DNA from: Homoserinimonas sp.
GTDB taxonomy: Bacteria > Actinomycetota > Actinomycetes > Actinomycetales > Microbacteriaceae
Direction: 5' to 3'
Assembly: GCA_025464755.1 (NCBI GenBank)
Contig: JAODMI010000115.1
Span: 1 to 51,659 of the forward strand
Length of the DNA stretch: 51,659 nt
Shown here in pieces: positions 1 to 51,659 of this stretch (position 1 is the first letter of the stretch; the number at the start of each line of letters is the position of its first letter). A program made the position numbers and the translations under genes. The notes below the pieces were generated by a model. It did not search any database. It was given only the letters and a program-made list of their open reading frames with translations, and was not told the origin of the DNA.

Positions 1-236
1 CCATCGTGCGGGATGGCAGCCATGGATGTCTGCCAAAATGCATCGAGAAATGGAAGTCCGGCAGGCGCAGCCGCAGCGAAGAAACGTGCGCGATGCAGAT
101 CGAGTCCGCGAGTGGTTCCCTCGGTTACCAACCACGAATCGGCCGCGAGGACCGCGGGGACTGTCGGGTCGCAAAAATTGAGGGCCACAAGCTTGCCGCC
201 TTGCCAGCGATAGCGTGCGGATCCGGTATTGGTCAT
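1..236 (-). CDS. partial CDS (N-terminal 78 codons, continues past the left window edge); hypothetical protein, possibly class-IV aminotransferase/ADC-lyase-like
   Basis: Minus-strand ATG at 236-234 opens a stop-free frame to the window edge (MTNTGSARYRWQGGKLVALNFCDPTVPAVLAADSWLVTEGTTRGLDLHRARFF...). It is absent from the ORF track because it has no stop inside the window. It is divergent from the SGNH hydrolase gene. The product guess is from memory of similar N-termini only. Confidence 0.4.
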   Translation of the reverse strand, partial: MTNTGSARYRWQGGKLVALNFCDPTVPAVLAADSWLVTEGTTRGLDLHRARFFAAAAPAGLPFLDAFWQTSMAAIPHD

Positions 237-299
237 AGACCTCAGATTATGTGCTGGAGGGTTACCGCTCGTCACGCCACCTAGTGTGGAGTGGTGACG

Positions 300-1064
300 A
301 TGCGATTTGTGGCCCTCGGCGACTCCTTCACTGAAGGCGTCGGCGACCCGGCCCCCACACTGCCCAACGGTGTGCGGGGGTGGGCAGACCGGGTAGCGGA
401 ACAGCTGGCTCTCGTCGACCCCCACGCCCTTTATGCCAACCTCGCCGTGCGAGGCAAGAAGCTGGGTCAGGTGATCGCGGAGCAGGTGGAACCGGCAATC
501 GCACTCCAACCGACGCTGGTCACCATCTATGCCGGAGGTAACGACATACTGCGACCGTCAATAGACATTGACCGCCTCGCCGTGGAGTACGACAAAACTG
601 TAGCCAGGATTGCTGCCACCGGTGCCACCGTCGCCCTGTTTACAGGATTCGACACTGCCAAGTCACCGGTTTTCAACAAGACACGTGGTCGCACGGCCAT
701 TTACAACGAGTTGCTTCGCGAGATTGCAGACAACCACTCCGCCCTGATCATCGACTACTGGCGATTCGCTGAATACAACGATCCGCGGATGTGGGATGTG
801 GACCGGTTGCATATGTCATCGATCGGCCACAAGCGGATGGCTGTCCGAGTGCTGGAAACGCTGCGATCAGAGCATGTGATCCAGTCGGAAGAGCTGGGTC
901 CGCTGCCTTTAGTAGGTCGACGCAAGGCCTTCCGCTCGAATGTGGCGTGGGCGAAAGAATACGTTGGTCCGTGGATCGGCAGGCGGATACGGGGCACATC
1001 ATCCGGAGACAGTTTGACCGCTCGCTGGCCAGAGCTCCGGCCGGTCCTCAGCACCCTTCCGTGA
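300..1064 (+). CDS. SGNH/GDSL-family hydrolase (lipase/esterase-like)
   Basis: Shows GDSFTEG (catalytic Ser block), GGND block and C-terminal DRLH block. ATG 300 lies 8 nt after GGAG. The ORF-track start at 291 is an in-frame GTG with no RBS spacing. Confidence 0.85.
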   Translation: MRFVALGDSFTEGVGDPAPTLPNGVRGWADRVAEQLALVDPHALYANLAVRGKKLGQVIAEQVEPAIALQPTLVTIYAGGNDILRPSIDIDRLAVEYDKTVARIAATGATVALFTGFDTAKSPVFNKTRGRTAIYNELLREIADNHSALIIDYWRFAEYNDPRMWDVDRLHMSSIGHKRMAVRVLETLRSEHVIQSEELGPLPLVGRRKAFRSNVAWAKEYVGPWIGRRIRGTSSGDSLTARWPELRPVLSTLP

Positions 1065-1177
1065 GCGTTAATAAGCGGGGCCGCGGCACACCCCTCCTAT
1101 TGAGTATTCTGGTGGGCGGACCGCTCGCCGTCATTTCGACGCGCACTGTGACAGCGAGTCCACTTCCTCGGTAAGAA

Positions 1178-3757
1178 TTGAGATTTCCCTTGGCATACGA
1201 GCACGCAGACGACGACGCGAACGAATACAACATCGGTCGTATCCAGAACAAGTGGCAGGCCGTCTGGGATGAACTCAAGCCGTTCAGCACGGGCAACCTC
1301 GAGGACAAGCGTCCGCGCAAGTATGTGCTCGACATGTTTCCCTACCCGTCGGGCGATCTTCACATGGGTCACGCGGAGGCCTACGCCTTGGGCGACGTTG
1401 TCGCGCGCTACTGGCGGCAACAGGGTTTTAATGTCCTTCACCCCATCGGGTGGGACTCGTTCGGGCTCCCGGCAGAAAACGCCGCGATCAAACGCGGTAT
1501 TGACCCGCGCGCGTGGACGTACGCGAACATCGAACAGCAAAAGCGCAGCATGAAGCTTTACGCGGCGTCTTTTGACTGGGACCGCGTCCTTCACACCAGC
1601 GACCCCGAGTACTACAAGTGGAACCAGTGGCTGTTTCTCAAAATGTATGAAAAGGGCCTCGCCTACCGCAAGGCAAGTTGGGTCAACTGGTGCCCGAACG
1701 ATCAGACTGTGCTCGCCAATGAACAGGTTGTTGACGGCACCTGTGACCGTTGCGGCGCTACCGTCGAGAAGAAGAAGCTCACACAGTGGTACTTCAAGAT
1801 CACCGATTACGCCGATCGCCTGCTCGATGACCTGAACCAGCTCGAGGGCTCGTGGCCTGCCAAGGTGCTCACCATGCAGCGCAACTGGATCGGCCGTTCC
1901 GTCGGCGCGGACGTCGACTTTGAGATTGAGGGCCGGGACGAAGCTGTCACCGTCTTTACCACCCGCCCAGACACCCTCTACGGCGTGACCTTCATGGTCG
2001 TTGCCCCTGATTCAGATTTGGCGGCGGAGCTGGTTTCCAATGCTGACGCAGAAGCTCGGGCGAATTTTCAGGAATACCTGACGCTGGTGCAGAAGAAGTC
2101 GGAAATAGACCGGCAGGATGCGACCCGCGAGAAGACAGGAGTCTTCCTCGGGCGTTACGCGATCAATCCCGTCAACGGCGAGCGACTGCAGATCTGGGCA
2201 GCAGACTACGTGCTGGCCGATTACGGTCATGGCGCGATCATGGCTGTGCCAGCCCACGACCAGCGGGACCTCGATTTTGCCAAAAAATTTGGGCTGCCGG
2301 TGCGCGTTGTTGTAGACGTGAATGCACCCATCACCGGGGGACTCCCGGTGCTCGACATCGACCCAGAAACTGGCGAAGCGATTCTGCCGGATGACCTCCC
2401 GCCCCTGGACCCAGCCGAGACCGGTGTGGCCCTCATCGGGGAAGGTCGGATGCTGAACTCGGGCCCGCTGGATGGTTTGAGTAAAAGCACCGCCATCAAA
2501 CGAGTCGTCGAGCAGCTCACCGCTTCAGGTAAAGGACGCTCCTCAAAGAACTACCGTCTTCGAGACTGGCTGATCTCACGCCAGCGTTATTGGGGCACTC
2601 CGATCCCAATCATCCATGGTGACAACGGCGAGCTGATCCCCGTGCCTGAAGATCAACTGCCGGTCGTGTTGCCGTCGAGTGAAGGGCTCGACCTCAAGCC
2701 AAAGGGTTCCTCACCGCTCGGCGCGGCCGCAGAGTGGGTGAACGTAGCCAACCCGATCGACGGAACACCGGCCAAACGCGATGCCGACACCATGGATACC
2801 TTCGTGGATAGTTCCTGGTACTTCTTGCGCTTCCTCAATCCCACGGACGACACCCAGGCCTTCGACCCTCGGGAGGCCGAGAAGTGGGCGCCCGTCGACC
2901 AATATGTGGGTGGGGTGACACACGCGATCCTGCACCTGCTGTACGCGCGTTTCATCACCAAAGTGCTCTTCGACCTCGGCTATGTCAGCTTCACGGAACC
3001 GTTTAGCGCACTGTTGAACCAGGGCATGGTGCTCATGGATGGCACCGCGATGAGCAAGTCAAAAGGCAACATCGTGCAGCTTACAGATCAGTTGGACGAG
3101 CACGGTGTAGACGCAGTGCGTCTCACCATGGCGTTCGCTGGCCCGCCGGAAGACGACATCGATTGGGCGGATGTCTCTCCGGCCGCCTCTGCGAAGTTTC
3201 TGGCTCGAGCCTGGCGCCTTGCCAGCGACGTGACAAGCAAGCCAGAGATCGAGTGGAAGACCGGCGATCAGGCACTGCGTCGGGTCACGCACCGTTTTCT
3301 GGCCGACGCACCCGCCCTCACCGAGTCATTCAAGTTCAACGTTGTGGTAGCGCGCATCATGGAGCTGGTCAACGTGACTCGTAAGGCCATCGACACCGGG
3401 GTGGGTGGCGGCGATGCTGCGGTGCGCGAGGCGACCGAAACCGTTGCCTTGGCACTCAGTTTGTTCGCACCGTACACGGCGGAGGAGATGTGGGAGAAGC
3501 TCGGGTACCCGGCACCCGTCGCCCTTTTCGGTTGGCGCAAGGCAGATCCGCTTCTTCTTGTAGAGACCTCAGTCACAGCGGTCGTGCAGGTGAACGGTAA
3601 AGTGCGGGATCGCCTCGAGGTCAGCCCCAGTATCGACCCGGATGAGCTGGAGCGTCTGGCCCGTGGCTCGGCTGCCGTCATCCGTGCTGTCGGCGACAAG
3701 GAGATTGTTAACGTCGTTGTGCGCGCACCGCGGGTGGTCAGCATCGCCACCCGCTGA
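1178..3757 (+). CDS. leuS: leucine--tRNA ligase
   Basis: 859 aa with a class-I HIGH-type motif ([11 protein letters not shown]), a KMSKS-type motif (AMSKSKGN) and a large CP1 editing insertion. The TTG start at 1178 is approximate. Confidence 0.95.
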
Positions 3758-3924
3758 CGGTCCGCACTGTCTGAACCCGGTTGCGGTGTGAGCGGCCGTT
3801 CCGGTGGAGTGTGCCTCGGGCCGCGCACCCAACGACCACTCCTCCCCGCGTGCTCAAAGTGTTCGGAATTAACAGGTTCGGGCGTTCAGGTTACCGAATG
3901 ATTCGAGCGTCCTAGCCTTTCCCG

Positions 3925-4530
3925 ATGGATGCGTCGGACCGAGTGGTCGTGTCGCCGACCAGCCGAGTGAAAATTCGGTTGGGAGCGGCAGTGGTGCTTT
4001 TCTTTGTGGCTGTGGCTATAGCCGTTGCGATTTCTGCACTGGGCCCGCACGGGACGACGAAGATGGTTGCGCCCGCGCCCGAGTCGACCACCGCCGCAGC
4101 CCCCACCGCGGTGACAATCTTCGTACACGTTCTCGGAGCTGTGACCCAGCCGGGCCTGTACGAGCTTGGCGAAAACGCCCGAACTGTCGACGCAATAGCC
4201 GCTGCTGGCGGTTTCACCGACACCGCAGACGAGTCGCAGCTCAACCTGGCAAGGTTCGTTAGCGACGGGGAACAAATCGCCATACCTGAGGTGGGTGAGG
4301 TAACCCAGATGCCCCCCACAGCGCCCGGGACGGGCGGGGGCAAGGTCAACCTCAACACTGCAGATGCTGCGACGCTGGAAACTCTTCCTCGTGTCGGTCC
4401 GACGATGTCGGCCCGAATCATCGACTGGCGTACCGCCAATGGGCGCTTCACTGCCATAGACGATTTGACAAGCATCACCGGAATTGGTGAGAAGACGTAC
4501 GTCGCGCTGAAAGATCTGGTCACAGTATGA
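3925..4530 (+). CDS. comEA: ComEA-family DNA-binding competence protein (helix-hairpin-helix)
   Basis: N-terminal TM segment, SLBB-like core (IFVHVLGAVTQPGLYEL) and C-terminal tandem HhH (LNTADAATLETLPRVGP...ITGIGEKT). It lies directly upstream of comEC. Confidence 0.85.
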   Translation: MDASDRVVVSPTSRVKIRLGAAVVLFFVAVAIAVAISALGPHGTTKMVAPAPESTTAAAPTAVTIFVHVLGAVTQPGLYELGENARTVDAIAAAGGFTDTADESQLNLARFVSDGEQIAIPEVGEVTQMPPTAPGTGGGKVNLNTADAATLETLPRVGPTMSARIIDWRTANGRFTAIDDLTSITGIGEKTYVALKDLVTV

Positions 4531-6872
4531 GGGCAGACCTGAGATTAGCCGTCCCGGTTGGGGTTGCCTGGGCGTTCACTGCCGTGTTGATCGCGGTTCC
4601 CTCAGCCCTGCCGTTGAGTTCCGCGGTGTGCTGGGCGCTGGCAGGGATCGCGACGTGTGTCGCGGCGCGAATAAACGCCACAAGACCACGTGCGGAAAGG
4701 ATCCCTGCCGTGAACGCGGTCGCTTTGTGCCTTACTCTTTGCGGACTTCTCCTCTCCTCGGCAACCGTTCACGCCGCATGGCGCCAACCGCAGGTTCTCG
4801 TCGAAGCGGCAGAAGCCGGCCGATCTATCAGCGCGACCGGGGTTACTACGCAACCGGTGCACGAAGGCCAGCCGCGTTTTCGGGCGCTGCTTCATACGGT
4901 TGACATTGGCGGAATATCAACCGAGGTGTCGTTGCCTGTTCTCGTTTTCGGCTCCTTTGAAGATTCCGCGGACATCGGCATCGGTACCCGCGTTCAGCTC
5001 ACCGGGAGGCTGGCCGCTACTGCACCGCAAGATGCTGCGGCGTTCCTGATCTTCACGGACGGGAGCCCAGTCGTGACAAGTCCCCCTCCCGGCTACCTGG
5101 ATTGGGCCAATGACCTTCGTAGGACGTTCCTTGACGCAGCAATGGGCCTGCCAGGCGACGGGGGAGCGTTGCTACCCGGGCTAGCAATTGGCGACACGAC
5201 GGCGGTCAGTGATTCCCTTGACGAGTCGATGAAGGCGTCATCGTTGAGCCACCTCACCGCCGTTTCCGGTGCCAACTGTGCCGTCGTCATTGGGTTGGTC
5301 CTCTTGTGCGGCCGCGCCTTGGGGCTACCGCGTGGCTGGCGCATCGGGGCATCCCTATTTATCCTGCTCGCCTTTGTCACCCTTGTGACTCCGGAGCCGA
5401 GTGTGTTGCGCGCCGCCGTCATGGCAGCACTTGTCCTTCTCGCGATGGCAGTTGGCAGGCCGGTAAGCGGGGTACCGGTTCTCGCCCTCGCCGCCGTCGG
5501 CTTGCTGGCTTTCGACCCTTGGCTAGCGCGCAGTTACGGGTTCACGCTATCGGTGCTCGCCACCGCCGGCCTCCTGACACTTGCGGGTCCGCTTGCCCGC
5601 AAACTTGGTCGCTGGCTGCCGTACCCGATCGCGGTCGCCATCTCAGTGCCCCTTGCCGCTCAGTTGGCGTGCCAGCCTGTGCTGATTTTGCTGAACCCGT
5701 CCCTCCCGACGTACGGTGTGATCGCGAACGTCCTTGCGGGGCCGGCAGCTCCGGTTGCGACCATAGCCGGACTCATTGCCTGTCTGATCCTCCCGGCGCT
5801 TCCCATGGCCGGAATGATGATCGCCCATATCGCCTGGCTGCCATCGGCATGGATTGCCGGTGTTGCTACCTTTTTCAGCCGCCTGCCCGGCGCGAGCCTT
5901 CCGTGGCCTGGCGGTGGGGCCGGGGTAATGCTCCTGCTGACAGCCGCCACCATAATGCTGCTTGTCGTTCTGCGTCCTGCTTTTCTGTCACACAGCATGC
6001 GCCGTGTGGCCGCGTTTGTGTTGGCCGCCGGGTGCGCCGTCTACTTCGGATCCGTGGGTGGCGAGCAGTTACGCCGACGCCTGTCGCCGCCAACCGATTG
6101 GAACATCGCATCCTGTGACGTTGGTCAGGGCGACGCCATTCTGGTGCGCAGCGCCGGTGCTGTTGCCCTCATAGACACGGGCCCAGATCCCGAACTGCTG
6201 TCTTACTGTCTCAGCACCTTGGGCGTCAACCACCTCGATCTGCTCGTGTTGACCCACTTCGATGCCGATCATGTTGGCGGAGCATCTGCCGTTCTTGGGC
6301 AGCCAGCCCATGTTCTTGCCGGGCCCAGCAGCGAGCCGGCAGACGAACTCTTGCTCAGCACATTTGCGCAGGCTGGCGCACTCATTGACCGGCCCTCGCG
6401 TGGACACAGTGGTGAGCTGGGCGAGCTGCGTTGGCGCGTTCTGTGGCCGCCTGCAAAGCTCATCGGGGTTGTGCCCGGCAATCAGGCGAGCGTCGCCATG
6501 TCGTTTCGGGGCGTGGAAGGGTGCGGTAACGCGTGCATCGGATCGGTGTTTTTAGGTGACTTGGGTGAGCAGTCCCAGTCGATGCTGCTTGCCACCAATC
6601 CGCTCGGCGCAGTCGACGTTGTCCACGTCTCGCATCACGGCTCGGCCGATCAGGACGCACGGCTTTACACGCGACTGGATGCCGCAATCGGCCTCATCGG
6701 CGTCGGGGCAGAAAACCGTTATGGCCATCCGAGCGCCGATATCCTGCACACCCTTGCCGGGATCGGAACCACGGTCGCCCGCACCGACCATAACGGTATG
6801 GCCTTGGTATCGTCCACAGTCCGCGGCGTAGAGCTGTGGACGGAGCGCAACGCTGCTACCCCACCCGATTAG
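4527..6872 (+). CDS. comEC: ComEC/Rec2-family DNA internalisation channel with C-terminal metallo-beta-lactamase domain
   Basis: 781 aa polytopic membrane core plus MBL motifs (LTHFDADHVGG, HVSHHGS). ATGA start/stop overlap with comEA. Confidence 0.9.
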   Translation: MRADLRLAVPVGVAWAFTAVLIAVPSALPLSSAVCWALAGIATCVAARINATRPRAERIPAVNAVALCLTLCGLLLSSATVHAAWRQPQVLVEAAEAGRSISATGVTTQPVHEGQPRFRALLHTVDIGGISTEVSLPVLVFGSFEDSADIGIGTRVQLTGRLAATAPQDAAAFLIFTDGSPVVTSPPPGYLDWANDLRRTFLDAAMGLPGDGGALLPGLAIGDTTAVSDSLDESMKASSLSHLTAVSGANCAVVIGLVLLCGRALGLPRGWRIGASLFILLAFVTLVTPEPSVLRAAVMAALVLLAMAVGRPVSGVPVLALAAVGLLAFDPWLARSYGFTLSVLATAGLLTLAGPLARKLGRWLPYPIAVAISVPLAAQLACQPVLILLNPSLPTYGVIANVLAGPAAPVATIAGLIACLILPALPMAGMMIAHIAWLPSAWIAGVATFFSRLPGASLPWPGGGAGVMLLLTAATIMLLVVLRPAFLSHSMRRVAAFVLAAGCAVYFGSVGGEQLRRRLSPPTDWNIASCDVGQGDAILVRSAGAVALIDTGPDPELLSYCLSTLGVNHLDLLVLTHFDADHVGGASAVLGQPAHVLAGPSSEPADELLLSTFAQAGALIDRPSRGHSGELGELRWRVLWPPAKLIGVVPGNQASVAMSFRGVEGCGNACIGSVFLGDLGEQSQSMLLATNPLGAVDVVHVSHHGSADQDARLYTRLDAAIGLIGVGAENRYGHPSADILHTLAGIGTTVARTDHNGMALVSSTVRGVELWTERNAATPPD

Positions 6873-6927
6873 GCTTGTGAGGTTCCCGTGTCGCTCAAGA
6901 CCTTGGAATGCGAACGTGAGGAGAGCC

Positions 6928-7953
6928 GTGGCCGTCAGGTCCAAAGCCGGGAGCAGCCCGGCTAAAGCATCGGCGATTCCGCAATTGAGCTGGTCCAAGA
7001 TTCGACCCGCTCGCGTGGTTCTGGTTTCCGGACCCGAGGACTTCCTCGCCGATCGCGCCATACGCGTTCTACGCGACACTCTGCGACTGGAAGATCCCAG
7101 CCTTGAAGTGCATGATTTGGAGGCGGACACCTACGCACCCGGTGAGCTCATCACGCTGGCGAGCCCGTCGCTGTTCGGCGAACCTCGCCTGATTCGCGTC
7201 ACGCGAGTTGAGAAGTGCAGTGATGCCTTCCTGAGCGAAGTCATGCAATATTTGGAGCATCCTGCCGATGACACGTACCTCGTGTTGCGACACGGAGGGG
7301 GAGTGCGCGGCAAAAAACTTCTGGATGCCATCCGTGGGGGGCTTGGCAACGGCATCGAGGTGCCCTGCACTGAGCTGAAGAAAGAGACAGACAAGCTCGA
7401 TTTCGCCACAGCGGAATTCGCTACGGCAGGCCGACGCGTCAGTGGCGGGGCGCTGCGGGCGTTGGTGGCTGCCTTCTCCGACGATCTTGCTGAGCTGGCT
7501 GCTGCCTGCCAGCAATTGATCTCCGACGCGACGGCAGAAATTTCCGAAGCCACTGTGGAGAAATATTATTCCGGCCGGGTCGAGACCAACGCCTTCAAGG
7601 TGGCCGACATAGCAATTGCAGGACGCCACGGTGAGGCTCTGATTCTGTTACGTCATGCTTTGGCTTCCGGTGCGGATCCCGTGCCTATCGTGGCCGCCTT
7701 CGCGATGAAGATACGCACAATGGCGAAACTGTCTGGCCGGCGGGAAAACTCGGGACAGCTTGCCCAGCAGTTCGGCCTTGCCCCGTGGCAGGTCGACCGA
7801 GCGAAACGAGATCTGCAGGGATGGAACGATGCGGGCCTCGGGCGGTGCATCGAAATTCTGGCTGAGACGGACGCGGCGGTAAAGGGGGCCCAGCGCGATC
7901 CTGTGTTCGCACTCGAACGTCTTGTTTCTGTGATCAGTTCCCGCGGCGAATAA
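6928..7953 (+). CDS. holA: DNA polymerase III subunit delta
   Basis: Conserved comEC-holA-rpsT synteny and typical delta-subunit N-terminus (VVLVSGPEDFLADRA). GTG 6928 follows GAGGAG. Alternative in-frame starts are at 6877 and 6916. Confidence 0.85.
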   Translation: MAVRSKAGSSPAKASAIPQLSWSKIRPARVVLVSGPEDFLADRAIRVLRDTLRLEDPSLEVHDLEADTYAPGELITLASPSLFGEPRLIRVTRVEKCSDAFLSEVMQYLEHPADDTYLVLRHGGGVRGKKLLDAIRGGLGNGIEVPCTELKKETDKLDFATAEFATAGRRVSGGALRALVAAFSDDLAELAAACQQLISDATAEISEATVEKYYSGRVETNAFKVADIAIAGRHGEALILLRHALASGADPVPIVAAFAMKIRTMAKLSGRRENSGQLAQQFGLAPWQVDRAKRDLQGWNDAGLGRCIEILAETDAAVKGAQRDPVFALERLVSVISSRGE

Positions 7954-7988
7954 AATCGCACAGACAGTACCAAGTCACGACTACAGCC

Positions 7989-8028
7989 AAAAAAAGAACC
8001 CCGTCTCACCGAGACGGGGTTCTTCTTA
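7989..8028. terminator. bidirectional intrinsic terminator between convergent holA and rpsT
   Basis: Perfect 12-bp stem GAACCCCGTCTC / GAGACGGGGTTC (7996-8007 / 8011-8022) with a 3-nt loop. It is preceded by an A-run and followed by a T-rich run. Confidence 0.7.
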
Positions 8029-8039
8029 TGCGCTTGAGG

Positions 8040-8300
8040 TTAGAGCGAGCCAACCTGCTTGGCAATGGACGACTTCTTGTTAGCGGCCTGGTTCTTGTGG
8101 ATGACGCCCTTGCTGGCAGCCTTGTCCAGCTTCTTGGAAGCTACGACCAGAGCAGCGGCGGCCTTGTCTTTGTCACCAGCGGCAATTGCCTCGCGGGTGG
8201 CGCGAACGGCGGTCTTAACCTCGCTCCGAACTGCCTTGTTACGGTCAGTTGCCTTCTTGTTGGTAAGGATGCGCTTGATCTGCGACTTGATATTTGCCAC
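8040..8300 (-). CDS. rpsT: 30S ribosomal protein S20
   Basis: [33 protein letters not shown]... is a canonical S20 N-terminus. GTG at 8300-8298 lies 9 nt after GAAGG. The ORF-track start at 8330 adds 10 non-homologous residues. Confidence 0.95.
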
Positions 8301-8620
8301 GTGTAATAACCTTCTATGTATTTCGAACAATGTTTGGCAGCCGTGACAATCTCCAGGAGATGAACATCACGAGAGCTGGATCGCGGCTGCAGTTCGCACT
8401 GCGATTCGAGAAGCCAAACCGTGTGCGCAAGCCAACACACAACAATACCAGTGATCGACCCGTTCTGGCAATCGACGCCGATCCGGCCCGCCTTGAGGTC
8501 AGCGTCGACGGCAACGCTTCCAGCAGAGTGGAACGGGGGCAGCAATCCGGGCAAAACCTGCGCAGGCCCAACAGCTGGTCACGGTGCACATTTCGGGGTG
8601 GGGCCGCCCGCGACATCCAT

Positions 8621-8710
8621 GAAAATTCAGGAATGTGGCGCCGCGCTGTGGGCAAAAGGCCCCGTGCTCGCGTAATGCAGCTGAAAGAGGCACAACGTTC
8701 CTGAGTTTTC
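8621..8710. repeat. copy A of the inverted 13-mer element (arms 8621-8633 GAAAATTCAGGAA and 8698-8710 TTCCTGAGTTTTC; 64-nt interior)
   Basis: Read directly from the sequence. It is intergenic, between divergent rpsT and lepA. Arm similarity extends outward on both sides (CGAC.ATCC.YGAAAA.TCAGGAA). Confidence 0.8.
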
Positions 8711-8859
8711 GGGGATGCGGTCGTCACAGCGCCATATGGGGTGGGCGTTCGGCGGCCCGCGAAAAGCCCCAGTGAGCGAACAATGACCGATGGGACGGCA
8801 TACGCGCCAGCCGTGGGACAATTGGTGCATTCCATTTTCAGTACCAGTAAGAGGATCGC

Positions 8860-10713
8860 GTGAGCCCCAGAGCACTGAAAGCGCTTGAGCCGGCGTCGAC
8901 CGACCCCGCATTCATCCGTAATTTCTGCATCATCGCCCATATCGACCACGGCAAGTCGACTCTGGCAGACCGCATGCTGCAGATCACCGGTGTCGTCAGC
9001 GACCGCGATATGCGCGCGCAATACCTCGACCGCATGGACATTGAGCGTGAGCGCGGCATCACAATCAAAAGCCAGGCCGTTCGGATGCCGTGGGAACTCG
9101 ATGGCCAAACTTATGCGCTGAACATGATCGATACACCCGGGCACGTCGACTTCACCTACGAGGTGTCGCGAAGCCTGGCCGCTTGTGAGGGCGCCATCTT
9201 GTTGGTTGACGCGGCGCAAGGCATCGAAGCGCAGACGCTCGCCAATCTCTACCTTGCGCTCGACAACGACCTCACAATCATCCCGGTGCTCAACAAAATT
9301 GACTTACCCGCGGCCGACCCAGAGAAGTACACCAAAGAAATTGTCGGACTCATCGGCTGTAAGCCCGAAGATATCTTGCAAGTTTCCGGTAAGACAGGTG
9401 TGGGGGTGCCGGAGCTGCTCGACCGGGCCACCCAGTTAATTCCCGCTCCGGTCGGGGATCCGGATGCGGCGGCCCGCGCCATGATTTTTGACTCCGTGTA
9501 TGACGCCTACCGTGGCGTCATCACCTACGTTCGCATGATCGACGGGCACCTCAAGCCGCGCGAGAAAATCATGATGATGAGCACCAAGAGCGCACACGAA
9601 GTGCTCGAGATCGGCGTGAGCTCCCCGGAACCGACCCAGACCAAAGGCCTCGGCGTTGGCGAAGTGGGCTACCTCATCACCGGTGTGAAAGATGTGCGGC
9701 TCAGCAAAGTTGGTGACACCGTAACCAGTTTCATGAAGCCTGCAACGGTGGCTTTAGCCGGATACACGGAGCCGAAGCCCATGGTTTTTTCGGGCCTTTA
9801 CCCCATTGACGGCTCCGATTACCCGGTACTGCGCGAAGCCCTGGACAAGCTGAAGCTTTCGGATGCTGCTCTGGTTTACGAACCGGAAACTTCCGTTGCC
9901 CTCGGGTTTGGGTTTCGCTGCGGGTTCCTCGGCCTCCTGCACCTGGAGATTGTCACCGAACGGTTGGAGCGCGAATTCGGGCTCGACCTGATCGCGACGG
10001 CGCCATCCGTTATCTACGAGGTGAAGACCGACGATAAAAAAACCACCATCGTTACCAACCCGAGTGAGTTCCCCGGCGGCAAGATCGCCAGCGTGCGTGA
10101 ACCGATCGTGAAAGCTTCCATCCTGACGCCGAAGGACTATGTCGGTACCGTGATGGAGCTCTGCCAGGGCCGCAGGGGCACCATGCAGGGGATGGAGTAC
10201 GTCGGAGAGGATCGTGTTGAACTGCACTACACGATGCCGCTCGGGGAGATCGTCTTCGACTTCTTTGACCATCTGAAGAGCCGCACCGCGGGTTACGCCT
10301 CGCTCGACTATGAGCCCATCGGCGACCAGGAAGCGGACCTCGTGAAGGTCGACATTCTGTTGCAGGGTGAGGCGGTTGACGCGTTCAGTGCCATTGTCCA
10401 CCGCGACAAGGCCTACGCCTACGGTGTTCTGATGACCGAGCGGCTGAAGAAGCTGATCCCGCGCCAACAGTTCGAAGTTCCCATTCAGGCTGCCATTGGT
10501 GCCCGCATCATCGCCCGCGAAAGCATCAGTGCGATGCGCAAAGACGTTCTTGCTAAATGCTACGGCGGTGATATCACGCGTAAGCGCAAGCTCCTCGAGA
10601 AGCAGAAAGAGGGCAAGAAGCGGATGAAGATGGTCGGACGCGTCGAGGTGCCCCAGGAGGCTTTTATCGCTGCCCTAAGCGGGGACACCGAAACGAAGAA
10701 GGAAAAGAACTAA
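8860..10713 (+). CDS. lepA: translation elongation factor 4 (LepA)
   Basis: GTPase motifs [14 protein letters not shown] and NKID plus a LepA-specific C-terminal domain. GTG start lies 5 nt after AAGAGGA. Confidence 0.97.
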
Positions 10714-11369
10714 TGACCAGGCCGGCTCTATGGAAACTGCCGGTCAGTTATGCCGCCATCGGCGCGACGCAAGCGGCCGATCTAATGGCTTACCCGCCAC
10801 CCGGTTACCGGCCGTACGAGAAACGCGTCCGAATCGGTCACGGGCCGGTGAGGTGGGACTTCGCTTGGCATGCGACCCTGTCATGGGGCATCAAGTTGCG
10901 CAGCGGTTTTACCGTTGACGTCGAAAATTCGCCCTCGGAAGTCACCGACGCGACATACACTCCCGTCTCCTTTGACGACGCGGGTACACCCGTGAGTCCC
11001 GCGGCGACGGGTCCGAGTGCTGAGGCTGTGTACGGCCCTGACGGTATGCCGTTCATCGCCCCCGGTGATTCGGCTTGGCTCGTCGCCCATTTCGGGCCTT
11101 TCCACATCGGAGAGCCTGTTCGTGTTGTCTATGTAATCGACGAACCCAACCGCAAGGGTTACGCGTACGGGACACTGCCAGGGCATCCGTTCAGCGGTGA
11201 GGAAGCTTTCATCGTCGAGCGTTCCCCGGACGGTTCCGTCTGGCTAACCATCCGCTCTCTTTCGCGTCCGGCTACCGGTTTGTGGCGGGCAGCATATCCG
11301 ATCCTCCGCCTCGTTCAGGGTGCCTACCGTCGCCGATACTTCACGGCGCTGACCGGCCCAACCGACTAA
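10713..11369 (+). CDS. DUF1990 domain-containing protein
   Basis: 218 aa. The N-terminal pattern (YAAIGATQ...PPPGYRP...RIGHG...W) matches my memory of the DUF1990 family. ATGA overlap with the lepA stop. Confidence 0.65.
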   Translation: MTRPALWKLPVSYAAIGATQAADLMAYPPPGYRPYEKRVRIGHGPVRWDFAWHATLSWGIKLRSGFTVDVENSPSEVTDATYTPVSFDDAGTPVSPAATGPSAEAVYGPDGMPFIAPGDSAWLVAHFGPFHIGEPVRVVYVIDEPNRKGYAYGTLPGHPFSGEEAFIVERSPDGSVWLTIRSLSRPATGLWRAAYPILRLVQGAYRRRYFTALTGPTD

Positions 11370-11375
11370 GTCGTC

Positions 11376-12632
11376 ATGCCTTCCGCCTTGCCCCTCGCCG
11401 ATCCGGCGCCTCTCAATGGTCTACTTCCCTCTTCAGTGGCGGATGACGCGGCCACCCGCAACTTCGGTGTGTATGTGCACGTTCCCTTCTGCCGCGTCCG
11501 CTGCGGCTACTGCGACTTCAACACGTACACGTCTGAGGAGTTGCGTGGCAGTAAGCGCAGCGACTACGCCGGTCAGGCGATGGAGGAGATCGCACTTGCT
11601 GCGACGGTCCTCTCCGCGGCGGGACTACCGCAGCGCGCGGCTTCCACCATTTTCTTTGGTGGGGGAACACCGACGCTGCTTCCCTCTGGCGATCTGGCGG
11701 CGATGCTCGCTGCGATCATTGACACGTTTGGGTTGCAACCTGGTGCGGAAATCACGACGGAAGCCAATCCTGACTCCGTTGACCTTGAGTACCTGTCGAC
11801 GCTGAAGGACGCAGGGTTCACCCGTGTTTCATTCGGCATGCAGTCGGCTGTTCCCGAAGTGCTTGCCACTCTCGAGCGCACGCATGACCCCGCCCGTATA
11901 CCGCTCGTAGTGCAGTGGGCCAGGCAGGTGGGGCTCGATGTCAGCCTCGACCTCATTTATGGTACGCCGGGGGAGACGCTTGAAGACTGGAGACGGTCTT
12001 TGGAGCATGCGATTGCGCAGCAACCGGATCATCTTTCCGCATATGCGCTCATCGTTGAGGACGGCACAAAACTGGCGAGGCAGATTCGCCGTGGCGAGGT
12101 CGCCCAGCCCGACGACGACCTTCAGGCTGATATGTATGAGCTCGCCGATCAGCTGCTGGCACAAGCAGGATTCGAGTGGTACGAGGTCAGCAACTGGGCC
12201 CATCGAGGCGGGCACGGGGTTCCCGCTTTGGCGCACACGCTTGATCGTCGCTCGCGACACAACCTCGCCTATTGGCAGGGCCATGACTGGTGGGGGATTG
12301 GCCCGGGCGCCCACAGCCACATCGGAGGGGTCCGGTGGTGGAACGTTAAGCACCCGGCAGCGTATGCCGACCGTATCCGCGCCGGACATTCGCCCGCAGC
12401 CGGTCGGGAAACGCTGAATGGTGAAACCCGCAGGGTTGAGCGAGTGCTGTTGTTGACGCGCATCCGTGACGGTCTCACCATCGCTGAGCTCGCACCGTCC
12501 GGTCGGACGGCGGTTGCCGGCCTCATCGCGGACGAGCTGGTGGACGCCAGAGCCGCCCTGCGCGGGTCAATCGAGTTGACCCTGCGAGGACGGCTGCTGG
12601 CCGATGCTGTAGTTCGTCGGCTATTGGAGTAA
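11376..12632 (+). CDS. hemW: radical SAM family heme chaperone HemW (HemN-like, oxygen-independent coproporphyrinogen oxidase-like)
   Basis: Radical-SAM cluster motif CRVRCGYCDF, HemN-like C-terminal domain, and conserved lepA-hemW-hrcA synteny. Confidence 0.9.
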   Translation: MPSALPLADPAPLNGLLPSSVADDAATRNFGVYVHVPFCRVRCGYCDFNTYTSEELRGSKRSDYAGQAMEEIALAATVLSAAGLPQRAASTIFFGGGTPTLLPSGDLAAMLAAIIDTFGLQPGAEITTEANPDSVDLEYLSTLKDAGFTRVSFGMQSAVPEVLATLERTHDPARIPLVVQWARQVGLDVSLDLIYGTPGETLEDWRRSLEHAIAQQPDHLSAYALIVEDGTKLARQIRRGEVAQPDDDLQADMYELADQLLAQAGFEWYEVSNWAHRGGHGVPALAHTLDRRSRHNLAYWQGHDWWGIGPGAHSHIGGVRWWNVKHPAAYADRIRAGHSPAAGRETLNGETRRVERVLLLTRIRDGLTIAELAPSGRTAVAGLIADELVDARAALRGSIELTLRGRLLADAVVRRLLE

Positions 12633-13007
12633 CTACTTGATGAACTCGATCGTCATGGGGTACTTGTAGTACTGCCCATTGTTGGCCTTGACGGCCGCGA
12701 TGATGCTGAAAACGATGATCACAATGCCAACGGCGGCCAGGATCAGGAATCCCACAAGAACGATCGTGAGGAGAGCGCCCACCACGCTGACGATAACCAT
12801 GGTGATTTGGAAGTTGAGCGCGGTACGCGTGTGGTCGCGCACGAACGGTCCACGATCTTTCAATACGAGGTATCCGATGAGCGCCGGCAGGAAACCGAAA
12901 AGGATGCCACCGATGTGAACCAGTGTTGCCCAGAGCTTCTCATCGCTTGGGCGCATCGGCTGTACCGGCTGGTAGTCGGCGGGGGGCGGGGGCGCTGAGT
13001 ATGTCAT
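12633..13007 (-). CDS. DUF4870 domain-containing membrane protein
   Basis: 124 aa with a Pro-rich N-terminus followed by EKLWATLVHIGGILF...LKDRGPFVRDHTRTALNFQITMVI and 3 TM segments, the pattern typical of DUF4870. Confidence 0.7.
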   Translation of the reverse strand: MTYSAPPPPADYQPVQPMRPSDEKLWATLVHIGGILFGFLPALIGYLVLKDRGPFVRDHTRTALNFQITMVIVSVVGALLTIVLVGFLILAAVGIVIIVFSIIAAVKANNGQYYKYPMTIEFIK

Positions 13008-13047
13008 GGGCTCATTAAAGCAACACGGTGGGTTTTGTGTTTAACTG

Positions 13048-13437
13048 CTATTTAATCCAGCGGATGTTAACCGGGTAGCGGTAACTGCCGCCACCGCTGA
13101 CCTTGACGCCACCCATAATCGCAAAGATCAGGTTGACGATGAGGACTGCCCAGAGCAGCGCCGTCAGGATAAGACCCATGACCCAGCCGATGATGGGGAT
13201 GAAGCTGAGGATCGAGTTGACGATGCTCACCACCACAGCCAGCCCGGTGACGTTGATTGTCCAGTTCAGGGCTTCCTTGCTTTCCTGCCGCACGAGGTTG
13301 CCTCGGTCCTTGAATACAAGGTAGATGATGAGCGCAGGAACGACCAGGATGATGTTGCCGAAGTGGGCGAAAGACGCCCACTGCCTGTCGTCGGCTGCGG
13401 ACAGTGGGGCAGCGGATGATGGTCCTTGCGTGGTCAT
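13048..13437 (-). CDS. DUF4870 domain-containing membrane protein (tandem paralogue)
   Basis: Same architecture as its neighbour (DRQWASFAHFGNIILV...FKDRGNLVRQESKEALNWTINVTGL). I prefer the internal ATG at 13437-13435 (MTTQGPSS...) over the ORF-track start at 13554. Confidence 0.7.
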   Translation of the reverse strand: MTTQGPSSAAPLSAADDRQWASFAHFGNIILVVPALIIYLVFKDRGNLVRQESKEALNWTINVTGLAVVVSIVNSILSFIPIIGWVMGLILTALLWAVLIVNLIFAIMGGVKVSGGGSYRYPVNIRWIK

Positions 13438-13586
13438 GGGGTGCCTTCCAGTTGTGCGAGAAAGAAGCGGTCTTGCCTGCGGTGAGACGGCAAGCGCTGC
13501 TCCGAGTGGGTCACCTCGGTAGCCCCTAAAGGTAGCCCGGCACAAGCAGCGCATGCAACGCCTCGGACGTGACCTAGGCGGTACAA

Positions 13587-13613
13587 TTGGCAGTCATAGG
13601 TCGGGAGTGCCAA
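13587..13613 (+). promoter_or_regulatory. CIRCE-like HrcA operator (TTGGCAGTC-N9-GAGTGCCAA)
   Basis: Inverted repeat matching the CIRCE consensus TTAGCACTC-N9-GAGTGCTAA at 15 of 18 positions. The A>G / T>C change is symmetric. It ends 20 nt upstream of the hrcA start. Confidence 0.65.
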
Positions 13614-13633
13614 TAGCGGAAGGCTGGTATCGC

Positions 13634-14656
13634 ATGGTGTCTGAGCGCAGCCTCGAGGTCCTGCGAGTGATTGTTCAGGACTATGTCGCATCGCGTGAGC
13701 CTGTCGGCTCGAGGTCGATAGTGGACCGGCACGCCTTCGGTGTATCTGCCGCGACAATCCGAAGCGACATGGCTCTGCTCGAAGAGGAAGAACTCATTGC
13801 AGCGCCGCACACATCATCCGGTCGCATTCCGACCGATAAGGGTTACCGCGTTTTCGTAGACCAGCTCGCCGATCTGCGACCGCTTACTCAGGCCCAACGG
13901 CATGCCATCGAAGCTTTCCTCGGCCAGTCAAGTGACCTGGATGAGGTGCTCGCGCGCACCGTTCGACTGTTGTCGCAGTTGACGCACCAAGTCGCGCTCG
14001 TGCAATACCCCTCGTTGTCGCGCGCGCGCGTTCGGCACATCGAGCTGGTATCGCTGAGCGCCACGCGAGTGATGTCAGTGCTCATCACAGACAGCGGTCA
14101 CGTTGAGCAGCGCATCATCGAGGTGCAGGAGCCAGTCGCCGATGAGGTACTCGCCGGTGTGAGAGCTAAGCTCAATTCCACCCTTGGGGGGCTTGGGTTG
14201 GTTGAGGCGGCAGAGTCCCTCGCTAGCTTTCCGACGCAGTTTCCGGCTGAGAGTCGCCGAATAGTTGACCTCGTCTCCGCCACGCTGGCCGAACAGGTCG
14301 CAGCGAACCGTCACGACAAGCTGGTCATGGCGGGCGCGGCAAACCTTGTGCGCACCGAGGAAGACTTCAGCGGGAGCATCTATCCTGTACTGGAAGCGAT
14401 TGAGGAGCAAGTGACATTGCTACGGCTCTTCAGCGAAATGGAGCCAGATCAACACGGCATTTCGGTTCGGATAGGCAGCGAGAACGCCTCGTTCGGGCTT
14501 GGCGAGACTTCCATCCTCGCCACCGGCTACGCGTCATCCGGAACAGAACTAGCCAGGCTGGGCGTGCTTGGACCCACCCGAATGGACTATTCGAACAACA
14601 TGGCCGCCGTACGGGCGGTCGCCCGATACCTCACAAAATTGCTGGGCGAGAACTGA
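13634..14656 (+). CDS. hrcA: heat-inducible transcriptional repressor HrcA
   Basis: MVSERSLEVLRVIVQDYVASREPVGSRSIV... is a canonical HrcA winged-helix N-terminus. It is followed by dnaJ and preceded by CIRCE. The ORF-track start at 13553 would include the operator. Confidence 0.93.
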   Translation: MVSERSLEVLRVIVQDYVASREPVGSRSIVDRHAFGVSAATIRSDMALLEEEELIAAPHTSSGRIPTDKGYRVFVDQLADLRPLTQAQRHAIEAFLGQSSDLDEVLARTVRLLSQLTHQVALVQYPSLSRARVRHIELVSLSATRVMSVLITDSGHVEQRIIEVQEPVADEVLAGVRAKLNSTLGGLGLVEAAESLASFPTQFPAESRRIVDLVSATLAEQVAANRHDKLVMAGAANLVRTEEDFSGSIYPVLEAIEEQVTLLRLFSEMEPDQHGISVRIGSENASFGLGETSILATGYASSGTELARLGVLGPTRMDYSNNMAAVRAVARYLTKLLGEN

Positions 14657-14728
14657 CAATCACGCTAACAACCTCGGTGAAACGGGGCCACCGCGCGTGT
14701 GCGTGCACGATGAATCAAAGGATATGGA

Positions 14729-15838
14729 TTGGCTGACCACTACGAAGTACTCGGTGTCGAACGAAGCGCGACACCTGAGGAAATCAAGAAGGCGTACCGT
14801 CGCCTCGCACGCGAATTGCACCCCGACGTAAACTCTGGGCCGGACGCCTCAGAGCGTTTCAAGCTAGTGACACACGCCTACGACGTGCTCTCAGACCCGA
14901 AACAAAAGCAGCAATACGATCTGGGCGGGCAAGGTGGTAGTTTCGGCGGCGACTTCGGTGGCTTCGGGGACATCTTCGAGACGTTCTTCGGGGGAGGCGG
15001 AGGCCGCGGCGGCTCCCGCCCGCCACGCTCACGCAGCGAACGTGGGCAAGACGCCTTGGTTCGGATCGAAGTCGAGTTGGAAGATGTCATCTTCGGAACG
15101 CAGCACGAGTTCGAGGTCGACACTGCGGTGCTGTGCAAGACCTGCCAGGGCAGCTGCTGCCAACCGGGAACCGAGCCTGTCACCTGCGACATCTGCCACG
15201 GAACAGGGCTCATTCAGCGCGCCGTTCGCAGCTTGCTCGGCAACGTAATGACATCAAGCCCCTGTGGAACCTGTCGTGGGTTCGGCACGGTTATCCCCAA
15301 CCCTTGCCCCACCTGCCAGGGGCAGGGTCGGGTGCGAGCGCGCCGCAAAATTCCCGTCGAAATCCCGGCCGGCGTGGACACAGGCATCCGCCTTCAAATG
15401 CCTGGCCAAGGCGAAGTCGGTCCGGCCGGAGGGCCCAACGGGGACCTTTACCTCGAAATCAAGGTACGTCATCACGACGTTTTCAGCCGTAACGGGGATG
15501 ACCTTCTTGCGACGCTTGAAATTCAAATGACTGACGCCATCCTTGGCACGTCCGCAGTCTTAAGCGCCCTCGACGGTGACATCTCTGTGGACATCCGACC
15601 GGGCATCCAGAGCGCTGAAGTGATCACAATCAAGGACCGTGGCGTTACGCATTTGCGCGGCTCGGGACGGGGAGACCTGAAAATTGGCGTTCAGGTTCTC
15701 ACCCCGACGAAACTTTCCGGGAAGGCTCAGGACCTTGTGCGCGAACTCGCTCGCGTGCAAAAAGCGGTCCCGCCGCATCTGGCGCAATTCCAGCAGGGGT
15801 TGTTCCAAAAATTACGCGACCGCTTCTTGAACCTTTAA
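14729..15838 (+). CDS. dnaJ: molecular chaperone DnaJ
   Basis: J domain with HPD (RELHPDVN), a G/F-rich linker and four CxxCxGxG-type zinc-finger repeats (CKTCQGSC, CDICHGTG, CGTCRGFG, CPTCQGQG). TTG start. Confidence 0.95.
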   Translation: MADHYEVLGVERSATPEEIKKAYRRLARELHPDVNSGPDASERFKLVTHAYDVLSDPKQKQQYDLGGQGGSFGGDFGGFGDIFETFFGGGGGRGGSRPPRSRSERGQDALVRIEVELEDVIFGTQHEFEVDTAVLCKTCQGSCCQPGTEPVTCDICHGTGLIQRAVRSLLGNVMTSSPCGTCRGFGTVIPNPCPTCQGQGRVRARRKIPVEIPAGVDTGIRLQMPGQGEVGPAGGPNGDLYLEIKVRHHDVFSRNGDDLLATLEIQMTDAILGTSAVLSALDGDISVDIRPGIQSAEVITIKDRGVTHLRGSGRGDLKIGVQVLTPTKLSGKAQDLVRELARVQKAVPPHLAQFQQGLFQKLRDRFLNL

Positions 15839-15839
15839 C

Positions 15840-16568
15840 GTGGCCCATTTCTACCTCGCTGAAACCCTTGAGGCGGCACAAACCGGCTCAGAAGTTTCCC
15901 TTGTTGGCTCCGAAGCCCGGCATGCCGTGAGTGTCAGCCGTATTCGCGTCGGAGAGCGACTGACCATAGGCAACGGCTCCGGACTGATGGTGACCGGCAC
16001 GGTTGTCTCGGCAGAACCGCACGAGTTGCGAATCAGCGCAGAAGAGGTGCTGCACGTACCGGCGGCCAACCCGGCGATATGGCTGGCACAAGCGCTAGCC
16101 AAGGGTGACCGCGATGAATATGCCGTGCAGGCAGCAACAGAACTGGGTGTGGACGGTGTCATCCCTTGGGCGGCTCAACGCTCGATCGTGAAATGGGAAG
16201 GCAACAAAGTTCGCAAGGGGCACGAGCGTTGGAGCGCGATCGTTCGGGAGGCAACCAAGCAGTCAATACGGCCGTGGATTCCCGAAGTGGCCGACTTGGC
16301 GTCGACCCGAGTGCTTGCTGCGCTTGCAGGTGACACACGGATGCTTGTGCTCGACCCAACGGCGGAAGTGGCCCTGTCATCGCTAAGGCCAGATGGTCGC
16401 GACATCGTGGTGGTGGTGGGGCCGGAGGGTGGTGTGTCGCCGGTTGAAAGGGAAATCCTGAGGGCGGGGGGCGCCAACCCGGTGCGTTTGGGGGACACGG
16501 TGCTGAGAACTTCGACGGCCGGTCCGGCGGCAATCGCCGTGCTGAATGCCGCAATGGGCCGTTGGTGA
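15840..16568 (+). CDS. rsmE: 16S rRNA (uracil1498-N3)-methyltransferase RsmE
   Basis: 242 aa with a PUA-like N-terminus and a SPOUT C-terminus (VVVGPEGG...E). Conserved dnaJ-rsmE synteny. GTG start is 1 nt after the dnaJ stop. Confidence 0.88.
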   Translation: MAHFYLAETLEAAQTGSEVSLVGSEARHAVSVSRIRVGERLTIGNGSGLMVTGTVVSAEPHELRISAEEVLHVPAANPAIWLAQALAKGDRDEYAVQAATELGVDGVIPWAAQRSIVKWEGNKVRKGHERWSAIVREATKQSIRPWIPEVADLASTRVLAALAGDTRMLVLDPTAEVALSSLRPDGRDIVVVVGPEGGVSPVEREILRAGGANPVRLGDTVLRTSTAGPAAIAVLNAAMGRW

Positions 16569-16594
16569 CACGGTGCAGAGCTTAAGCTGGGTAC

Positions 16595-16951
16595 ATGTCT
16601 GTAACTGATGACCGCTCCGTGTTCACGAGAATCGTCGAGCGTGAAATTCCGGCTGACATCGTCTTCGAAAATGAGACCCTGATCGCGTTCCGCGACATTG
16701 CCCCGCAAGCGCCGACGCACATTCTCGTCGTGCCGAAGGTGAGCCACTACCGCAATGTCACAGAACTTGCGGGGGCAGATCCGGCCCTTCTCGCTGAACT
16801 CGTCACCACCGCGCAGGCTCTAGCAAACGCGCACTGCGGCGGAGAGTTTCGACTCGTCTTCAACACGGGATCAACGGTGGGCCAAACCGTCTTCCATGTA
16901 CACGCTCATGTCCTGGGGGGCACCATTCCGGAAGGTTCTCTTGCCCCGTAA
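16595..16951 (+). CDS. HIT-family (histidine triad) nucleotide-binding protein
   Basis: 118 aa with the histidine triad HVHAHVLGG near the C-terminus. Confidence 0.9.
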   Translation: MSVTDDRSVFTRIVEREIPADIVFENETLIAFRDIAPQAPTHILVVPKVSHYRNVTELAGADPALLAELVTTAQALANAHCGGEFRLVFNTGSTVGQTVFHVHAHVLGGTIPEGSLAP

Positions 16952-17972
16952 AGACAGTGACACCAGCGGTAAGCAGCGCGGAAACGACCGCGAGATCAAC
17001 CGCGTCGAGATGAGCGTCGAAGGCGTGGCGATGGTCCGGCTGCTCGGCCCACACGATCGCCTGCTCAAAACCATCGAGAAACAGTTTCCCCTCGTGCAGG
17101 TAATGGTCCGAGGAAACGAAATCGTCCTGACAGGCGATGTAAGCCAGGTGAGTGCTGCAAAGCGCTTGGTAGAGGAGTTGATCCAAATGGTACGCAACGA
17201 CCAGGACCCCGGCATTGACGACGTCACCGAGTCGGCGCGCATGCTCGCCAATGACCCGTCTATCAGTCCCGCCGATGTGCTCAGCCAGGCAATCCTCACA
17301 AACCGTGGCAAGAGCATCCGTGCGAAAACCGAGGGTCAGAAAAACTACGTCGACGCGATTGACGAGAACACGATAGTTTTCGGCATCGGCCCGGCCGGTA
17401 CGGGCAAGACCTACTTGGCGATGGCGAAGGCGGTGCAAGCCCTGCAGCGTAAGGAAGTCACCCGCATCATCCTCACCCGCCCCGCCGTTGAAGCAGGTGA
17501 GCGACTGGGGTTCCTCCCTGGTACTTTGACCGACAAAATCGACCCCTACCTGCGCCCGCTCTACGATGCGCTCAACGAGATGATGGACCCAGATGTTGTC
17601 ATCAAGCTTCTCGCCATCGGAACCATCGAGGTTGCACCATTGGCCTACATGCGCGGGCGCACCCTCAACGATTCATTCGTTGTTCTCGATGAGGCGCAAA
17701 ACACCACACCCGAGCAGATGAAGATGTTCCTCACCAGGCTCGGCTTCGGATCCAAGATGGTCGTCACCGGTGACATCACGCAAGTGGACCTTCCCACCGG
17801 GTCCAGCGGACTCCGACTGGTAACGCGCGTGCTGAACGACATCGAGGAAATTCACTTCAGCACCCTCACAAGCGCGGACGTGGTTCGACACACCTTGGTT
17901 GGGCGCATCGTTGACGCCTACACGAAGTACGACGAAGAACGTCAAGCAAAAACGTTTGAGCGTGGTCAGTGA
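16941..17972 (+). CDS. phoH: PhoH-family ATPase
   Basis: Walker A GPAGTGKT and a PhoH-like core (DEAQNTTPEQMKMFLTRLG), with phoH-ybeY synteny. TTG 16941 lies 5 nt after GGAAGG. Alternative starts are 16896 (ORF track) and ATG 17010. Confidence 0.88.
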   Translation: MPRKDSDTSGKQRGNDREINRVEMSVEGVAMVRLLGPHDRLLKTIEKQFPLVQVMVRGNEIVLTGDVSQVSAAKRLVEELIQMVRNDQDPGIDDVTESARMLANDPSISPADVLSQAILTNRGKSIRAKTEGQKNYVDAIDENTIVFGIGPAGTGKTYLAMAKAVQALQRKEVTRIILTRPAVEAGERLGFLPGTLTDKIDPYLRPLYDALNEMMDPDVVIKLLAIGTIEVAPLAYMRGRTLNDSFVVLDEAQNTTPEQMKMFLTRLGFGSKMVVTGDITQVDLPTGSSGLRLVTRVLNDIEEIHFSTLTSADVVRHTLVGRIVDAYTKYDEERQAKTFERGQ

Positions 17973-18033
17973 CGCTGCAGTATCGACACATTCAGCCCGT
18001 ATTACCGAAGAAACCGCAGGCAGGGGAACAGCA

Positions 18034-18501
18034 ATGAGCATCGAGGTCAATAACGAGTCGGTCGTGGACGTCGATGAGAGCGCGCTCCAGCGCCTCGCCA
18101 TCTATGCCCTTGACCAACTACATGTTCACCCAGACGCCGACTTGTCAATCGTTTTAGTTGATGAGGCAGCAATGGAGCAATTGCACGTGCAGTGGATGGA
18201 CGAGCCAGGGCCCACCGACGTCCTCAGTTTCCCCATGGATGAACTGCGCCCGGGGACCGATGACGCCATCACACCCGCCGGGCTTCTCGGAGACGTTGTG
18301 GTCTGCCCGCAGGTTGCAATCGCGCAAGCCGAGACTGCCGGCCACAGCCCGCTCGAAGAAATGCTGATGCTCACGACTCACGGGATTCTGCACCTGCTGG
18401 GATTCGACCATGCGGAGCCGGCGGAAGAAAAAGAGATGTTCGGAATCCAGCGCGACATCCTAATTAACTTCACGATGGAAGAGCGCCGTGGCAGGCACTA
18501 A
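18034..18501 (+). CDS. ybeY: rRNA maturation endoribonuclease YbeY
   Basis: Zinc motif HGILHLLGFDH. ATG 18034 is preceded by AGGGGAA. The ORF-track start at 17899 overlaps the end of phoH. Confidence 0.9.
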   Translation: MSIEVNNESVVDVDESALQRLAIYALDQLHVHPDADLSIVLVDEAAMEQLHVQWMDEPGPTDVLSFPMDELRPGTDDAITPAGLLGDVVVCPQVAIAQAETAGHSPLEEMLMLTTHGILHLLGFDHAEPAEEKEMFGIQRDILINFTMEERRGRH

Positions 18502-18540
18502 CGCACGAGCAACCTTGACGCCGAAATTGGCAACCGACAT

Positions 18541-19851
18541 ATGACGCCGATCCCAATTCTGGTCACCGTCGCCGTTCTCCTCGTTGCATTCGGCGGACTG
18601 ATGGCGGCTACCGATGCTGCGCTCTCAGTCGTGTCCCGTGCAGAGCTGATTGAGCTGGCCGCCAAGGCGAGGGCTAAAAGATCGCTAACGGCTATCGCCG
18701 AAGACGTGAATGCGCACGTAAACGCCGCCAATTTTGTGAGAGTCGCTGCCGAAATGACGGCTGCCGTGCTGATCACGTTGTCCCTGGCTAGCCTCCTTGA
18801 CCAGTGGTGGCTGGCACTGCTGTGCTCGGCTTTCATCATGATCGTGGCATCGTTCGTGCTGGTGGGTTCCAGCCCGCGTAGCGTCGGGCGGGAACATTCC
18901 CGTCCGATCATCCGCTCCACCGCACTCATCGTGCACGCCATACGGGTGCTGCTCGGCCCTGTGGCTGCAGCGCTGGTGGCCATTGGGAACCGGGTGACTC
19001 CTGGCCGCCCCAAGACCACGACATTCTCCTCAGAAGAGCAGCTGTTGAGCATGGTTGATGAGGCCACAGCGCTGGACGTACTCGAAGAAGACGACCGAGC
19101 GCTCATCCATTCCATCTTCGAGTTCAACGACACCGTCGTTCGGGAAGTGATGATCCCGCGCACCGATATGGTGACCGTTGAGGGCACCGACTCCTTAAGC
19201 ATGGCAATGAGCCTGTTCCTCAGTAAGGGCGTGTCACGGATACCGGTCATCGGCAGTGACGTCGACGAAGTTCTGGGAGTCGTCTACCTCCGTGATGCCG
19301 CCCGCCTCACCCATGAGCAGCCGATCGACGCAGACGGAATCACAGTGGGGGAGTTGGCACGCCCCGCGCTCTTCGTACCAGAGTCCAAGAAGGTCGACAA
19401 TTTGTTGCGGCAGATGCAGTTGGAATCGAACCATCTGGCGATGGTCGTTGACGAGTACGGCGGCATTGCAGGGCTCGTCACACTTGAAGACCTCATCGAG
19501 GAACTGGTTGGCGACATCTCCGACGAATACGACCGCGCGGTCGAGGAGATTCGCGATCTCGGTGACGGGAGGTTCCGCGTTGCCGCACGGCTACCTATCG
19601 ATGAACTTGGGGAACTTTTCGGGATCGAGCTCGACGATGACGACGTCGATTCGGTGGGGGGACTCCTGGCTAAAGCACTGGGCAGACTTCCAGAAGCAGG
19701 CTCGGTCGCCACATACTCGGGCCTGACCATGACAGCCGACCGCACGGAAGGTCGGCGCAAGCGCCTCAGCACCGTGCTGGTTGAGCGTGATGAAGCACTC
19801 ATTGATGCGCAAAGCGCATTTTTCAACGAAAAGAACGGTGACCAGTCGTGA
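18541..19851 (+). CDS. hemolysin-family / CNNM-type transporter-associated protein (DUF21 + tandem CBS + CorC_HlyC)
   Basis: 436 aa with an N-terminal 4-TM DUF21-like region, CBS pair and C-terminal CorC/HlyC-like domain. It sits in the usual position between ybeY and era. Confidence 0.88.
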   Translation: MTPIPILVTVAVLLVAFGGLMAATDAALSVVSRAELIELAAKARAKRSLTAIAEDVNAHVNAANFVRVAAEMTAAVLITLSLASLLDQWWLALLCSAFIMIVASFVLVGSSPRSVGREHSRPIIRSTALIVHAIRVLLGPVAAALVAIGNRVTPGRPKTTTFSSEEQLLSMVDEATALDVLEEDDRALIHSIFEFNDTVVREVMIPRTDMVTVEGTDSLSMAMSLFLSKGVSRIPVIGSDVDEVLGVVYLRDAARLTHEQPIDADGITVGELARPALFVPESKKVDNLLRQMQLESNHLAMVVDEYGGIAGLVTLEDLIEELVGDISDEYDRAVEEIRDLGDGRFRVAARLPIDELGELFGIELDDDDVDSVGGLLAKALGRLPEAGSVATYSGLTMTADRTEGRRKRLSTVLVERDEALIDAQSAFFNEKNGDQS

Positions 19852-20756
19852 GCGATGACCCAGGCAAGAGCGATTTCCGGGCGGGTTTTGTGTCCTTCGT
19901 CGGGCGACCCAACGTGGGTAAATCCACACTGACCAACGCCCTCGTCGGCGAGAAGGTCGCGATCACCAGTAGCAAGCCCCAGACCACCAGGCGCGCCATC
20001 CGAGGAATCGTGCACAAGCATGACGGGCAGCTCATCCTCGTCGACACCCCCGGGATGCACCGACCTCGCACCCTGCTGGGAGAGCGGCTGAACACTATCG
20101 TGCAGGACACACTCGGGGAGGTCGATGTCATCGGCTTTTGTGTTCCCGCTAACGAGAAGATCGGTCCCGGCGATCGATTCATCAACGAACAGCTGGACGC
20201 CTTCCCGAGGGCAAAAAAAGTCGCAATTGTGACCAAGCTCGACGCAACTTCAAGACCTGCTGTCGCAGAGCAACTGCAGGCCGTTGCAGAGCTTCGCAAC
20301 TGGGACACGATTGTCCCCGTCTCAGCTCTCACGAGCGTTCAGTTGGACACCCTCGCTAGTGAACTGATCAAGTTGTTGCCAGTATCCGAACCGCTGTATC
20401 CGACCGGAACGGTCACCGAAGAAGGTCTCGAAGCCCGGATCAGTGAACTCATCCGGGAAGCGGTTCTGGAGGGCGTCGAAGATGAGCTGCCGCATTCAAT
20501 CGCGATCACAATCGACGACATCATTCCGCGTGAAGATAAAGACTTGATCGAAATTTTCGCCAACCTGTTCGTGGAGCGTGACAGCCAAAAAGGCATCATC
20601 ATCGGACATCAGGGCAAGCGTCTGGCCGAGGTCGGAGCGCGTGCACGGGCGCAAATCGAGCCGCTAATCGGGAGCCAAGTGTTTCTCTCGCTGCGTGTGA
20701 AGGTCGCCAAAGAATGGCAGCGGGATGCGAAGCAGCTGGGCCGTCTCGGGTTCTAG
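19848..20756 (+). CDS. era: GTPase Era
   Basis: G1 GRPNVGKST, G3 DTPG, G4 TKLD and a C-terminal KH domain. GTGA overlap with the upstream gene. Confidence 0.95.
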   Translation: MSDDPGKSDFRAGFVSFVGRPNVGKSTLTNALVGEKVAITSSKPQTTRRAIRGIVHKHDGQLILVDTPGMHRPRTLLGERLNTIVQDTLGEVDVIGFCVPANEKIGPGDRFINEQLDAFPRAKKVAIVTKLDATSRPAVAEQLQAVAELRNWDTIVPVSALTSVQLDTLASELIKLLPVSEPLYPTGTVTEEGLEARISELIREAVLEGVEDELPHSIAITIDDIIPREDKDLIEIFANLFVERDSQKGIIIGHQGKRLAEVGARARAQIEPLIGSQVFLSLRVKVAKEWQRDAKQLGRLGF

Positions 20757-20862
20757 CGGGGACCGCCCCTCCCGCGGGGTCGCGCCGCACTGGTCTACGG
20801 GTTTCGCTCGCTGCTGGTCGCGCTCGGCCTGCCCGTCAAGCTCAGCCTGCCCGTCCCGTTAC

Positions 20863-20939
20863 TGAAATTCAGGAACATCCAGCCGCAGATGGCTTACACG
20901 GCATCTCTCCGCCCAACGCGCGGCCGTATTCCTGAAATG
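20863..20939. repeat. copy B of the inverted 13-mer element (arms 20863-20875 and 20929-20939; 53-nt interior)
   Basis: Left arm is TGAAATTCAGGAA. The right arm TTCCTGAAATG is the most degenerate arm, with 2 mismatches in the 11-nt core. It is intergenic, downstream of era. Confidence 0.7.
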
Positions 20940-21023
20940 TGCTCGCCACGGTCAACGGTTTTGAACGCCTCGCGCCGTCGCACGGACAGCGGCCTAACGC
21001 CAGTTGCCAGCGTCGCGCAGCGC

Positions 21024-21103
21024 GGAAATTCAGGAATGTGTCGCGGCTGAGCTGTTGATGTTGGTGCGGGGGTGACCGGAAACGGCTCCGTTCCTGAATT
21101 TTC
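21024..21103. repeat. copy C of the inverted 13-mer element (arms 21024-21036 and 21091-21103; 54-nt interior)
   Basis: GGAAATTCAGGAA ... TTCCTGAATTTTC, both cores perfect. It starts 84 nt after copy B and lies about 390 nt upstream of leuA. Confidence 0.8.
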
Positions 21104-21289
21104 GTGGATGGGCTCCGGGAGACACTCCACGAACACGCGCCCGAAGGGGCGGTACGAACGCACCCAGCGCATACCCGCTGCCTGTACAGGCTCCGTGTCA
21201 ACGCGGCACATCGATTTAGTTGAAATTGCCACATCCTCACAGCAGCGGGACACTGGCGAATCACGGTCGGCGGCGTGAACGGATCATGA

Positions 21290-23263
<1,974 letters not shown>

Positions 23264-23266
23264 CTT

Positions 23267-23956
23267 TTAGGGCCGGGCGCGTGGCCAGCGCGGCAGCCGC
23301 GGGAGCCGGCTGAGGGCACGTTGCTCGGGAAGGCTCCACCCAAACTTGATGGCGAGCAGGCGAACAGCCGTCGTGGCGATCACGCAGCCGATCGCTGCGA
23401 CGGTGATGTTCGCTCCGAGGGAGACCGCCACCACGAGCAGCGTCGAACCGCCTACCGCGGCGATGGCGTAAAGCGACCCCACGTGCATGAGTGCTATGGG
23501 CAGGTTCAGCAGGATGTCCCGAGCGATCGAACCGCCCACCCCGCCGATAACCCCAATAAATACGGCTGGTACGGCCGGTACTCCCAGGGCCAGCGCTTTG
23601 GACGCTCCGATGGCGGCGAATAGCCCGATGGTGAGCGCGTCAAGGATGGCGATAGCTATATTGACTCGCGTGAACAGGCGGTTGAGCAGCATGCCGAGGA
23701 GGGCGGAGAGCACGGCCGCCGGCAGATACCAATTGGTTTGGAATGCAACCGGACTTACGTTGAGAAAGATATCCCTAAAGAGACCACCTCCAAGACCGGT
23801 GGCGGTGCCGATGATCGCGATTCCGAGGAGGTCGAGCCTGCGGTCGCGGAAGCCGGAAGCGAACATGGCTCCCTGCAGGCTGCCGATCGTTACGGCGACG
23901 ATGTCGATCCAGAGCGGTATGGTGAAAAGCACGTCGTTCACACTTGTTTGTATCAT
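23267..23956 (-). CDS. trimeric intracellular cation channel (TRIC/UPF0126, YadS-like) family membrane protein
   Basis: Two internal repeats, each with a Gly-rich motif (GLGGGLFRDIFLN and GGVGGSIARDILLN), and about 7 TM segments. I use the internal ATG 23956 (MIQTSVNDV...). The longer ORF overlaps the upstream gene. Confidence 0.85.
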   Translation of the reverse strand: MIQTSVNDVLFTIPLWIDIVAVTIGSLQGAMFASGFRDRRLDLLGIAIIGTATGLGGGLFRDIFLNVSPVAFQTNWYLPAAVLSALLGMLLNRLFTRVNIAIAILDALTIGLFAAIGASKALALGVPAVPAVFIGVIGGVGGSIARDILLNLPIALMHVGSLYAIAAVGGSTLLVVAVSLGANITVAAIGCVIATTAVRLLAIKFGWSLPEQRALSRLPRLPRWPRARP

Positions 23957-23969
23957 GCCAAGGACGGGC

Positions 23970-24713
23970 TCATGGCTGCGTGCGCGCGGCAAGGAAGTCC
24001 TCGAATGTGACGGTCCCGCGGTTCTGCTCGGCCAGGTGGTGGCCCTCCCGGTATGCGCGAAAAAGGCGGCCAGGTAGCACGAATGGCTGAATCCGGTTAC
24101 CTGCACGGTTAGCCGTTTTCCACGTATGTGCGAATTCGACGAAAGGGCGGATGTCTGGACCACCTATGTCTGATACTCGGCCGGCAGCAGCATCCGCCAG
24201 AGACAGGTCGACCAGCCGAGCGGCCACCTCAGAGACATCGATTGGTTGCAGCGGGATGCGGGGGACGAGCATCAGCGGCAGTTTGCGCTGCGCATCAATG
24301 ATGCGTAGCGCGAAATCATGGAACTGTGTGGAACGAAGGATTGTGACCGGTAGCCCACTCTGATGCAGAAGGTGTTCCACCTCCAGCTTTGCCTTGTAGT
24401 AGCCGAGCGGTATTTCATCGATGCCGACGATGGAGATGTATACGATGTGAGGCGACCCGCTGGCCTGTGCTGCGCGTATCAGGGTGCCGGCGGCCGCCAC
24501 GTCTTTTGCGCTCCCGCCGGTTGCGCAGTGAATCACCGTGGACACGCCGCTGAAGGCTTCCTGAACTCCCACGCCGGTAAGCAGATCTCCTGTGTGGCCG
24601 GTTCCGTTGGTGCGACTGAGAACTCGTGCCTCGCTGTTTTCGTTCCGCAGCGCAGAGATGACGGCGCGGCCCAGCGTGCCTGTACCGCCTGTTACCAGGA
24701 TTCTGTTCTTCAC
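23970..24713 (-). CDS. NAD(P)H-binding NmrA/SDR-like oxidoreductase
   Basis: N-terminal Rossmann motif [11 protein letters not shown], 247 aa, atypical-SDR/NmrA-like layout. Confidence 0.8.
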
Positions 24714-24792
24714 GCAGTCATTCTGGCGGATGCGCGGGCCGCAGGGTACGAGCCTTTCAGGAAAGGATGGCGCAACAGGCGATAATCGTAAG

Positions 24793-25548
24793 GTGCCCCT
24801 TTACCGTGACGAAGTTGTTGTGCTGCGCACCCACAAATTGGGTGAAGCCGACCGCATTGTGACAATGCTCTCTCGCGAGCACGGCAAAATCCGTGCCGTC
24901 GCCAAGGGTGTACGCCGCACCGCATCAAAGTTCGGCGCCCGACTGGAACCGTTCATGGTCGCTGACGCACAGTTTTTTGAAGGCCGATCGCTCGACATCA
25001 TCACCCAAGCCGAGTCGATCGCCTCATATGGGGCAGCCATCACCACCGATTACGCCAGTTACACGGCGGCCAGCGCGATGGTGGAGACCACGGACAAACT
25101 TACCGAAGGTGAAGGTAGCCTGCAGCAGTACCTGCTGCTTGTGGGTGCGCTGCGTTCCCTTTCCAGGCGCGAGCACGGCGCCAGTCTCACCCTCGATTCA
25201 TTCCTTCTGCGCTCTTTCGCTATCGCCGGCTGGTCGCCCAGTTTCTATGACTGTGCCATGACGGGGGCCCCCGGCCCCCATTCCGCGTTCGTTGTGCAAC
25301 TGGGTGGGGTGGTGGCTGACGATGTCGCACCGCCGGGGGCACCGCGACTTGACGCGGCAACACTGTTGCTGCTCTCATCTCTCCTGGCTGGCGACTGGAC
25401 AACAGCGGAATTGGCTGACGAACGCACATGCGCCCAGGCCAGTGGCATCGTCGCGGCTTACGCCCAGTTCCATCTTGAGCGTAAGTTGCGCTCCCTGGAA
25501 CACGTCGATAGAACTTTTGGCGATCCGCTGGAAAGGTCCATCCGTTGA
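24793..25548 (+). CDS. recO: DNA repair protein RecO
   Basis: [42 protein letters not shown] is a canonical RecO OB-fold N-terminus. GTG at 24793. recO-uppS synteny. Confidence 0.9.
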
Positions 25549-26348
25549 CCCCCGTGCGTAAGACGCACCGTGACGCCGTTGCTTTCAAGCCCCTGGACTG
25601 GACGGGTATTCACCCTCCCCAGCTTCCGTTGAGCGCTGTGCCCCAGCATGTCGCCATCGTCATGGACGGCAACGGACGCTGGGCTAACGGTCGTGGCCTC
25701 ACGCGTGTGGAGGGCCACAAGGCGGGTGAAGCGTCACTGCTCGACGTTGTCGCCGGGGCCATCCAGATCGGCGTCAAGCACCTCAGCGTTTACGCCTTTT
25801 CGACCGAAAACTGGAAGCGGTCACCTGATGAGGTTCGTTTCCTGATGGGTTTCAATCGGGATGTCCTGCACCGCCGGCGTGACCAACTCAATGAGTGGGG
25901 TGTGCGGGTGCGTTGGGCTGGTCGAAAGCCGAAATTGTGGGCTTCCGTCATCAAGGAACTGCAATACGCCGAAACGCTCACCGAAAACAACAGCGTTCTC
26001 ACGCTCACCATGTGCGTCAACTACGGCGGGCGGACGGAGATAACGGATGCCGTTCGGGCTCTCGCAGAAGAGGTTGCGGCCGGGCGGTTGAAGCCTTCAA
26101 GCATCAGCGAGAAGTCGATTCAGAAACACCTGTACACCGCCGAACTTCCCGACGTGGATTTGTTCGTTCGCAGCTCAGGGGAGCAACGCACCAGCAACTT
26201 TCTTCTGTGGCAGAGCGCGTACGCGGAAATGGTTTTTCTCGACACGTTGTGGCCCGACTTCACACGGGCAGACTTGTGGGAGGCCATAACCGTCTATGGG
26301 CAGCGGGCCCGACGCTTCGGTGGAGCAGTCGACACACCCACCCCATGA
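25545..26348 (+). CDS. uppS: isoprenyl transferase ((2Z,6E)-farnesyl/undecaprenyl diphosphate synthase family)
   Basis: [13 protein letters not shown] and [12 protein letters not shown] motifs of cis-prenyltransferases. 4-nt overlap with recO. Confidence 0.93.
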
Positions 26349-26364
26349 GGGCCATGCTGGTCTT

Positions 26365-27447
26365 ATGACGAACACCCAGTCGGCCATAAGCCGCACACAT
26401 TCCCTCGCCCTACAAAAGGCGATCGAGCAGTACGACTTTGATGCCGCGCGAGGGTATCTCGCTGTTGCATCGATCGGTTTGCCGACGCATGAGACTGTCA
26501 AAGCCCAGCATGAAGATCTCGACCTATGGCGGTCCGCGCGCCGTGACCCCACAGCGTATGACGGCATCGTCGAAAACACTCGAGCGCACTACGCGAGGTT
26601 GGTAGGCGTCAGTGTCGATCGCGTTGCCATGGGCTCGCAGACATCCGTAATGACCAGCCTGATCGCCGCAGCCGTGCCGGCCGGCGCTGAAGTGGTGTGC
26701 GTCGATGGCGACTTCAGCTCGATTGTCTTCCCATTTTTGCAGCGCGCAGACATTCGTGTGCGAAACGTGCCGCTGGCCGGATTGGCCGATGCGGTAACGG
26801 ACGACACCTGGCTGGTGGTTTTCTCGCTTGCCCAGTCGGCGACGGGGGCAATCGCCGACGTACCCGCAGTGGTGGCCGCTGCTGCACGGCACGGCAGCTA
26901 CACATACTGTGACACGACTCAGGCGGCCGGCGTTTACCCGGTGGATGCGTCTCTCTTCGACCTCACCGTCTGCCACGCATACAAATGGCTGAGTTCGCCT
27001 CGCGGAGTGGCCTTCCTCACAGTCAGCGAACGCTTCGATGCCGCACTTATCCCGCTCCAGGCCGGTTGGTATGCAGGAGACCACGTCTGGCAGTCCTGCT
27101 ACGGGCCGGCGATGCACCTTGCACCGAGCGCACGCCGCTTCGACGTGTCACCTGCTTGGCCGGCATGGGTGGGAGCCGAGCCTGCAATTCGGATGTTTGC
27201 GGGCCTCGACATCGCAGAAGTTTGGGCGCGAGCATCCGGACTCGGCGACCAGCTGTGCGACGCGCTTGAAATCCCGCAACAGCACCAGGCGATAGTGACG
27301 TGGAAGGACCCTGAAGGTGTTGACCTAGAACGCCTCATCGCTGCGGGACTGAAAGTTTCTGGTCGCGCCGGCCGCCTGCGCGCCTCTTTTCACCTGTGGA
27401 ATGACGAGAGCGATGTGGCAGCAGTCGTGCAGGCGCTTCGGAGGTAA
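26365..27447 (+). CDS. aminotransferase class V-fold PLP-dependent enzyme
   Basis: About 360 aa with the fold-type I class V pattern (SLAQSATG..., [11 protein letters not shown] with a probable PLP lysine). ATG 26365 is chosen to avoid overlap with uppS. Specificity is unknown. Confidence 0.75.
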
Positions 27448-27515
27448 ACGGGCAAGTAGGCTGGGTAGTTGTTCGCTCGCCGGGCACCCAGCACGGTAAG
27501 ACTTTAGGAGTTTCC

Positions 27516-28901
27516 TTGGCCAACGCCTCATCCCTCGACCCTGTCATCAACCTGGCGAAGCGCCGCGGTTTCGTTTTCCAGGCCGGTGATATCTACGGCG
27601 GATCACGGTCGGCGTGGGATTACGGCCCCCTTGGTGTCGCCCTTAAGGAGAACATCAAGAAGCAGTGGTGGCAGTTCATGGTCAACGGCCGTGATGATGT
27701 TGTCGGGCTCGATTCATCCGTGATTTTGCCGAAGAAGGTGTGGGAAGCATCCGGACATGTCGAAGTGTTCAGCGACCCGCTTGTTGAATGCCTCAGTTGC
27801 CATAAGCGTTACCGCGCGGACCACCTTGAGGAAGAGTACGAAGAGAAGAAGGGTCGCGCGCCCGAAAATGGGATTGCCGATATCGCGTGCGCGAATTGCG
27901 GTACCCGTGGTCAGTGGACGGAGCCGCGTGCATTTTCGGGCCTGCTGAAGACTTACCTCGGCCCAGTCGATGACGAAGCCGGCATGCATTACCTGCGGCC
28001 CGAGACGGCGCAGGGCATTTTCGTAAACTTCGCCAACGTGTTGAACGTATCGCGGCAGAAGCCCCCGTTCGGCATCGGCCAGATCGGAAAAAGCTTCCGC
28101 AACGAGATCACGCCAGGTAACTTCATCTTCCGTACGCGTGAGTTCGAGCAGATGGAGATGGAGTTTTTTGTTGAGCCGGGTACCGACGAAGATTGGCATC
28201 AGTACTGGATTGACCAGCGGATGTCCTGGTACACCGGATTGGGGATCAAGCCAGAAAACCTTCGGCTCTTCGAGCACCCGGCCGAGAAACTATCGCACTA
28301 CTCGAAGCGCACCGTTGACATTGAGTACCGCTTCGGATTCCAGGGCAGCGAGTTCGGTGAGCTGGAAGGCATCGCGAACCGCACAGACTTCGATCTGAGG
28401 ACGCATTCGGTCGCATCCGGTGTCGACCTTTCCTTCTTCGACCAGGCCAAGAATGAGCGCTGGATTCCGTACGTGATCGAGCCCGCCGCCGGTCTCACCA
28501 GGTCGCTGATGGCGTTTCTCGTCGACGCGTACGCCGAAGATGAAGCGCCTAACACTAAAGGCGGTGTGGACAAACGCACAGTCCTGCGACTTGACCGCCG
28601 CCTGTCACCCGTGAAAGCCGCCGTGCTGCCGCTATCCCGCAACGAGCAGCTGTCGCCGGTTGCGCGCGAGCTGGCGGCGGACTTGCGTAAGTTCTGGAAC
28701 ATTGACTTTGACGACGCCGGAGCGATCGGTCGCCGTTACCGTCGCCAAGACGAGATCGGAACCCCGTTCTGCATCACCGTCGACTTCGACACGCTTGACG
28801 ATAAGGCTGTCACTGTTCGGGAGCGCGACACCATGGCCCAGGAGCGCATCTCGCTCGACCGGCTGCGCGGTTATCTGGCGGAGCAACTGCTGGGCGCTTA
28901 G
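27516..28901 (+). CDS. glyQS: glycine--tRNA ligase (homodimeric class II type)
   Basis: 461 aa. The N-terminus [26 protein letters not shown] and motif-2/3 regions are typical of alpha2 GlyRS. TTG start. Confidence 0.95.
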
Positions 28902-28980
28902 CGCGCGGCGGTGCAGGTGTCACCACACGCGAGGTATCCGTTGTGCACCCTCTGCTCACAGTGCACTCGGTGAAATCTGC

Positions 28981-29059
28981 GAAAATTCAGGAACTTGCGC
29001 TGGTGCGGCTGCAGTGTGGGGCGTTAATCCATCGCGCCGCTGTGGTTTCCTGAATTTTC
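28981..29059. repeat. copy D of the inverted 13-mer element (arms 28981-28993 and 29047-29059; 53-nt interior)
   Basis: GAAAATTCAGGAA ... TTCCTGAATTTTC, both perfect. It starts 79 nt after the glyQS stop and ends 1 nt before the longest possible start of the DUF559 ORF. Confidence 0.85.
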
Positions 29060-30061
29060 GTGGTGCATCGGCACGCGACTCCTCCACAGGTATGTGCAGA
29101 TCTCGTTGCGCGCCAGTGCGGTGACTGCTTCGTTGCTGCTCTCTTGACCGTGCAGGCTACGTACGTGAACGCTGTGGAGAAGTGGGTTCGGCAACTCGGT
29201 GGTTACGCGCAGAAGCAAGAACTCGTTGCGCTGGGGGCGACGGATTATGCGCTCACGCGTGCGGTGAAGAACGGCAGCGTCGTTAGAGCGCGGCAGGGAT
29301 GGTATTCGGTCGCTGTTCCAACGGACCCTGCATTCCGCGCGGTGCGTACCGGCGGGCGCCTAACCGGGCTATCGGCTGTGCGCGCCTCGGGCGGTTGGGT
29401 GCTGGGGCGGAGTGGGCCGCTGCATGTGTCGGTTCCCCGCAACGGGGCACGCCTGAGATCACCGCTGAATCGTCAAATCGCGCTAACCCGGGGCAACAAG
29501 CATGGGGTACGGCTGCACTGGGACGAGCAGGCTGTCATAGGTCGTGGCACTAAAACTGTGGTGGAACTACGCGACGCCCTTTCACGCGTTGTTCGGGATG
29601 AGAACCTTGAAACCGCTGTCGCGGCGATCGATTGGGCCCTGCATAGCAACCGTCTTGACGCGCACACCTTTGAGAAGATGTTGTCCTCGATCCCGCCACG
29701 GCTTCGGTGGATCGGTGACTGGGTGGATGCCCGGTGTGAGAGTCTCCCGGAAAGCTTGGCTCGCACTCGGTTGCGTTTGGCCGGACACCGGGTACGGCTG
29801 CAGGTGAAACTTGGTGACGGTGCGCGAATCGATTTGGTTGTGGACGACATAGTTGGTTTGGAGACTGATGGGGAGGAGTTCCACAGAGATCGTTTTCTGG
29901 ATGACCGTCGCAAAGACATTCAGATTGTTTTCGCGAATTATCATCCGTTCCGAGCGCCAGCCGTGATGGTGTTCCGCGAGTGGCCGGTTGTGCTCGCCGG
30001 TATCGAGCAGGCGATTCTCGACCGCCGAAGGGCAACTGGCGTGCAGAACAGACAAGCGTAG
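29060..30061 (+). CDS. AbiEi_4-like winged-helix + DUF559 (Vsr-like PD-(D/E)xK endonuclease-fold) domain protein
   Basis: N-terminal part LGGYAQKQELVALGATDYALTRAVKNGSVVRARQGWYSV resembles an AbiEi-type wHTH. C-terminal part ...IDLVVDDIVGLETDGEEFH...DDRRKDIQIVFANYHPFRAP resembles the DUF559 D...E.DG..H...D..R core. The true start is probably an internal GTG (29150, 29165 or 29174). Confidence 0.75.
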   Translation: MVHRHATPPQVCADLVARQCGDCFVAALLTVQATYVNAVEKWVRQLGGYAQKQELVALGATDYALTRAVKNGSVVRARQGWYSVAVPTDPAFRAVRTGGRLTGLSAVRASGGWVLGRSGPLHVSVPRNGARLRSPLNRQIALTRGNKHGVRLHWDEQAVIGRGTKTVVELRDALSRVVRDENLETAVAAIDWALHSNRLDAHTFEKMLSSIPPRLRWIGDWVDARCESLPESLARTRLRLAGHRVRLQVKLGDGARIDLVVDDIVGLETDGEEFHRDRFLDDRRKDIQIVFANYHPFRAPAVMVFREWPVVLAGIEQAILDRRRATGVQNRQA

Positions 30062-30105
30062 GGTGCAACGCCGTCATGCAGCGTTGGCACGGCTTCCGAA
30101 CCTAC

Positions 30106-30195
30106 GGAAATTCAGGAACTTGTGGGATACAACGGTTCGCATGGCCCCCGGTGGGACCAGATAGGCGGTGGCCCGCGCTGCGTTCCTGAATTTGC
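30106..30195. repeat. copy E of the inverted 13-mer element (arms 30106-30118 and 30183-30195; 64-nt interior)
   Basis: GGAAATTCAGGAA ... TTCCTGAATTTGC. It starts 44 nt after the DUF559 stop. It has the same orientation as copy D and the same left-end extension (AAATTCAGGAACTTG[C/T]G). Confidence 0.85.
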
Positions 30196-30297
30196 GTAAT
30201 TGCGGGGGAGTCTGGTGGCAGGGGCTGATGGCAATGGACGAGGAGTTTTCCCTGTCGTTGCAGGAATGATCCCGTGCCGGCATGAGTTAGAGCTTTC

Positions 30298-30945
30298 ATG
30301 AGCGAAAGAATCAAGGTCGACATTTGGTCTGATGTGCAGTGCCCGTGGTGTTATATCGGCAAGCGCAAGTTCGAGGCTGGGGCCGTCGAGTTCGGCGAGG
30401 ATGTGGACGTCGAATACCACTCGTACGAGTTGGCACCCGACACGCCGGTCGACTTCGTGGGCGGGCCAGTCGAATACCTGAGCGAGCGCAAGGGTCTTCC
30501 ACGCGACCAGGTCAAGCAGATGCTTGCAAATGTGACCGAGGTCGCCGAGAGTGTTGGTCTGCACTACGCCTACGATGACGTCAAGCAGACGAACACAATT
30601 AAAGCTCATGAGCTCATTCACTATGCCAAGAACAAGGGTCGACAACTTGAGATGAAGGAGCGTCTGCTCGCAGCCTATTTTGTCGAGGGTCGTCACATTG
30701 GCCGGATCGATGACCTGGCGGATCTCGCAGCCGAGCTTGCTTTCGACCGTGCTGATGTTGTTCGGTCGCTGACCGAGGCGGAATTTTTGCCCGATGTGAA
30801 AGCCGATCAGGCCCAGGCGAACGAATATGGCATTCGGGGTGTGCCGTTCTTCGTCATCGACGGCAAGTACGGAGTTTCGGGTGCGCAGGAGGCGGCGACT
30901 TTCGCACAGATTCTGCAACAGGTTCGGGATGAGAGAGCCGCGTGA
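30298..30945 (+). CDS. DsbA-family (FrnE-like) thiol-disulfide oxidoreductase
   Basis: Thioredoxin-fold CxxC active site in DIWSDVQCPWCYIGKRKFE and C-terminal GVPFFVIDGKYGVSGAQ, typical of the FrnE/DsbA-like family. Confidence 0.85.
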   Translation: MSERIKVDIWSDVQCPWCYIGKRKFEAGAVEFGEDVDVEYHSYELAPDTPVDFVGGPVEYLSERKGLPRDQVKQMLANVTEVAESVGLHYAYDDVKQTNTIKAHELIHYAKNKGRQLEMKERLLAAYFVEGRHIGRIDDLADLAAELAFDRADVVRSLTEAEFLPDVKADQAQANEYGIRGVPFFVIDGKYGVSGAQEAATFAQILQQVRDERAA

Positions 30946-31050
30946 CCGGCGGAACGGATCTGTCCCAATCTGCCTTGATGCCCTTGGGTGACATCGACGC
31001 TGTCGTGTGTGAGGGTGACGCCTGTCTCCTGCCTGAATAGGACACACGCA

Positions 31051-31091
31051 AAGAAGACGGGCACCAGCAGATTGCTGGTGCCCGTCTTCTT
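31051..31091. terminator. bidirectional intrinsic terminator between convergent dsbA-like and permease genes
   Basis: 18-bp perfect stem AAGAAGACGGGCACCAGC / GCTGGTGCCCGTCTTCTT (31051-31068 / 31074-31091) with loop AGATT. The stem itself has A-rich and T-rich ends. Confidence 0.75.
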
Positions 31092-31101
31092 CGCCTGAGA
31101 C

Positions 31102-32652
31102 CTACTTGTCGGTGCCGTCTCGGGCGAGCAACCGCTCTTCGACGGCTCCTCCGTATCCCTCGCTTTGCGGATCGCCATGAAGGCCGCCGGACACGGCGTA
31201 CTCTTCTTCCGGCGACATCACCAGCCGGTGGCGTCCCCATACGGCGAAGGCCACGAGCATGACCGCGTAAACGGCGACGATGGCGATGATTGCTGGCTGG
31301 AACGTGGGGTTGAGCAGGAAGCCGAAGAAGATCATCGCGGACAGCAGCGCCGCGATGATGGCGCCGGGCAAGCCCCATGGGCTCACGTAGGGTCGATTCA
31401 CGTTCGGAAATTTCTTGCGCAGTATGACGAATGAAATCATCTGCAGTAGGTAGGCAAGGACGGCGCCCCAGACGGCGATGTTGAGAACGATCGCTCCGGC
31501 AACAGCTCCGGCTCCTTCTTCATCCAGGCTGCTGAGAACGTCAACGACGATCAGAGCTATGAAGCCGATAATTGCGCCGGCAAGGAGGGCTACCCACGGT
31601 GTCTGACGCTTACCGGTCAGGGAAAGAAACTTCGGGTAGTACCCCGCCCGTGACAGGGAATACATGTTGCGTCCGTAAGCGAACATGATGCCTTGAAGCG
31701 AGGCGAACAGGCCAACCAGGGCGAAGAGGGCCAGAACCGCAGCCAGGCTGTCGCCGACCATAGCGCGGAATCCGTCGAGTAGTGGTTCCTCGGAAACCCC
31801 GGTCGCTTCCGCTCCGATGATGCCGGTGTTGAAGAAGAGTACGAGAAGGCCGGTGACGATCAGCGTTCCGCGCGCCCACAGCCCCGCCCGCGGAATGTCG
31901 CGCACAGGGTTGTGCGCTTCCTCTGCGGCGAGTGGTAGCTCCTCGATGCCGAGGAAGAACCACATGGCGAAGGGAAGTGCGAAGAGGATGGGCAGGATGC
32001 CGTGGGGAAGGAATGCGCTTTGACCCGGATCCGGCACGATGTTGAACAAGTTGTCCCAAGAGAACAACCCGGAGAAGGCCGCCATAGCGGAGAACACGAG
32101 AAGGATTCCGATCGAAATGATGGATACCACGATGGCGAATTTGAACGAAATGTTGGCTCCGGCGGTGTTTAGCAAGATGAAGATCGCATACAGAATCGCC
32201 CACCATACCCATCCCGGCATTGAGAATCCGAGTAGCTCAGACGTGATGCCGTCGGCGTAGGACGCTGAGAAGTAGACGATCACGGCGGTCGTCGCCACGT
32301 ATTCGATTGTTTCGGCAAGTCCGGTGATGAATCCTCCCCACGGCCCCATTGCCGCTCGGGAAAAGGAGTAGGCGCCGCCGGTGTGCGGCATGGCGGAGGC
32401 CATCTCTCCAATGGAGAAAATCATGCCGTAGTACATGACCACCAAGAGGGCGAATGCGATGAGCATCCCACCGAAGCCGGCGAATTCGATTCCGAAGTTC
32501 CAGCCGGAGAAGTCACCGGATATCACCGCTCCAACGGCTAGGCCCCACAGCCCCCAGACTCCGGCGGCTCGTTTGAGCTTGCGTTTTTCGAAGTAGCCGT
32601 CGGCGGCGGTCGTATATTTCACGCCGGAGACTCGCAGAGTATCTTTGGTCAT
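31102..32652 (-). CDS. APC-superfamily amino acid/ethanolamine permease (Eat-like)
   Basis: About 516 aa, roughly 12 TM. The N-terminal GYFEKRKLKRAAGVWGLWGLAVGAVISGDFSGWNFG... matches my memory of ethanolamine permeases. ATG 32652 (MTKDTL) is preferred over the ORF-track start at 32709. Confidence 0.8.
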   Translation of the reverse strand: MTKDTLRVSGVKYTTAADGYFEKRKLKRAAGVWGLWGLAVGAVISGDFSGWNFGIEFAGFGGMLIAFALLVVMYYGMIFSIGEMASAMPHTGGAYSFSRAAMGPWGGFITGLAETIEYVATTAVIVYFSASYADGITSELLGFSMPGWVWWAILYAIFILLNTAGANISFKFAIVVSIISIGILLVFSAMAAFSGLFSWDNLFNIVPDPGQSAFLPHGILPILFALPFAMWFFLGIEELPLAAEEAHNPVRDIPRAGLWARGTLIVTGLLVLFFNTGIIGAEATGVSEEPLLDGFRAMVGDSLAAVLALFALVGLFASLQGIMFAYGRNMYSLSRAGYYPKFLSLTGKRQTPWVALLAGAIIGFIALIVVDVLSSLDEEGAGAVAGAIVLNIAVWGAVLAYLLQMISFVILRKKFPNVNRPYVSPWGLPGAIIAALLSAMIFFGFLLNPTFQPAIIAIVAVYAVMLVAFAVWGRHRLVMSPEEEYAVSGGLHGDPQSEGYGGAVEERLLARDGTDK

Positions 32653-32729
32653 CCCGATTTCCTTTGCGCTCGTGGCGGGCACACCGACTACGGTCGAAGT
32701 ACGCAGCACTGTGAGTATTTCTTGGCTTG

Positions 32730-32760
32730 ACTATAGGGGCGTATTGGTCGTGTGACTACC
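32730..32760 (-). promoter_or_regulatory. candidate promoter of the permease gene (-35 TAGTCA, 17-nt spacer, -10 TATAGT) overlapped by a GntR-type dyad GGTaGTcacACgACC
   Basis: Read on the minus strand: -10 at 32735-32730, -35 at 32758-32753, dyad at 32760-32746 (10 of 15 positions self-complementary, with a GT-N3-AC core as in FadR-type GntR operators). Pattern match only. Confidence 0.3.
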
Positions 32761-32863
32761 TTTGCCACAATTCCTTTGTCCTGCCCTCCACTCACTCTCA
32801 CCATTTCTTGTGGTGTAATGGTCTGAATATCGCCCATTGCAGGATCTCGATGAGGAGTAATGG

Positions 32864-34231
32864 ATGTCGGCTGGTGCAGGGAACCTAACCATTGACGATT
32901 TGGCAGCAGGAGTCGCTGACGGCGAGTTCGACACGGTCATCGTGGCATTCACCGACATGCAGGGGCGCCTGATAGGTAAACGTGTTGCGGCCCGATACTT
33001 CCTGGAAGATGTGAAAGAACACGGCGCTGACTGCTGCAACTATCTTCTCGCTGTGGACGTCGAAATGAATACGGTGGCCGGCTACTCAATGTCGAGTTGG
33101 GAGCGTGGCTACGGGGATATGGCCATGATGCCCGACCTGTCCACTCTCAGACGTGCTCCATGGCTGCCCGGCTCTGTCATTGTCACTGCCGACCTGCACT
33201 GGCTGAACCAGTCGCCCGTAGTACAGTCGCCGCGGCAGATCCTGTCCTCTCAGCTCGACAGGTTGCGCGAACATGGATGGGAATCTTTCGCCGCGACAGA
33301 GCTTGAATTTCTCGTGTTCGAAGACACGTTCCGGGAAGCGTGGGCGAAAGGCTACCGCCAGCTCACCCCCGCAAGTGACTACAACATCGACTACGCCCTC
33401 CTTGCTTCGACCCGCATGGAACCGCTGCTCCGCGATATCCGTAACGCGATGGACGGTGCCGGGATGTACTGCGAAGGGGTTAAGGGGGAATGCAATCTGG
33501 GGCAGCAGGAGATCGGGTTCCGATATGCCGACGCCCTCACCACGTGTGACAACCATTCGATCTACAAGAATGGTGCCAAAGAAATTGCGGATGCGCACGG
33601 TAAAAGTTTGACGTTCATGGCCAAGTTCAACGAGCGTGAGGGCAACAGCTGCCACATTCATATTTCCTTGCGGGGGGCAGATGGGAGCCCCGTATTCGCT
33701 GACGAGGGCGACGAGCTCGGCATGTCCCCAATGTTCCGTCACTTCATCGCAGGTCAGCTCGCTGCGATGCGTGAGCTGACTTTGTTCTTCGCGCCCAACA
33801 TCAACTCGTATAAGCGTTTCGTCGATGGGAGTTTCGCCCCCACGGCGGTTGCGTGGGGTCTCGATAATCGCACCTGTGCTCTGCGTGTTGTGGGGAGGGG
33901 TCATGCCATGCGAGTTGAAAATCGTGTTCCAGGCGGCGATGTGAACCAGTATCTGGCCGTTGCCGCGTTGATCGCAGCCGGTTTACACGGAATCGAGAAC
34001 AAGCTTGAGTTGGAGGAACCAGTTTCTGGTAACGCCTACACAGGAGCTGCGGCGCGGGTACCGACATCGCTTCGCGAGGCGGCAGAGCTTTTCGCCTCCT
34101 CAACTATTGCCCGGGAGGCCTTCGGCGATGAAGTCGTCGACCACTACCTGAATAATGCGCGGATCGAACTCGCCGCGTACGATGCAGCCGTGACTGACTG
34201 GGAGCGGGTGCGAGGCTTTGTACGACTCTGA
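32864..34231 (+). CDS. glutamine synthetase-family protein (gamma-glutamyl-amine synthetase, GlnA3/GlnA4/PuuA-like)
   Basis: 455 aa GS type I-like catalytic domain (GNSCHIHISL, NRTCALRV, ENRVPGGDVNQYL) in an operon with a C26 gamma-glutamyl hydrolase. Confidence 0.88.
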   Translation: MSAGAGNLTIDDLAAGVADGEFDTVIVAFTDMQGRLIGKRVAARYFLEDVKEHGADCCNYLLAVDVEMNTVAGYSMSSWERGYGDMAMMPDLSTLRRAPWLPGSVIVTADLHWLNQSPVVQSPRQILSSQLDRLREHGWESFAATELEFLVFEDTFREAWAKGYRQLTPASDYNIDYALLASTRMEPLLRDIRNAMDGAGMYCEGVKGECNLGQQEIGFRYADALTTCDNHSIYKNGAKEIADAHGKSLTFMAKFNEREGNSCHIHISLRGADGSPVFADEGDELGMSPMFRHFIAGQLAAMRELTLFFAPNINSYKRFVDGSFAPTAVAWGLDNRTCALRVVGRGHAMRVENRVPGGDVNQYLAVAALIAAGLHGIENKLELEEPVSGNAYTGAAARVPTSLREAAELFASSTIAREAFGDEVVDHYLNNARIELAAYDAAVTDWERVRGFVRL

Positions 34232-35036
34232 TCCGCCACGCAGCGATTCGCCTGTGATCGGCATCACCACCTACCTGGAGCAGGCTCAATCAGGGATTTG
34301 GGATGTGCGAGCTGCATTCTTGCCCAAGGTCTATATCGATGGGGTAACCGCAGCGGGTGGAATTGCCGTTCTTTTGCCCCCGCAGCCAACAACGCCAGCT
34401 TCGGCGCGGCGAGTTCTGGCTAGCGTGGATGGGCTCATTATTTCGGGTGGTTCCGATATAGATCCTGCGCGTTACGGGCAGGACGCGCACCCCCGCACGG
34501 GTGCTCCACGCACGGACCGGGATGAGTGGGAAGATGCCCTGTTAACGGCGGCCATTGACGCTGATCTGCCTTTCCTCGGCATCTGCCGGGGGGCTCAGAT
34601 GCTCAACGTGGCTCTCGGAGGTACACTCATCCAACACCTCCCAGATGTGGTCGGATCCGACCACTATCAGCCGGCTCCTGGTGTCTTCGGCCCGATGGAT
34701 GTGACGGTGGACCGCGGGTCGAGACTTGCCGAGTTGCTGCAACAGGGTGACGAACCGTTAACCGTGCACGTGTATCACCACCAAGCGCTTGACCGCGTGG
34801 CTGACGGTCTCGTTGTGACAGCACGTTCTGCGGACGGGGTCATTCAGGGAGTCGAACTGACTGGCCGTTCCTTCGGTCTCGGCGTGCAGTGGCATCCGGA
34901 GCAGAACACCGAAGACCGCCGACTGTTTGCCGGGGTCGTTGACGCTGCCAGCGCCTATCGAGACGGCAAACGCAGCGCAAAAAAGAGTGGCACCACAACC
35001 GTCGGTGGCACCGAAACGATCCGGAGCAACGCATGA
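34218..35036 (+). CDS. gamma-glutamyl-gamma-aminobutyrate hydrolase family protein (peptidase C26, class-I glutamine amidotransferase fold, PuuD-like)
   Basis: Nucleophile elbow GICRGAQMLNVALGG and C-terminal HH/E region (VYHHQAL ... VQWHPE). Confidence 0.85.
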   Translation: MYDSDPPRSDSPVIGITTYLEQAQSGIWDVRAAFLPKVYIDGVTAAGGIAVLLPPQPTTPASARRVLASVDGLIISGGSDIDPARYGQDAHPRTGAPRTDRDEWEDALLTAAIDADLPFLGICRGAQMLNVALGGTLIQHLPDVVGSDHYQPAPGVFGPMDVTVDRGSRLAELLQQGDEPLTVHVYHHQALDRVADGLVVTARSADGVIQGVELTGRSFGLGVQWHPEQNTEDRRLFAGVVDAASAYRDGKRSAKKSGTTTVGGTETIRSNA

Positions 35037-36388
35037 GTTACACAGTCATCAACCCGGCAGACGAGACCATCGTTGAGACTGTCGACCATTTGAGTGTTGC
35101 CGAGACAGATGAAGCCATCCACCGTGCCTCCATGGCGCAACGCAACTGGGCAAACGTTTCACCGGCTGACAAAGCCGCCGCATTGCGCCGCTTTGCCGCG
35201 GCTGTCGACGGCGACATTGAGAACCTGGCGCAAATCGAAGTGCGAAACTCCGGGCATCCCATCTCGCAGGCACGGTGGGAGGCCGGACATGTGCGTGATG
35301 TTCTCGAGTATTACGGTGCAGCTCCGGAGCGGATGTTCGGTAAGCAGATTCCCGTTTCCGGGGGCATTGATGTGACGTTCAACGAGCCTCTCGGGGTAGT
35401 TGGCATCATCACCCCGTGGAATTTCCCGATGACGATTGCAGCGTGGGGCTTTGCGCCAGCGCTGGCGGCGGGGAACGCTGTCGTACTGAAACCGGCCGAA
35501 TGGACTCCACTTAGCAGCATGCGGCTTGCGGAGCTAGCTCGTGCGTCGGGGCTGCCTGACGGCCTTTTCCAGGTGCTCCCTGGTAGAGGATCCGTTGTTG
35601 GCGAGAGGTTCGTCACGAACCCGACCGTAAGGAAAGTGGTTTTCACCGGCTCCACAGCGGTTGGTAAGCGAATCATGGCGGGCTGCGCCGACCAGGTTAA
35701 ACGTGTCACTCTCGAACTCGGCGGCAAAAGCGCCAATATCGTTTTTGCGGACGCGGACCTCGAAAAAGCAGCAGCCACCGCTCCGTACGGAGTGTTCGAG
35801 AATGCTGGACAGGATTGTTGTGCACGCAGCCGCATCCTTGTCGAAAGGAGCGCGTACGAGCGCTTCATGGAACTGCTGGAACCGGCTGTCAAGGGTGTGC
35901 GGGTTGGTGACCCGGCGCTGGAGTCGACCGAGATGGGCCCGCTGGTCTCCCGGCAACACCACGACTCGGTGAGCGGGTACCTGCCAGATGGTGTCCCCAT
36001 TGCGTTTCAGGGGAGTGCCCCGACTGGCCCAGGGTTCTGGTTTGCACCCACTGTTTTGACTCCCGAGCGTGGCGACCGAACCGTTCGCGAAGAGATTTTC
36101 GGGCCAGTGGTGACCGTGCTTCCTTTTGACGGCGAAGCTGACGCGCTCACTCTGGCCAACGACACGGAGTACGGGCTTTCCGGTTCTATCTGGACGCGGG
36201 ATGTCGGCCGGGCCATCCGCGTCGCGCGTGGTGTCGAGGCCGGTAACCTTTCGGTCAATTCGCACTCATCCGTTCGCTACAGCACACCTTTTGGCGGATT
36301 TAAGCAGTCCGGGTTGGGGCGGGAATTGGGTCCGGATGCCCCGCTCCACTTCACTGAAACCAAAAACGTTTTTATTGCCGTTGACTAA
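35033..36388 (+). CDS. NAD(P)-dependent aldehyde dehydrogenase
   Basis: ALDH motifs ELGGKSA and the catalytic Cys region GQDCCARSRILV. ATGA overlap with the upstream gene. Confidence 0.9.
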   Translation: MSYTVINPADETIVETVDHLSVAETDEAIHRASMAQRNWANVSPADKAAALRRFAAAVDGDIENLAQIEVRNSGHPISQARWEAGHVRDVLEYYGAAPERMFGKQIPVSGGIDVTFNEPLGVVGIITPWNFPMTIAAWGFAPALAAGNAVVLKPAEWTPLSSMRLAELARASGLPDGLFQVLPGRGSVVGERFVTNPTVRKVVFTGSTAVGKRIMAGCADQVKRVTLELGGKSANIVFADADLEKAAATAPYGVFENAGQDCCARSRILVERSAYERFMELLEPAVKGVRVGDPALESTEMGPLVSRQHHDSVSGYLPDGVPIAFQGSAPTGPGFWFAPTVLTPERGDRTVREEIFGPVVTVLPFDGEADALTLANDTEYGLSGSIWTRDVGRAIRVARGVEAGNLSVNSHSSVRYSTPFGGFKQSGLGRELGPDAPLHFTETKNVFIAVD

Positions 36389-36396
36389 GGAGAGTC

Positions 36397-37188
36397 ATGA
36401 CCAACATTCAGAAACTTGATCTGACCCAGCGGCTGGCTGGGCGTGTCGCGGTTGTTACGGGTGGTGCGAGCGGAATCGGGCTGGCAACGGCGCAGCGTTT
36501 CGCAGCGGAAGGCGCGGTCGTCGTCATCGGCGACATGGATGAGGTTGCGGGCGCTCGAGCCGCTGAGCAAGTCGGTGGAATGTTCATAAAGGTGAATGTT
36601 GCCGACGAAGGGGAGGTGGACAACCTTTTCGACACCGCGCAGACGACCTATGGTTCGGTGGATATCGCCTTCAACAACGCGGGGATCTCTCCGGCGGATG
36701 ACGACTCGATCGAAACGACGGAGCTTCCTGCCTGGCAGAAGGTGCAAGACGTCAACCTGAAGTCTGTGTACTTGTGCTCGCGGGCCGCCCTTCGACACAT
36801 GGTGAAACAGGGAAAAGGGTCCATCATCAATACGGCGTCGTTCGTGGCTGTGCTCGGATCTGCAACGTCGCAGATTTCCTATACGGCATCCAAGGGCGGT
36901 GTCTTGGCGATGAGCAGGGAATTGGGTGTGCAGTTCGCTCGTCAGGGGATCCGTGTCAACGCACTGTGCCCCGGACCGGTCAACACGCCACTGCTGCAGG
37001 AACTTTTCGCGAAAGACCCTGAGCGGGCGCAGCGCCGACTGGTTCATATTCCGGTAGGTCGTTTCGCGGAGCCGGAGGAGTTGGCCGCTGCCGTTGCTTT
37101 TCTTGCCAGCGATGACTCGTCGTTCATCACCGGGTCAACTTTTTTGGTTGATGGCGGTATCAGCTCGGCGTACGTCACGCCGGTGTAG
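36397..37188 (+). CDS. SDR-family oxidoreductase (3-oxoacyl-ACP reductase-like)
   Basis: TGGASGIG cofactor motif, NNAG, and catalytic YTASKGG (YxxxK). Confidence 0.9.
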   Translation: MTNIQKLDLTQRLAGRVAVVTGGASGIGLATAQRFAAEGAVVVIGDMDEVAGARAAEQVGGMFIKVNVADEGEVDNLFDTAQTTYGSVDIAFNNAGISPADDDSIETTELPAWQKVQDVNLKSVYLCSRAALRHMVKQGKGSIINTASFVAVLGSATSQISYTASKGGVLAMSRELGVQFARQGIRVNALCPGPVNTPLLQELFAKDPERAQRRLVHIPVGRFAEPEELAAAVAFLASDDSSFITGSTFLVDGGISSAYVTPV

Positions 37189-37201
37189 CAGCGCACATTC
37201 T

Positions 37202-37987
37202 ATGATCGAGTTGATAACAATGACCGAGGAGCCTGACGCCGCGTCAACGCCACCGCGCGTCGGTGTCGAATTTCTGCTTCTGCGTCAGGGCAGAGTGGTC
37301 AACGCCTTTGAAGAGACCGTGCAGCGGCTGCTGCAGTCTGTGCGGCTCGGCTTGGTCGGCCCGGGTGAGCGACTACCGGCCGAGCGTGAACTGGCCGGAA
37401 TGCTGGGGGTCAGCCGCGATACTCTTCGAGACGCAATCGGTGCCCTAACGGAAGCCGGTTATCTCGTATCTCGACGCGGCCGATACGGGGGAACTTTCGT
37501 CGTTGACCAGTTGCCGAAGGACAACCCGGCCATCGATGGCGCGGGAGGGGTCGCCCCACGCCGAACCATTCCCCGTGACGAAATCGAAGACATACTACGT
37601 TTGCGCAATATTCTCGAGGTCGGAGCGGCTCGGCAGGCTGCGATCAGTGAACTTTCCGGGCAGGACCGAGAGCGGCTTTGGCAAGCGCTTCTGGACACAA
37701 ACGCGGCCACAGCAGACAGCTATCGGCGACAAGATTCCCGACTACATCTTCTGGTGGCTGAACTCGCCGGTACGCGCAGCTTGGTGCCCCTCATAGCGGA
37801 CCTGCGCATGCGGGTGAACGACCTTTTGGATGGGATTCCTTTGCTGGCGCCGAACATCGTGCACTCAGATAAACAGCATGAGGCCATCGTGATGGCCATT
37901 CTTCAGGGAAGCCCTGATGAAGCTGCGCGCGCAATGGAGGAACATATCGCCGGATCAGCGTCGCTCTTGCGCGGATTTCTGGCATAG
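37202..37987 (+). CDS. GntR-family (FadR/FCD subfamily) transcriptional regulator
   Basis: wHTH region LPAERELAGMLGVSRDTLRDAIGALTEAGYLVSRRGRYGGTFV plus an all-helical FCD-like C-terminal domain. ATG 37202 is the first start after the SDR stop (alternative 37220). Confidence 0.85.
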   Translation: MIELITMTEEPDAASTPPRVGVEFLLLRQGRVVNAFEETVQRLLQSVRLGLVGPGERLPAERELAGMLGVSRDTLRDAIGALTEAGYLVSRRGRYGGTFVVDQLPKDNPAIDGAGGVAPRRTIPRDEIEDILRLRNILEVGAARQAAISELSGQDRERLWQALLDTNAATADSYRRQDSRLHLLVAELAGTRSLVPLIADLRMRVNDLLDGIPLLAPNIVHSDKQHEAIVMAILQGSPDEAARAMEEHIAGSASLLRGFLA

Positions 37988-37991
37988 TGCT

Positions 37992-38495
37992 TCAGTGGTC
38001 GACGAGCGGTTCTGTAATGTCGGCAACTGTGGCTCCCAGTGTGGCAAGGAGCGCGTCGGCATCAACAAAAGCGCTGTACCCGGGGTCTCCTGCGCCGAGT
38101 GAGACGCGCTTGCCGGTCATGTGCGAGTCGGCATAGACCGGCCAAGGTGTCGTACTGCCAAGCGGCGTGATCGCACCACGGGGATATCCGGTCGCCGCCA
38201 GCGCGACCGACGCGTCGGGCAACGACAACTTGTTCACGCCGACGATGTCGCGAAGCTTCGGCCAAGAAATTTGCCGATCGCCGGGGATAAGGGCAAAGAG
38301 GAAGGTGCCGTCCTTGTGTTTCACGACGAGAGTTTTTACGATGTCGGCCGGGGCGATTCCGAGCAGTTCGGCAGCGTGCTTCAGGTTGGTCGCATCCATC
38401 CGCTCGGCGAAATCAATGTGCAGGCCGCGGGCCAAAGCATCCGCCGCAACCCGCACTCTCCCCTCTAAACCAGGCATACCGGTTGGCTTCGTCAT
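37992..38495 (-). CDS. YbaK/EbsC-type aminoacyl-tRNA editing (deacylase) domain protein
   Basis: 167 aa. TLVVKHKDGTFLFALIPGDRQISWPKLRDIVG...ATGYPRGAITPLG is typical of the YbaK/ProX trans-editing family. Confidence 0.78.
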   Translation of the reverse strand: MTKPTGMPGLEGRVRVAADALARGLHIDFAERMDATNLKHAAELLGIAPADIVKTLVVKHKDGTFLFALIPGDRQISWPKLRDIVGVNKLSLPDASVALAATGYPRGAITPLGSTTPWPVYADSHMTGKRVSLGAGDPGYSAFVDADALLATLGATVADITEPLVDH

Positions 38496-38526
38496 GATGT
38501 GCCGCGCTTTCTGGGAGAATCAAGGG

Positions 38527-39705
38527 GTGACTGTTACCGACGCTACCGCTGTCGAGCACGATTTGCTCCGCGCTCCGCGGTTGAATATCGGGCCGATCGA
38601 GCTCGACGTTCCGGTCGTTCTTGCGCCCATGGCGGGTATCACCAACACGGCCTTCCGCCGCCTATGCCGCGAGTTCGGCGCCGGGCTGTATGTCAGCGAA
38701 ATGATTACCAGCCGCGCACTTGTTGAACGCACACCAGCATCGATGCGTCTTATCCAGCATCACGAATCTGAGACGCCTCGAAGCATCCAGCTGTATGGAG
38801 TGGATCCGAAGACAGTCTCTGAAGCCGTCACCATGCTTGTTGCCGAGGATCGCGCCGACCATATCGACCTGAACTTCGGATGCCCGGTACCGAAGGTCAC
38901 CCGCAAGGGCGGGGGAGCGGCCCTCCCCTGGAAGTTGCAGCACTTTCGCAACATTGTCGAGGGGGCCGTGAAGGCTGCAGGTGATATCCCTCTCACCATC
39001 AAAATGCGCAAAGGCATCGACTCCGACCATCTCACGTACCTCGAAGCGGGGCGCGCGGCGGAAGGTGCAGGCGTGGCGAGTATCGCCCTGCATGCACGCA
39101 CCGCAGCCGAGTTCTACAGCGGCACAGCGGACTGGTCAGCAATCGCCGCGTTGAAGAACGCGATCTCAAGTGTGCCGGTTCTTGGGAACGGCGATATTTG
39201 GTCCGGTGCGGATGCCATCAGGATGGTAAACGAGACAGGATGTGACGGGGTCGTTGTCGGGCGCGGATGCCTGGGGCGTCCGTGGCTCTTCGGTGACCTC
39301 GTTGCCGCTTTCCGCGGACAGACCGAGATCGCCCAGCCGTCGCTGGGTACTGTTGCGGCAACATTGCGACGGCACACCGAGCTCTTAGTCGAGTTTTTCG
39401 GTAGCGAAGAGCGCGCCTGCCGCGACATCCGCAAACACATCACCTGGTACTTCAAGGGTTACCCGGTTGGAGGCGACGTGCGGGCCAGTCTCGGCATGGT
39501 TGAAAGCCTCCAGCAGATGGATGACCTACTGGGAACGTTGGATTGGGGAATGCCTTATCCGGGTGAGGACGCGGAAGGTCCACGTGGTCGGGCCGGCACG
39601 CCTAAGCGACCAGCGCTTCCCGACCGCTGGCTTGACAGTCAAACCATGGACGAGGCGGCAAGCTGTGAACTTGCGGGAGCAGAGCTGAGCCACAGTGGCG
39701 GCTGA
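38527..39705 (+). CDS. dus: tRNA-dihydrouridine synthase
   Basis: LAPMAGITNTAFR and DLNFGCPVPKV motifs with a TIM-barrel FMN fold. GTG 38527 follows GGGAGA. An alternative ATG at 38494 would overlap the divergent ybaK-like start codon. Confidence 0.9.
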   Translation: MTVTDATAVEHDLLRAPRLNIGPIELDVPVVLAPMAGITNTAFRRLCREFGAGLYVSEMITSRALVERTPASMRLIQHHESETPRSIQLYGVDPKTVSEAVTMLVAEDRADHIDLNFGCPVPKVTRKGGGAALPWKLQHFRNIVEGAVKAAGDIPLTIKMRKGIDSDHLTYLEAGRAAEGAGVASIALHARTAAEFYSGTADWSAIAALKNAISSVPVLGNGDIWSGADAIRMVNETGCDGVVVGRGCLGRPWLFGDLVAAFRGQTEIAQPSLGTVAATLRRHTELLVEFFGSEERACRDIRKHITWYFKGYPVGGDVRASLGMVESLQQMDDLLGTLDWGMPYPGEDAEGPRGRAGTPKRPALPDRWLDSQTMDEAASCELAGAELSHSGG

Positions 39706-40951
39706 TGGTGATGCGGCCTACGGCGAACATGACACAGCCCGCTTCCTTCCCGAAGAGCACTACAGTCGCCGCAGCGATTTTGCGCGCGACCGTGCCCGGC
39801 TGTTGCACTCAAGCGCTCTGCGCAGGCTTGCGGCGAAAACGCAGGTGCTCAGCCCAACCCAGGGACTCGACTTTGCTCGCAACCGTTTGACCCACTCGCT
39901 TGAGGTAGCCCAGGTCGGCCGTGAACTGGCCACCAGCCTGGGGCTCGACCCCGACATTGTGGACACCGCCTGTCTCGCCCACGACCTCGGGCATCCGCCG
40001 TTTGGACACAACGGTGAGAAGGCGCTGAACGGGTGGGCCAGCGGTATAGGTGGGTTTGAAGGTAATGCGCAAACTTTGCGCCTGTTGACCCGCATTGAGC
40101 CTAAAGTTTTCGGTGATGAGGGGACGTCGTACGGACTGAACTTAACGCGCGCCAGCCTGGATGCCAGCTGCAAGTACCCCTGGCCAGACACCAGGTCGGT
40201 GGAGGACCCCAGCGGGCGTGCGAAATTTGGCTTCTACCGCGACGACATCGCAGCATTTGAATGGTTGCGCCAAGGGGCGCCCGATGGTCGGCTGTGCGTG
40301 GAGGCTCAAGTCATGGACCTCTCCGACGATATTGCTTACTCGGTACATGATTTCGAGGACGCAATTTTCAGTGGTTACGTGGATGTGGCTGCGCTGGGGG
40401 CGCGGGTCAATCATGAGGAACTTGTGGATTCGATGTTCGCCTGGATCGGCGGTGAGCACGACCATGCTGAGTTGGTTGCCGCATTCGATCGTCTTGACAG
40501 TCTCGACGTGTGGATTGACCGGTGGGATGGTAGCCGTGCGTCACAGGGGCAGCTGAAGAACTTGACAAGCCAACTGATCGGACGCTTTGCCGGCGCCGCG
40601 GTGCAAGCGACTCGCGAGGCGAACGGGGATGGAATTCTCAGTCGTTTTCGGGCAGATATCGTCGTGCCGAGGGATATTCAGGCGGAGATCGCTGTGCTTA
40701 AAGGGATCGTGGCAGCATTTGTCATGTCGAAGAATACGCGACAGCCCATATACACCCAGCAGCGTGAGATTTTGGTGGAACTTGCGGACGCGCTTGTCGC
40801 TCACGGGCCGGACGAGCTGGACCCCGGATTCGCGGCTGACTGGCACGCCGCCTCTAACGACGCTGAGCGTAAGCGGGCAGTCGTCGATCAGGTGGCTAGC
40901 CTTACCGACCAGTCGGCGATGAGCTGGCATGAGAGGCTCGCGCGCTTTTAA
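39695..40951 (+). CDS. dgt: deoxyguanosinetriphosphate triphosphohydrolase-like protein (HD domain)
   Basis: HD-domain motifs RLTHSLEVAQVG and AHDLGHPPFGH. GTG start overlaps the end of dus. It lies upstream of dnaG, as in many actinobacteria. Confidence 0.9.
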   Translation: MAADGDAAYGEHDTARFLPEEHYSRRSDFARDRARLLHSSALRRLAAKTQVLSPTQGLDFARNRLTHSLEVAQVGRELATSLGLDPDIVDTACLAHDLGHPPFGHNGEKALNGWASGIGGFEGNAQTLRLLTRIEPKVFGDEGTSYGLNLTRASLDASCKYPWPDTRSVEDPSGRAKFGFYRDDIAAFEWLRQGAPDGRLCVEAQVMDLSDDIAYSVHDFEDAIFSGYVDVAALGARVNHEELVDSMFAWIGGEHDHAELVAAFDRLDSLDVWIDRWDGSRASQGQLKNLTSQLIGRFAGAAVQATREANGDGILSRFRADIVVPRDIQAEIAVLKGIVAAFVMSKNTRQPIYTQQREILVELADALVAHGPDELDPGFAADWHAASNDAERKRAVVDQVASLTDQSAMSWHERLARF

Positions 40952-41003
40952 GAGCACCTGCTACAGCGTGAGGCCTGTCGTCATCCCGCGCCCGAGCATT
41001 TCG

Positions 41004-41082
41004 TAAAATTCAGGTATATGCAGTCCCGGTGCTGCACAGTCGCCGCTTATGTCGCGGAGCTGGGCGCACTTCCTGAATTTCC
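41004..41082. repeat. copy F of the inverted 13-mer element (arms 41004-41016 and 41070-41082; 53-nt interior)
   Basis: TAAAATTCAGGTA (1 core mismatch) ... TTCCTGAATTTCC. It lies between convergent dgt and the aldehyde dehydrogenase gene. Confidence 0.75.
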
Positions 41083-41145
41083 ACGTTTTCGATGAATGGG
41101 ATGACCCGGTCGGACGCGTTTGCTACGTCCGACCGGGTCACTTGG

Positions 41146-42609
41146 TTAGAACGGGTAGCGCTGTATCTCGCCTTGGGCGGTGACCCATTGGGTTTCGGTG
41201 AAGGCGTCGATGTTGGCCTCGTGGCCGCCGAAGCGTGCCCCAGTCCCGGATGCGCCCACGCCACCGAACGGCGCGACCGATTCGTCGTCCACTGTCTGGT
41301 CATTGATATGGACGATACCGCTTGGGATGCGGTCGGCTATGGCCAGCCCCCGCATGACGTCTTTGGTGAGGATGGCCAGCGACAGTCCGTATTCGCTCTG
41401 GTTGACGATGTCGATGACGTCGTCGATGTTCGAGAACGACATCACGGGCGCGACCGGTCCGAAAATCTCGTTCTTGAATGCGGGATGGTCGGGGGTTGAG
41501 TCGGCCAGAACGGTGGGGCGGTAGAACAAGTTCTCGTATGTGCCACCTGCGGCCAGCCGCGCCCCGGCGTCTACCGATGAGGTGACTAGGGTGTGAACTT
41601 TGCCTAGCTGGCCAGCGTCGATGATTGGGCCGAGTGGCGCGCCGGTGGAGGGGTCGCCGACGGCGAGAGCGTCAGCCTTGGCTGACAGCGTCTCGACGTA
41701 CTGGTCGTAGACACGTTCGTGCACTAGGTGTCGCCCGGTGGTCATGCAGATTTGTCCTTGGTGAAGGAAGGAGCCCCAGGCACCGGCGGATGCGGCAGCC
41801 GTAACATCCACGTCGTCAAGTACCAGCATGGCGTTGTTGCCGCCAAGCTCCAGATGGGCCCGCTTGAGTTGGCGTCCTGCAGCCTCACCGATGATGCGAC
41901 CGGCGCCGGTGGATCCGGTGAAGGAGATTACCCGGATCGATGGTTCATCGACGACAGCTTTTCCAGCATCCGCACCGCCGGGCAGAACATGGAATAGGCC
42001 TTCAGGTAGACCCGCCTCCCGTAGGATCGCGGCGATGAACAGGCCACCGGATATGGCGGTTCGCGGGTCTGGTTTCAGAATCACGGCATTGCCGAGCGCG
42101 AGGGCCGGTGCGATGGATCGGCTGGCCAGAATCTGGGGAAAGTTGAATGGTGAGATGACACCGACTGTTCCCACAGGCAGGCGGCGGGCGAAGCTTAGGC
42201 GGGGTTTTGCCGAGCGCAGAAGTTGGCCGTATGGCGCCATGGCGGTTCCGGCGGCGAGATGATATTCACCTGAGACTAGGTGGGATTCGAAGGCGGCCTT
42301 GCCATGGCCGGCCCCACCTTCGCGTACAAGCCAGTCGGCGAGCACCTCGGCGTGCTGTTCGATGAGGGCTCCGGCGCGGCGCATGACGGCGGCACGCTCC
42401 TCAAACGATGCGGCGGCCCAGGAAGTTTGTGCCGTACGCGCAACTGCGGCGGCAGCATGAACATCTTCGGGCGTGGCTACTGCGAAGGTCGCTATTTCTT
42501 CGCCTGTTGCAGGGTTCACTGCAGCTTGGGTGCCGCCACCGCCGGTGGTCCATCCGTTGCTGTAGAACCGACCGTCCCATTCCTGCGGATCAAAAAATGT
42601 CACGTTCAC
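41146..42609 (-). CDS. NAD(P)-dependent aldehyde dehydrogenase (benzaldehyde/vanillin-dehydrogenase-like)
   Basis: 487 aa with LELGGNNA and the catalytic Cys region GQICMTTGRHLV. Confidence 0.9.
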   Translation of the reverse strand: MNVTFFDPQEWDGRFYSNGWTTGGGGTQAAVNPATGEEIATFAVATPEDVHAAAAVARTAQTSWAAASFEERAAVMRRAGALIEQHAEVLADWLVREGGAGHGKAAFESHLVSGEYHLAAGTAMAPYGQLLRSAKPRLSFARRLPVGTVGVISPFNFPQILASRSIAPALALGNAVILKPDPRTAISGGLFIAAILREAGLPEGLFHVLPGGADAGKAVVDEPSIRVISFTGSTGAGRIIGEAAGRQLKRAHLELGGNNAMLVLDDVDVTAAASAGAWGSFLHQGQICMTTGRHLVHERVYDQYVETLSAKADALAVGDPSTGAPLGPIIDAGQLGKVHTLVTSSVDAGARLAAGGTYENLFYRPTVLADSTPDHPAFKNEIFGPVAPVMSFSNIDDVIDIVNQSEYGLSLAILTKDVMRGLAIADRIPSGIVHINDQTVDDESVAPFGGVGASGTGARFGGHEANIDAFTETQWVTAQGEIQRYPF

Positions 42610-42697
42610 TCCCTAGTGTTTGATGCAACTGGCGTTTGGGCGTGAACAAGGGGGGCGCTGATGGACCAACGCCCCGCTCGCTCGCGTTACGAAAAGG

Positions 42698-43681
42698 CTA
42701 CGGGAGTATTTTGTCGAGGTCGGGCGCTTCTTTGAGGGTGCCGAATTTGACAGCGGCCTCGCCGAGCAGGGCTGCAGCGTCGCGGTCGAAATCGGTGCGG
42801 AAGCGGGGCAGGGTGATTGTCTCAAGGACCTCTGGGGTCATCTTGGTGTAGGTGCCGACGATTCTGCGGACCTCGTCCGGGTTTTCTCCTGCGTACTCCA
42901 ATGAGCGGTTCATCGCTTCTTGGAAGCGTGAGACCAGGTTTTCGTCCGTGTCGATTCGCTCACCGGAGGTGAAGTATCCGGCGATATCGAGTTCGGGGTC
43001 GAAGTCTTGGAAGTTGTATGAGATGACTTCTGCACCGCTGGCGACGGCGGAGGTGAGGAACGGGTCCAAAATCCAGGCAGCATCGACTTGGCCGCTCTCA
43101 AGTGCCGCGGGAGCGTCAGGAAAAGCGACCTCCACGAACTGGATAGTGGAAGCATCCCCGCCGTCTTCTTCGACAATGTAGCGGATGGTTGTGTCACCGA
43201 TGTTGGCTAGGTTGTTGACAGAGACGCGCTTTCCGGCCAAGTCGGCCGGTGATGTGATATCTGAGCCGGCTGGGACAACGACTGCCCCGAAGTCTTTGTC
43301 AGGGTTGTCGGATGTTGTGGTGCCGTTGGAGACAAATCGAAGGTCCAGCCCTTGGTCGGCCGCAACATAGACGGAGATGAAGTTGCCGAATGCGAAGTCG
43401 AAGTCGCCACTGACGACACCGGGTACTGCGGCAGCGCCTCCGGTCGTGGTTTCTATGGTGAGGTCTATCCCCACTTCGTCGAAGAAGCCTTGGTCTTCAC
43501 CAAGCCAAATGGCAGCGGTGTCCACAATGGGGATCACGCCAACGGTCACCGGTGTGATCTCGTTCTCGTTGCCTGTGTCGCTTCCAGCATTGGGAGTGTC
43601 GGCGGTGTCGCCGGCGCATCCTGTCACGGCGAGGGACGCGATTGCTAGCATTCCAATTACCATGGACTTTTTCATCGTCAC
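42698..43681 (-). CDS. ABC-transporter substrate-binding lipoprotein, NMT1/THI5-like (SsuA/TauA-type) family
   Basis: Lipobox LAVTGC after a signal peptide. Periplasmic-binding fold type-2 pattern (VTVGVIPIVDTAAIWLGEDQGFF...). No permease or ATPase gene lies adjacent. Confidence 0.8.
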   Translation of the reverse strand: MTMKKSMVIGMLAIASLAVTGCAGDTADTPNAGSDTGNENEITPVTVGVIPIVDTAAIWLGEDQGFFDEVGIDLTIETTTGGAAAVPGVVSGDFDFAFGNFISVYVAADQGLDLRFVSNGTTTSDNPDKDFGAVVVPAGSDITSPADLAGKRVSVNNLANIGDTTIRYIVEEDGGDASTIQFVEVAFPDAPAALESGQVDAAWILDPFLTSAVASGAEVISYNFQDFDPELDIAGYFTSGERIDTDENLVSRFQEAMNRSLEYAGENPDEVRRIVGTYTKMTPEVLETITLPRFRTDFDRDAAALLGEAAVKFGTLKEAPDLDKILP

Positions 43682-43931
43682 TCCTTTGTGATTGCGCCAC
43701 CGGCGCGAGGTCCCGGATCGGGTTCCGAGCTAGCGTTCGCTGTACGAACGACCGTTCTACCAAGAAAGCTATTCTGCGAAACGTCGATCGTCAAGGTTGT
43801 GGTGAGCCCCCGCTTCGGCTAGCGGTAATCACTTGAGTTGACTATTGTGGCGGCTCGCCTGGGTGGGACAGCTTATGCCCAGATCATTCCGGTCAGTTTT
43901 GGAGCTCGTTGTCGCGCCTTAGACTGGCGAG

Positions 43932-45890
43932 ATGGCTGGCCTCATTCGACGTAACGATATCGATGAGGTGCGGGCCAGGGTGAATATCGCAGACATCATC
44001 GGTGACTATGTCACGCTGAAAGGTGCTGGCGTGGGCTCCCTTAAAGGGTTGTGCCCTTTCCATGATGAGCGCAGTCCGAGCTTTCACGTGCGTTCACAGG
44101 TGGGTAGGTACCACTGCTTCGGTTGCGGCGAAGACGGTGACGTTTTCGCTTTCCTCCAGCGCATGGACCACGTTTCGTTCACGGAAGCGGTCGAGCGGAT
44201 GGCAGCACGTGCTGGGCTGGAACTCCACTATGAAGATGGTGGTCAAGCCAACAGTGACCACGGAAACCGCGCGCGGATCCTCGCCGCCAACAAAGCTGCC
44301 GGAGACTATTTCACTGCGCAATTGATCACACCTGACGCCGAGCCGGCCCGGCAGTTTTTGGGTGAGAGAGGATTCGACCCCTCTGCGGCTGAACGTTTCG
44401 GGGTCGGCTATGCGCCGAAAAGTTATGACGCTCTTAGCAAGCACCTGAAAACGCTGGGGTTCACAGAGCCGGAGCTGATCTCTTCTGGCCTAGTCGGCGA
44501 AGGTGATCGCGGAATCTATGACCGGTTCCGCGGCAGACTGGTGTGGCCCATCCGTGACGTGACGGGGCAGACTCTCGGTTTCGGCGCCCGGAGATTGCTC
44601 GACGACGATAAGGGCCCCAAATATCTGAACACCCCGGAGACACCGGTTTATCACAAGTCGCAAGTTCTTTACGGGCTCGATTTGGCTAAACGTGACATTG
44701 CGCGTGGCAAACAGGTTGTCGTCGTCGAAGGATACACCGACGTCATGGCCTGTCATCTGGCGGGGGTGACGACAGCTGTGGCGACGTGCGGCACAGCGTT
44801 CGGCGTCGAGCACATCAAGGTCGTGCGCCGGGTGCTGGGCGACGTTGATAATGCGGATGCCACCGGTCTGGGTGAGGTTGTCTTTACCTTCGATCCCGAT
44901 GAAGCTGGCCAAAAGGCGGCCAGTCGCGCGTTTGGTGAGGAGCAACGTTTTGCGGCTCAGACCTTCGTTGCGGTAGCGCCGGAAGGTCTTGACCCGTGCG
45001 ACTTGCGACTGAAGCGCGGTGACGACGCCGTGCGCCGCCTCGTGCAGAACAAAAAACCGATGTTTGAGTTCATGGTGCGGCGGGTGCTCACCGGGCACAA
45101 CCTTGACACTGTCGAGGGCCGGGTTGCAGCGTTGAGAGCTTCGGCCCCGGTCGTAGCAGGCATCCGCGACCAGGCTTTGAGTATTGGTTATGTGCGCAAC
45201 TTGGCCGGCTGGCTCGGCATGGACATCGCTGAGGTGGGACGGGCAGTTAGCGCCGCGAAGAAGCGCAGCGCCGTTGAGGGTGCGCCTGTCACCGACGAAG
45301 GCGGGCGCTCTCGTTCGGCGAGACCAGATCTTGACAGACATGATCAGCGGGGGGAGCCCGATCAGCGGTCAGCACCGGATGAAAACGGGAAACTCAACCA
45401 GCGGCGGGAGCAGGGACCGTCCTTAACGCTGTTGCCTTCTGACCCAGCGACACGACTTGAACGTGATGCCGTCATGGCGATGCTCCAACTGCCGAGTGAA
45501 GTGGGCCGAGACCTCGCCTTGCGCGCCAGCCAGGCCAGTTTCACCAACGCATCGCTCGCTGTGGTGCGAGACGGCATTGCGGCCAGTTTCGATGATTTTG
45601 ATTCCCCACAGTGGCTTGACCGCGTGATTGCAGCGGTGCCTGAACCATTCGCCATGCTGGTAAAGGAACTCGGGGTGGCACCGATTCCAGAGCGGGGCGG
45701 CCGGGAACTTGCAGGCTACTGCCACGGCATCACCATCTCCCTCATCGACAGGGACTTGCTGCGCAAAAAGGCGGAACTCCTGGGTCGTCTGCAACGAACT
45801 GATGCGTCCGCGGAGCGTGAAAAGTATTTAGAGATTCAGCGGGGACTGGTACGGCTCGAGGCGGACCGGCGTGCTCTTACTGAAGATTGA
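43932..45890 (+). CDS. dnaG: DNA primase
   Basis: Zinc ribbon CPFHDERSPSFHV...CFGCG, TOPRIM VVVVEGYTDVM and a C-terminal helicase-interaction domain. 652 aa. Confidence 0.95.
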   Translation: MAGLIRRNDIDEVRARVNIADIIGDYVTLKGAGVGSLKGLCPFHDERSPSFHVRSQVGRYHCFGCGEDGDVFAFLQRMDHVSFTEAVERMAARAGLELHYEDGGQANSDHGNRARILAANKAAGDYFTAQLITPDAEPARQFLGERGFDPSAAERFGVGYAPKSYDALSKHLKTLGFTEPELISSGLVGEGDRGIYDRFRGRLVWPIRDVTGQTLGFGARRLLDDDKGPKYLNTPETPVYHKSQVLYGLDLAKRDIARGKQVVVVEGYTDVMACHLAGVTTAVATCGTAFGVEHIKVVRRVLGDVDNADATGLGEVVFTFDPDEAGQKAASRAFGEEQRFAAQTFVAVAPEGLDPCDLRLKRGDDAVRRLVQNKKPMFEFMVRRVLTGHNLDTVEGRVAALRASAPVVAGIRDQALSIGYVRNLAGWLGMDIAEVGRAVSAAKKRSAVEGAPVTDEGGRSRSARPDLDRHDQRGEPDQRSAPDENGKLNQRREQGPSLTLLPSDPATRLERDAVMAMLQLPSEVGRDLALRASQASFTNASLAVVRDGIAASFDDFDSPQWLDRVIAAVPEPFAMLVKELGVAPIPERGGRELAGYCHGITISLIDRDLLRKKAELLGRLQRTDASAEREKYLEIQRGLVRLEADRRALTED

Positions 45891-46075
45891 GCTTTCCGCT
45901 CTGCGGCAATCCCATTGCAGCTCACTCAACACTGCGCTTCGCTTCCCACTCGAATCCAAGGTGCTGGTTGCATGTGTGTTACCTATGAGTCTTACGCTAT
46001 GAGGCCCGCCCTTCGCATATTGTTCTGCCGTGGAGCCGTATCGGTGCGCACACCACAGAAGAGAGGTAGACGGAT

Positions 46076-46963
46076 ATGACATCCTCATCCACTGCTGGAC
46101 TGACGGCCGGTGCCCGACTCGATCGAACAGGAGTCCCGTCGGGCATTGTGCCGGTGGTTTCGGCGCACGACCTGTCGGTCCACTACCGCACCCGGGACGC
46201 AGCGTCGTATGTGAAGGCTATCGACGGCGCCACCTTCGATATTGCGCCGGGTGAGGTGCTCGGGGTGATTGGCGAGTCCGGGTCGGGAAAGTCCACGCTG
46301 GCACTCGCTGTCGCCGGGCGCAGCGGCCGCGGACTCAGCGACGATGGGATCCCCGAAATCTGCGGTGGGTCAATCTACGTTCACGGAATTGCGGTGCGCG
46401 GAATTGCTGGCCACGCCCGTGATCAGTTGACGCTGCGGACCGGATATCTCGCCCAAGACGGCGCAGTACGGCTGAACCCTAGACTCACCGTCGCCGAGAA
46501 TGTCGCGGAACCCATCTTTCAACGGGATCGCCGTTTCAATCCCCAAGAAGCTGCGCAGGCTGTCGCCTCAATGGTGGATTCGGTGCACCTGTCCTTGGGC
46601 ACCATGAACCGGTTGCCGCACGAACTAAGTAGCGGACAACGTCAGCGTGTGGCCTTGGCGAGGGCGCTGATCCTGGAACCCAGCCTGCTTGTAGCGGATG
46701 AGCCGACACGGGGGGTGGACGCCACTGTGCGGGCCGGCGTGACGGACGTGATCCGCCACCTGCAAACTGAGCGCGGATTCTCGGCCCTTGTCGTGAGCAG
46801 TGACATCGACGTTGTTTCTCGCCTCGCCGATCGCGTTGCCGTGCTGGACCGCGGCATCATCGTGGGTCTCGGGTCGCTCGATTCCTTACTGGCCGAGCCG
46901 TCGCATCCGTATCTTGAGGCGATCGCCGTGGCCAGGAAAGTTCACGCTAGCAAGGCCCGCTAA
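46076..46963 (+). CDS. ABC transporter ATP-binding protein (Dpp/Opp-type ATPase-like), no cognate permease nearby
   Basis: Walker A GESGSGKST, signature LSSGQRQR, Walker B LLVADEPT. Confidence 0.85.
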   Translation: MTSSSTAGLTAGARLDRTGVPSGIVPVVSAHDLSVHYRTRDAASYVKAIDGATFDIAPGEVLGVIGESGSGKSTLALAVAGRSGRGLSDDGIPEICGGSIYVHGIAVRGIAGHARDQLTLRTGYLAQDGAVRLNPRLTVAENVAEPIFQRDRRFNPQEAAQAVASMVDSVHLSLGTMNRLPHELSSGQRQRVALARALILEPSLLVADEPTRGVDATVRAGVTDVIRHLQTERGFSALVVSSDIDVVSRLADRVAVLDRGIIVGLGSLDSLLAEPSHPYLEAIAVARKVHASKAR

Positions 46964-46974
46964 GGGGAGTGCCC

Positions 46975-47997
46975 GTGTCCACAAGCAAGCCACAGCAGCC
47001 GGGCACCGCCCGGCAGGCGCCCGGACCGTTGCAAACCGGCACTGAGCGTGATGCTCGGGGCGTTCCGACACCGGGGCCGATTGCCGTGCTGCCTGAGTCT
47101 TCTGAGGCCCTCACTGATGTCGTCCGCATGGCCGGGGGAACAGTGGAGCAGCTTTCTGCAGAAACGCGCGGAATCATGTGGGTTTCAGCAAACCGTGCCG
47201 ATGAACTTGCCGACATCCTTGAGGCTTATCCCGGCGTGGAGTGGGTGCAACTTCCGTGGGCCGGTGTTGATGCGTTCTCGGAGCTGTTCGCCTCCTACGC
47301 CAGCATGGACCGGCCCCTGTGGACGAGCGCTAAGGGTTCCTACGCCCAGCCTGTCGCCGAACATGCGCTCACCCTCATGCTGGCTCTCCTGCGCGTACTT
47401 CCGTACCGGATTCGCGCCACCACCTGGTCCAACGTAAAGGCAGGCAGGTCGCTGTACGGGCGGCACGTCGTGATCGTGGGGGCCGGGGGTATCGCGGTCG
47501 AACTGGCACGGTTGTTGCAGCCATTTGGCGTCAGGCTGACGGTGGTGCGCCGTCGCGAGGAAGATTTCGCGGGTGCTGACCGCACCGTGACCGTCGATCG
47601 TCTCCATGAAGTTTTGCCGGATGCAGACGTTCTCGTGATTGCAGCGGCTCTCACCGCGGCGACCAGAAGTCTTATCGGTACTGAAGAGCTCCGGCTCCTG
47701 CCGGCAACCGCCGTGCTCATCAATATTGCGCGGGGAGGGCTGATCGACACGGACGCTCTGGTCGACGCTGTCCGTGATGGCCACATCGCGGGGGCAGGGC
47801 TCGACGTGACGGATCCGGAGCCGCTACCGGACGGGCATCCGTTGTGGGCTGAAGGTCGCGTCATCATTACCCCACACAGTGCTGATACACCGGAGATGAC
47901 AGCCCCGTTGTTGGCTGAACGTTTGGGCGCTAATGTGAGTGCGTTCCTGGGGCGGGGAGACTTCATCGGAGTGGTGGATACCGAGGCGGGCTATTGA
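46975..47997 (+). CDS. D-isomer-specific 2-hydroxyacid dehydrogenase family, NAD-binding
   Basis: VVIVGAGGIAVELARLL Rossmann motif, INIARGGLID, and catalytic His region ITPHSA. GTG 46975 lies 5 nt after GGGGAG (ORF-track start is 46969). Confidence 0.8.
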   Translation: MSTSKPQQPGTARQAPGPLQTGTERDARGVPTPGPIAVLPESSEALTDVVRMAGGTVEQLSAETRGIMWVSANRADELADILEAYPGVEWVQLPWAGVDAFSELFASYASMDRPLWTSAKGSYAQPVAEHALTLMLALLRVLPYRIRATTWSNVKAGRSLYGRHVVIVGAGGIAVELARLLQPFGVRLTVVRRREEDFAGADRTVTVDRLHEVLPDADVLVIAAALTAATRSLIGTEELRLLPATAVLINIARGGLIDTDALVDAVRDGHIAGAGLDVTDPEPLPDGHPLWAEGRVIITPHSADTPEMTAPLLAERLGANVSAFLGRGDFIGVVDTEAGY

Positions 47998-48971
47998 GTT
48001 TCGAGTTTTTTTGGTGTGGAGGTTATACCGAGACGATGGATGGCATCGCCGCGGGTATCGGCATGCTGCAGGTGCAGCCGAATGGCGGCGCTGTTAATTA
48101 TGCGGGCCCGGTCGCGGAAACTTCTTCTCCTTCGTTCCTCGCGCAGCGAGGGGATGTGCTTTATGCGGCGGATGAGGGCAATGGTGCCGTTAATGCATTC
48201 CGTGTAGCCGGCGACACTCTTATTCCGCTCGGCGGGCAACCGACCAGCGGCGCGCACCCCTGCCATCTGACGGTGACAGACGAGTGGATATTTGCATCCA
48301 ATTACGGATCCGGCTCGGTTGACGTCTTCGGGGTCGCGCCGACCGGTGCGCTGCTGCCCGTCAGTCACACCTTTCAGGGCAGTGGCTCCGGGCCTCGAGA
48401 CGAGCAGGAAGGCCCGCACGCTCACTCGACCCTGGCGGTAGGCAAGACCATTTTCAGCACTGATTTGGGCGCAGACCGGGTTCACCTCCACTCTTTCAGG
48501 GACGGTGAGTTCCAGGCGACAGGCTCGATTGCCTTCCCTCCGGGAACGGGACCTCGAGATCTGACGATGGTTGGCCATCGTGTGCTGGTTCTCGGAGAGT
48601 TCTCACAGAGCATTTTCGACATTACGGATGGGACCGCAGGTGAAAGTTTCCCTGTGGTGAGGCGGTCGGCTCACGGTGACCAGTCCGCTGCACTGGTTGC
48701 GGATGTGCGAAACAGGTTTTTGTACACGGCTCTGCGCGGCTCCAACCGCATCGCTGTCCTTGATGCGGCCACGTTGGAGCCCATTTTTGACCTCGCTTGT
48801 GGAGGTGACTGGCCCCGCCATTTAGCGTTCGGCTCACACCTGCTGTATTCGGCCAATCAACGCTCAAACGATGTTGCAAGCTTCACTGTTGATGCATTAA
48901 CGGGAATATTGGCTCCGGTTGGGGCCCCTGAACCGGTGCCAACGCCAACCTGTTTGCTCGCCGCGCGGTGA
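47994..48971 (+). CDS. lactonase-family beta-propeller protein (6-phosphogluconolactonase/3-carboxymuconate-cyclase-like)
   Basis: 325 aa. Repeated beta-propeller blades with HPCHL.. / GPRD.. / NRIAVLD patterns, typical of the Lactonase (YbhE-like) family. TTG start overlaps the upstream stop. Confidence 0.7.
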   Translation: MSFEFFWCGGYTETMDGIAAGIGMLQVQPNGGAVNYAGPVAETSSPSFLAQRGDVLYAADEGNGAVNAFRVAGDTLIPLGGQPTSGAHPCHLTVTDEWIFASNYGSGSVDVFGVAPTGALLPVSHTFQGSGSGPRDEQEGPHAHSTLAVGKTIFSTDLGADRVHLHSFRDGEFQATGSIAFPPGTGPRDLTMVGHRVLVLGEFSQSIFDITDGTAGESFPVVRRSAHGDQSAALVADVRNRFLYTALRGSNRIAVLDAATLEPIFDLACGGDWPRHLAFGSHLLYSANQRSNDVASFTVDALTGILAPVGAPEPVPTPTCLLAAR

Positions 48972-49024
48972 CTCGATTTTGTCCAGAGCGAATCCTTGGT
49001 AAAGTAAGCAAGCTGTTTCAGCAA

Positions 49025-49097
49025 TCCTCGATAGCTCAATTGGCAGAGCAGCCGGCTGTTAACCGGCAGGTTCTTGGTTCGAGTCCAAGTCGGGGAG
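49025..49097 (+). tRNA. tRNA-Asn (anticodon GTT)
   Basis: Hand-folded cloverleaf: acceptor TCCTCGA/TCGGGGA, D arm GCTC-AATTGGCA-GAGC, anticodon arm GCCGG-CTGTTAA-CCGGC, variable loop AGGTT, T arm CTTGG-TTCGAGT-CCAAG, discriminator G. 73 nt, CCA not encoded. Confidence 0.95.
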
Positions 49098-49258
49098 CTT
49101 GTCTCCCCAGCACGTAGTAGTTCGTATTTTGTAGGTGTTGTGCTGTTGTCCCCATGTTTCCGGTAGGAGTCTCACGTGGACCTCTGGCTCAAAAGTAGTT
49201 TCAGCGTCGTGTCAACGGATTTGTCCGTTGTACCGGCGCTGTTGCTTTTGGGTGACGC

Positions 49259-50020
49259 GTGAGGAATTCTGGGGTGCGCGCGGTCCGGTCCACAAATGAC
49301 ACCGCCGCTATCCGTCAAGGTGTCAGCGTCAGCCTTGCCGTATCTGCTTACGGGGTCTCGTTCGGTGCCCTTGCTGTCACAGCGGGCCTGGACATTTGGC
49401 AAGCGTGCGTGCTGAGCCTGTTGATGTTCTCGGGCGGGTCACAGTTCGCTTTGATCGGTGTCGTAGCATCGGGCGGCGTGGCGGCCGGCCCAGCCGCCAT
49501 AGCCAGCGCTGTGCTCTTAGGCAGCCGCAACAGCCTGTATGCGATGCGGATGGCACCCGTCCTCGGGGGCGGGTGGCTGCGTAGGGCTGCTGCCAGTCAT
49601 CTGACGATCGACGAGAGCACCGCCGTGGCGACGGCGCAGCCGACCCTCCGCAGCCAGAAGGTCGGTTTTTGGGTCACCGGTATTCTGATTTATGTCGGTT
49701 GGAACATCACCACGCTGGTTGGTGCCATAGTCGGGGACGCCCTCGGCGACGTTAGCCGGTTCGGTCTTGATGCTGCAGCTGCAGCAGCTTTCCTCGGTTT
49801 GCTTTGGCCGCGGCTGAGCCAGCTACAGCCGGTGGTGGTGGCTATTGCCGCAGCTTTTGTCGCGGCTTTGCTGACGCCCTGGGTTCCGGCGGGCATTCCG
49901 GTACTGGCGGCGGCGGCTGTCGCTCTGCTTGTCGGGTTGACCAACTGGTGGGGGATGAAGCCTGAAGAGGCTGCTGATGTGGACGTATCCGCGGCTGCCG
50001 CTGGGAAGGCGCAGTCGTGA
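49259..50020 (+). CDS. azlC: AzlC-family branched-chain amino acid exporter subunit
   Basis: 253 aa hydrophobic protein with an AzlC-like pattern (GVSFGALAVTAGL...LMFSGGSQFA), followed by an overlapping small AzlD-like gene. Confidence 0.82.
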   Translation: MRNSGVRAVRSTNDTAAIRQGVSVSLAVSAYGVSFGALAVTAGLDIWQACVLSLLMFSGGSQFALIGVVASGGVAAGPAAIASAVLLGSRNSLYAMRMAPVLGGGWLRRAAASHLTIDESTAVATAQPTLRSQKVGFWVTGILIYVGWNITTLVGAIVGDALGDVSRFGLDAAAAAAFLGLLWPRLSQLQPVVVAIAAAFVAALLTPWVPAGIPVLAAAAVALLVGLTNWWGMKPEEAADVDVSAAAAGKAQS

Positions 50021-50325
50021 ACCTTTGGGCAATTATCATTGTGGCATCACTGGGATGCTTGGCCCTCAAGGTGTCGGGCTACCTGGTGCCGACATCTTTT
50101 CTTGAGAAGCCGCGCCCATCTCGTATTGCCAACCTGCTCACGGTCGCTTTGCTGGCCGCGCTCGTGGCGACGCAGACTCTTGCTATTGGTGAGGCTGTGG
50201 TCATCGACGCGCGGGTTCCCGCGCTGCTGGTTGCGGCGGCGCTTTTCGCGCTGCGCGTTCCCTTTGTGCTCGTCATCGTTGCGGCAGCGGCGACTGCGGC
50301 TTTGTTACGGATGACCTTCGGTTAG
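50017..50325 (+). CDS. azlD: AzlD-domain branched-chain amino acid transport protein
   Basis: 102 aa, 3-4 TM. GTGA overlap with azlC, the typical azlCD pair. Confidence 0.78.
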   Translation: MNLWAIIIVASLGCLALKVSGYLVPTSFLEKPRPSRIANLLTVALLAALVATQTLAIGEAVVIDARVPALLVAAALFALRVPFVLVIVAAAATAALLRMTFG

Positions 50326-50383
50326 CAGCGAATCGCTGGTAACACCTGCACGCGCAGGCCCAGATATACCGGCGCACCCGATA

Positions 50384-50950
50384 TCAGTCGTCGAGGTTGT
50401 CCACTCCTGGTAGCCAGGTTTTGCCGGGCACACCCCAACTGTTTTTCCGTATTGCTTTCACCGCTGCTTTCGCATACGAATGTTCGAGACGGTCGACATA
50501 CAGGATGCCGTCGAGATGGTCGAACTCGTGCTGGAAAATGCGGGCGAGCCACCCTTCGGCTTTGATCTCGAACGGTTTCTGATCCAGATCAACGGCACGC
50601 AAAATGGCCAACTCAGAACGGCGCAACGGAAAACGCTCCCCGGGTACAGACAGGCACCCCTCAGATTCATCATCTTCATCGGGAGCCCCCACCGTAGCCG
50701 GGCTCAGCCACAACTCGGGATTGATTGCAACACCACGCCAGAGTGTCTCATCATCATCCGCCCAGTTGAAGACGAATAGCCGCAGACCGACACCCACCTG
50801 AGGCGCCGCCAGGCCGACGCCTGGTGCCGCCTCCATCGTCTCGAACATGTCATCTACGAGTCCACGCAGTTGCGAATCGAACACGGTGACGTCAGTAGCG
50901 GGGGAGTGGAGCACGGGTGCGCCAGTGATTTGAATGGGGAGTACGGCCAT
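50384..50950 (-). CDS. def: peptide deformylase
   Basis: Motifs GVGLAAPQVG, EGCLSVPG and HEFDHLDG. 188 aa starting from ATG 50950 (MAVLPIQITG...). The ORF-track version (to 51547) is an artefactual N-terminal extension antisense to the next gene. Confidence 0.93.
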   Translation of the reverse strand: MAVLPIQITGAPVLHSPATDVTVFDSQLRGLVDDMFETMEAAPGVGLAAPQVGVGLRLFVFNWADDDETLWRGVAINPELWLSPATVGAPDEDDESEGCLSVPGERFPLRRSELAILRAVDLDQKPFEIKAEGWLARIFQHEFDHLDGILYVDRLEHSYAKAAVKAIRKNSWGVPGKTWLPGVDNLDD

Positions 50951-50990
50951 TCGCCAAGAATATCGGCAGACCAGCCGATAAGGTTCTTGC

Positions 50991-51659
50991 GTGTTGCCCG
51001 ATCTCAACGTATTCGCGGAGTCGTTGACTCCTTTCAAGGAACTCGGTATTCCGGTGGCTCTCGTCGGAGCTGTTTTCCTTGCTGTTGGCGCGCAGCTGCA
51101 GCACCGGGGTGTGGGCGTGGTTGAGGCGCTCGAACCGCCTGCCAGGACTGCAGGGTTGAGTATCAAACAGCTCGTAGCGCTGGCGGCCCGGCCGTCATGG
51201 CTGCTCGGCACCGTGATGCTCGGACTTGCCATCGTGTTCCAGCTGACCAGCCTTGCACTTTCGCCTATCACTGTCGTGCAGCCACTTGGTGCCGTCGCCC
51301 TCGTTGTCACGGCAATAGTGAATGCGCGCGTCTCGCGCGTGCGGTTGGACCCTGGATCGATCAGGGCTATTGCCCTGTGCGTTGGCGGCGTAGCAATTTT
51401 TGTGACCGTCGCATCGTTCACCACCACGTCGCATCCGGTTTCCGACACCCAGCTTCTGGTCATCTTGGCCATCCTTGGGGTGGTCACCGCCACTTTCGCT
51501 GTACTTTTTGGCGTGTACCGCCGCAGGTTCAAAGCGATTATGTACATTATCGGCGCCGGCGTGCTCTACGGCTTTGTTGCCACGTTGGCGAAGGTGGTCA
51601 TCGACCGCATCAAAACGGGTGACTTTGAGTGGCTGACTATCTTGTGCGTTGTGGCTTTG
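50991..51659 (+). CDS. partial CDS (223 codons, continues past the right window edge): polytopic membrane protein, possibly DMT/NIPA-like transporter
   Basis: GTG 50991 is the first start after an in-frame TAA at 50979. The frame is stop-free to the window end (VLPDLNVFAESLTPFKELGIPVALVGAVFLAVGAQLQHRG...LGLAIVFQLTSLALSPITVVQPLGAVALVV...) with at least 6 hydrophobic segments. It is missing from the ORF track because it has no stop in the window. Family assignment is tentative. Confidence 0.55.
   Translation, partial: MLPDLNVFAESLTPFKELGIPVALVGAVFLAVGAQLQHRGVGVVEALEPPARTAGLSIKQLVALAARPSWLLGTVMLGLAIVFQLTSLALSPITVVQPLGAVALVVTAIVNARVSRVRLDPGSIRAIALCVGGVAIFVTVASFTTTSHPVSDTQLLVILAILGVVTATFAVLFGVYRRRFKAIMYIIGAGVLYGFVATLAKVVIDRIKTGDFEWLTILCVVAL

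What the first reader, a model, noticed from the sequence alone, without database searches (positions are those of the whole stretch)
8621..41082. Six intergenic elements with conserved inverted AT-rich 13-mer arms and a length-quantised, poorly conserved interior
Seen in the sequence:
- Copies are A 8621-8710, B 20863-20939, C 21024-21103, D 28981-29059, E 30106-30195 and F 41004-41082.
- Each has a left arm ~GAAAATTCAGGAA and a right arm ~TTCCTGAATTTTC.
- 8 of 12 arms carry a perfect 11-nt core AAATTCAGGAA; the other four have 1-2 mismatches.
- All 12 arms are intergenic in otherwise GC-rich DNA.
- The distance between arms is 64, 53, 54, 53, 64 and 53 nt. These are two size classes about one helical turn apart.
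- Interior sequence is only weakly conserved. Short blocks recur, such as GGAA[T/C][G/T]TG.GCG and a GCTG about 12-18 nt in.
- Each arm is itself three 5-bp-phased half sites (TTC-ct-GAA-tt-TTC).
- Genomic contexts differ: a divergent promoter region (A), downstream of era and upstream of leuA (B, C), flanking one gene (D, E), and between convergent genes (F). This argues against a simple terminator or a single-operon operator.

Inference: this could be a REPIN/BIME-like doublet repeat, a paired binding site for a dimeric DNA-binding or nucleoid protein where helical phase matters, or a structured RNA whose closing stem is the two arms. I do not recognise it as any named element.
Basis: partly seen in the sequence, partly recalled or inferred. 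Interest (0 to 1): 0.72.

Follow-up and report, generated by a model that had tools for sequence, protein, structure and literature searches.

The report
Repeat pairs tied to a nuclease gene
The six elements are copies of a dispersed DNA repeat, two conserved 16-base arms in inverted orientation held a whole number of helical turns apart. They appear to be the recognition sites of a fast-evolving DNA-binding nuclease gene that is itself flanked by two copies, a partnership resembling the known REP/RAYT systems but built on an unrelated enzyme.

Summary
The arm core occurs 11 times in the window against 0.49 expected, and the six pairs are spaced 64, 53, 54, 53, 64 and 53 nt.

In 94 copies from related Microbacteriaceae the spacing falls only at 53-55, 63-66 or 75-77 nt. 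The arms (consensus yTTCGGAAATTCAGGAA) stay intact at orthologous loci, while the interiors drift beyond alignment and show no hairpin covariation. Rfam has no match.

Some copies lie in frame inside genes (purH, xylB, hrpA, smc).

The gene between copies D and E (29165-30061) encodes an AbiEi-like DNA-binding module fused to a Vsr/DUF559-type nuclease with invariant acidic residues. Its relatives are flanked on both sides by inverted-repeat pairs sharing one arm sequence in 24 of 37 fully flanked loci, against 1 of 65 control positions. At least 20 lineages each have different arms.

An orthologous purH copy carries different arms in another lineage, changed on both sides.

Best reading: these are helically phased paired binding sites of this nuclease, which has proliferated in this clade. 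The partnership is REPIN/RAYT-like but uses a different enzyme. That the protein binds, cuts and spreads the arms is inferred, not shown.

I found no description in the literature I could search.

The parts
8621..8710 (.). Element A, between rpsT (8040-8300, minus strand) and lepA (8860-10713). Arm cores 8623-8633 and 8698-8708; spacing 64.
20863..20939 (.). Element B, downstream of era. Arm cores 20865-20875 and 20929-20939 (right arm has 2 mismatches); spacing 53.
21024..21103 (.). Element C, upstream of leuA. Arm cores 21026-21036 and 21091-21101; spacing 54.
28981..29059 (.). Element D, between a class II aminoacyl-tRNA synthetase gene (27516-28901) and gene X. Arm cores 28983-28993 and 29047-29057; spacing 53. 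It ends about 107 nt before the start of X.
29165..30061 (+). Gene X (298 aa): an AbiEi-like winged-helix DNA-binding module fused to a C-terminal Vsr/DUF559/MTES_1575-type nuclease domain. It is the proposed partner protein of the arms.
30106..30195 (.). Element E, between X and dsbA (30298-30945). Arm cores 30108-30118 and 30183-30193; spacing 64. It starts about 46 nt after the stop codon of X.
41004..41082 (.). Element F, between the convergent HD-domain phosphohydrolase gene (dGTPase-like; 39695-40951) and the aldehyde dehydrogenase gene (41146-42609, minus strand). Arm cores 41006-41016 and 41070-41080; spacing 53.

Best explanation
Each element is a two-part DNA site for the protein encoded between D and E, here called X.

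Proposed mechanism:
- One X protomer binds each 16-bp arm through its AbiEi-like winged-helix module.
- The two protomers touch across a bent stretch of double-stranded DNA. The arms must therefore lie 5, 6 or 7 helical turns apart, which gives the spacings 54, 65 and 76 nt.
- The DNA between the arms is not read, so it drifts freely.
- At its own gene, X sits between two such sites: an upstream operator-like site and a downstream site.
- In this Microbacteriaceae clade the site has multiplied to roughly one per 8-9 kb. Copies occur between genes and, in frame, inside tolerant linkers of genes.
- Arms are kept intact, and are updated when X changes specificity, by a process that depends on the Vsr-type nuclease domain. 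This could be nick-initiated copying or short-patch conversion.

Shown here: the repeat family, its geometry, its persistence, its link to X, and the change of arms along with X.
Inferred: binding, bridging, cutting, and the way arms spread and are kept uniform.
For: 1. Geometry. Spacing falls only at 53-55, 63-66 and 75-77 nt in 94 copies. The orthologous synthetase-X and X-dsbA elements switch between these classes among genera, with nothing in between. The xylB copy is 54 in L017 and 66 in L050 and L054.
2. Sequence is constrained, not pairing. Arms are near-invariant. Interiors fold like shuffles and show no complementarity beyond about 7 nt inside the arm. Element D against its closest relative (synthetase 93% identical) keeps the arms but has an unalignable interior.
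3. Arms come in pairs. Only 5 of 191 arms lack a partner.
4. What X is. Foldseek matches AbiEi 6y8q at E 4e-5 and Rv2827c. The C-terminal domain matches DUF559 protein 3hrl and the Vsr-like domain of homing endonuclease I-Bth0305I, with target-normalised TM-scores 0.73-0.74. PADLOC AbiEi models cover residues 12-179 of a relative, and DUF559 and MTES_1575 pass Pfam cut-offs in relatives. D223, E233 and D235 are invariant across 13 diverse members.
5. Linkage to X. The layout synthetase-[element]-X-[element]-dsbA occurs in at least 12 genomes. Relatives at 30-35% identity are flanked by pairs with other arms. In metagenome loci 43 of 80 X genes have same-arm pairs on both sides. In fully flanked loci the count is 24 of 37, against 1 of 65 control positions. 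At least 20 distinct arm types were seen, many with spacing 54-55.
6. Concerted change. The purH copy at the same site, with the same spacing (55) and a related interior, has arms CAAATGAAGGCA instead of GGAAATTCAGGAA, changed on both sides. Glaciihabitans has AAACTCAGGA on both arms upstream of X.
7. X evolves fast. At the same synthetase-dsbA locus X is only about 36% identical and has different arms, while the neighbours are 65-85% identical.
Against: - No experiment shows that X binds or cuts the arms.
- One genome bin with many copies has synthetase-[element]-dsbA without X at that locus (L102). X may lie elsewhere, or the bin may be incomplete.
- About a third of X-family loci showed no shared flanking pair. 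L125 shows none.
- In most distant lineages only the two flanking copies are seen within about 6.8 kb, so genome-wide spread may be peculiar to this clade.
- The xylB copy has arms laid over native coding sequence, with only about 7 extra residues. Simple insertion of a whole unit does not explain this.
- Flanking of X in the window alone would not be significant: 5 of about 45 intergenic regions carry an element.
- Concerted change of both arms is also what a hairpin would give.
Confidence: 0.6

Rival explanations
1. The arms are binding sites of X, or of a similar protein, but they serve the host, for example in chromosome organisation or as a large regulon. Ordinary selection at each site keeps them. 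The nuclease domain plays no part in spread or upkeep.
For: The AbiEi-like fold fits an autoregulator that binds inverted repeats. The upstream element lies 75-125 nt before the X start in all lineages examined. Arms persist at orthologous loci. Helical phasing fits looping.
Against: Copies lie between convergent genes and in frame inside purH, xylB, hrpA and smc. The catalytic D/E/D residues are invariant. Arms at an orthologous copy switch together with the lineage, which is hard to reach site by site at many loci. Copy presence varies around leuA among genera. Decayed copies exist.
Confidence: 0.2
2. The arms are sites of some other host protein. X is simply one gene regulated or insulated by that protein.
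For: No binding data exist. One bin lacks X at the usual locus yet has many copies (L102).
Against: Arm sequence changes along with the X lineage across at least 20 arm types, and the flanking architecture is kept. X has a DNA-binding module of a family known to bind inverted repeats.
Confidence: 0.08
3. It is an ordinary miniature inverted-repeat transposable element (MITE), moved by an unrelated transposase. The arms are terminal inverted repeats, and the position of X is coincidence.
For: There are terminal inverted arms. purH shows a net insertion of about 23-25 residues compared with empty relatives. Interiors of several copies in Cryobacterium-like genomes are related.
Against: Old orthologous copies keep perfect arms while interiors are saturated with change, which decaying transposon relics would not do. 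Spacing is quantised. X flanking recurs in many lineages with matching arms. The xylB interior is native. No transposase appeared among the flanking genes examined. No clear target-site duplication was seen.
Confidence: 0.05
4. It is a structured RNA, or a terminator or processing hairpin, closed by the two arms.
For: Whole elements fold better than shuffles because of the arms, with z from -1.3 to -4.9. Both arms change together between lineages.
Against: Rfam has no match. Interior structure is inconsistent, its mean z is -0.4, and it shows no covariation. No run of T follows the stem. Arm sequence, not just pairing, is fixed. A loop length quantised in steps of 11 nt has no RNA rationale. 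Copies occur in both orientations relative to genes and inside coding frames.
Confidence: 0.03

Closest known systems
REPIN/REP elements with their RAYT transposases (Gammaproteobacteria)
   Same: Both are short dispersed repeats built of two inverted units. Both have a partner enzyme gene, seen here as one copy at a conserved locus, that is itself flanked by the repeats. In both, repeat sequence is specific to the enzyme lineage, inheritance is mostly vertical, and persistence is long. This rests, and on my own knowledge of the REPIN/RAYT literature.
   Different: The enzyme is an AbiEi-like winged-helix module plus a Vsr/DUF559 nuclease, not an IS200/IS605-type HUH tyrosine transposase. The arms are not themselves hairpins and lack the GTAG/CGTC tag. 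The interior is free in sequence but quantised in length. Some copies are inside genes, in frame.
AbiEi antitoxin/autoregulator and its inverted-repeat operator (type IV toxin-antitoxin system; S. agalactiae AbiEi, M. tuberculosis Rv2827c)
   Same: The N-terminal roughly 190 residues of X match AbiEi in fold and profile. From my own knowledge, AbiEi binds inverted repeats upstream of its own gene cooperatively and bends DNA. That fits the element 75-125 nt upstream of X.
   Different: There is no AbiEii toxin gene; the downstream neighbour is dsbA. A nuclease domain is fused instead. The site also lies downstream of the gene and, in this clade, at many other loci.
Vsr very-short-patch repair endonuclease and Vsr-like (EDxHD) homing endonuclease I-Bth0305I
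   Same: The C-terminal domain of X has this fold and conserved acidic residues. From my own knowledge, I-Bth0305I is a multidomain homodimer that footprints about 60 bp. That is a precedent for a dimer spanning a long symmetric site.
   Different: X is free-standing, not inside an intron or intein. No methyltransferase partner was seen nearby. The target is two separated arms rather than one central pseudopalindrome.
Rickettsia palindromic elements and other MITEs found in frame inside genes
   Same: These are palindromic repeats that are tolerated as in-frame insertions in protein-coding genes.
   Different: The sequences are unrelated. Here only the arms are conserved, the spacing is quantised, and a partner gene is evident.
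Integron attC sites
   Same: Both have conserved inverted end motifs around a variable interior of variable length, and a gene bracketed by two sites.
   Different: The core motifs differ. No integrase or array is present. Copies are scattered among housekeeping genes.

Membership tests
REPIN/RAYT system | The partner gene is an IS200/IS605-type HUH tyrosine transposase (RAYT). | tested here: not met
   X matches AbiEi_4, MTES_1575 and DUF559 and has an AbiEi + Vsr-like fold.
REPIN/RAYT system | The partner gene is flanked by the repeat, and the repeat sequence is specific to the gene lineage. | tested here: met
   24 of 37 X genes against 1 of 65 control positions; at least 20 arm types. Same layout in the window and at least 12 genomes.
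REPIN/RAYT system | Each repeat unit is itself an imperfect palindrome (REP hairpin) with a GTAG or CGTC head. | tested here: not met
   The arm consensus yTTCGGAAATTCAGGAA has no internal hairpin or tag.
MITE | Terminal inverted repeats. | tested here: met
MITE | Target-site duplication at insertions. | tested here: inconclusive
   One comparison of empty and filled purH shows no clear duplication, and the alignment in the linker is uncertain.
MITE | Copies are alignable along their whole length, and a parent insertion sequence with a transposase carries the same ends. | tested here: not met
   Interiors are not alignable in general. No transposase appeared among the flanking genes examined.
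AbiE type IV toxin-antitoxin system | An AbiEi-like DNA-binding protein with inverted repeats upstream of its gene. | tested here: met
   upstream elements.
AbiE type IV toxin-antitoxin system | An adjacent AbiEii nucleotidyltransferase toxin gene. | tested here: not met
   The downstream gene is dsbA and the upstream gene is an aminoacyl-tRNA synthetase.
Vsr / DUF559 nucleases | Vsr-like PD-(D/E)xK-type fold with conserved acidic residues. | tested here: met
   Foldseek hits 3hrl and 3r3p with target-normalised TM-scores 0.73-0.74. D223, E233 and D235 are invariant. DUF559 passes its cut-off in relatives; X itself scores below the cut-off.
Vsr / DUF559 nucleases | Nicking at T:G mismatches, and pairing with a cytosine methyltransferase. 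| not testable with these tools
No methyltransferase was seen among the flanking genes examined.
Homing endonuclease (EDxHD class) | The gene sits inside an intron or intein, or splits its own target site. | tested here: not met
   X is free-standing, with complete arm pairs on each side rather than single half sites.
Any Rfam RNA family | Match to a covariance model. | tested here: not met
   Only tRNA-Asn passes the gathering threshold, and no element is hit at E up to 5.
Integron attC | RYYYAAC / GTTRRRY core sites and an IntI integrase. | tested here: not met
   The arm sequence differs. No integrase appeared among the flanking genes examined.

The most novel reading that the evidence does not exclude
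X may be a motif-writing enzyme. Its Vsr-type nickase domain, guided by the AbiEi-like module, would start very short repair patches that install or correct 16-bp arms in place, at helically phased distances. This would be a sequence drive acting on existing DNA rather than transposition of a unit.

It would explain three things: arms laid over native xylB coding sequence with almost no added length, both arms of an orthologous purH copy switching to a new specificity, and perfect arms around saturated interiors.
Probability: 0.2. Interest if true: 0.95.

Novelty: new variant of a known kind. Interest (0 to 1): 0.82.

Why it matters
- DUF559/AbiEi-fusion proteins are a large actinobacterial family of unknown function: 1522 cluster representatives at 50% identity. 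This work gives them a concrete DNA partner and a testable activity.
- It would be a second, independent case of a repeat family living with a dedicated enzyme gene, beside REP/RAYT. That suggests such partnerships arise repeatedly from different enzymes.
- The strict quantisation of about 11 bp in natural sites is a ready-made system for studying protein bridging of very short DNA segments.
- For annotation, the arms produce recurrent GNSG...PEFP or KIQE...PEFP peptides inside real proteins, and they extend gene calls at the 3' end of X.
- If arms are written in place, that would be a new way for short motifs to spread through genomes.

Tried and rejected
- Rfam at gathering and at permissive thresholds: nothing on the elements.
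- RNA folding of both strands: the closing stem is only the arms, and interior structures are inconsistent. Interior-only z-scores average about -0.4. Position-wise complementarity against mismatched-partner controls shows no hairpin beyond the extended arms.
- Expectation-maximisation search for an orientation or an interior motif: only a small gain over shuffled controls, much of it from orthologous copies.
- The Kiritimatiellia copies that share the arm core are a separate MITE-like family with a conserved AT-rich interior. No X-like gene lies in their 8-kb loci. I treat the shared core as probable chance.
- Viral contigs gave 3 hits, with spacings of 69, 42 and 50 nt, outside the Microbacteriaceae classes. 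Plasmids gave only 2 weak Tsukamurella hits to X. Neither points to a phage or plasmid origin.
- NCBIfam gave no family for X.
- Literature searches on Microbacteriaceae MITEs, the arm sequences, DUF559 with repeats or palindromes, and REPIN/RAYT in Actinobacteria found no description. Later searches timed out, so the operator details for AbiEi and the footprint of I-Bth0305I rest on my memory.
- My first GC3-based gene caller failed on this 60% G+C window and was replaced by a codon-model caller.


Full report
**1. Observation**

The core AAATTCAGGAA, with at most one mismatch, occurs 11 times in the 51.6-kb window. Shuffles give 0.49 on average, and none of 100 reaches 11. All hits lie in the six reported pairs.

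Nine of the 12 arms are perfect, two have one mismatch, and the right arm of B has two. The spacings are 64, 53, 54, 53, 64 and 53 nt. Only arm columns are invariant in a six-way alignment.

The flanking genes are:
- A: rpsT and lepA
- B and C: era and leuA
- D: a class II aminoacyl-tRNA synthetase gene and gene X
- E: X and dsbA
- F: an HD-domain phosphohydrolase gene (dGTPase-like) and an aldehyde dehydrogenase gene

**2. The family beyond the window**

Most came from Microbacteriaceae: Salinibacterium, Rhodoglobus, Cryobacterium, Homoserinimonas, Marisediminicola, Parafrigoribacterium and Conyzicola.

In 94 copies the spacing is 53-55 (44 copies), 63-66 (47 copies) or 75-77 (3 copies). None falls at 56-62 or 67-74. 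The arm consensus extends to yTTCGGAAATTCAGGAA. Arms almost never occur alone: 5 of 191 lack a partner, and most of those look like chance matches or extra tandem arms.

Kiritimatiellia genome bins carry the same core in a different, AT-rich repeat whose interior is conserved. That is a separate family.

**3. DNA site, not RNA or hairpin**

- Rfam gives nothing.
- Whole elements fold well only because of the arms, and interior structures differ from copy to copy.
- Interiors alone fold like shuffles, with mean z of -0.4.
- Complementarity between mirrored positions exceeds a mismatched-partner control only within about 7 nt inside and about 5 nt outside the core.
- The arm sequence itself is fixed, not merely its pairing.
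- A step of about 11 nt in spacing matches the helical repeat of double-stranded DNA. It has no rationale for a loop.

**4. Persistence and turnover**

Copies sit at orthologous places across genera, for example synthetase-[element]-X-[element]-dsbA in at least 12 genomes.

Element D was compared with the closest relative, whose synthetase is 93% identical in protein. The arms are kept but the interior cannot be aligned.

The orthologous element upstream of X is 53-54 nt in some genera, 64-65 in most, and 75 in one. The downstream element is 63-66 or 76. Length is therefore held to the classes while sequence drifts.

Around leuA, copy presence and position differ among genera. Contexts are 34 tandem, 16 convergent and 10 divergent.

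**5. Copies inside genes**

About 10 copies lie in frame inside four genes:
- xylulokinase (L017, L050, L054)
- PurH (L041, L066, L104)
- HrpA (L073, L094)
- SMC (L079, L089)

They are read as GNSG...PEFP or KIQE...PEFP/FLNFQ.

PurH carries about 28 extra residues compared with M. tuberculosis PurH and 23-25 compared with empty Microbacteriaceae relatives.

Xylulokinase is different. Alignment to solved structures and to 120 homologues shows that the interior is native sequence: ILPRVLNAGESAGTV against VLPRVLGPTESAGDT. The arms overlie GHDA and LPGVPAG, with only about 7 extra residues. Some lineages carry decayed arms, RGSG...PELP.

**6. The partner gene**

X spans 29165-30061 and encodes 298 aa. 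My codon model did not call it as a gene, so its codon usage looks atypical.

- Pfam hits to X itself are weak, to AbiEi_4 and MTES_1575. Relatives pass the cut-offs for DUF559 and MTES_1575.
- PADLOC AbiEi models cover residues 12-179 of a relative.
- A structure model has mean pLDDT 83.7. It matches AbiEi 6y8q at E 4e-5 and Rv2827c. Its C-terminal domain matches DUF559 protein 3hrl and the Vsr-like domain of I-Bth0305I.
- D223, E233 and D235 are invariant across 13 members that are 27-54% identical to X.
- Sources name the homologues 'very-short-patch-repair endonuclease'.
- The family has 1522 representatives at 50% clustering.

**7. Linkage between X and the arms**

Relatives at 30-35% identity are flanked by pairs built the same way but with other arms:

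| Locus | Arm sequence |
|---|---|
| L117 | GTCGAACTTTCAGGC |
| L118 | TGTGCAGGAC |
| L119 | AAATGAAGGAA |
| L120 | TTTGCAGGA |
| L121 | AACTCAGGAA |
| L127 | CCGTTTCAAGGA |
| L116 (Glaciihabitans) | AAACTCAGGA |

The upstream element ends 75-125 nt before the start of X, and the downstream element begins 30-50 nt after its stop.

Among 80 metagenome loci, 43 have same-arm pairs on both sides of X. With full flanks the count is 24 of 37, against 1 of 65 control positions placed in the same loci. At least 20 arm types occur, and many have spacing 54-55.

Several X genes of about 36% identity, with different arms, occupy the same synthetase-dsbA locus. Their neighbours there are 65-85% identical.

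**8. Concerted change of arms**

In L129 the purH copy lies at the same site. It has spacing 55 and an interior sharing GGATGCCGC. Its arms are CAAATGAAGGCA and TGCCTTCATTTG, changed on both sides. Several other PurH proteins read QMKA...PSF at this site, which is consistent with the same alternative arms.

**9. Interpretation**

The simplest account is that the arms are the recognition sites of X. Two protomers would bind them and bridge a short bent segment, which explains the phasing, the pairing of arms and the free interior.

The link with a flanked partner gene at a conserved locus, with lineage-specific repeats, parallels REP/RAYT. The enzyme class and the repeat anatomy differ.

How arms spread and stay uniform is open. 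purH looks like insertion of a whole unit. xylB and the arm switch look like short-patch replacement.

In most distant lineages only the two flanking copies are visible within about 6.8 kb. The dense spread of six copies in 52 kb may therefore be a burst specific to this clade.

**10. Limits**

- There are no binding or cleavage data.
- Genome-wide counts were not possible, because the scan was truncated and is capped.
- One bin lacks X at the usual locus (L102).
- A third of X-family loci lack a detectable shared pair.
Statements about AbiEi operators and I-Bth0305I are from memory.

Noticed in passing
L003, L008, L023, L044, L058, L091, L095, L101 and others (Kiritimatiellia genome bins): A different repeat of about 90-110 nt has arms TTTGAAATTCAGGAAAC, the same 13-14-nt core as here. 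Its interior is conserved and AT-rich, and its spacing is mostly 69-70. It has many copies per bin. No X-like gene lies in the sampled 8-kb loci.
   Followed up: partly
flanks of the elements in window and loci (positions -7 to -16 outside each arm): The outward flanks are C-rich on the left and G-rich on the right, at about 50-58% against a 34% background. There are often G runs just after TTCCGAA. This is composition only: there is no pairing beyond about 5 nt. The cause is unknown.
   Followed up: partly
L020:1222-1354; L042:6918-7016; L118:9043-9135 and 9785-9877: Some elements carry extra tandem arms: three left arms at a 23-nt period (L020), two right arms 23 nt apart (L042), and left arms duplicated 19 nt apart (L118).
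   Followed up: no
window 31038-31104: Strong hairpin with 32-nt arms, 88% complementary, and a 3-nt loop. It lies at the 3' end of an amino-acid/ethanolamine permease-like gene (31102-32709, minus strand), downstream of dsbA. It looks like a terminator and is unrelated to the arms.
   Followed up: no
window 41102-41140 and 7988-8030: A perfect 15-bp stem lies right after element F, between convergent genes. A 20-nt stem flanked by A/T runs lies between holA and rpsT. Both look like two-way terminators.
   Followed up: no
window 29165-30061: Gene X scored too low to be called by a codon model trained on neighbouring genes, and a weak antisense ORF was called instead. Its codon usage seems atypical.
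   Followed up: partly
L102:5723-5799 (Microbacteriaceae bin CAN_BIN33): Here the synthetase and dsbA genes are separated by a single element with no X. This is what recombination between the two flanking elements would leave behind.
   Followed up: partly
L210:1001-2581 versus L104:5472-7121 (purH linker): In the empty purH allele, the stretch CGGCTTTCGTCTCGGTCGGA aligns with the right arm of the filled allele, matching about 11 of 20 positions. In xylB, the native LPGVPA lies where the right arm encodes LPEFPK. This hints that arms land on, or convert, arm-like native sequence.
   Followed up: partly
P0125, P0139 and the consensus of alignment A3 (C-termini of X homologues): Database gene calls for X often run on into the downstream element, which adds spurious ...GNSG...PEF... 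tails.
   Followed up: no
L116:15353-15460 (Glaciihabitans, downstream of the HD-domain phosphohydrolase gene): A copy at the position of window element F has spacing 86, one further step of about 11 nt beyond the 75-77 class. Its arms are partly degenerate.
   Followed up: no

Follow-up and report, generated by a model that had tools for sequence, protein, structure and literature searches.

The window analysed here, a single stretch of 51.6 kb, contains a nuclease gene with copies of a dispersed, inverted-arm repeat on either side. Together, gene and repeats point to a module like that formed by REPINs and RAYTs (REP doublets and REP-associated tyrosine transposases; Bertels & Rainey 2011, PMC3116915; PMC5581495) but built around a non-HUH enzyme. 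The initial annotation had raised this arrangement, and chance does not account for it: the gene is bracketed by its repeat in ~80 species, and the bracketing recurs with different repeats at distant members of the protein family.

Inverted-arm elements bracket a nuclease gene

The repeat consists of an inverted pair of 14-20 nt arms, (C)G(G/A)AAATTCAGGA ... TCCTGAATTT(C/T)CG, separated by a non-conserved spacer. With at most one mismatch allowed, the window contains 11 matches to the arm motif AAATTCAGGAA where 0.49 would be expected, and none of 100 shuffles reached 11. All 11 matches pair up into elements, designated A to F and every one intergenic, giving a density of 6 elements/51.6 kb; no solo arm occurs in the 51.6-kb window. 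By their arm matches the elements span 8623-8708 (A), 20865-~20936 (B), 21026-21101 (C), 28983-29057 (D), 30108-30193 (E) and 41006-41080 (F). The elements (to which no strand is assigned), the gene and a nearby motif are as follows, with slightly wider bounds for the elements.

8620..8711: repeat copy A, of the 64-nt interior class; dispersed, intergenic
20862..20940: repeat copy B, dispersed; the left arm is good and the right one (TTCCTGAAATG) degenerate; lies 161 nt upstream of copy C
21023..21104: repeat copy C, of the 54-nt interior class; dispersed, intergenic
28980..29060: the upstream bracket, copy D of the repeat; the 8-mer cores of its arms (CGAAAATTCAGGAA / TTCCTGAATTTTCG) enclose a 53-nt interior
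29079..29091, plus strand: motif CTCCTCCACAGG, lying 3' of copy D and 5' of the gene start
29165..30061, plus strand: nuclease gene, 298 aa; AbiEi-type winged helix (~residues 3-49), AbiEi-like middle domain, and Vsr/DUF559/MTES_1575-type PD-(D/E)xK nuclease (~residues 195-290)
30105..30196: the downstream bracket, copy E of the repeat; its arms (CGGAAATTCAGGAA / TTCCTGAATTTGCG) enclose a 64-nt interior
41003..41083: repeat copy F, dispersed; located between convergent genes, with a 53-nt interior and one mismatch in the left arm

Copy D lies 82 nt past the glyS stop (28901), and copy E begins 44-47 nt past the gene stop at 30061, in agreement with the 44 nt first reported. Copy D had also been described as ending 1 nt before the gene start. 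This holds for the longest ORF, which opens at GTG 29060 and is abutted by the extended arm of copy D (ending ..TTTTCG), but not for the likely start: because GTG 29165 is where the database gene call (P0001, 298 aa) and the N-termini of all orthologues align, this is probably the true start, and the abutment arises only from using the longest ORF. From GTG 29165, copy D is 104-107 nt upstream. As originally proposed, the two brackets belong to different size classes (53- and 64-nt interiors) and are each other's best match at their ends, both carrying the inner arm extension AGGAACTTG; a different extension, AGGAATGTG, is common to copies A and C. The interiors of D and E are unrelated. The motif CTCCTCCACAGG recurs 25-35 nt 3' of the upstream element at most orthologous loci, as judged by eye from the 5' regions of ~75 loci, and is a possible operator or promoter element.

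The protein joins an AbiEi-type winged helix to a Vsr-type nuclease

No Pfam match of the window protein reaches its gathering threshold. AbiEi_4, one of two families that the initial annotation had suggested searching, falls just under it (E 6e-5, 23.5 bits; gathering score 25); the other, DUF559, gave no match at E<=1, and the Vsr/DUF559 fold emerged from structural comparison with Foldseek. The nearest Pfam nuclease family is MTES_1575 (Vsr-family REase; E 0.003, 18.2 bits, cut-off 38.2), which matches 18 of 20 orthologues at E<=0.01. In an AlphaFold2 model of the protein (pLDDT 86), the N-terminal ~200 aa match AbiEi (6y8q, E 1e-5) and Rv2827c (1zel, E 8e-4), and the C-terminal ~100 aa match a DUF559 structure (3hrl) and I-Bth0305I (3r3p), with a target TM of 0.74. 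A PDB profile match to 3hrl (E 0.44) aligns the catalytic motif, and PADLOC reports an AbiEi match at E 5.6e-4.

The catalytic residues are intact and conserved. D223, E233, G236, H240, D247 and K250 (motif D..ExDG..H..D..K) are invariant among orthologues, and distant family members retain the catalytic residues D223, E233, D235 and D247; fold match and residue conservation together identify a Vsr-type PD-(D/E)xK fold with the conserved D..ExDG..H motif. Neither Pfam nor the fold search returned an HUH/Y1 transposase, in line with the non-HUH enzyme first suggested. The window holds no paralogue of the gene, and we found no adjoining methylase and no DUF1814 (AbiEii) partner at the loci examined, where glyS and dsbA are the neighbours throughout. 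A known defence system was rejected, PADLOC yielding weak AbiEi matches only, as was a phage origin, exact element matches being absent from viral contigs; the protein has a weak match to a PHROG of unknown function. The downstream repeat is often taken into this ORF by gene callers, which gives rise to spurious C-terminal 'GNSG...PEFP' tails or fusions to DsbA.

Gene and repeat stay together across Microbacteriaceae

We compared 83 Microbacteriaceae loci (the window plus L001-L082), at which the gene order is glyS-gene-dsbA. The gene is single-copy, with 80 loci corresponding to 80 different species genomes, all glyS-gene-dsbA or equivalent. An element lies upstream, at -200 to -100 from the gene start, in 74 of 81 loci; the gene 3' end carries one in at least 64 of 81; and both brackets are present in at least 61 of 79. 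The two 250-nt bins adjoining the gene contain 75 and 65 elements, and any other bin over +/-10 kb contains 11 at most. Element density is 2.3 per kb at the gene flanks versus 0.10 per kb elsewhere (~22-fold enrichment), and many loci have no further copy within 20 kb. The gene is thus single-copy, vertically inherited and flanked by repeats, as RAYT genes are. Occupancy of the dispersed positions differs between genera. Orthologous elements keep their arms while their interiors drift, a pattern that selected binding sites would show as readily as mobile DNA.

In the regions compared, the repeat co-occurs with the gene, as the initial annotation had anticipated. At least one element is present in 64 of 65 gene-holding loci, and a non-flank element in 42 of 65; in five relatives that lack the gene (five genomes, three genera), 73 kb of syntenic DNA contains none. 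An empty glyS/dsbA junction bearing one solo element, also foreseen, was not seen: the junctions in these five genomes are uppS-dsbA or glyS-adh-dsbA, with no element at all. Projecting flanks by BLAST to locate precise empty sites proved too noisy at species-level divergence, and a stricter screen gave one clear case, L027 versus L015, which is a deletion leaving a solo right arm and not a clean excision.

Five distant family members (29-38% identity) occupy other housekeeping loci, each flanked by its own, different inverted-arm elements. At two of these loci, L089 (three copies) and L091, the element interiors are homologous, indicating that whole units were duplicated and that these are not convergent operators; the third copy in L089 lies beyond another gene from the family gene. 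Homology over the whole element was found in these two distant members only and not in the window's clade. Proteins combining an AbiEi winged helix with a Vsr-type nuclease (~290 aa) form 2,762 clusters at 50% identity, and the sampled loci are actinobacterial.

A wing-tip residue covaries with an arm base

Residue X of the motif R-x-R-X-G-W-Y, which is Q44 in the window protein, sits at the wing tip in a beta-hairpin of the model. Its identity follows base 4 of the arm: Q pairs with A in 41/41 cases and N with A in 19/19 (Q or N with A in 60/60), R with C in 17/18, and L with G in 3/3, a covariation partly confounded with phylogeny that represents ~3-4 independent transitions, with the R/C pairing seen in at least three separate clades. 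Arm variants shift jointly in the left and right arms, in the upstream and downstream copies, and in the dispersed copies of the same genome. Such covariation speaks for reading of the arms by the winged helix, as first conjectured. The conserved placement of the arms beside the gene lends indirect support, and we consider it quite likely that the protein binds them.

Spacing and mobility of the elements

Spacer lengths cluster at 57-59, 67-71 and 78-81 nt, in steps of ~11 nt that fit the DNA helical repeat rather than a hairpin. Each copy does fold to a long-stemmed hairpin (z about -3 to -5), and in the 68-70 nt class a CCCG-loop-CGGG mini-hairpin lies at the centre. However, it is only the arms that give rise to the fold signal: the interior has a fold z of -0.53 versus -0.22 in controls, mirror complementarity drops to background past ~20 nt, and a long structured hairpin was accordingly rejected. 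An intrinsic terminator was also rejected, there being no U-tract, a G-rich 3' flank, and a blank terminator scan at copies D and E. Rfam at gathering thresholds returned only a distant tRNA-Asn, which excluded a known RNA family or a tRNA-linked element.

We found no trace of recent transposition in the Microbacteriaceae clade. An all-against-all comparison of 279 element interiors recovered two local tandem duplications only (L020, L047), and no pair with similar interiors in different flanks. The flanking copies are not a recent duplicate of one element in this clade either, as upstream and downstream interiors are no closer than random pairs (p = 0.19). Among 270 elements, no 2-8 nt direct repeat at offsets 0-6 exceeded 3x expectation, so the elements have inverted arms and not the combination of terminal inverted repeats and target-site duplication that defines MITEs and insertion sequences.

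A proposed repeat-associated endonuclease and its alternatives

We propose that the gene encodes a sequence-specific DNA-binding endonuclease whose cognate elements bracket it and are dispersed elsewhere, making the whole an analogue of REPIN/RAYT, an explanation to which we give an even chance. The AbiEi-type winged helix would recognise the 14-20 nt arms, and the Vsr/DUF559-type domain would act at or near them. The gene and its two bracketing elements would form an ancient, single-copy, vertically inherited module, and solo elements elsewhere would be further cognate sites that the protein created, duplicated or maintained. A protein oligomer sitting on a single face of the DNA duplex would probably bind both arms of an element together, which would account for a spacer that is quantised in length at ~11 nt while free in sequence. 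That the protein also cuts at the arms and thereby spreads or homogenises the elements is a step we rate a little short of even.

A rather unlikely alternative is that the protein is an autoregulated transcription factor with a regulon. Arm pairs would be its operators, the upstream one serving to repress the gene's own promoter or read-through from glyS and the others insulating or regulating neighbouring genes; the nuclease domain would serve an unrelated role (repair, oligomerisation), and the elements would have spread by ordinary duplication. Its fold relatives AbiEi and Rv2827c regulate their own genes, binding cooperatively to inverted repeats in the promoters (PMC7319586), and helical-phase spacing suits cooperative binding on double-stranded DNA. 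The upstream element keeps a fixed distance from the start, arms stay in place at orthologous positions while interiors drift, and recent transposition is unseen in this clade. Yet autoregulation needs no copy at the 3' end, which is present in nearly every species, and a regulator gives no account of the strictly conserved nuclease active site. A switch from A to C accompanying Q to R would be hard to achieve by selection at all regulon sites, yet dispersed copies match the arm type of their genome. Varying occupancy of dispersed positions between genera, and the homologous copies of whole elements, interior included, in L089 and L091, also speak against it.

We think it improbable that the gene is a selfish, homing-type insertion. 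Here the gene would be, or would once have been, a free-standing Vsr-like homing endonuclease that nicks the arms of a solo element on opposite strands; its insertion with long-stagger fill-in would duplicate the whole element and yield the order element-gene-element, and solo elements would be empty target sites, not products. The resemblance of the nuclease domain to the Vsr-like homing endonuclease I-Bth0305I, the different housekeeping intergenic regions occupied by family members, and the absence of short target-site duplications are all compatible with homing, as are flanking copies that form direct repeats and still share interior sequence in L091 and L089. In Microbacteriaceae, however, the gene is fixed at one locus in single copy per genome across the whole clade, and no solo target element occurs at or near the junction in relatives lacking it; homing moreover leaves the origin of solo elements without explanation, and in L089 another gene separates the third homologous copy from the family gene. 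Very improbable indeed is an RNA-level role, in which hairpins would stabilise 3' ends or terminate transcription between operons, and the gene would be merely insulated or its protein would act on the RNA hairpin. The hairpin folding of each copy, the mini-hairpin of the 68-70 nt class and the intergenic position of all copies, usually just past gene ends, favour such a role, but interiors are no more structured than control DNA and have no mirror complementarity, U-tract and Rfam match are absent, the 3' flank is G-rich, and the 11-nt step suits DNA; the 22-fold concentration at one gene and the residue-base covariation would be left over. Finally, six copies per 51.6 kb could place a generic REP-like repeat on both sides of some unrelated gene within the window alone. 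Such a coincidence is effectively refuted by the frequency of bracketing among species (at least 61 of 79, many without other nearby copies), its recurrence with different repeats around distant homologues, and the covariation of residue and base.

Relation to known systems

RAYT examples come mainly from Proteobacteria, whereas the host here belongs to the Actinobacteria. In both cases a single-copy, vertically inherited gene in conserved synteny is flanked by a repeat thought to be its substrate, the repeats are intergenic pairs of inverted arms, and repeat type tracks protein type. The enzymes are different: winged helix plus Vsr-type PD-(D/E)xK here, an IS200/IS605-like HUH Y1 transposase in RAYTs. 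The arms described here are short, with a free, phase-quantised spacer, whereas a REPIN is conserved over its whole length; REPINs are dispersed in tens to hundreds of intergenic copies that replicate as whole units, and here density is low (~0.1 per kb in sampled flanks); and recognition is probably of double-stranded DNA and not of single-stranded hairpins.

Type IV toxin-antitoxin systems of the AbiE type share with this protein the fold of the N-terminal ~200 aa, common to AbiEi (6y8q) and Rv2827c (1zel). The locus is not an AbiE system, as it has no AbiEii (DUF1814) toxin partner; the protein has a C-terminal nuclease domain, and its candidate sites flank the gene at either end and also occur dispersed through the genome, with the arms of a pair 55-90 bp apart.

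Vsr repair enzymes nick 5' of the T in T:G mismatches at Dcm sites and have a cytosine methylase partner. The window protein, which is below the Pfam threshold, has no evident link to a cytosine methylase or to T:G repair. It shares its C-terminal ~100-aa fold and D..ExDG..H motif with the Vsr/DUF559/MTES_1575 nucleases, including I-Bth0305I (1cw0, 3hrl, 3r3p; PMC3424549, PMC3710099). What sets it apart is that its gene is not within an intron or phage gene and that the nuclease is joined to an AbiEi-like DNA binder and tied to a genomic repeat.

Like MITEs with their autonomous insertion sequences, and IS200/IS605 elements with subterminal hairpins, the elements are short, non-coding and bounded by terminal inverted repeats; the coding unit bears the same ends, and some lineages (L089) hold homologous copies of whole elements. 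Unlike them, they show no target-site duplication and no DDE or HUH transposase, and the coding unit is bounded at either end by a complete arm pair, not by one inverted repeat. This unit is immobile and single-copy across the bacterial family, and interiors are unrelated in the window's clade. We also dropped an analogy to integron attC sites (ends conserved, centre variable), as no integrase is present, the gene content does not vary, and the arms show sequence conservation.

To our knowledge, RAYT is the sole enzyme tied to REP-type repeats, and our literature search returned no other; consistent with the novelty originally claimed, it also found no paper linking DUF559, MTES_1575 or AbiEi-domain proteins to REP-like repeats. 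The present case ties a different enzyme class to its own palindromic repeat through bracketing in ~80 species, recurrence at distant homologues, and a code of one residue to one base. If the protein acts on the repeats, nucleases and repeats would have been domesticated together at least twice, by different chemistry, and the very large 'DUF559/AbiEi-domain' family would gain a function. Tentatively, and with more doubt than confidence, we suggest that the AbiEi-winged-helix plus Vsr-type family is an unrecognised class of repeat-associated enzymes, each recognising its own bracketing pair of inverted arms through the winged helix and generating, spreading or homogenising dispersed copies of that element, and hence a second, mechanistically independent partnership of the REPIN/RAYT type. 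On that reading it would pair a PD-(D/E)xK nuclease with phased double-stranded sites, as opposed to an HUH transposase with single-stranded hairpins.

Annotation pipelines currently label members of the family as Vsr repair enzymes, as antitoxins and even as glycyl-tRNA synthetase.

An AbiEi–Vsr-type gene between two inverted-arm elements

With at most one mismatch allowed, AAATTCAGGAA occurs at 11 sites in the window against 0.49 expected, and no shuffle equals 11. All matches combine as pairs into six intergenic elements, in which inverted arms, (C)G(G/A)AAATTCAGGAA ... TTCCTGAATTT(T/C)CG, enclose an interior of 53-54 or 64 nt whose sequence is not conserved from copy to copy. Two of these elements bracket a gene for a 298-aa protein; the window holds no solo arms and no paralogue of this gene.

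Repeat elements of the window and the bracketed gene
8623-8708: element A, intergenic
20865-~20936: element B, intergenic, right arm degenerate
21026-21101: element C, intergenic
28983-29057: element D, intergenic, after the glyS stop (28901) and before the gene
29165-30061 (+): the bracketed gene
30108-30193: element E, intergenic, 44-47 nt past the gene stop
41006-41080: element F, intergenic

A strong 32-nt inverted repeat (31038-31104; 88% complementary, 3-nt loop) in the spacer between the dsbA-like gene and a convergent amino-acid permease gene probably serves as a bidirectional terminator and has no relation to the repeat family.

The initial annotation read the protein as an AbiEi-type winged helix joined to a DUF559 nuclease. 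Pfam places AbiEi_4 just under its cut-off (E 6e-5; 23.5 bits, cut-off 25), as well as MTES_1575 (E 0.003, under cut-off), defined as a novel Vsr-family REase domain (PMC3710099), and gives no DUF559 match in the window protein; in 20 orthologues it finds MTES_1575 in 18, AbiEi_4 in 7 and DUF559 in 2. An AlphaFold2 model built from the orthologue alignment is confident (pLDDT 86, pTM 0.82), and its fold supports both parts. By Foldseek, the N-terminal ~200 residues match the AbiEi antitoxin (6y8q, E 1e-5) and Rv2827c (1zel, E 8e-4), and the C-terminal ~100 residues match a DUF559 protein (3hrl) and the Vsr-like homing endonuclease I-Bth0305I (3r3p), with a target TM of 0.74 each. DUF559 is itself part of the Vsr clade of PD-(D/E)xK enzymes (PMC3424549). 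The presumed catalytic residues are intact: orthologues of 39-71% identity all share D223, E233, G236, H240, D247 and K250, and D223, E233, D235 and D247 are kept in relatives of ~30% identity too, so the nuclease site is under selection.

Bracketing recurs across Microbacteriaceae

The loci of the closest homologues (L001, L002) share both the aminotransferase-glyS-gene-dsbA order and the flanking elements. A scan of species-representative genomes yielded 80 loci from 80 species, the gene being held by Salinibacterium, Rhodoglobus, Conyzicola, Glaciihabitans, Lacisediminihabitans, Galbitalea, Marisediminicola, Parafrigoribacterium, Homoserinimonas, Microcella, Yonghaparkia, Frigoribacterium and Pseudolysinimonas. 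With a detector tolerant of arm variants, the bracketing first noticed in the window proved to be conserved: an element lies 100-200 nt upstream of the gene at 74/81 loci, at its 3' end at no fewer than 64/81, and on both sides at 61/79 or more. Loci overlooked by a first detector have the identical structure with variant arms. The two 250-nt bins adjoining the gene hold 75 and 65 elements, and any other such bin over ±10 kb holds at most 11; density is 2.3 per kb at the flanks versus 0.10 per kb elsewhere. In many genomes (e.g. S. amurskyense, L036, and R. aureus, L032) the bracketing pair are the only copies in 20 kb.

Many C-terminal tails in the orthologue alignment ('GNSG...PEFP' or 'EIQE') are translated arms, so the downstream element starts at the very end of the gene. 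Gene callers often extend the ORF through this repeat (tails 'GNSG...PEFP' or 'EIQEF' in orthologues among proteins P0007-P0120). The called protein P0036 (573 aa) is fused to DsbA, P0011 bears the NCBI record name 'glycyl-tRNA synthetase', and P0071 contains a run of GNSGQGNLGQGNSG..., which suggests arms in tandem repeat.

Five genomes (Microterricola viridarii, M. pindariensis, Cryobacterium mesophilum, C. tepidiphilum and Glaciibacter psychrotolerans) have uppS or glyS followed by dsbA, and tblastn found no match to the gene in their syntenic regions. Those regions contain no element in 73 kb, and the solo element predicted to mark an empty junction is absent from all five. One or more elements occur at 64 of the 65 gene-holding loci that span at least 12 kb, and 42 have a non-flank copy. 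This co-occurrence of gene and elements is suggestive but limited, covering three gene-lacking genera and syntenic regions only.

Arm type tracks a residue at the wing tip

Each genome has one arm type, the same on the left and right and in upstream, downstream and dispersed copies, down to a genome-specific inner extension. CGGAAAYTCAGGA is found in most lineages, CGGCAACTCAGGA in L021, L026, L035 and L080, CRACAAYTCAGGA in Microcella and Yonghaparkia, and CGAGGACTCAGG in Frigoribacterium. Residue X of the motif R-x-R-X-G-W-Y, which the model places at the tip of the winged-helix beta-hairpin (Q44; strands 40-43 and 46-48), tracks arm base 4.

Wing-tip residue and arm base 4
Q, base A: 41/41
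N, base A: 19/19
R, base C: 17/18
L, base G: 3/3

The lone R exception was traced to a false-positive element in that locus's consensus. The classic preferences are for Gln or Asn to contact A, and for Arg to contact G where the pair is C:G. In a neighbour-joining tree the R/C state comprises the Microcella clade, L021/L026/L035 nested within the Q/N majority, and L080 within Frigoribacterium. Such covariation would be expected of a wing that reads arm base 4, and it lends this reading strong circumstantial support, short of proof because the independent transitions are few.

Frigoribacterium holds two protein/arm types side by side: L080 (Frigoribacterium sp. CFBP 13712) has GGCAAC arms, 'AHK' and RRGWY, resembling the Rhodoglobus subgroup, and L071, L072 and L076 have GAGGAC arms, 'ATR' and RLGWY. 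The L080 type may have arisen by convergence, or through horizontal transfer that replaced the resident version at this locus.

Anatomy and turnover of the elements

Mirror complementarity exceeds 70% for ~16 nt, is ~50% for six more and then falls to background (~0.3). Interiors are scarcely more folded than random segments of genomic DNA (z -0.53 vs -0.22), and those of the 68-70 nt class contain a small palindrome, CCCG-(A/T-rich loop)-CGGG, at their centre. Counted from TCAGG to CCTGA, interiors fall into discrete length groups of 57-59, 67-71 and 78-81 nt, a step of ~11 nt, or one DNA helical repeat, most simply explained by two sites needing the same face of double-stranded DNA. A rare 91-92 nt 'class' was largely a false positive: matches at L015:1243-1354, L027:3192-3303 and L045:4757-4868 lie within the uppS coding sequence and were rejected, the pair being arm-like by chance and conserved because it encodes protein. 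Across 270 elements from all loci there is no target-site duplication; in the 12 nt on each side, beyond the conserved TT..AA adjoining the arms, composition is symmetric, C-rich 5' and G-rich 3' of every element, which might reflect a longer recognition site or a preference for certain targets.

Within the Microbacteriaceae clade we found no evidence of recent copy-and-paste: upstream and downstream interiors show no relation, and those of non-orthologous copies are unrelated save in two local tandem duplications. Close tandem pairs, 160-200 nt apart, occur in the window (B and C, 20865-21101), at L020:115-410 and at L047:16669-16931, the latter two with similar interiors and flanks, which suggests local segmental duplication as one route by which copies arise. 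At an orthologous site upstream of glyS, three genera share identical 23-nt arms around interiors that have diverged, even in size class, and in a fourth a deletion left only a solo right arm. In the dgt|dnaG spacer, the arms of the element read GGAAAT in four genomes and GGCAAC in L026; L035, the sister of L026, lacks the element. Over evolutionary time genomes have therefore acquired dispersed copies, lost them and converted them to their own arm type, whereas the two bracketing copies are nearly always retained.

Distant family members carry their own elements

A profile search of 1.84 billion representatives returned 2,762 clusters, of which 355 reach E<=1e-30, most of these being full length. 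Contigs could be assigned to five distant members, with identities of 29-38%.

Neighbourhoods of distant members
L088: 1,147-nt contig without neighbour genes, beginning at the gene
L089: thyX..gene-dapA-rnj
L090: acn-dxs..gene
L091: between transporter genes
L092: rplM-rpsI-glmM-gene-coaA

L089-L092 are each a solitary gene, three of them (L089, L090, L092) amid other housekeeping genes, and all four have their own inverted-arm elements on both sides; L088, whose contig begins at the gene, has the downstream element only. Their arms differ (e.g. GTTGTGCAGGA, CGAAATTAGGAGTGG, GATCAGGAGATCC, GAAATTCATGCAT). The interior is homologous across three copies in L089, and the two flanking copies of L091 share 84% identity across 121 nt; duplication can therefore copy an entire element, and the dissimilar interiors in the window's clade probably reflect age. 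The L089 elements lie at 4013-4109, 4755-4851 and 5904-6019, and one of these three homologous copies is set one gene further upstream. With a period of 19 nt, left arms are repeated in tandem upstream (two) and right arms downstream (three).

A proposed partnership of repeat and enzyme

These data are best explained by a module in which repeat and enzyme are partners. The arrangement works like REPIN/RAYT but has no HUH enzyme, the defining feature of those systems; the module also differs from MITEs in having no target-site duplication and from AbiE toxin-antitoxin systems in having no toxin partner. The winged helix is likely to bind the arms; AbiEi and Rv2827c are experimentally known binders of inverted repeats beside their own genes (PMC7319586). 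The conserved nuclease would then nick or cut there; that it does so, and that dispersed copies depend on the protein, we propose tentatively, at slightly under an even chance.

An autoregulator that uses the arm pairs as operators is the chief rival reading; it accounts for the conservation of elements in place and for their helical phasing but not for whole-unit copies, genome-wide switches of arm type or a conserved active site. A homing-type origin of the module is also possible, the flanking copies then being a long target duplication. In full-text searches, no paper connected REP-like repeats to DUF559, MTES_1575 or AbiEi-domain proteins, and none dealt with REPIN/RAYT-type systems in Actinobacteria. 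The partnership of repeat and enzyme would be a REPIN/RAYT-like one built on a different enzyme class and, if nuclease-driven mobilisation or maintenance is true, a new class of repeat-associated enzyme.

Gene start and 5' region

Element D was initially described as abutting the start codon, a product of taking the longest ORF, which begins at GTG 29060 immediately past D. The database gene call (298 aa) and the alignment of all orthologue N-termini fit GTG 29165, the likely start. By eye, a -10-like hexamer, CAGGCT (29153-29158), lies 6 nt ahead of this codon without a Shine-Dalgarno sequence, and CAGGAT or GATGCT occupies the same position in L002, L003, L015, L027, L045, L057 and the Salinibacterium loci, suggesting that the gene has its own promoter and a leaderless mRNA. 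A C-rich motif, yCTCCTCCACAG, is conserved at 29079-29091 in the window and ~25-35 nt past the upstream element in most loci, followed in many by TCCACmGAT ~30 nt beyond; in the distant member L090, CTCCTCCTCCCCAC is also present past the upstream element.
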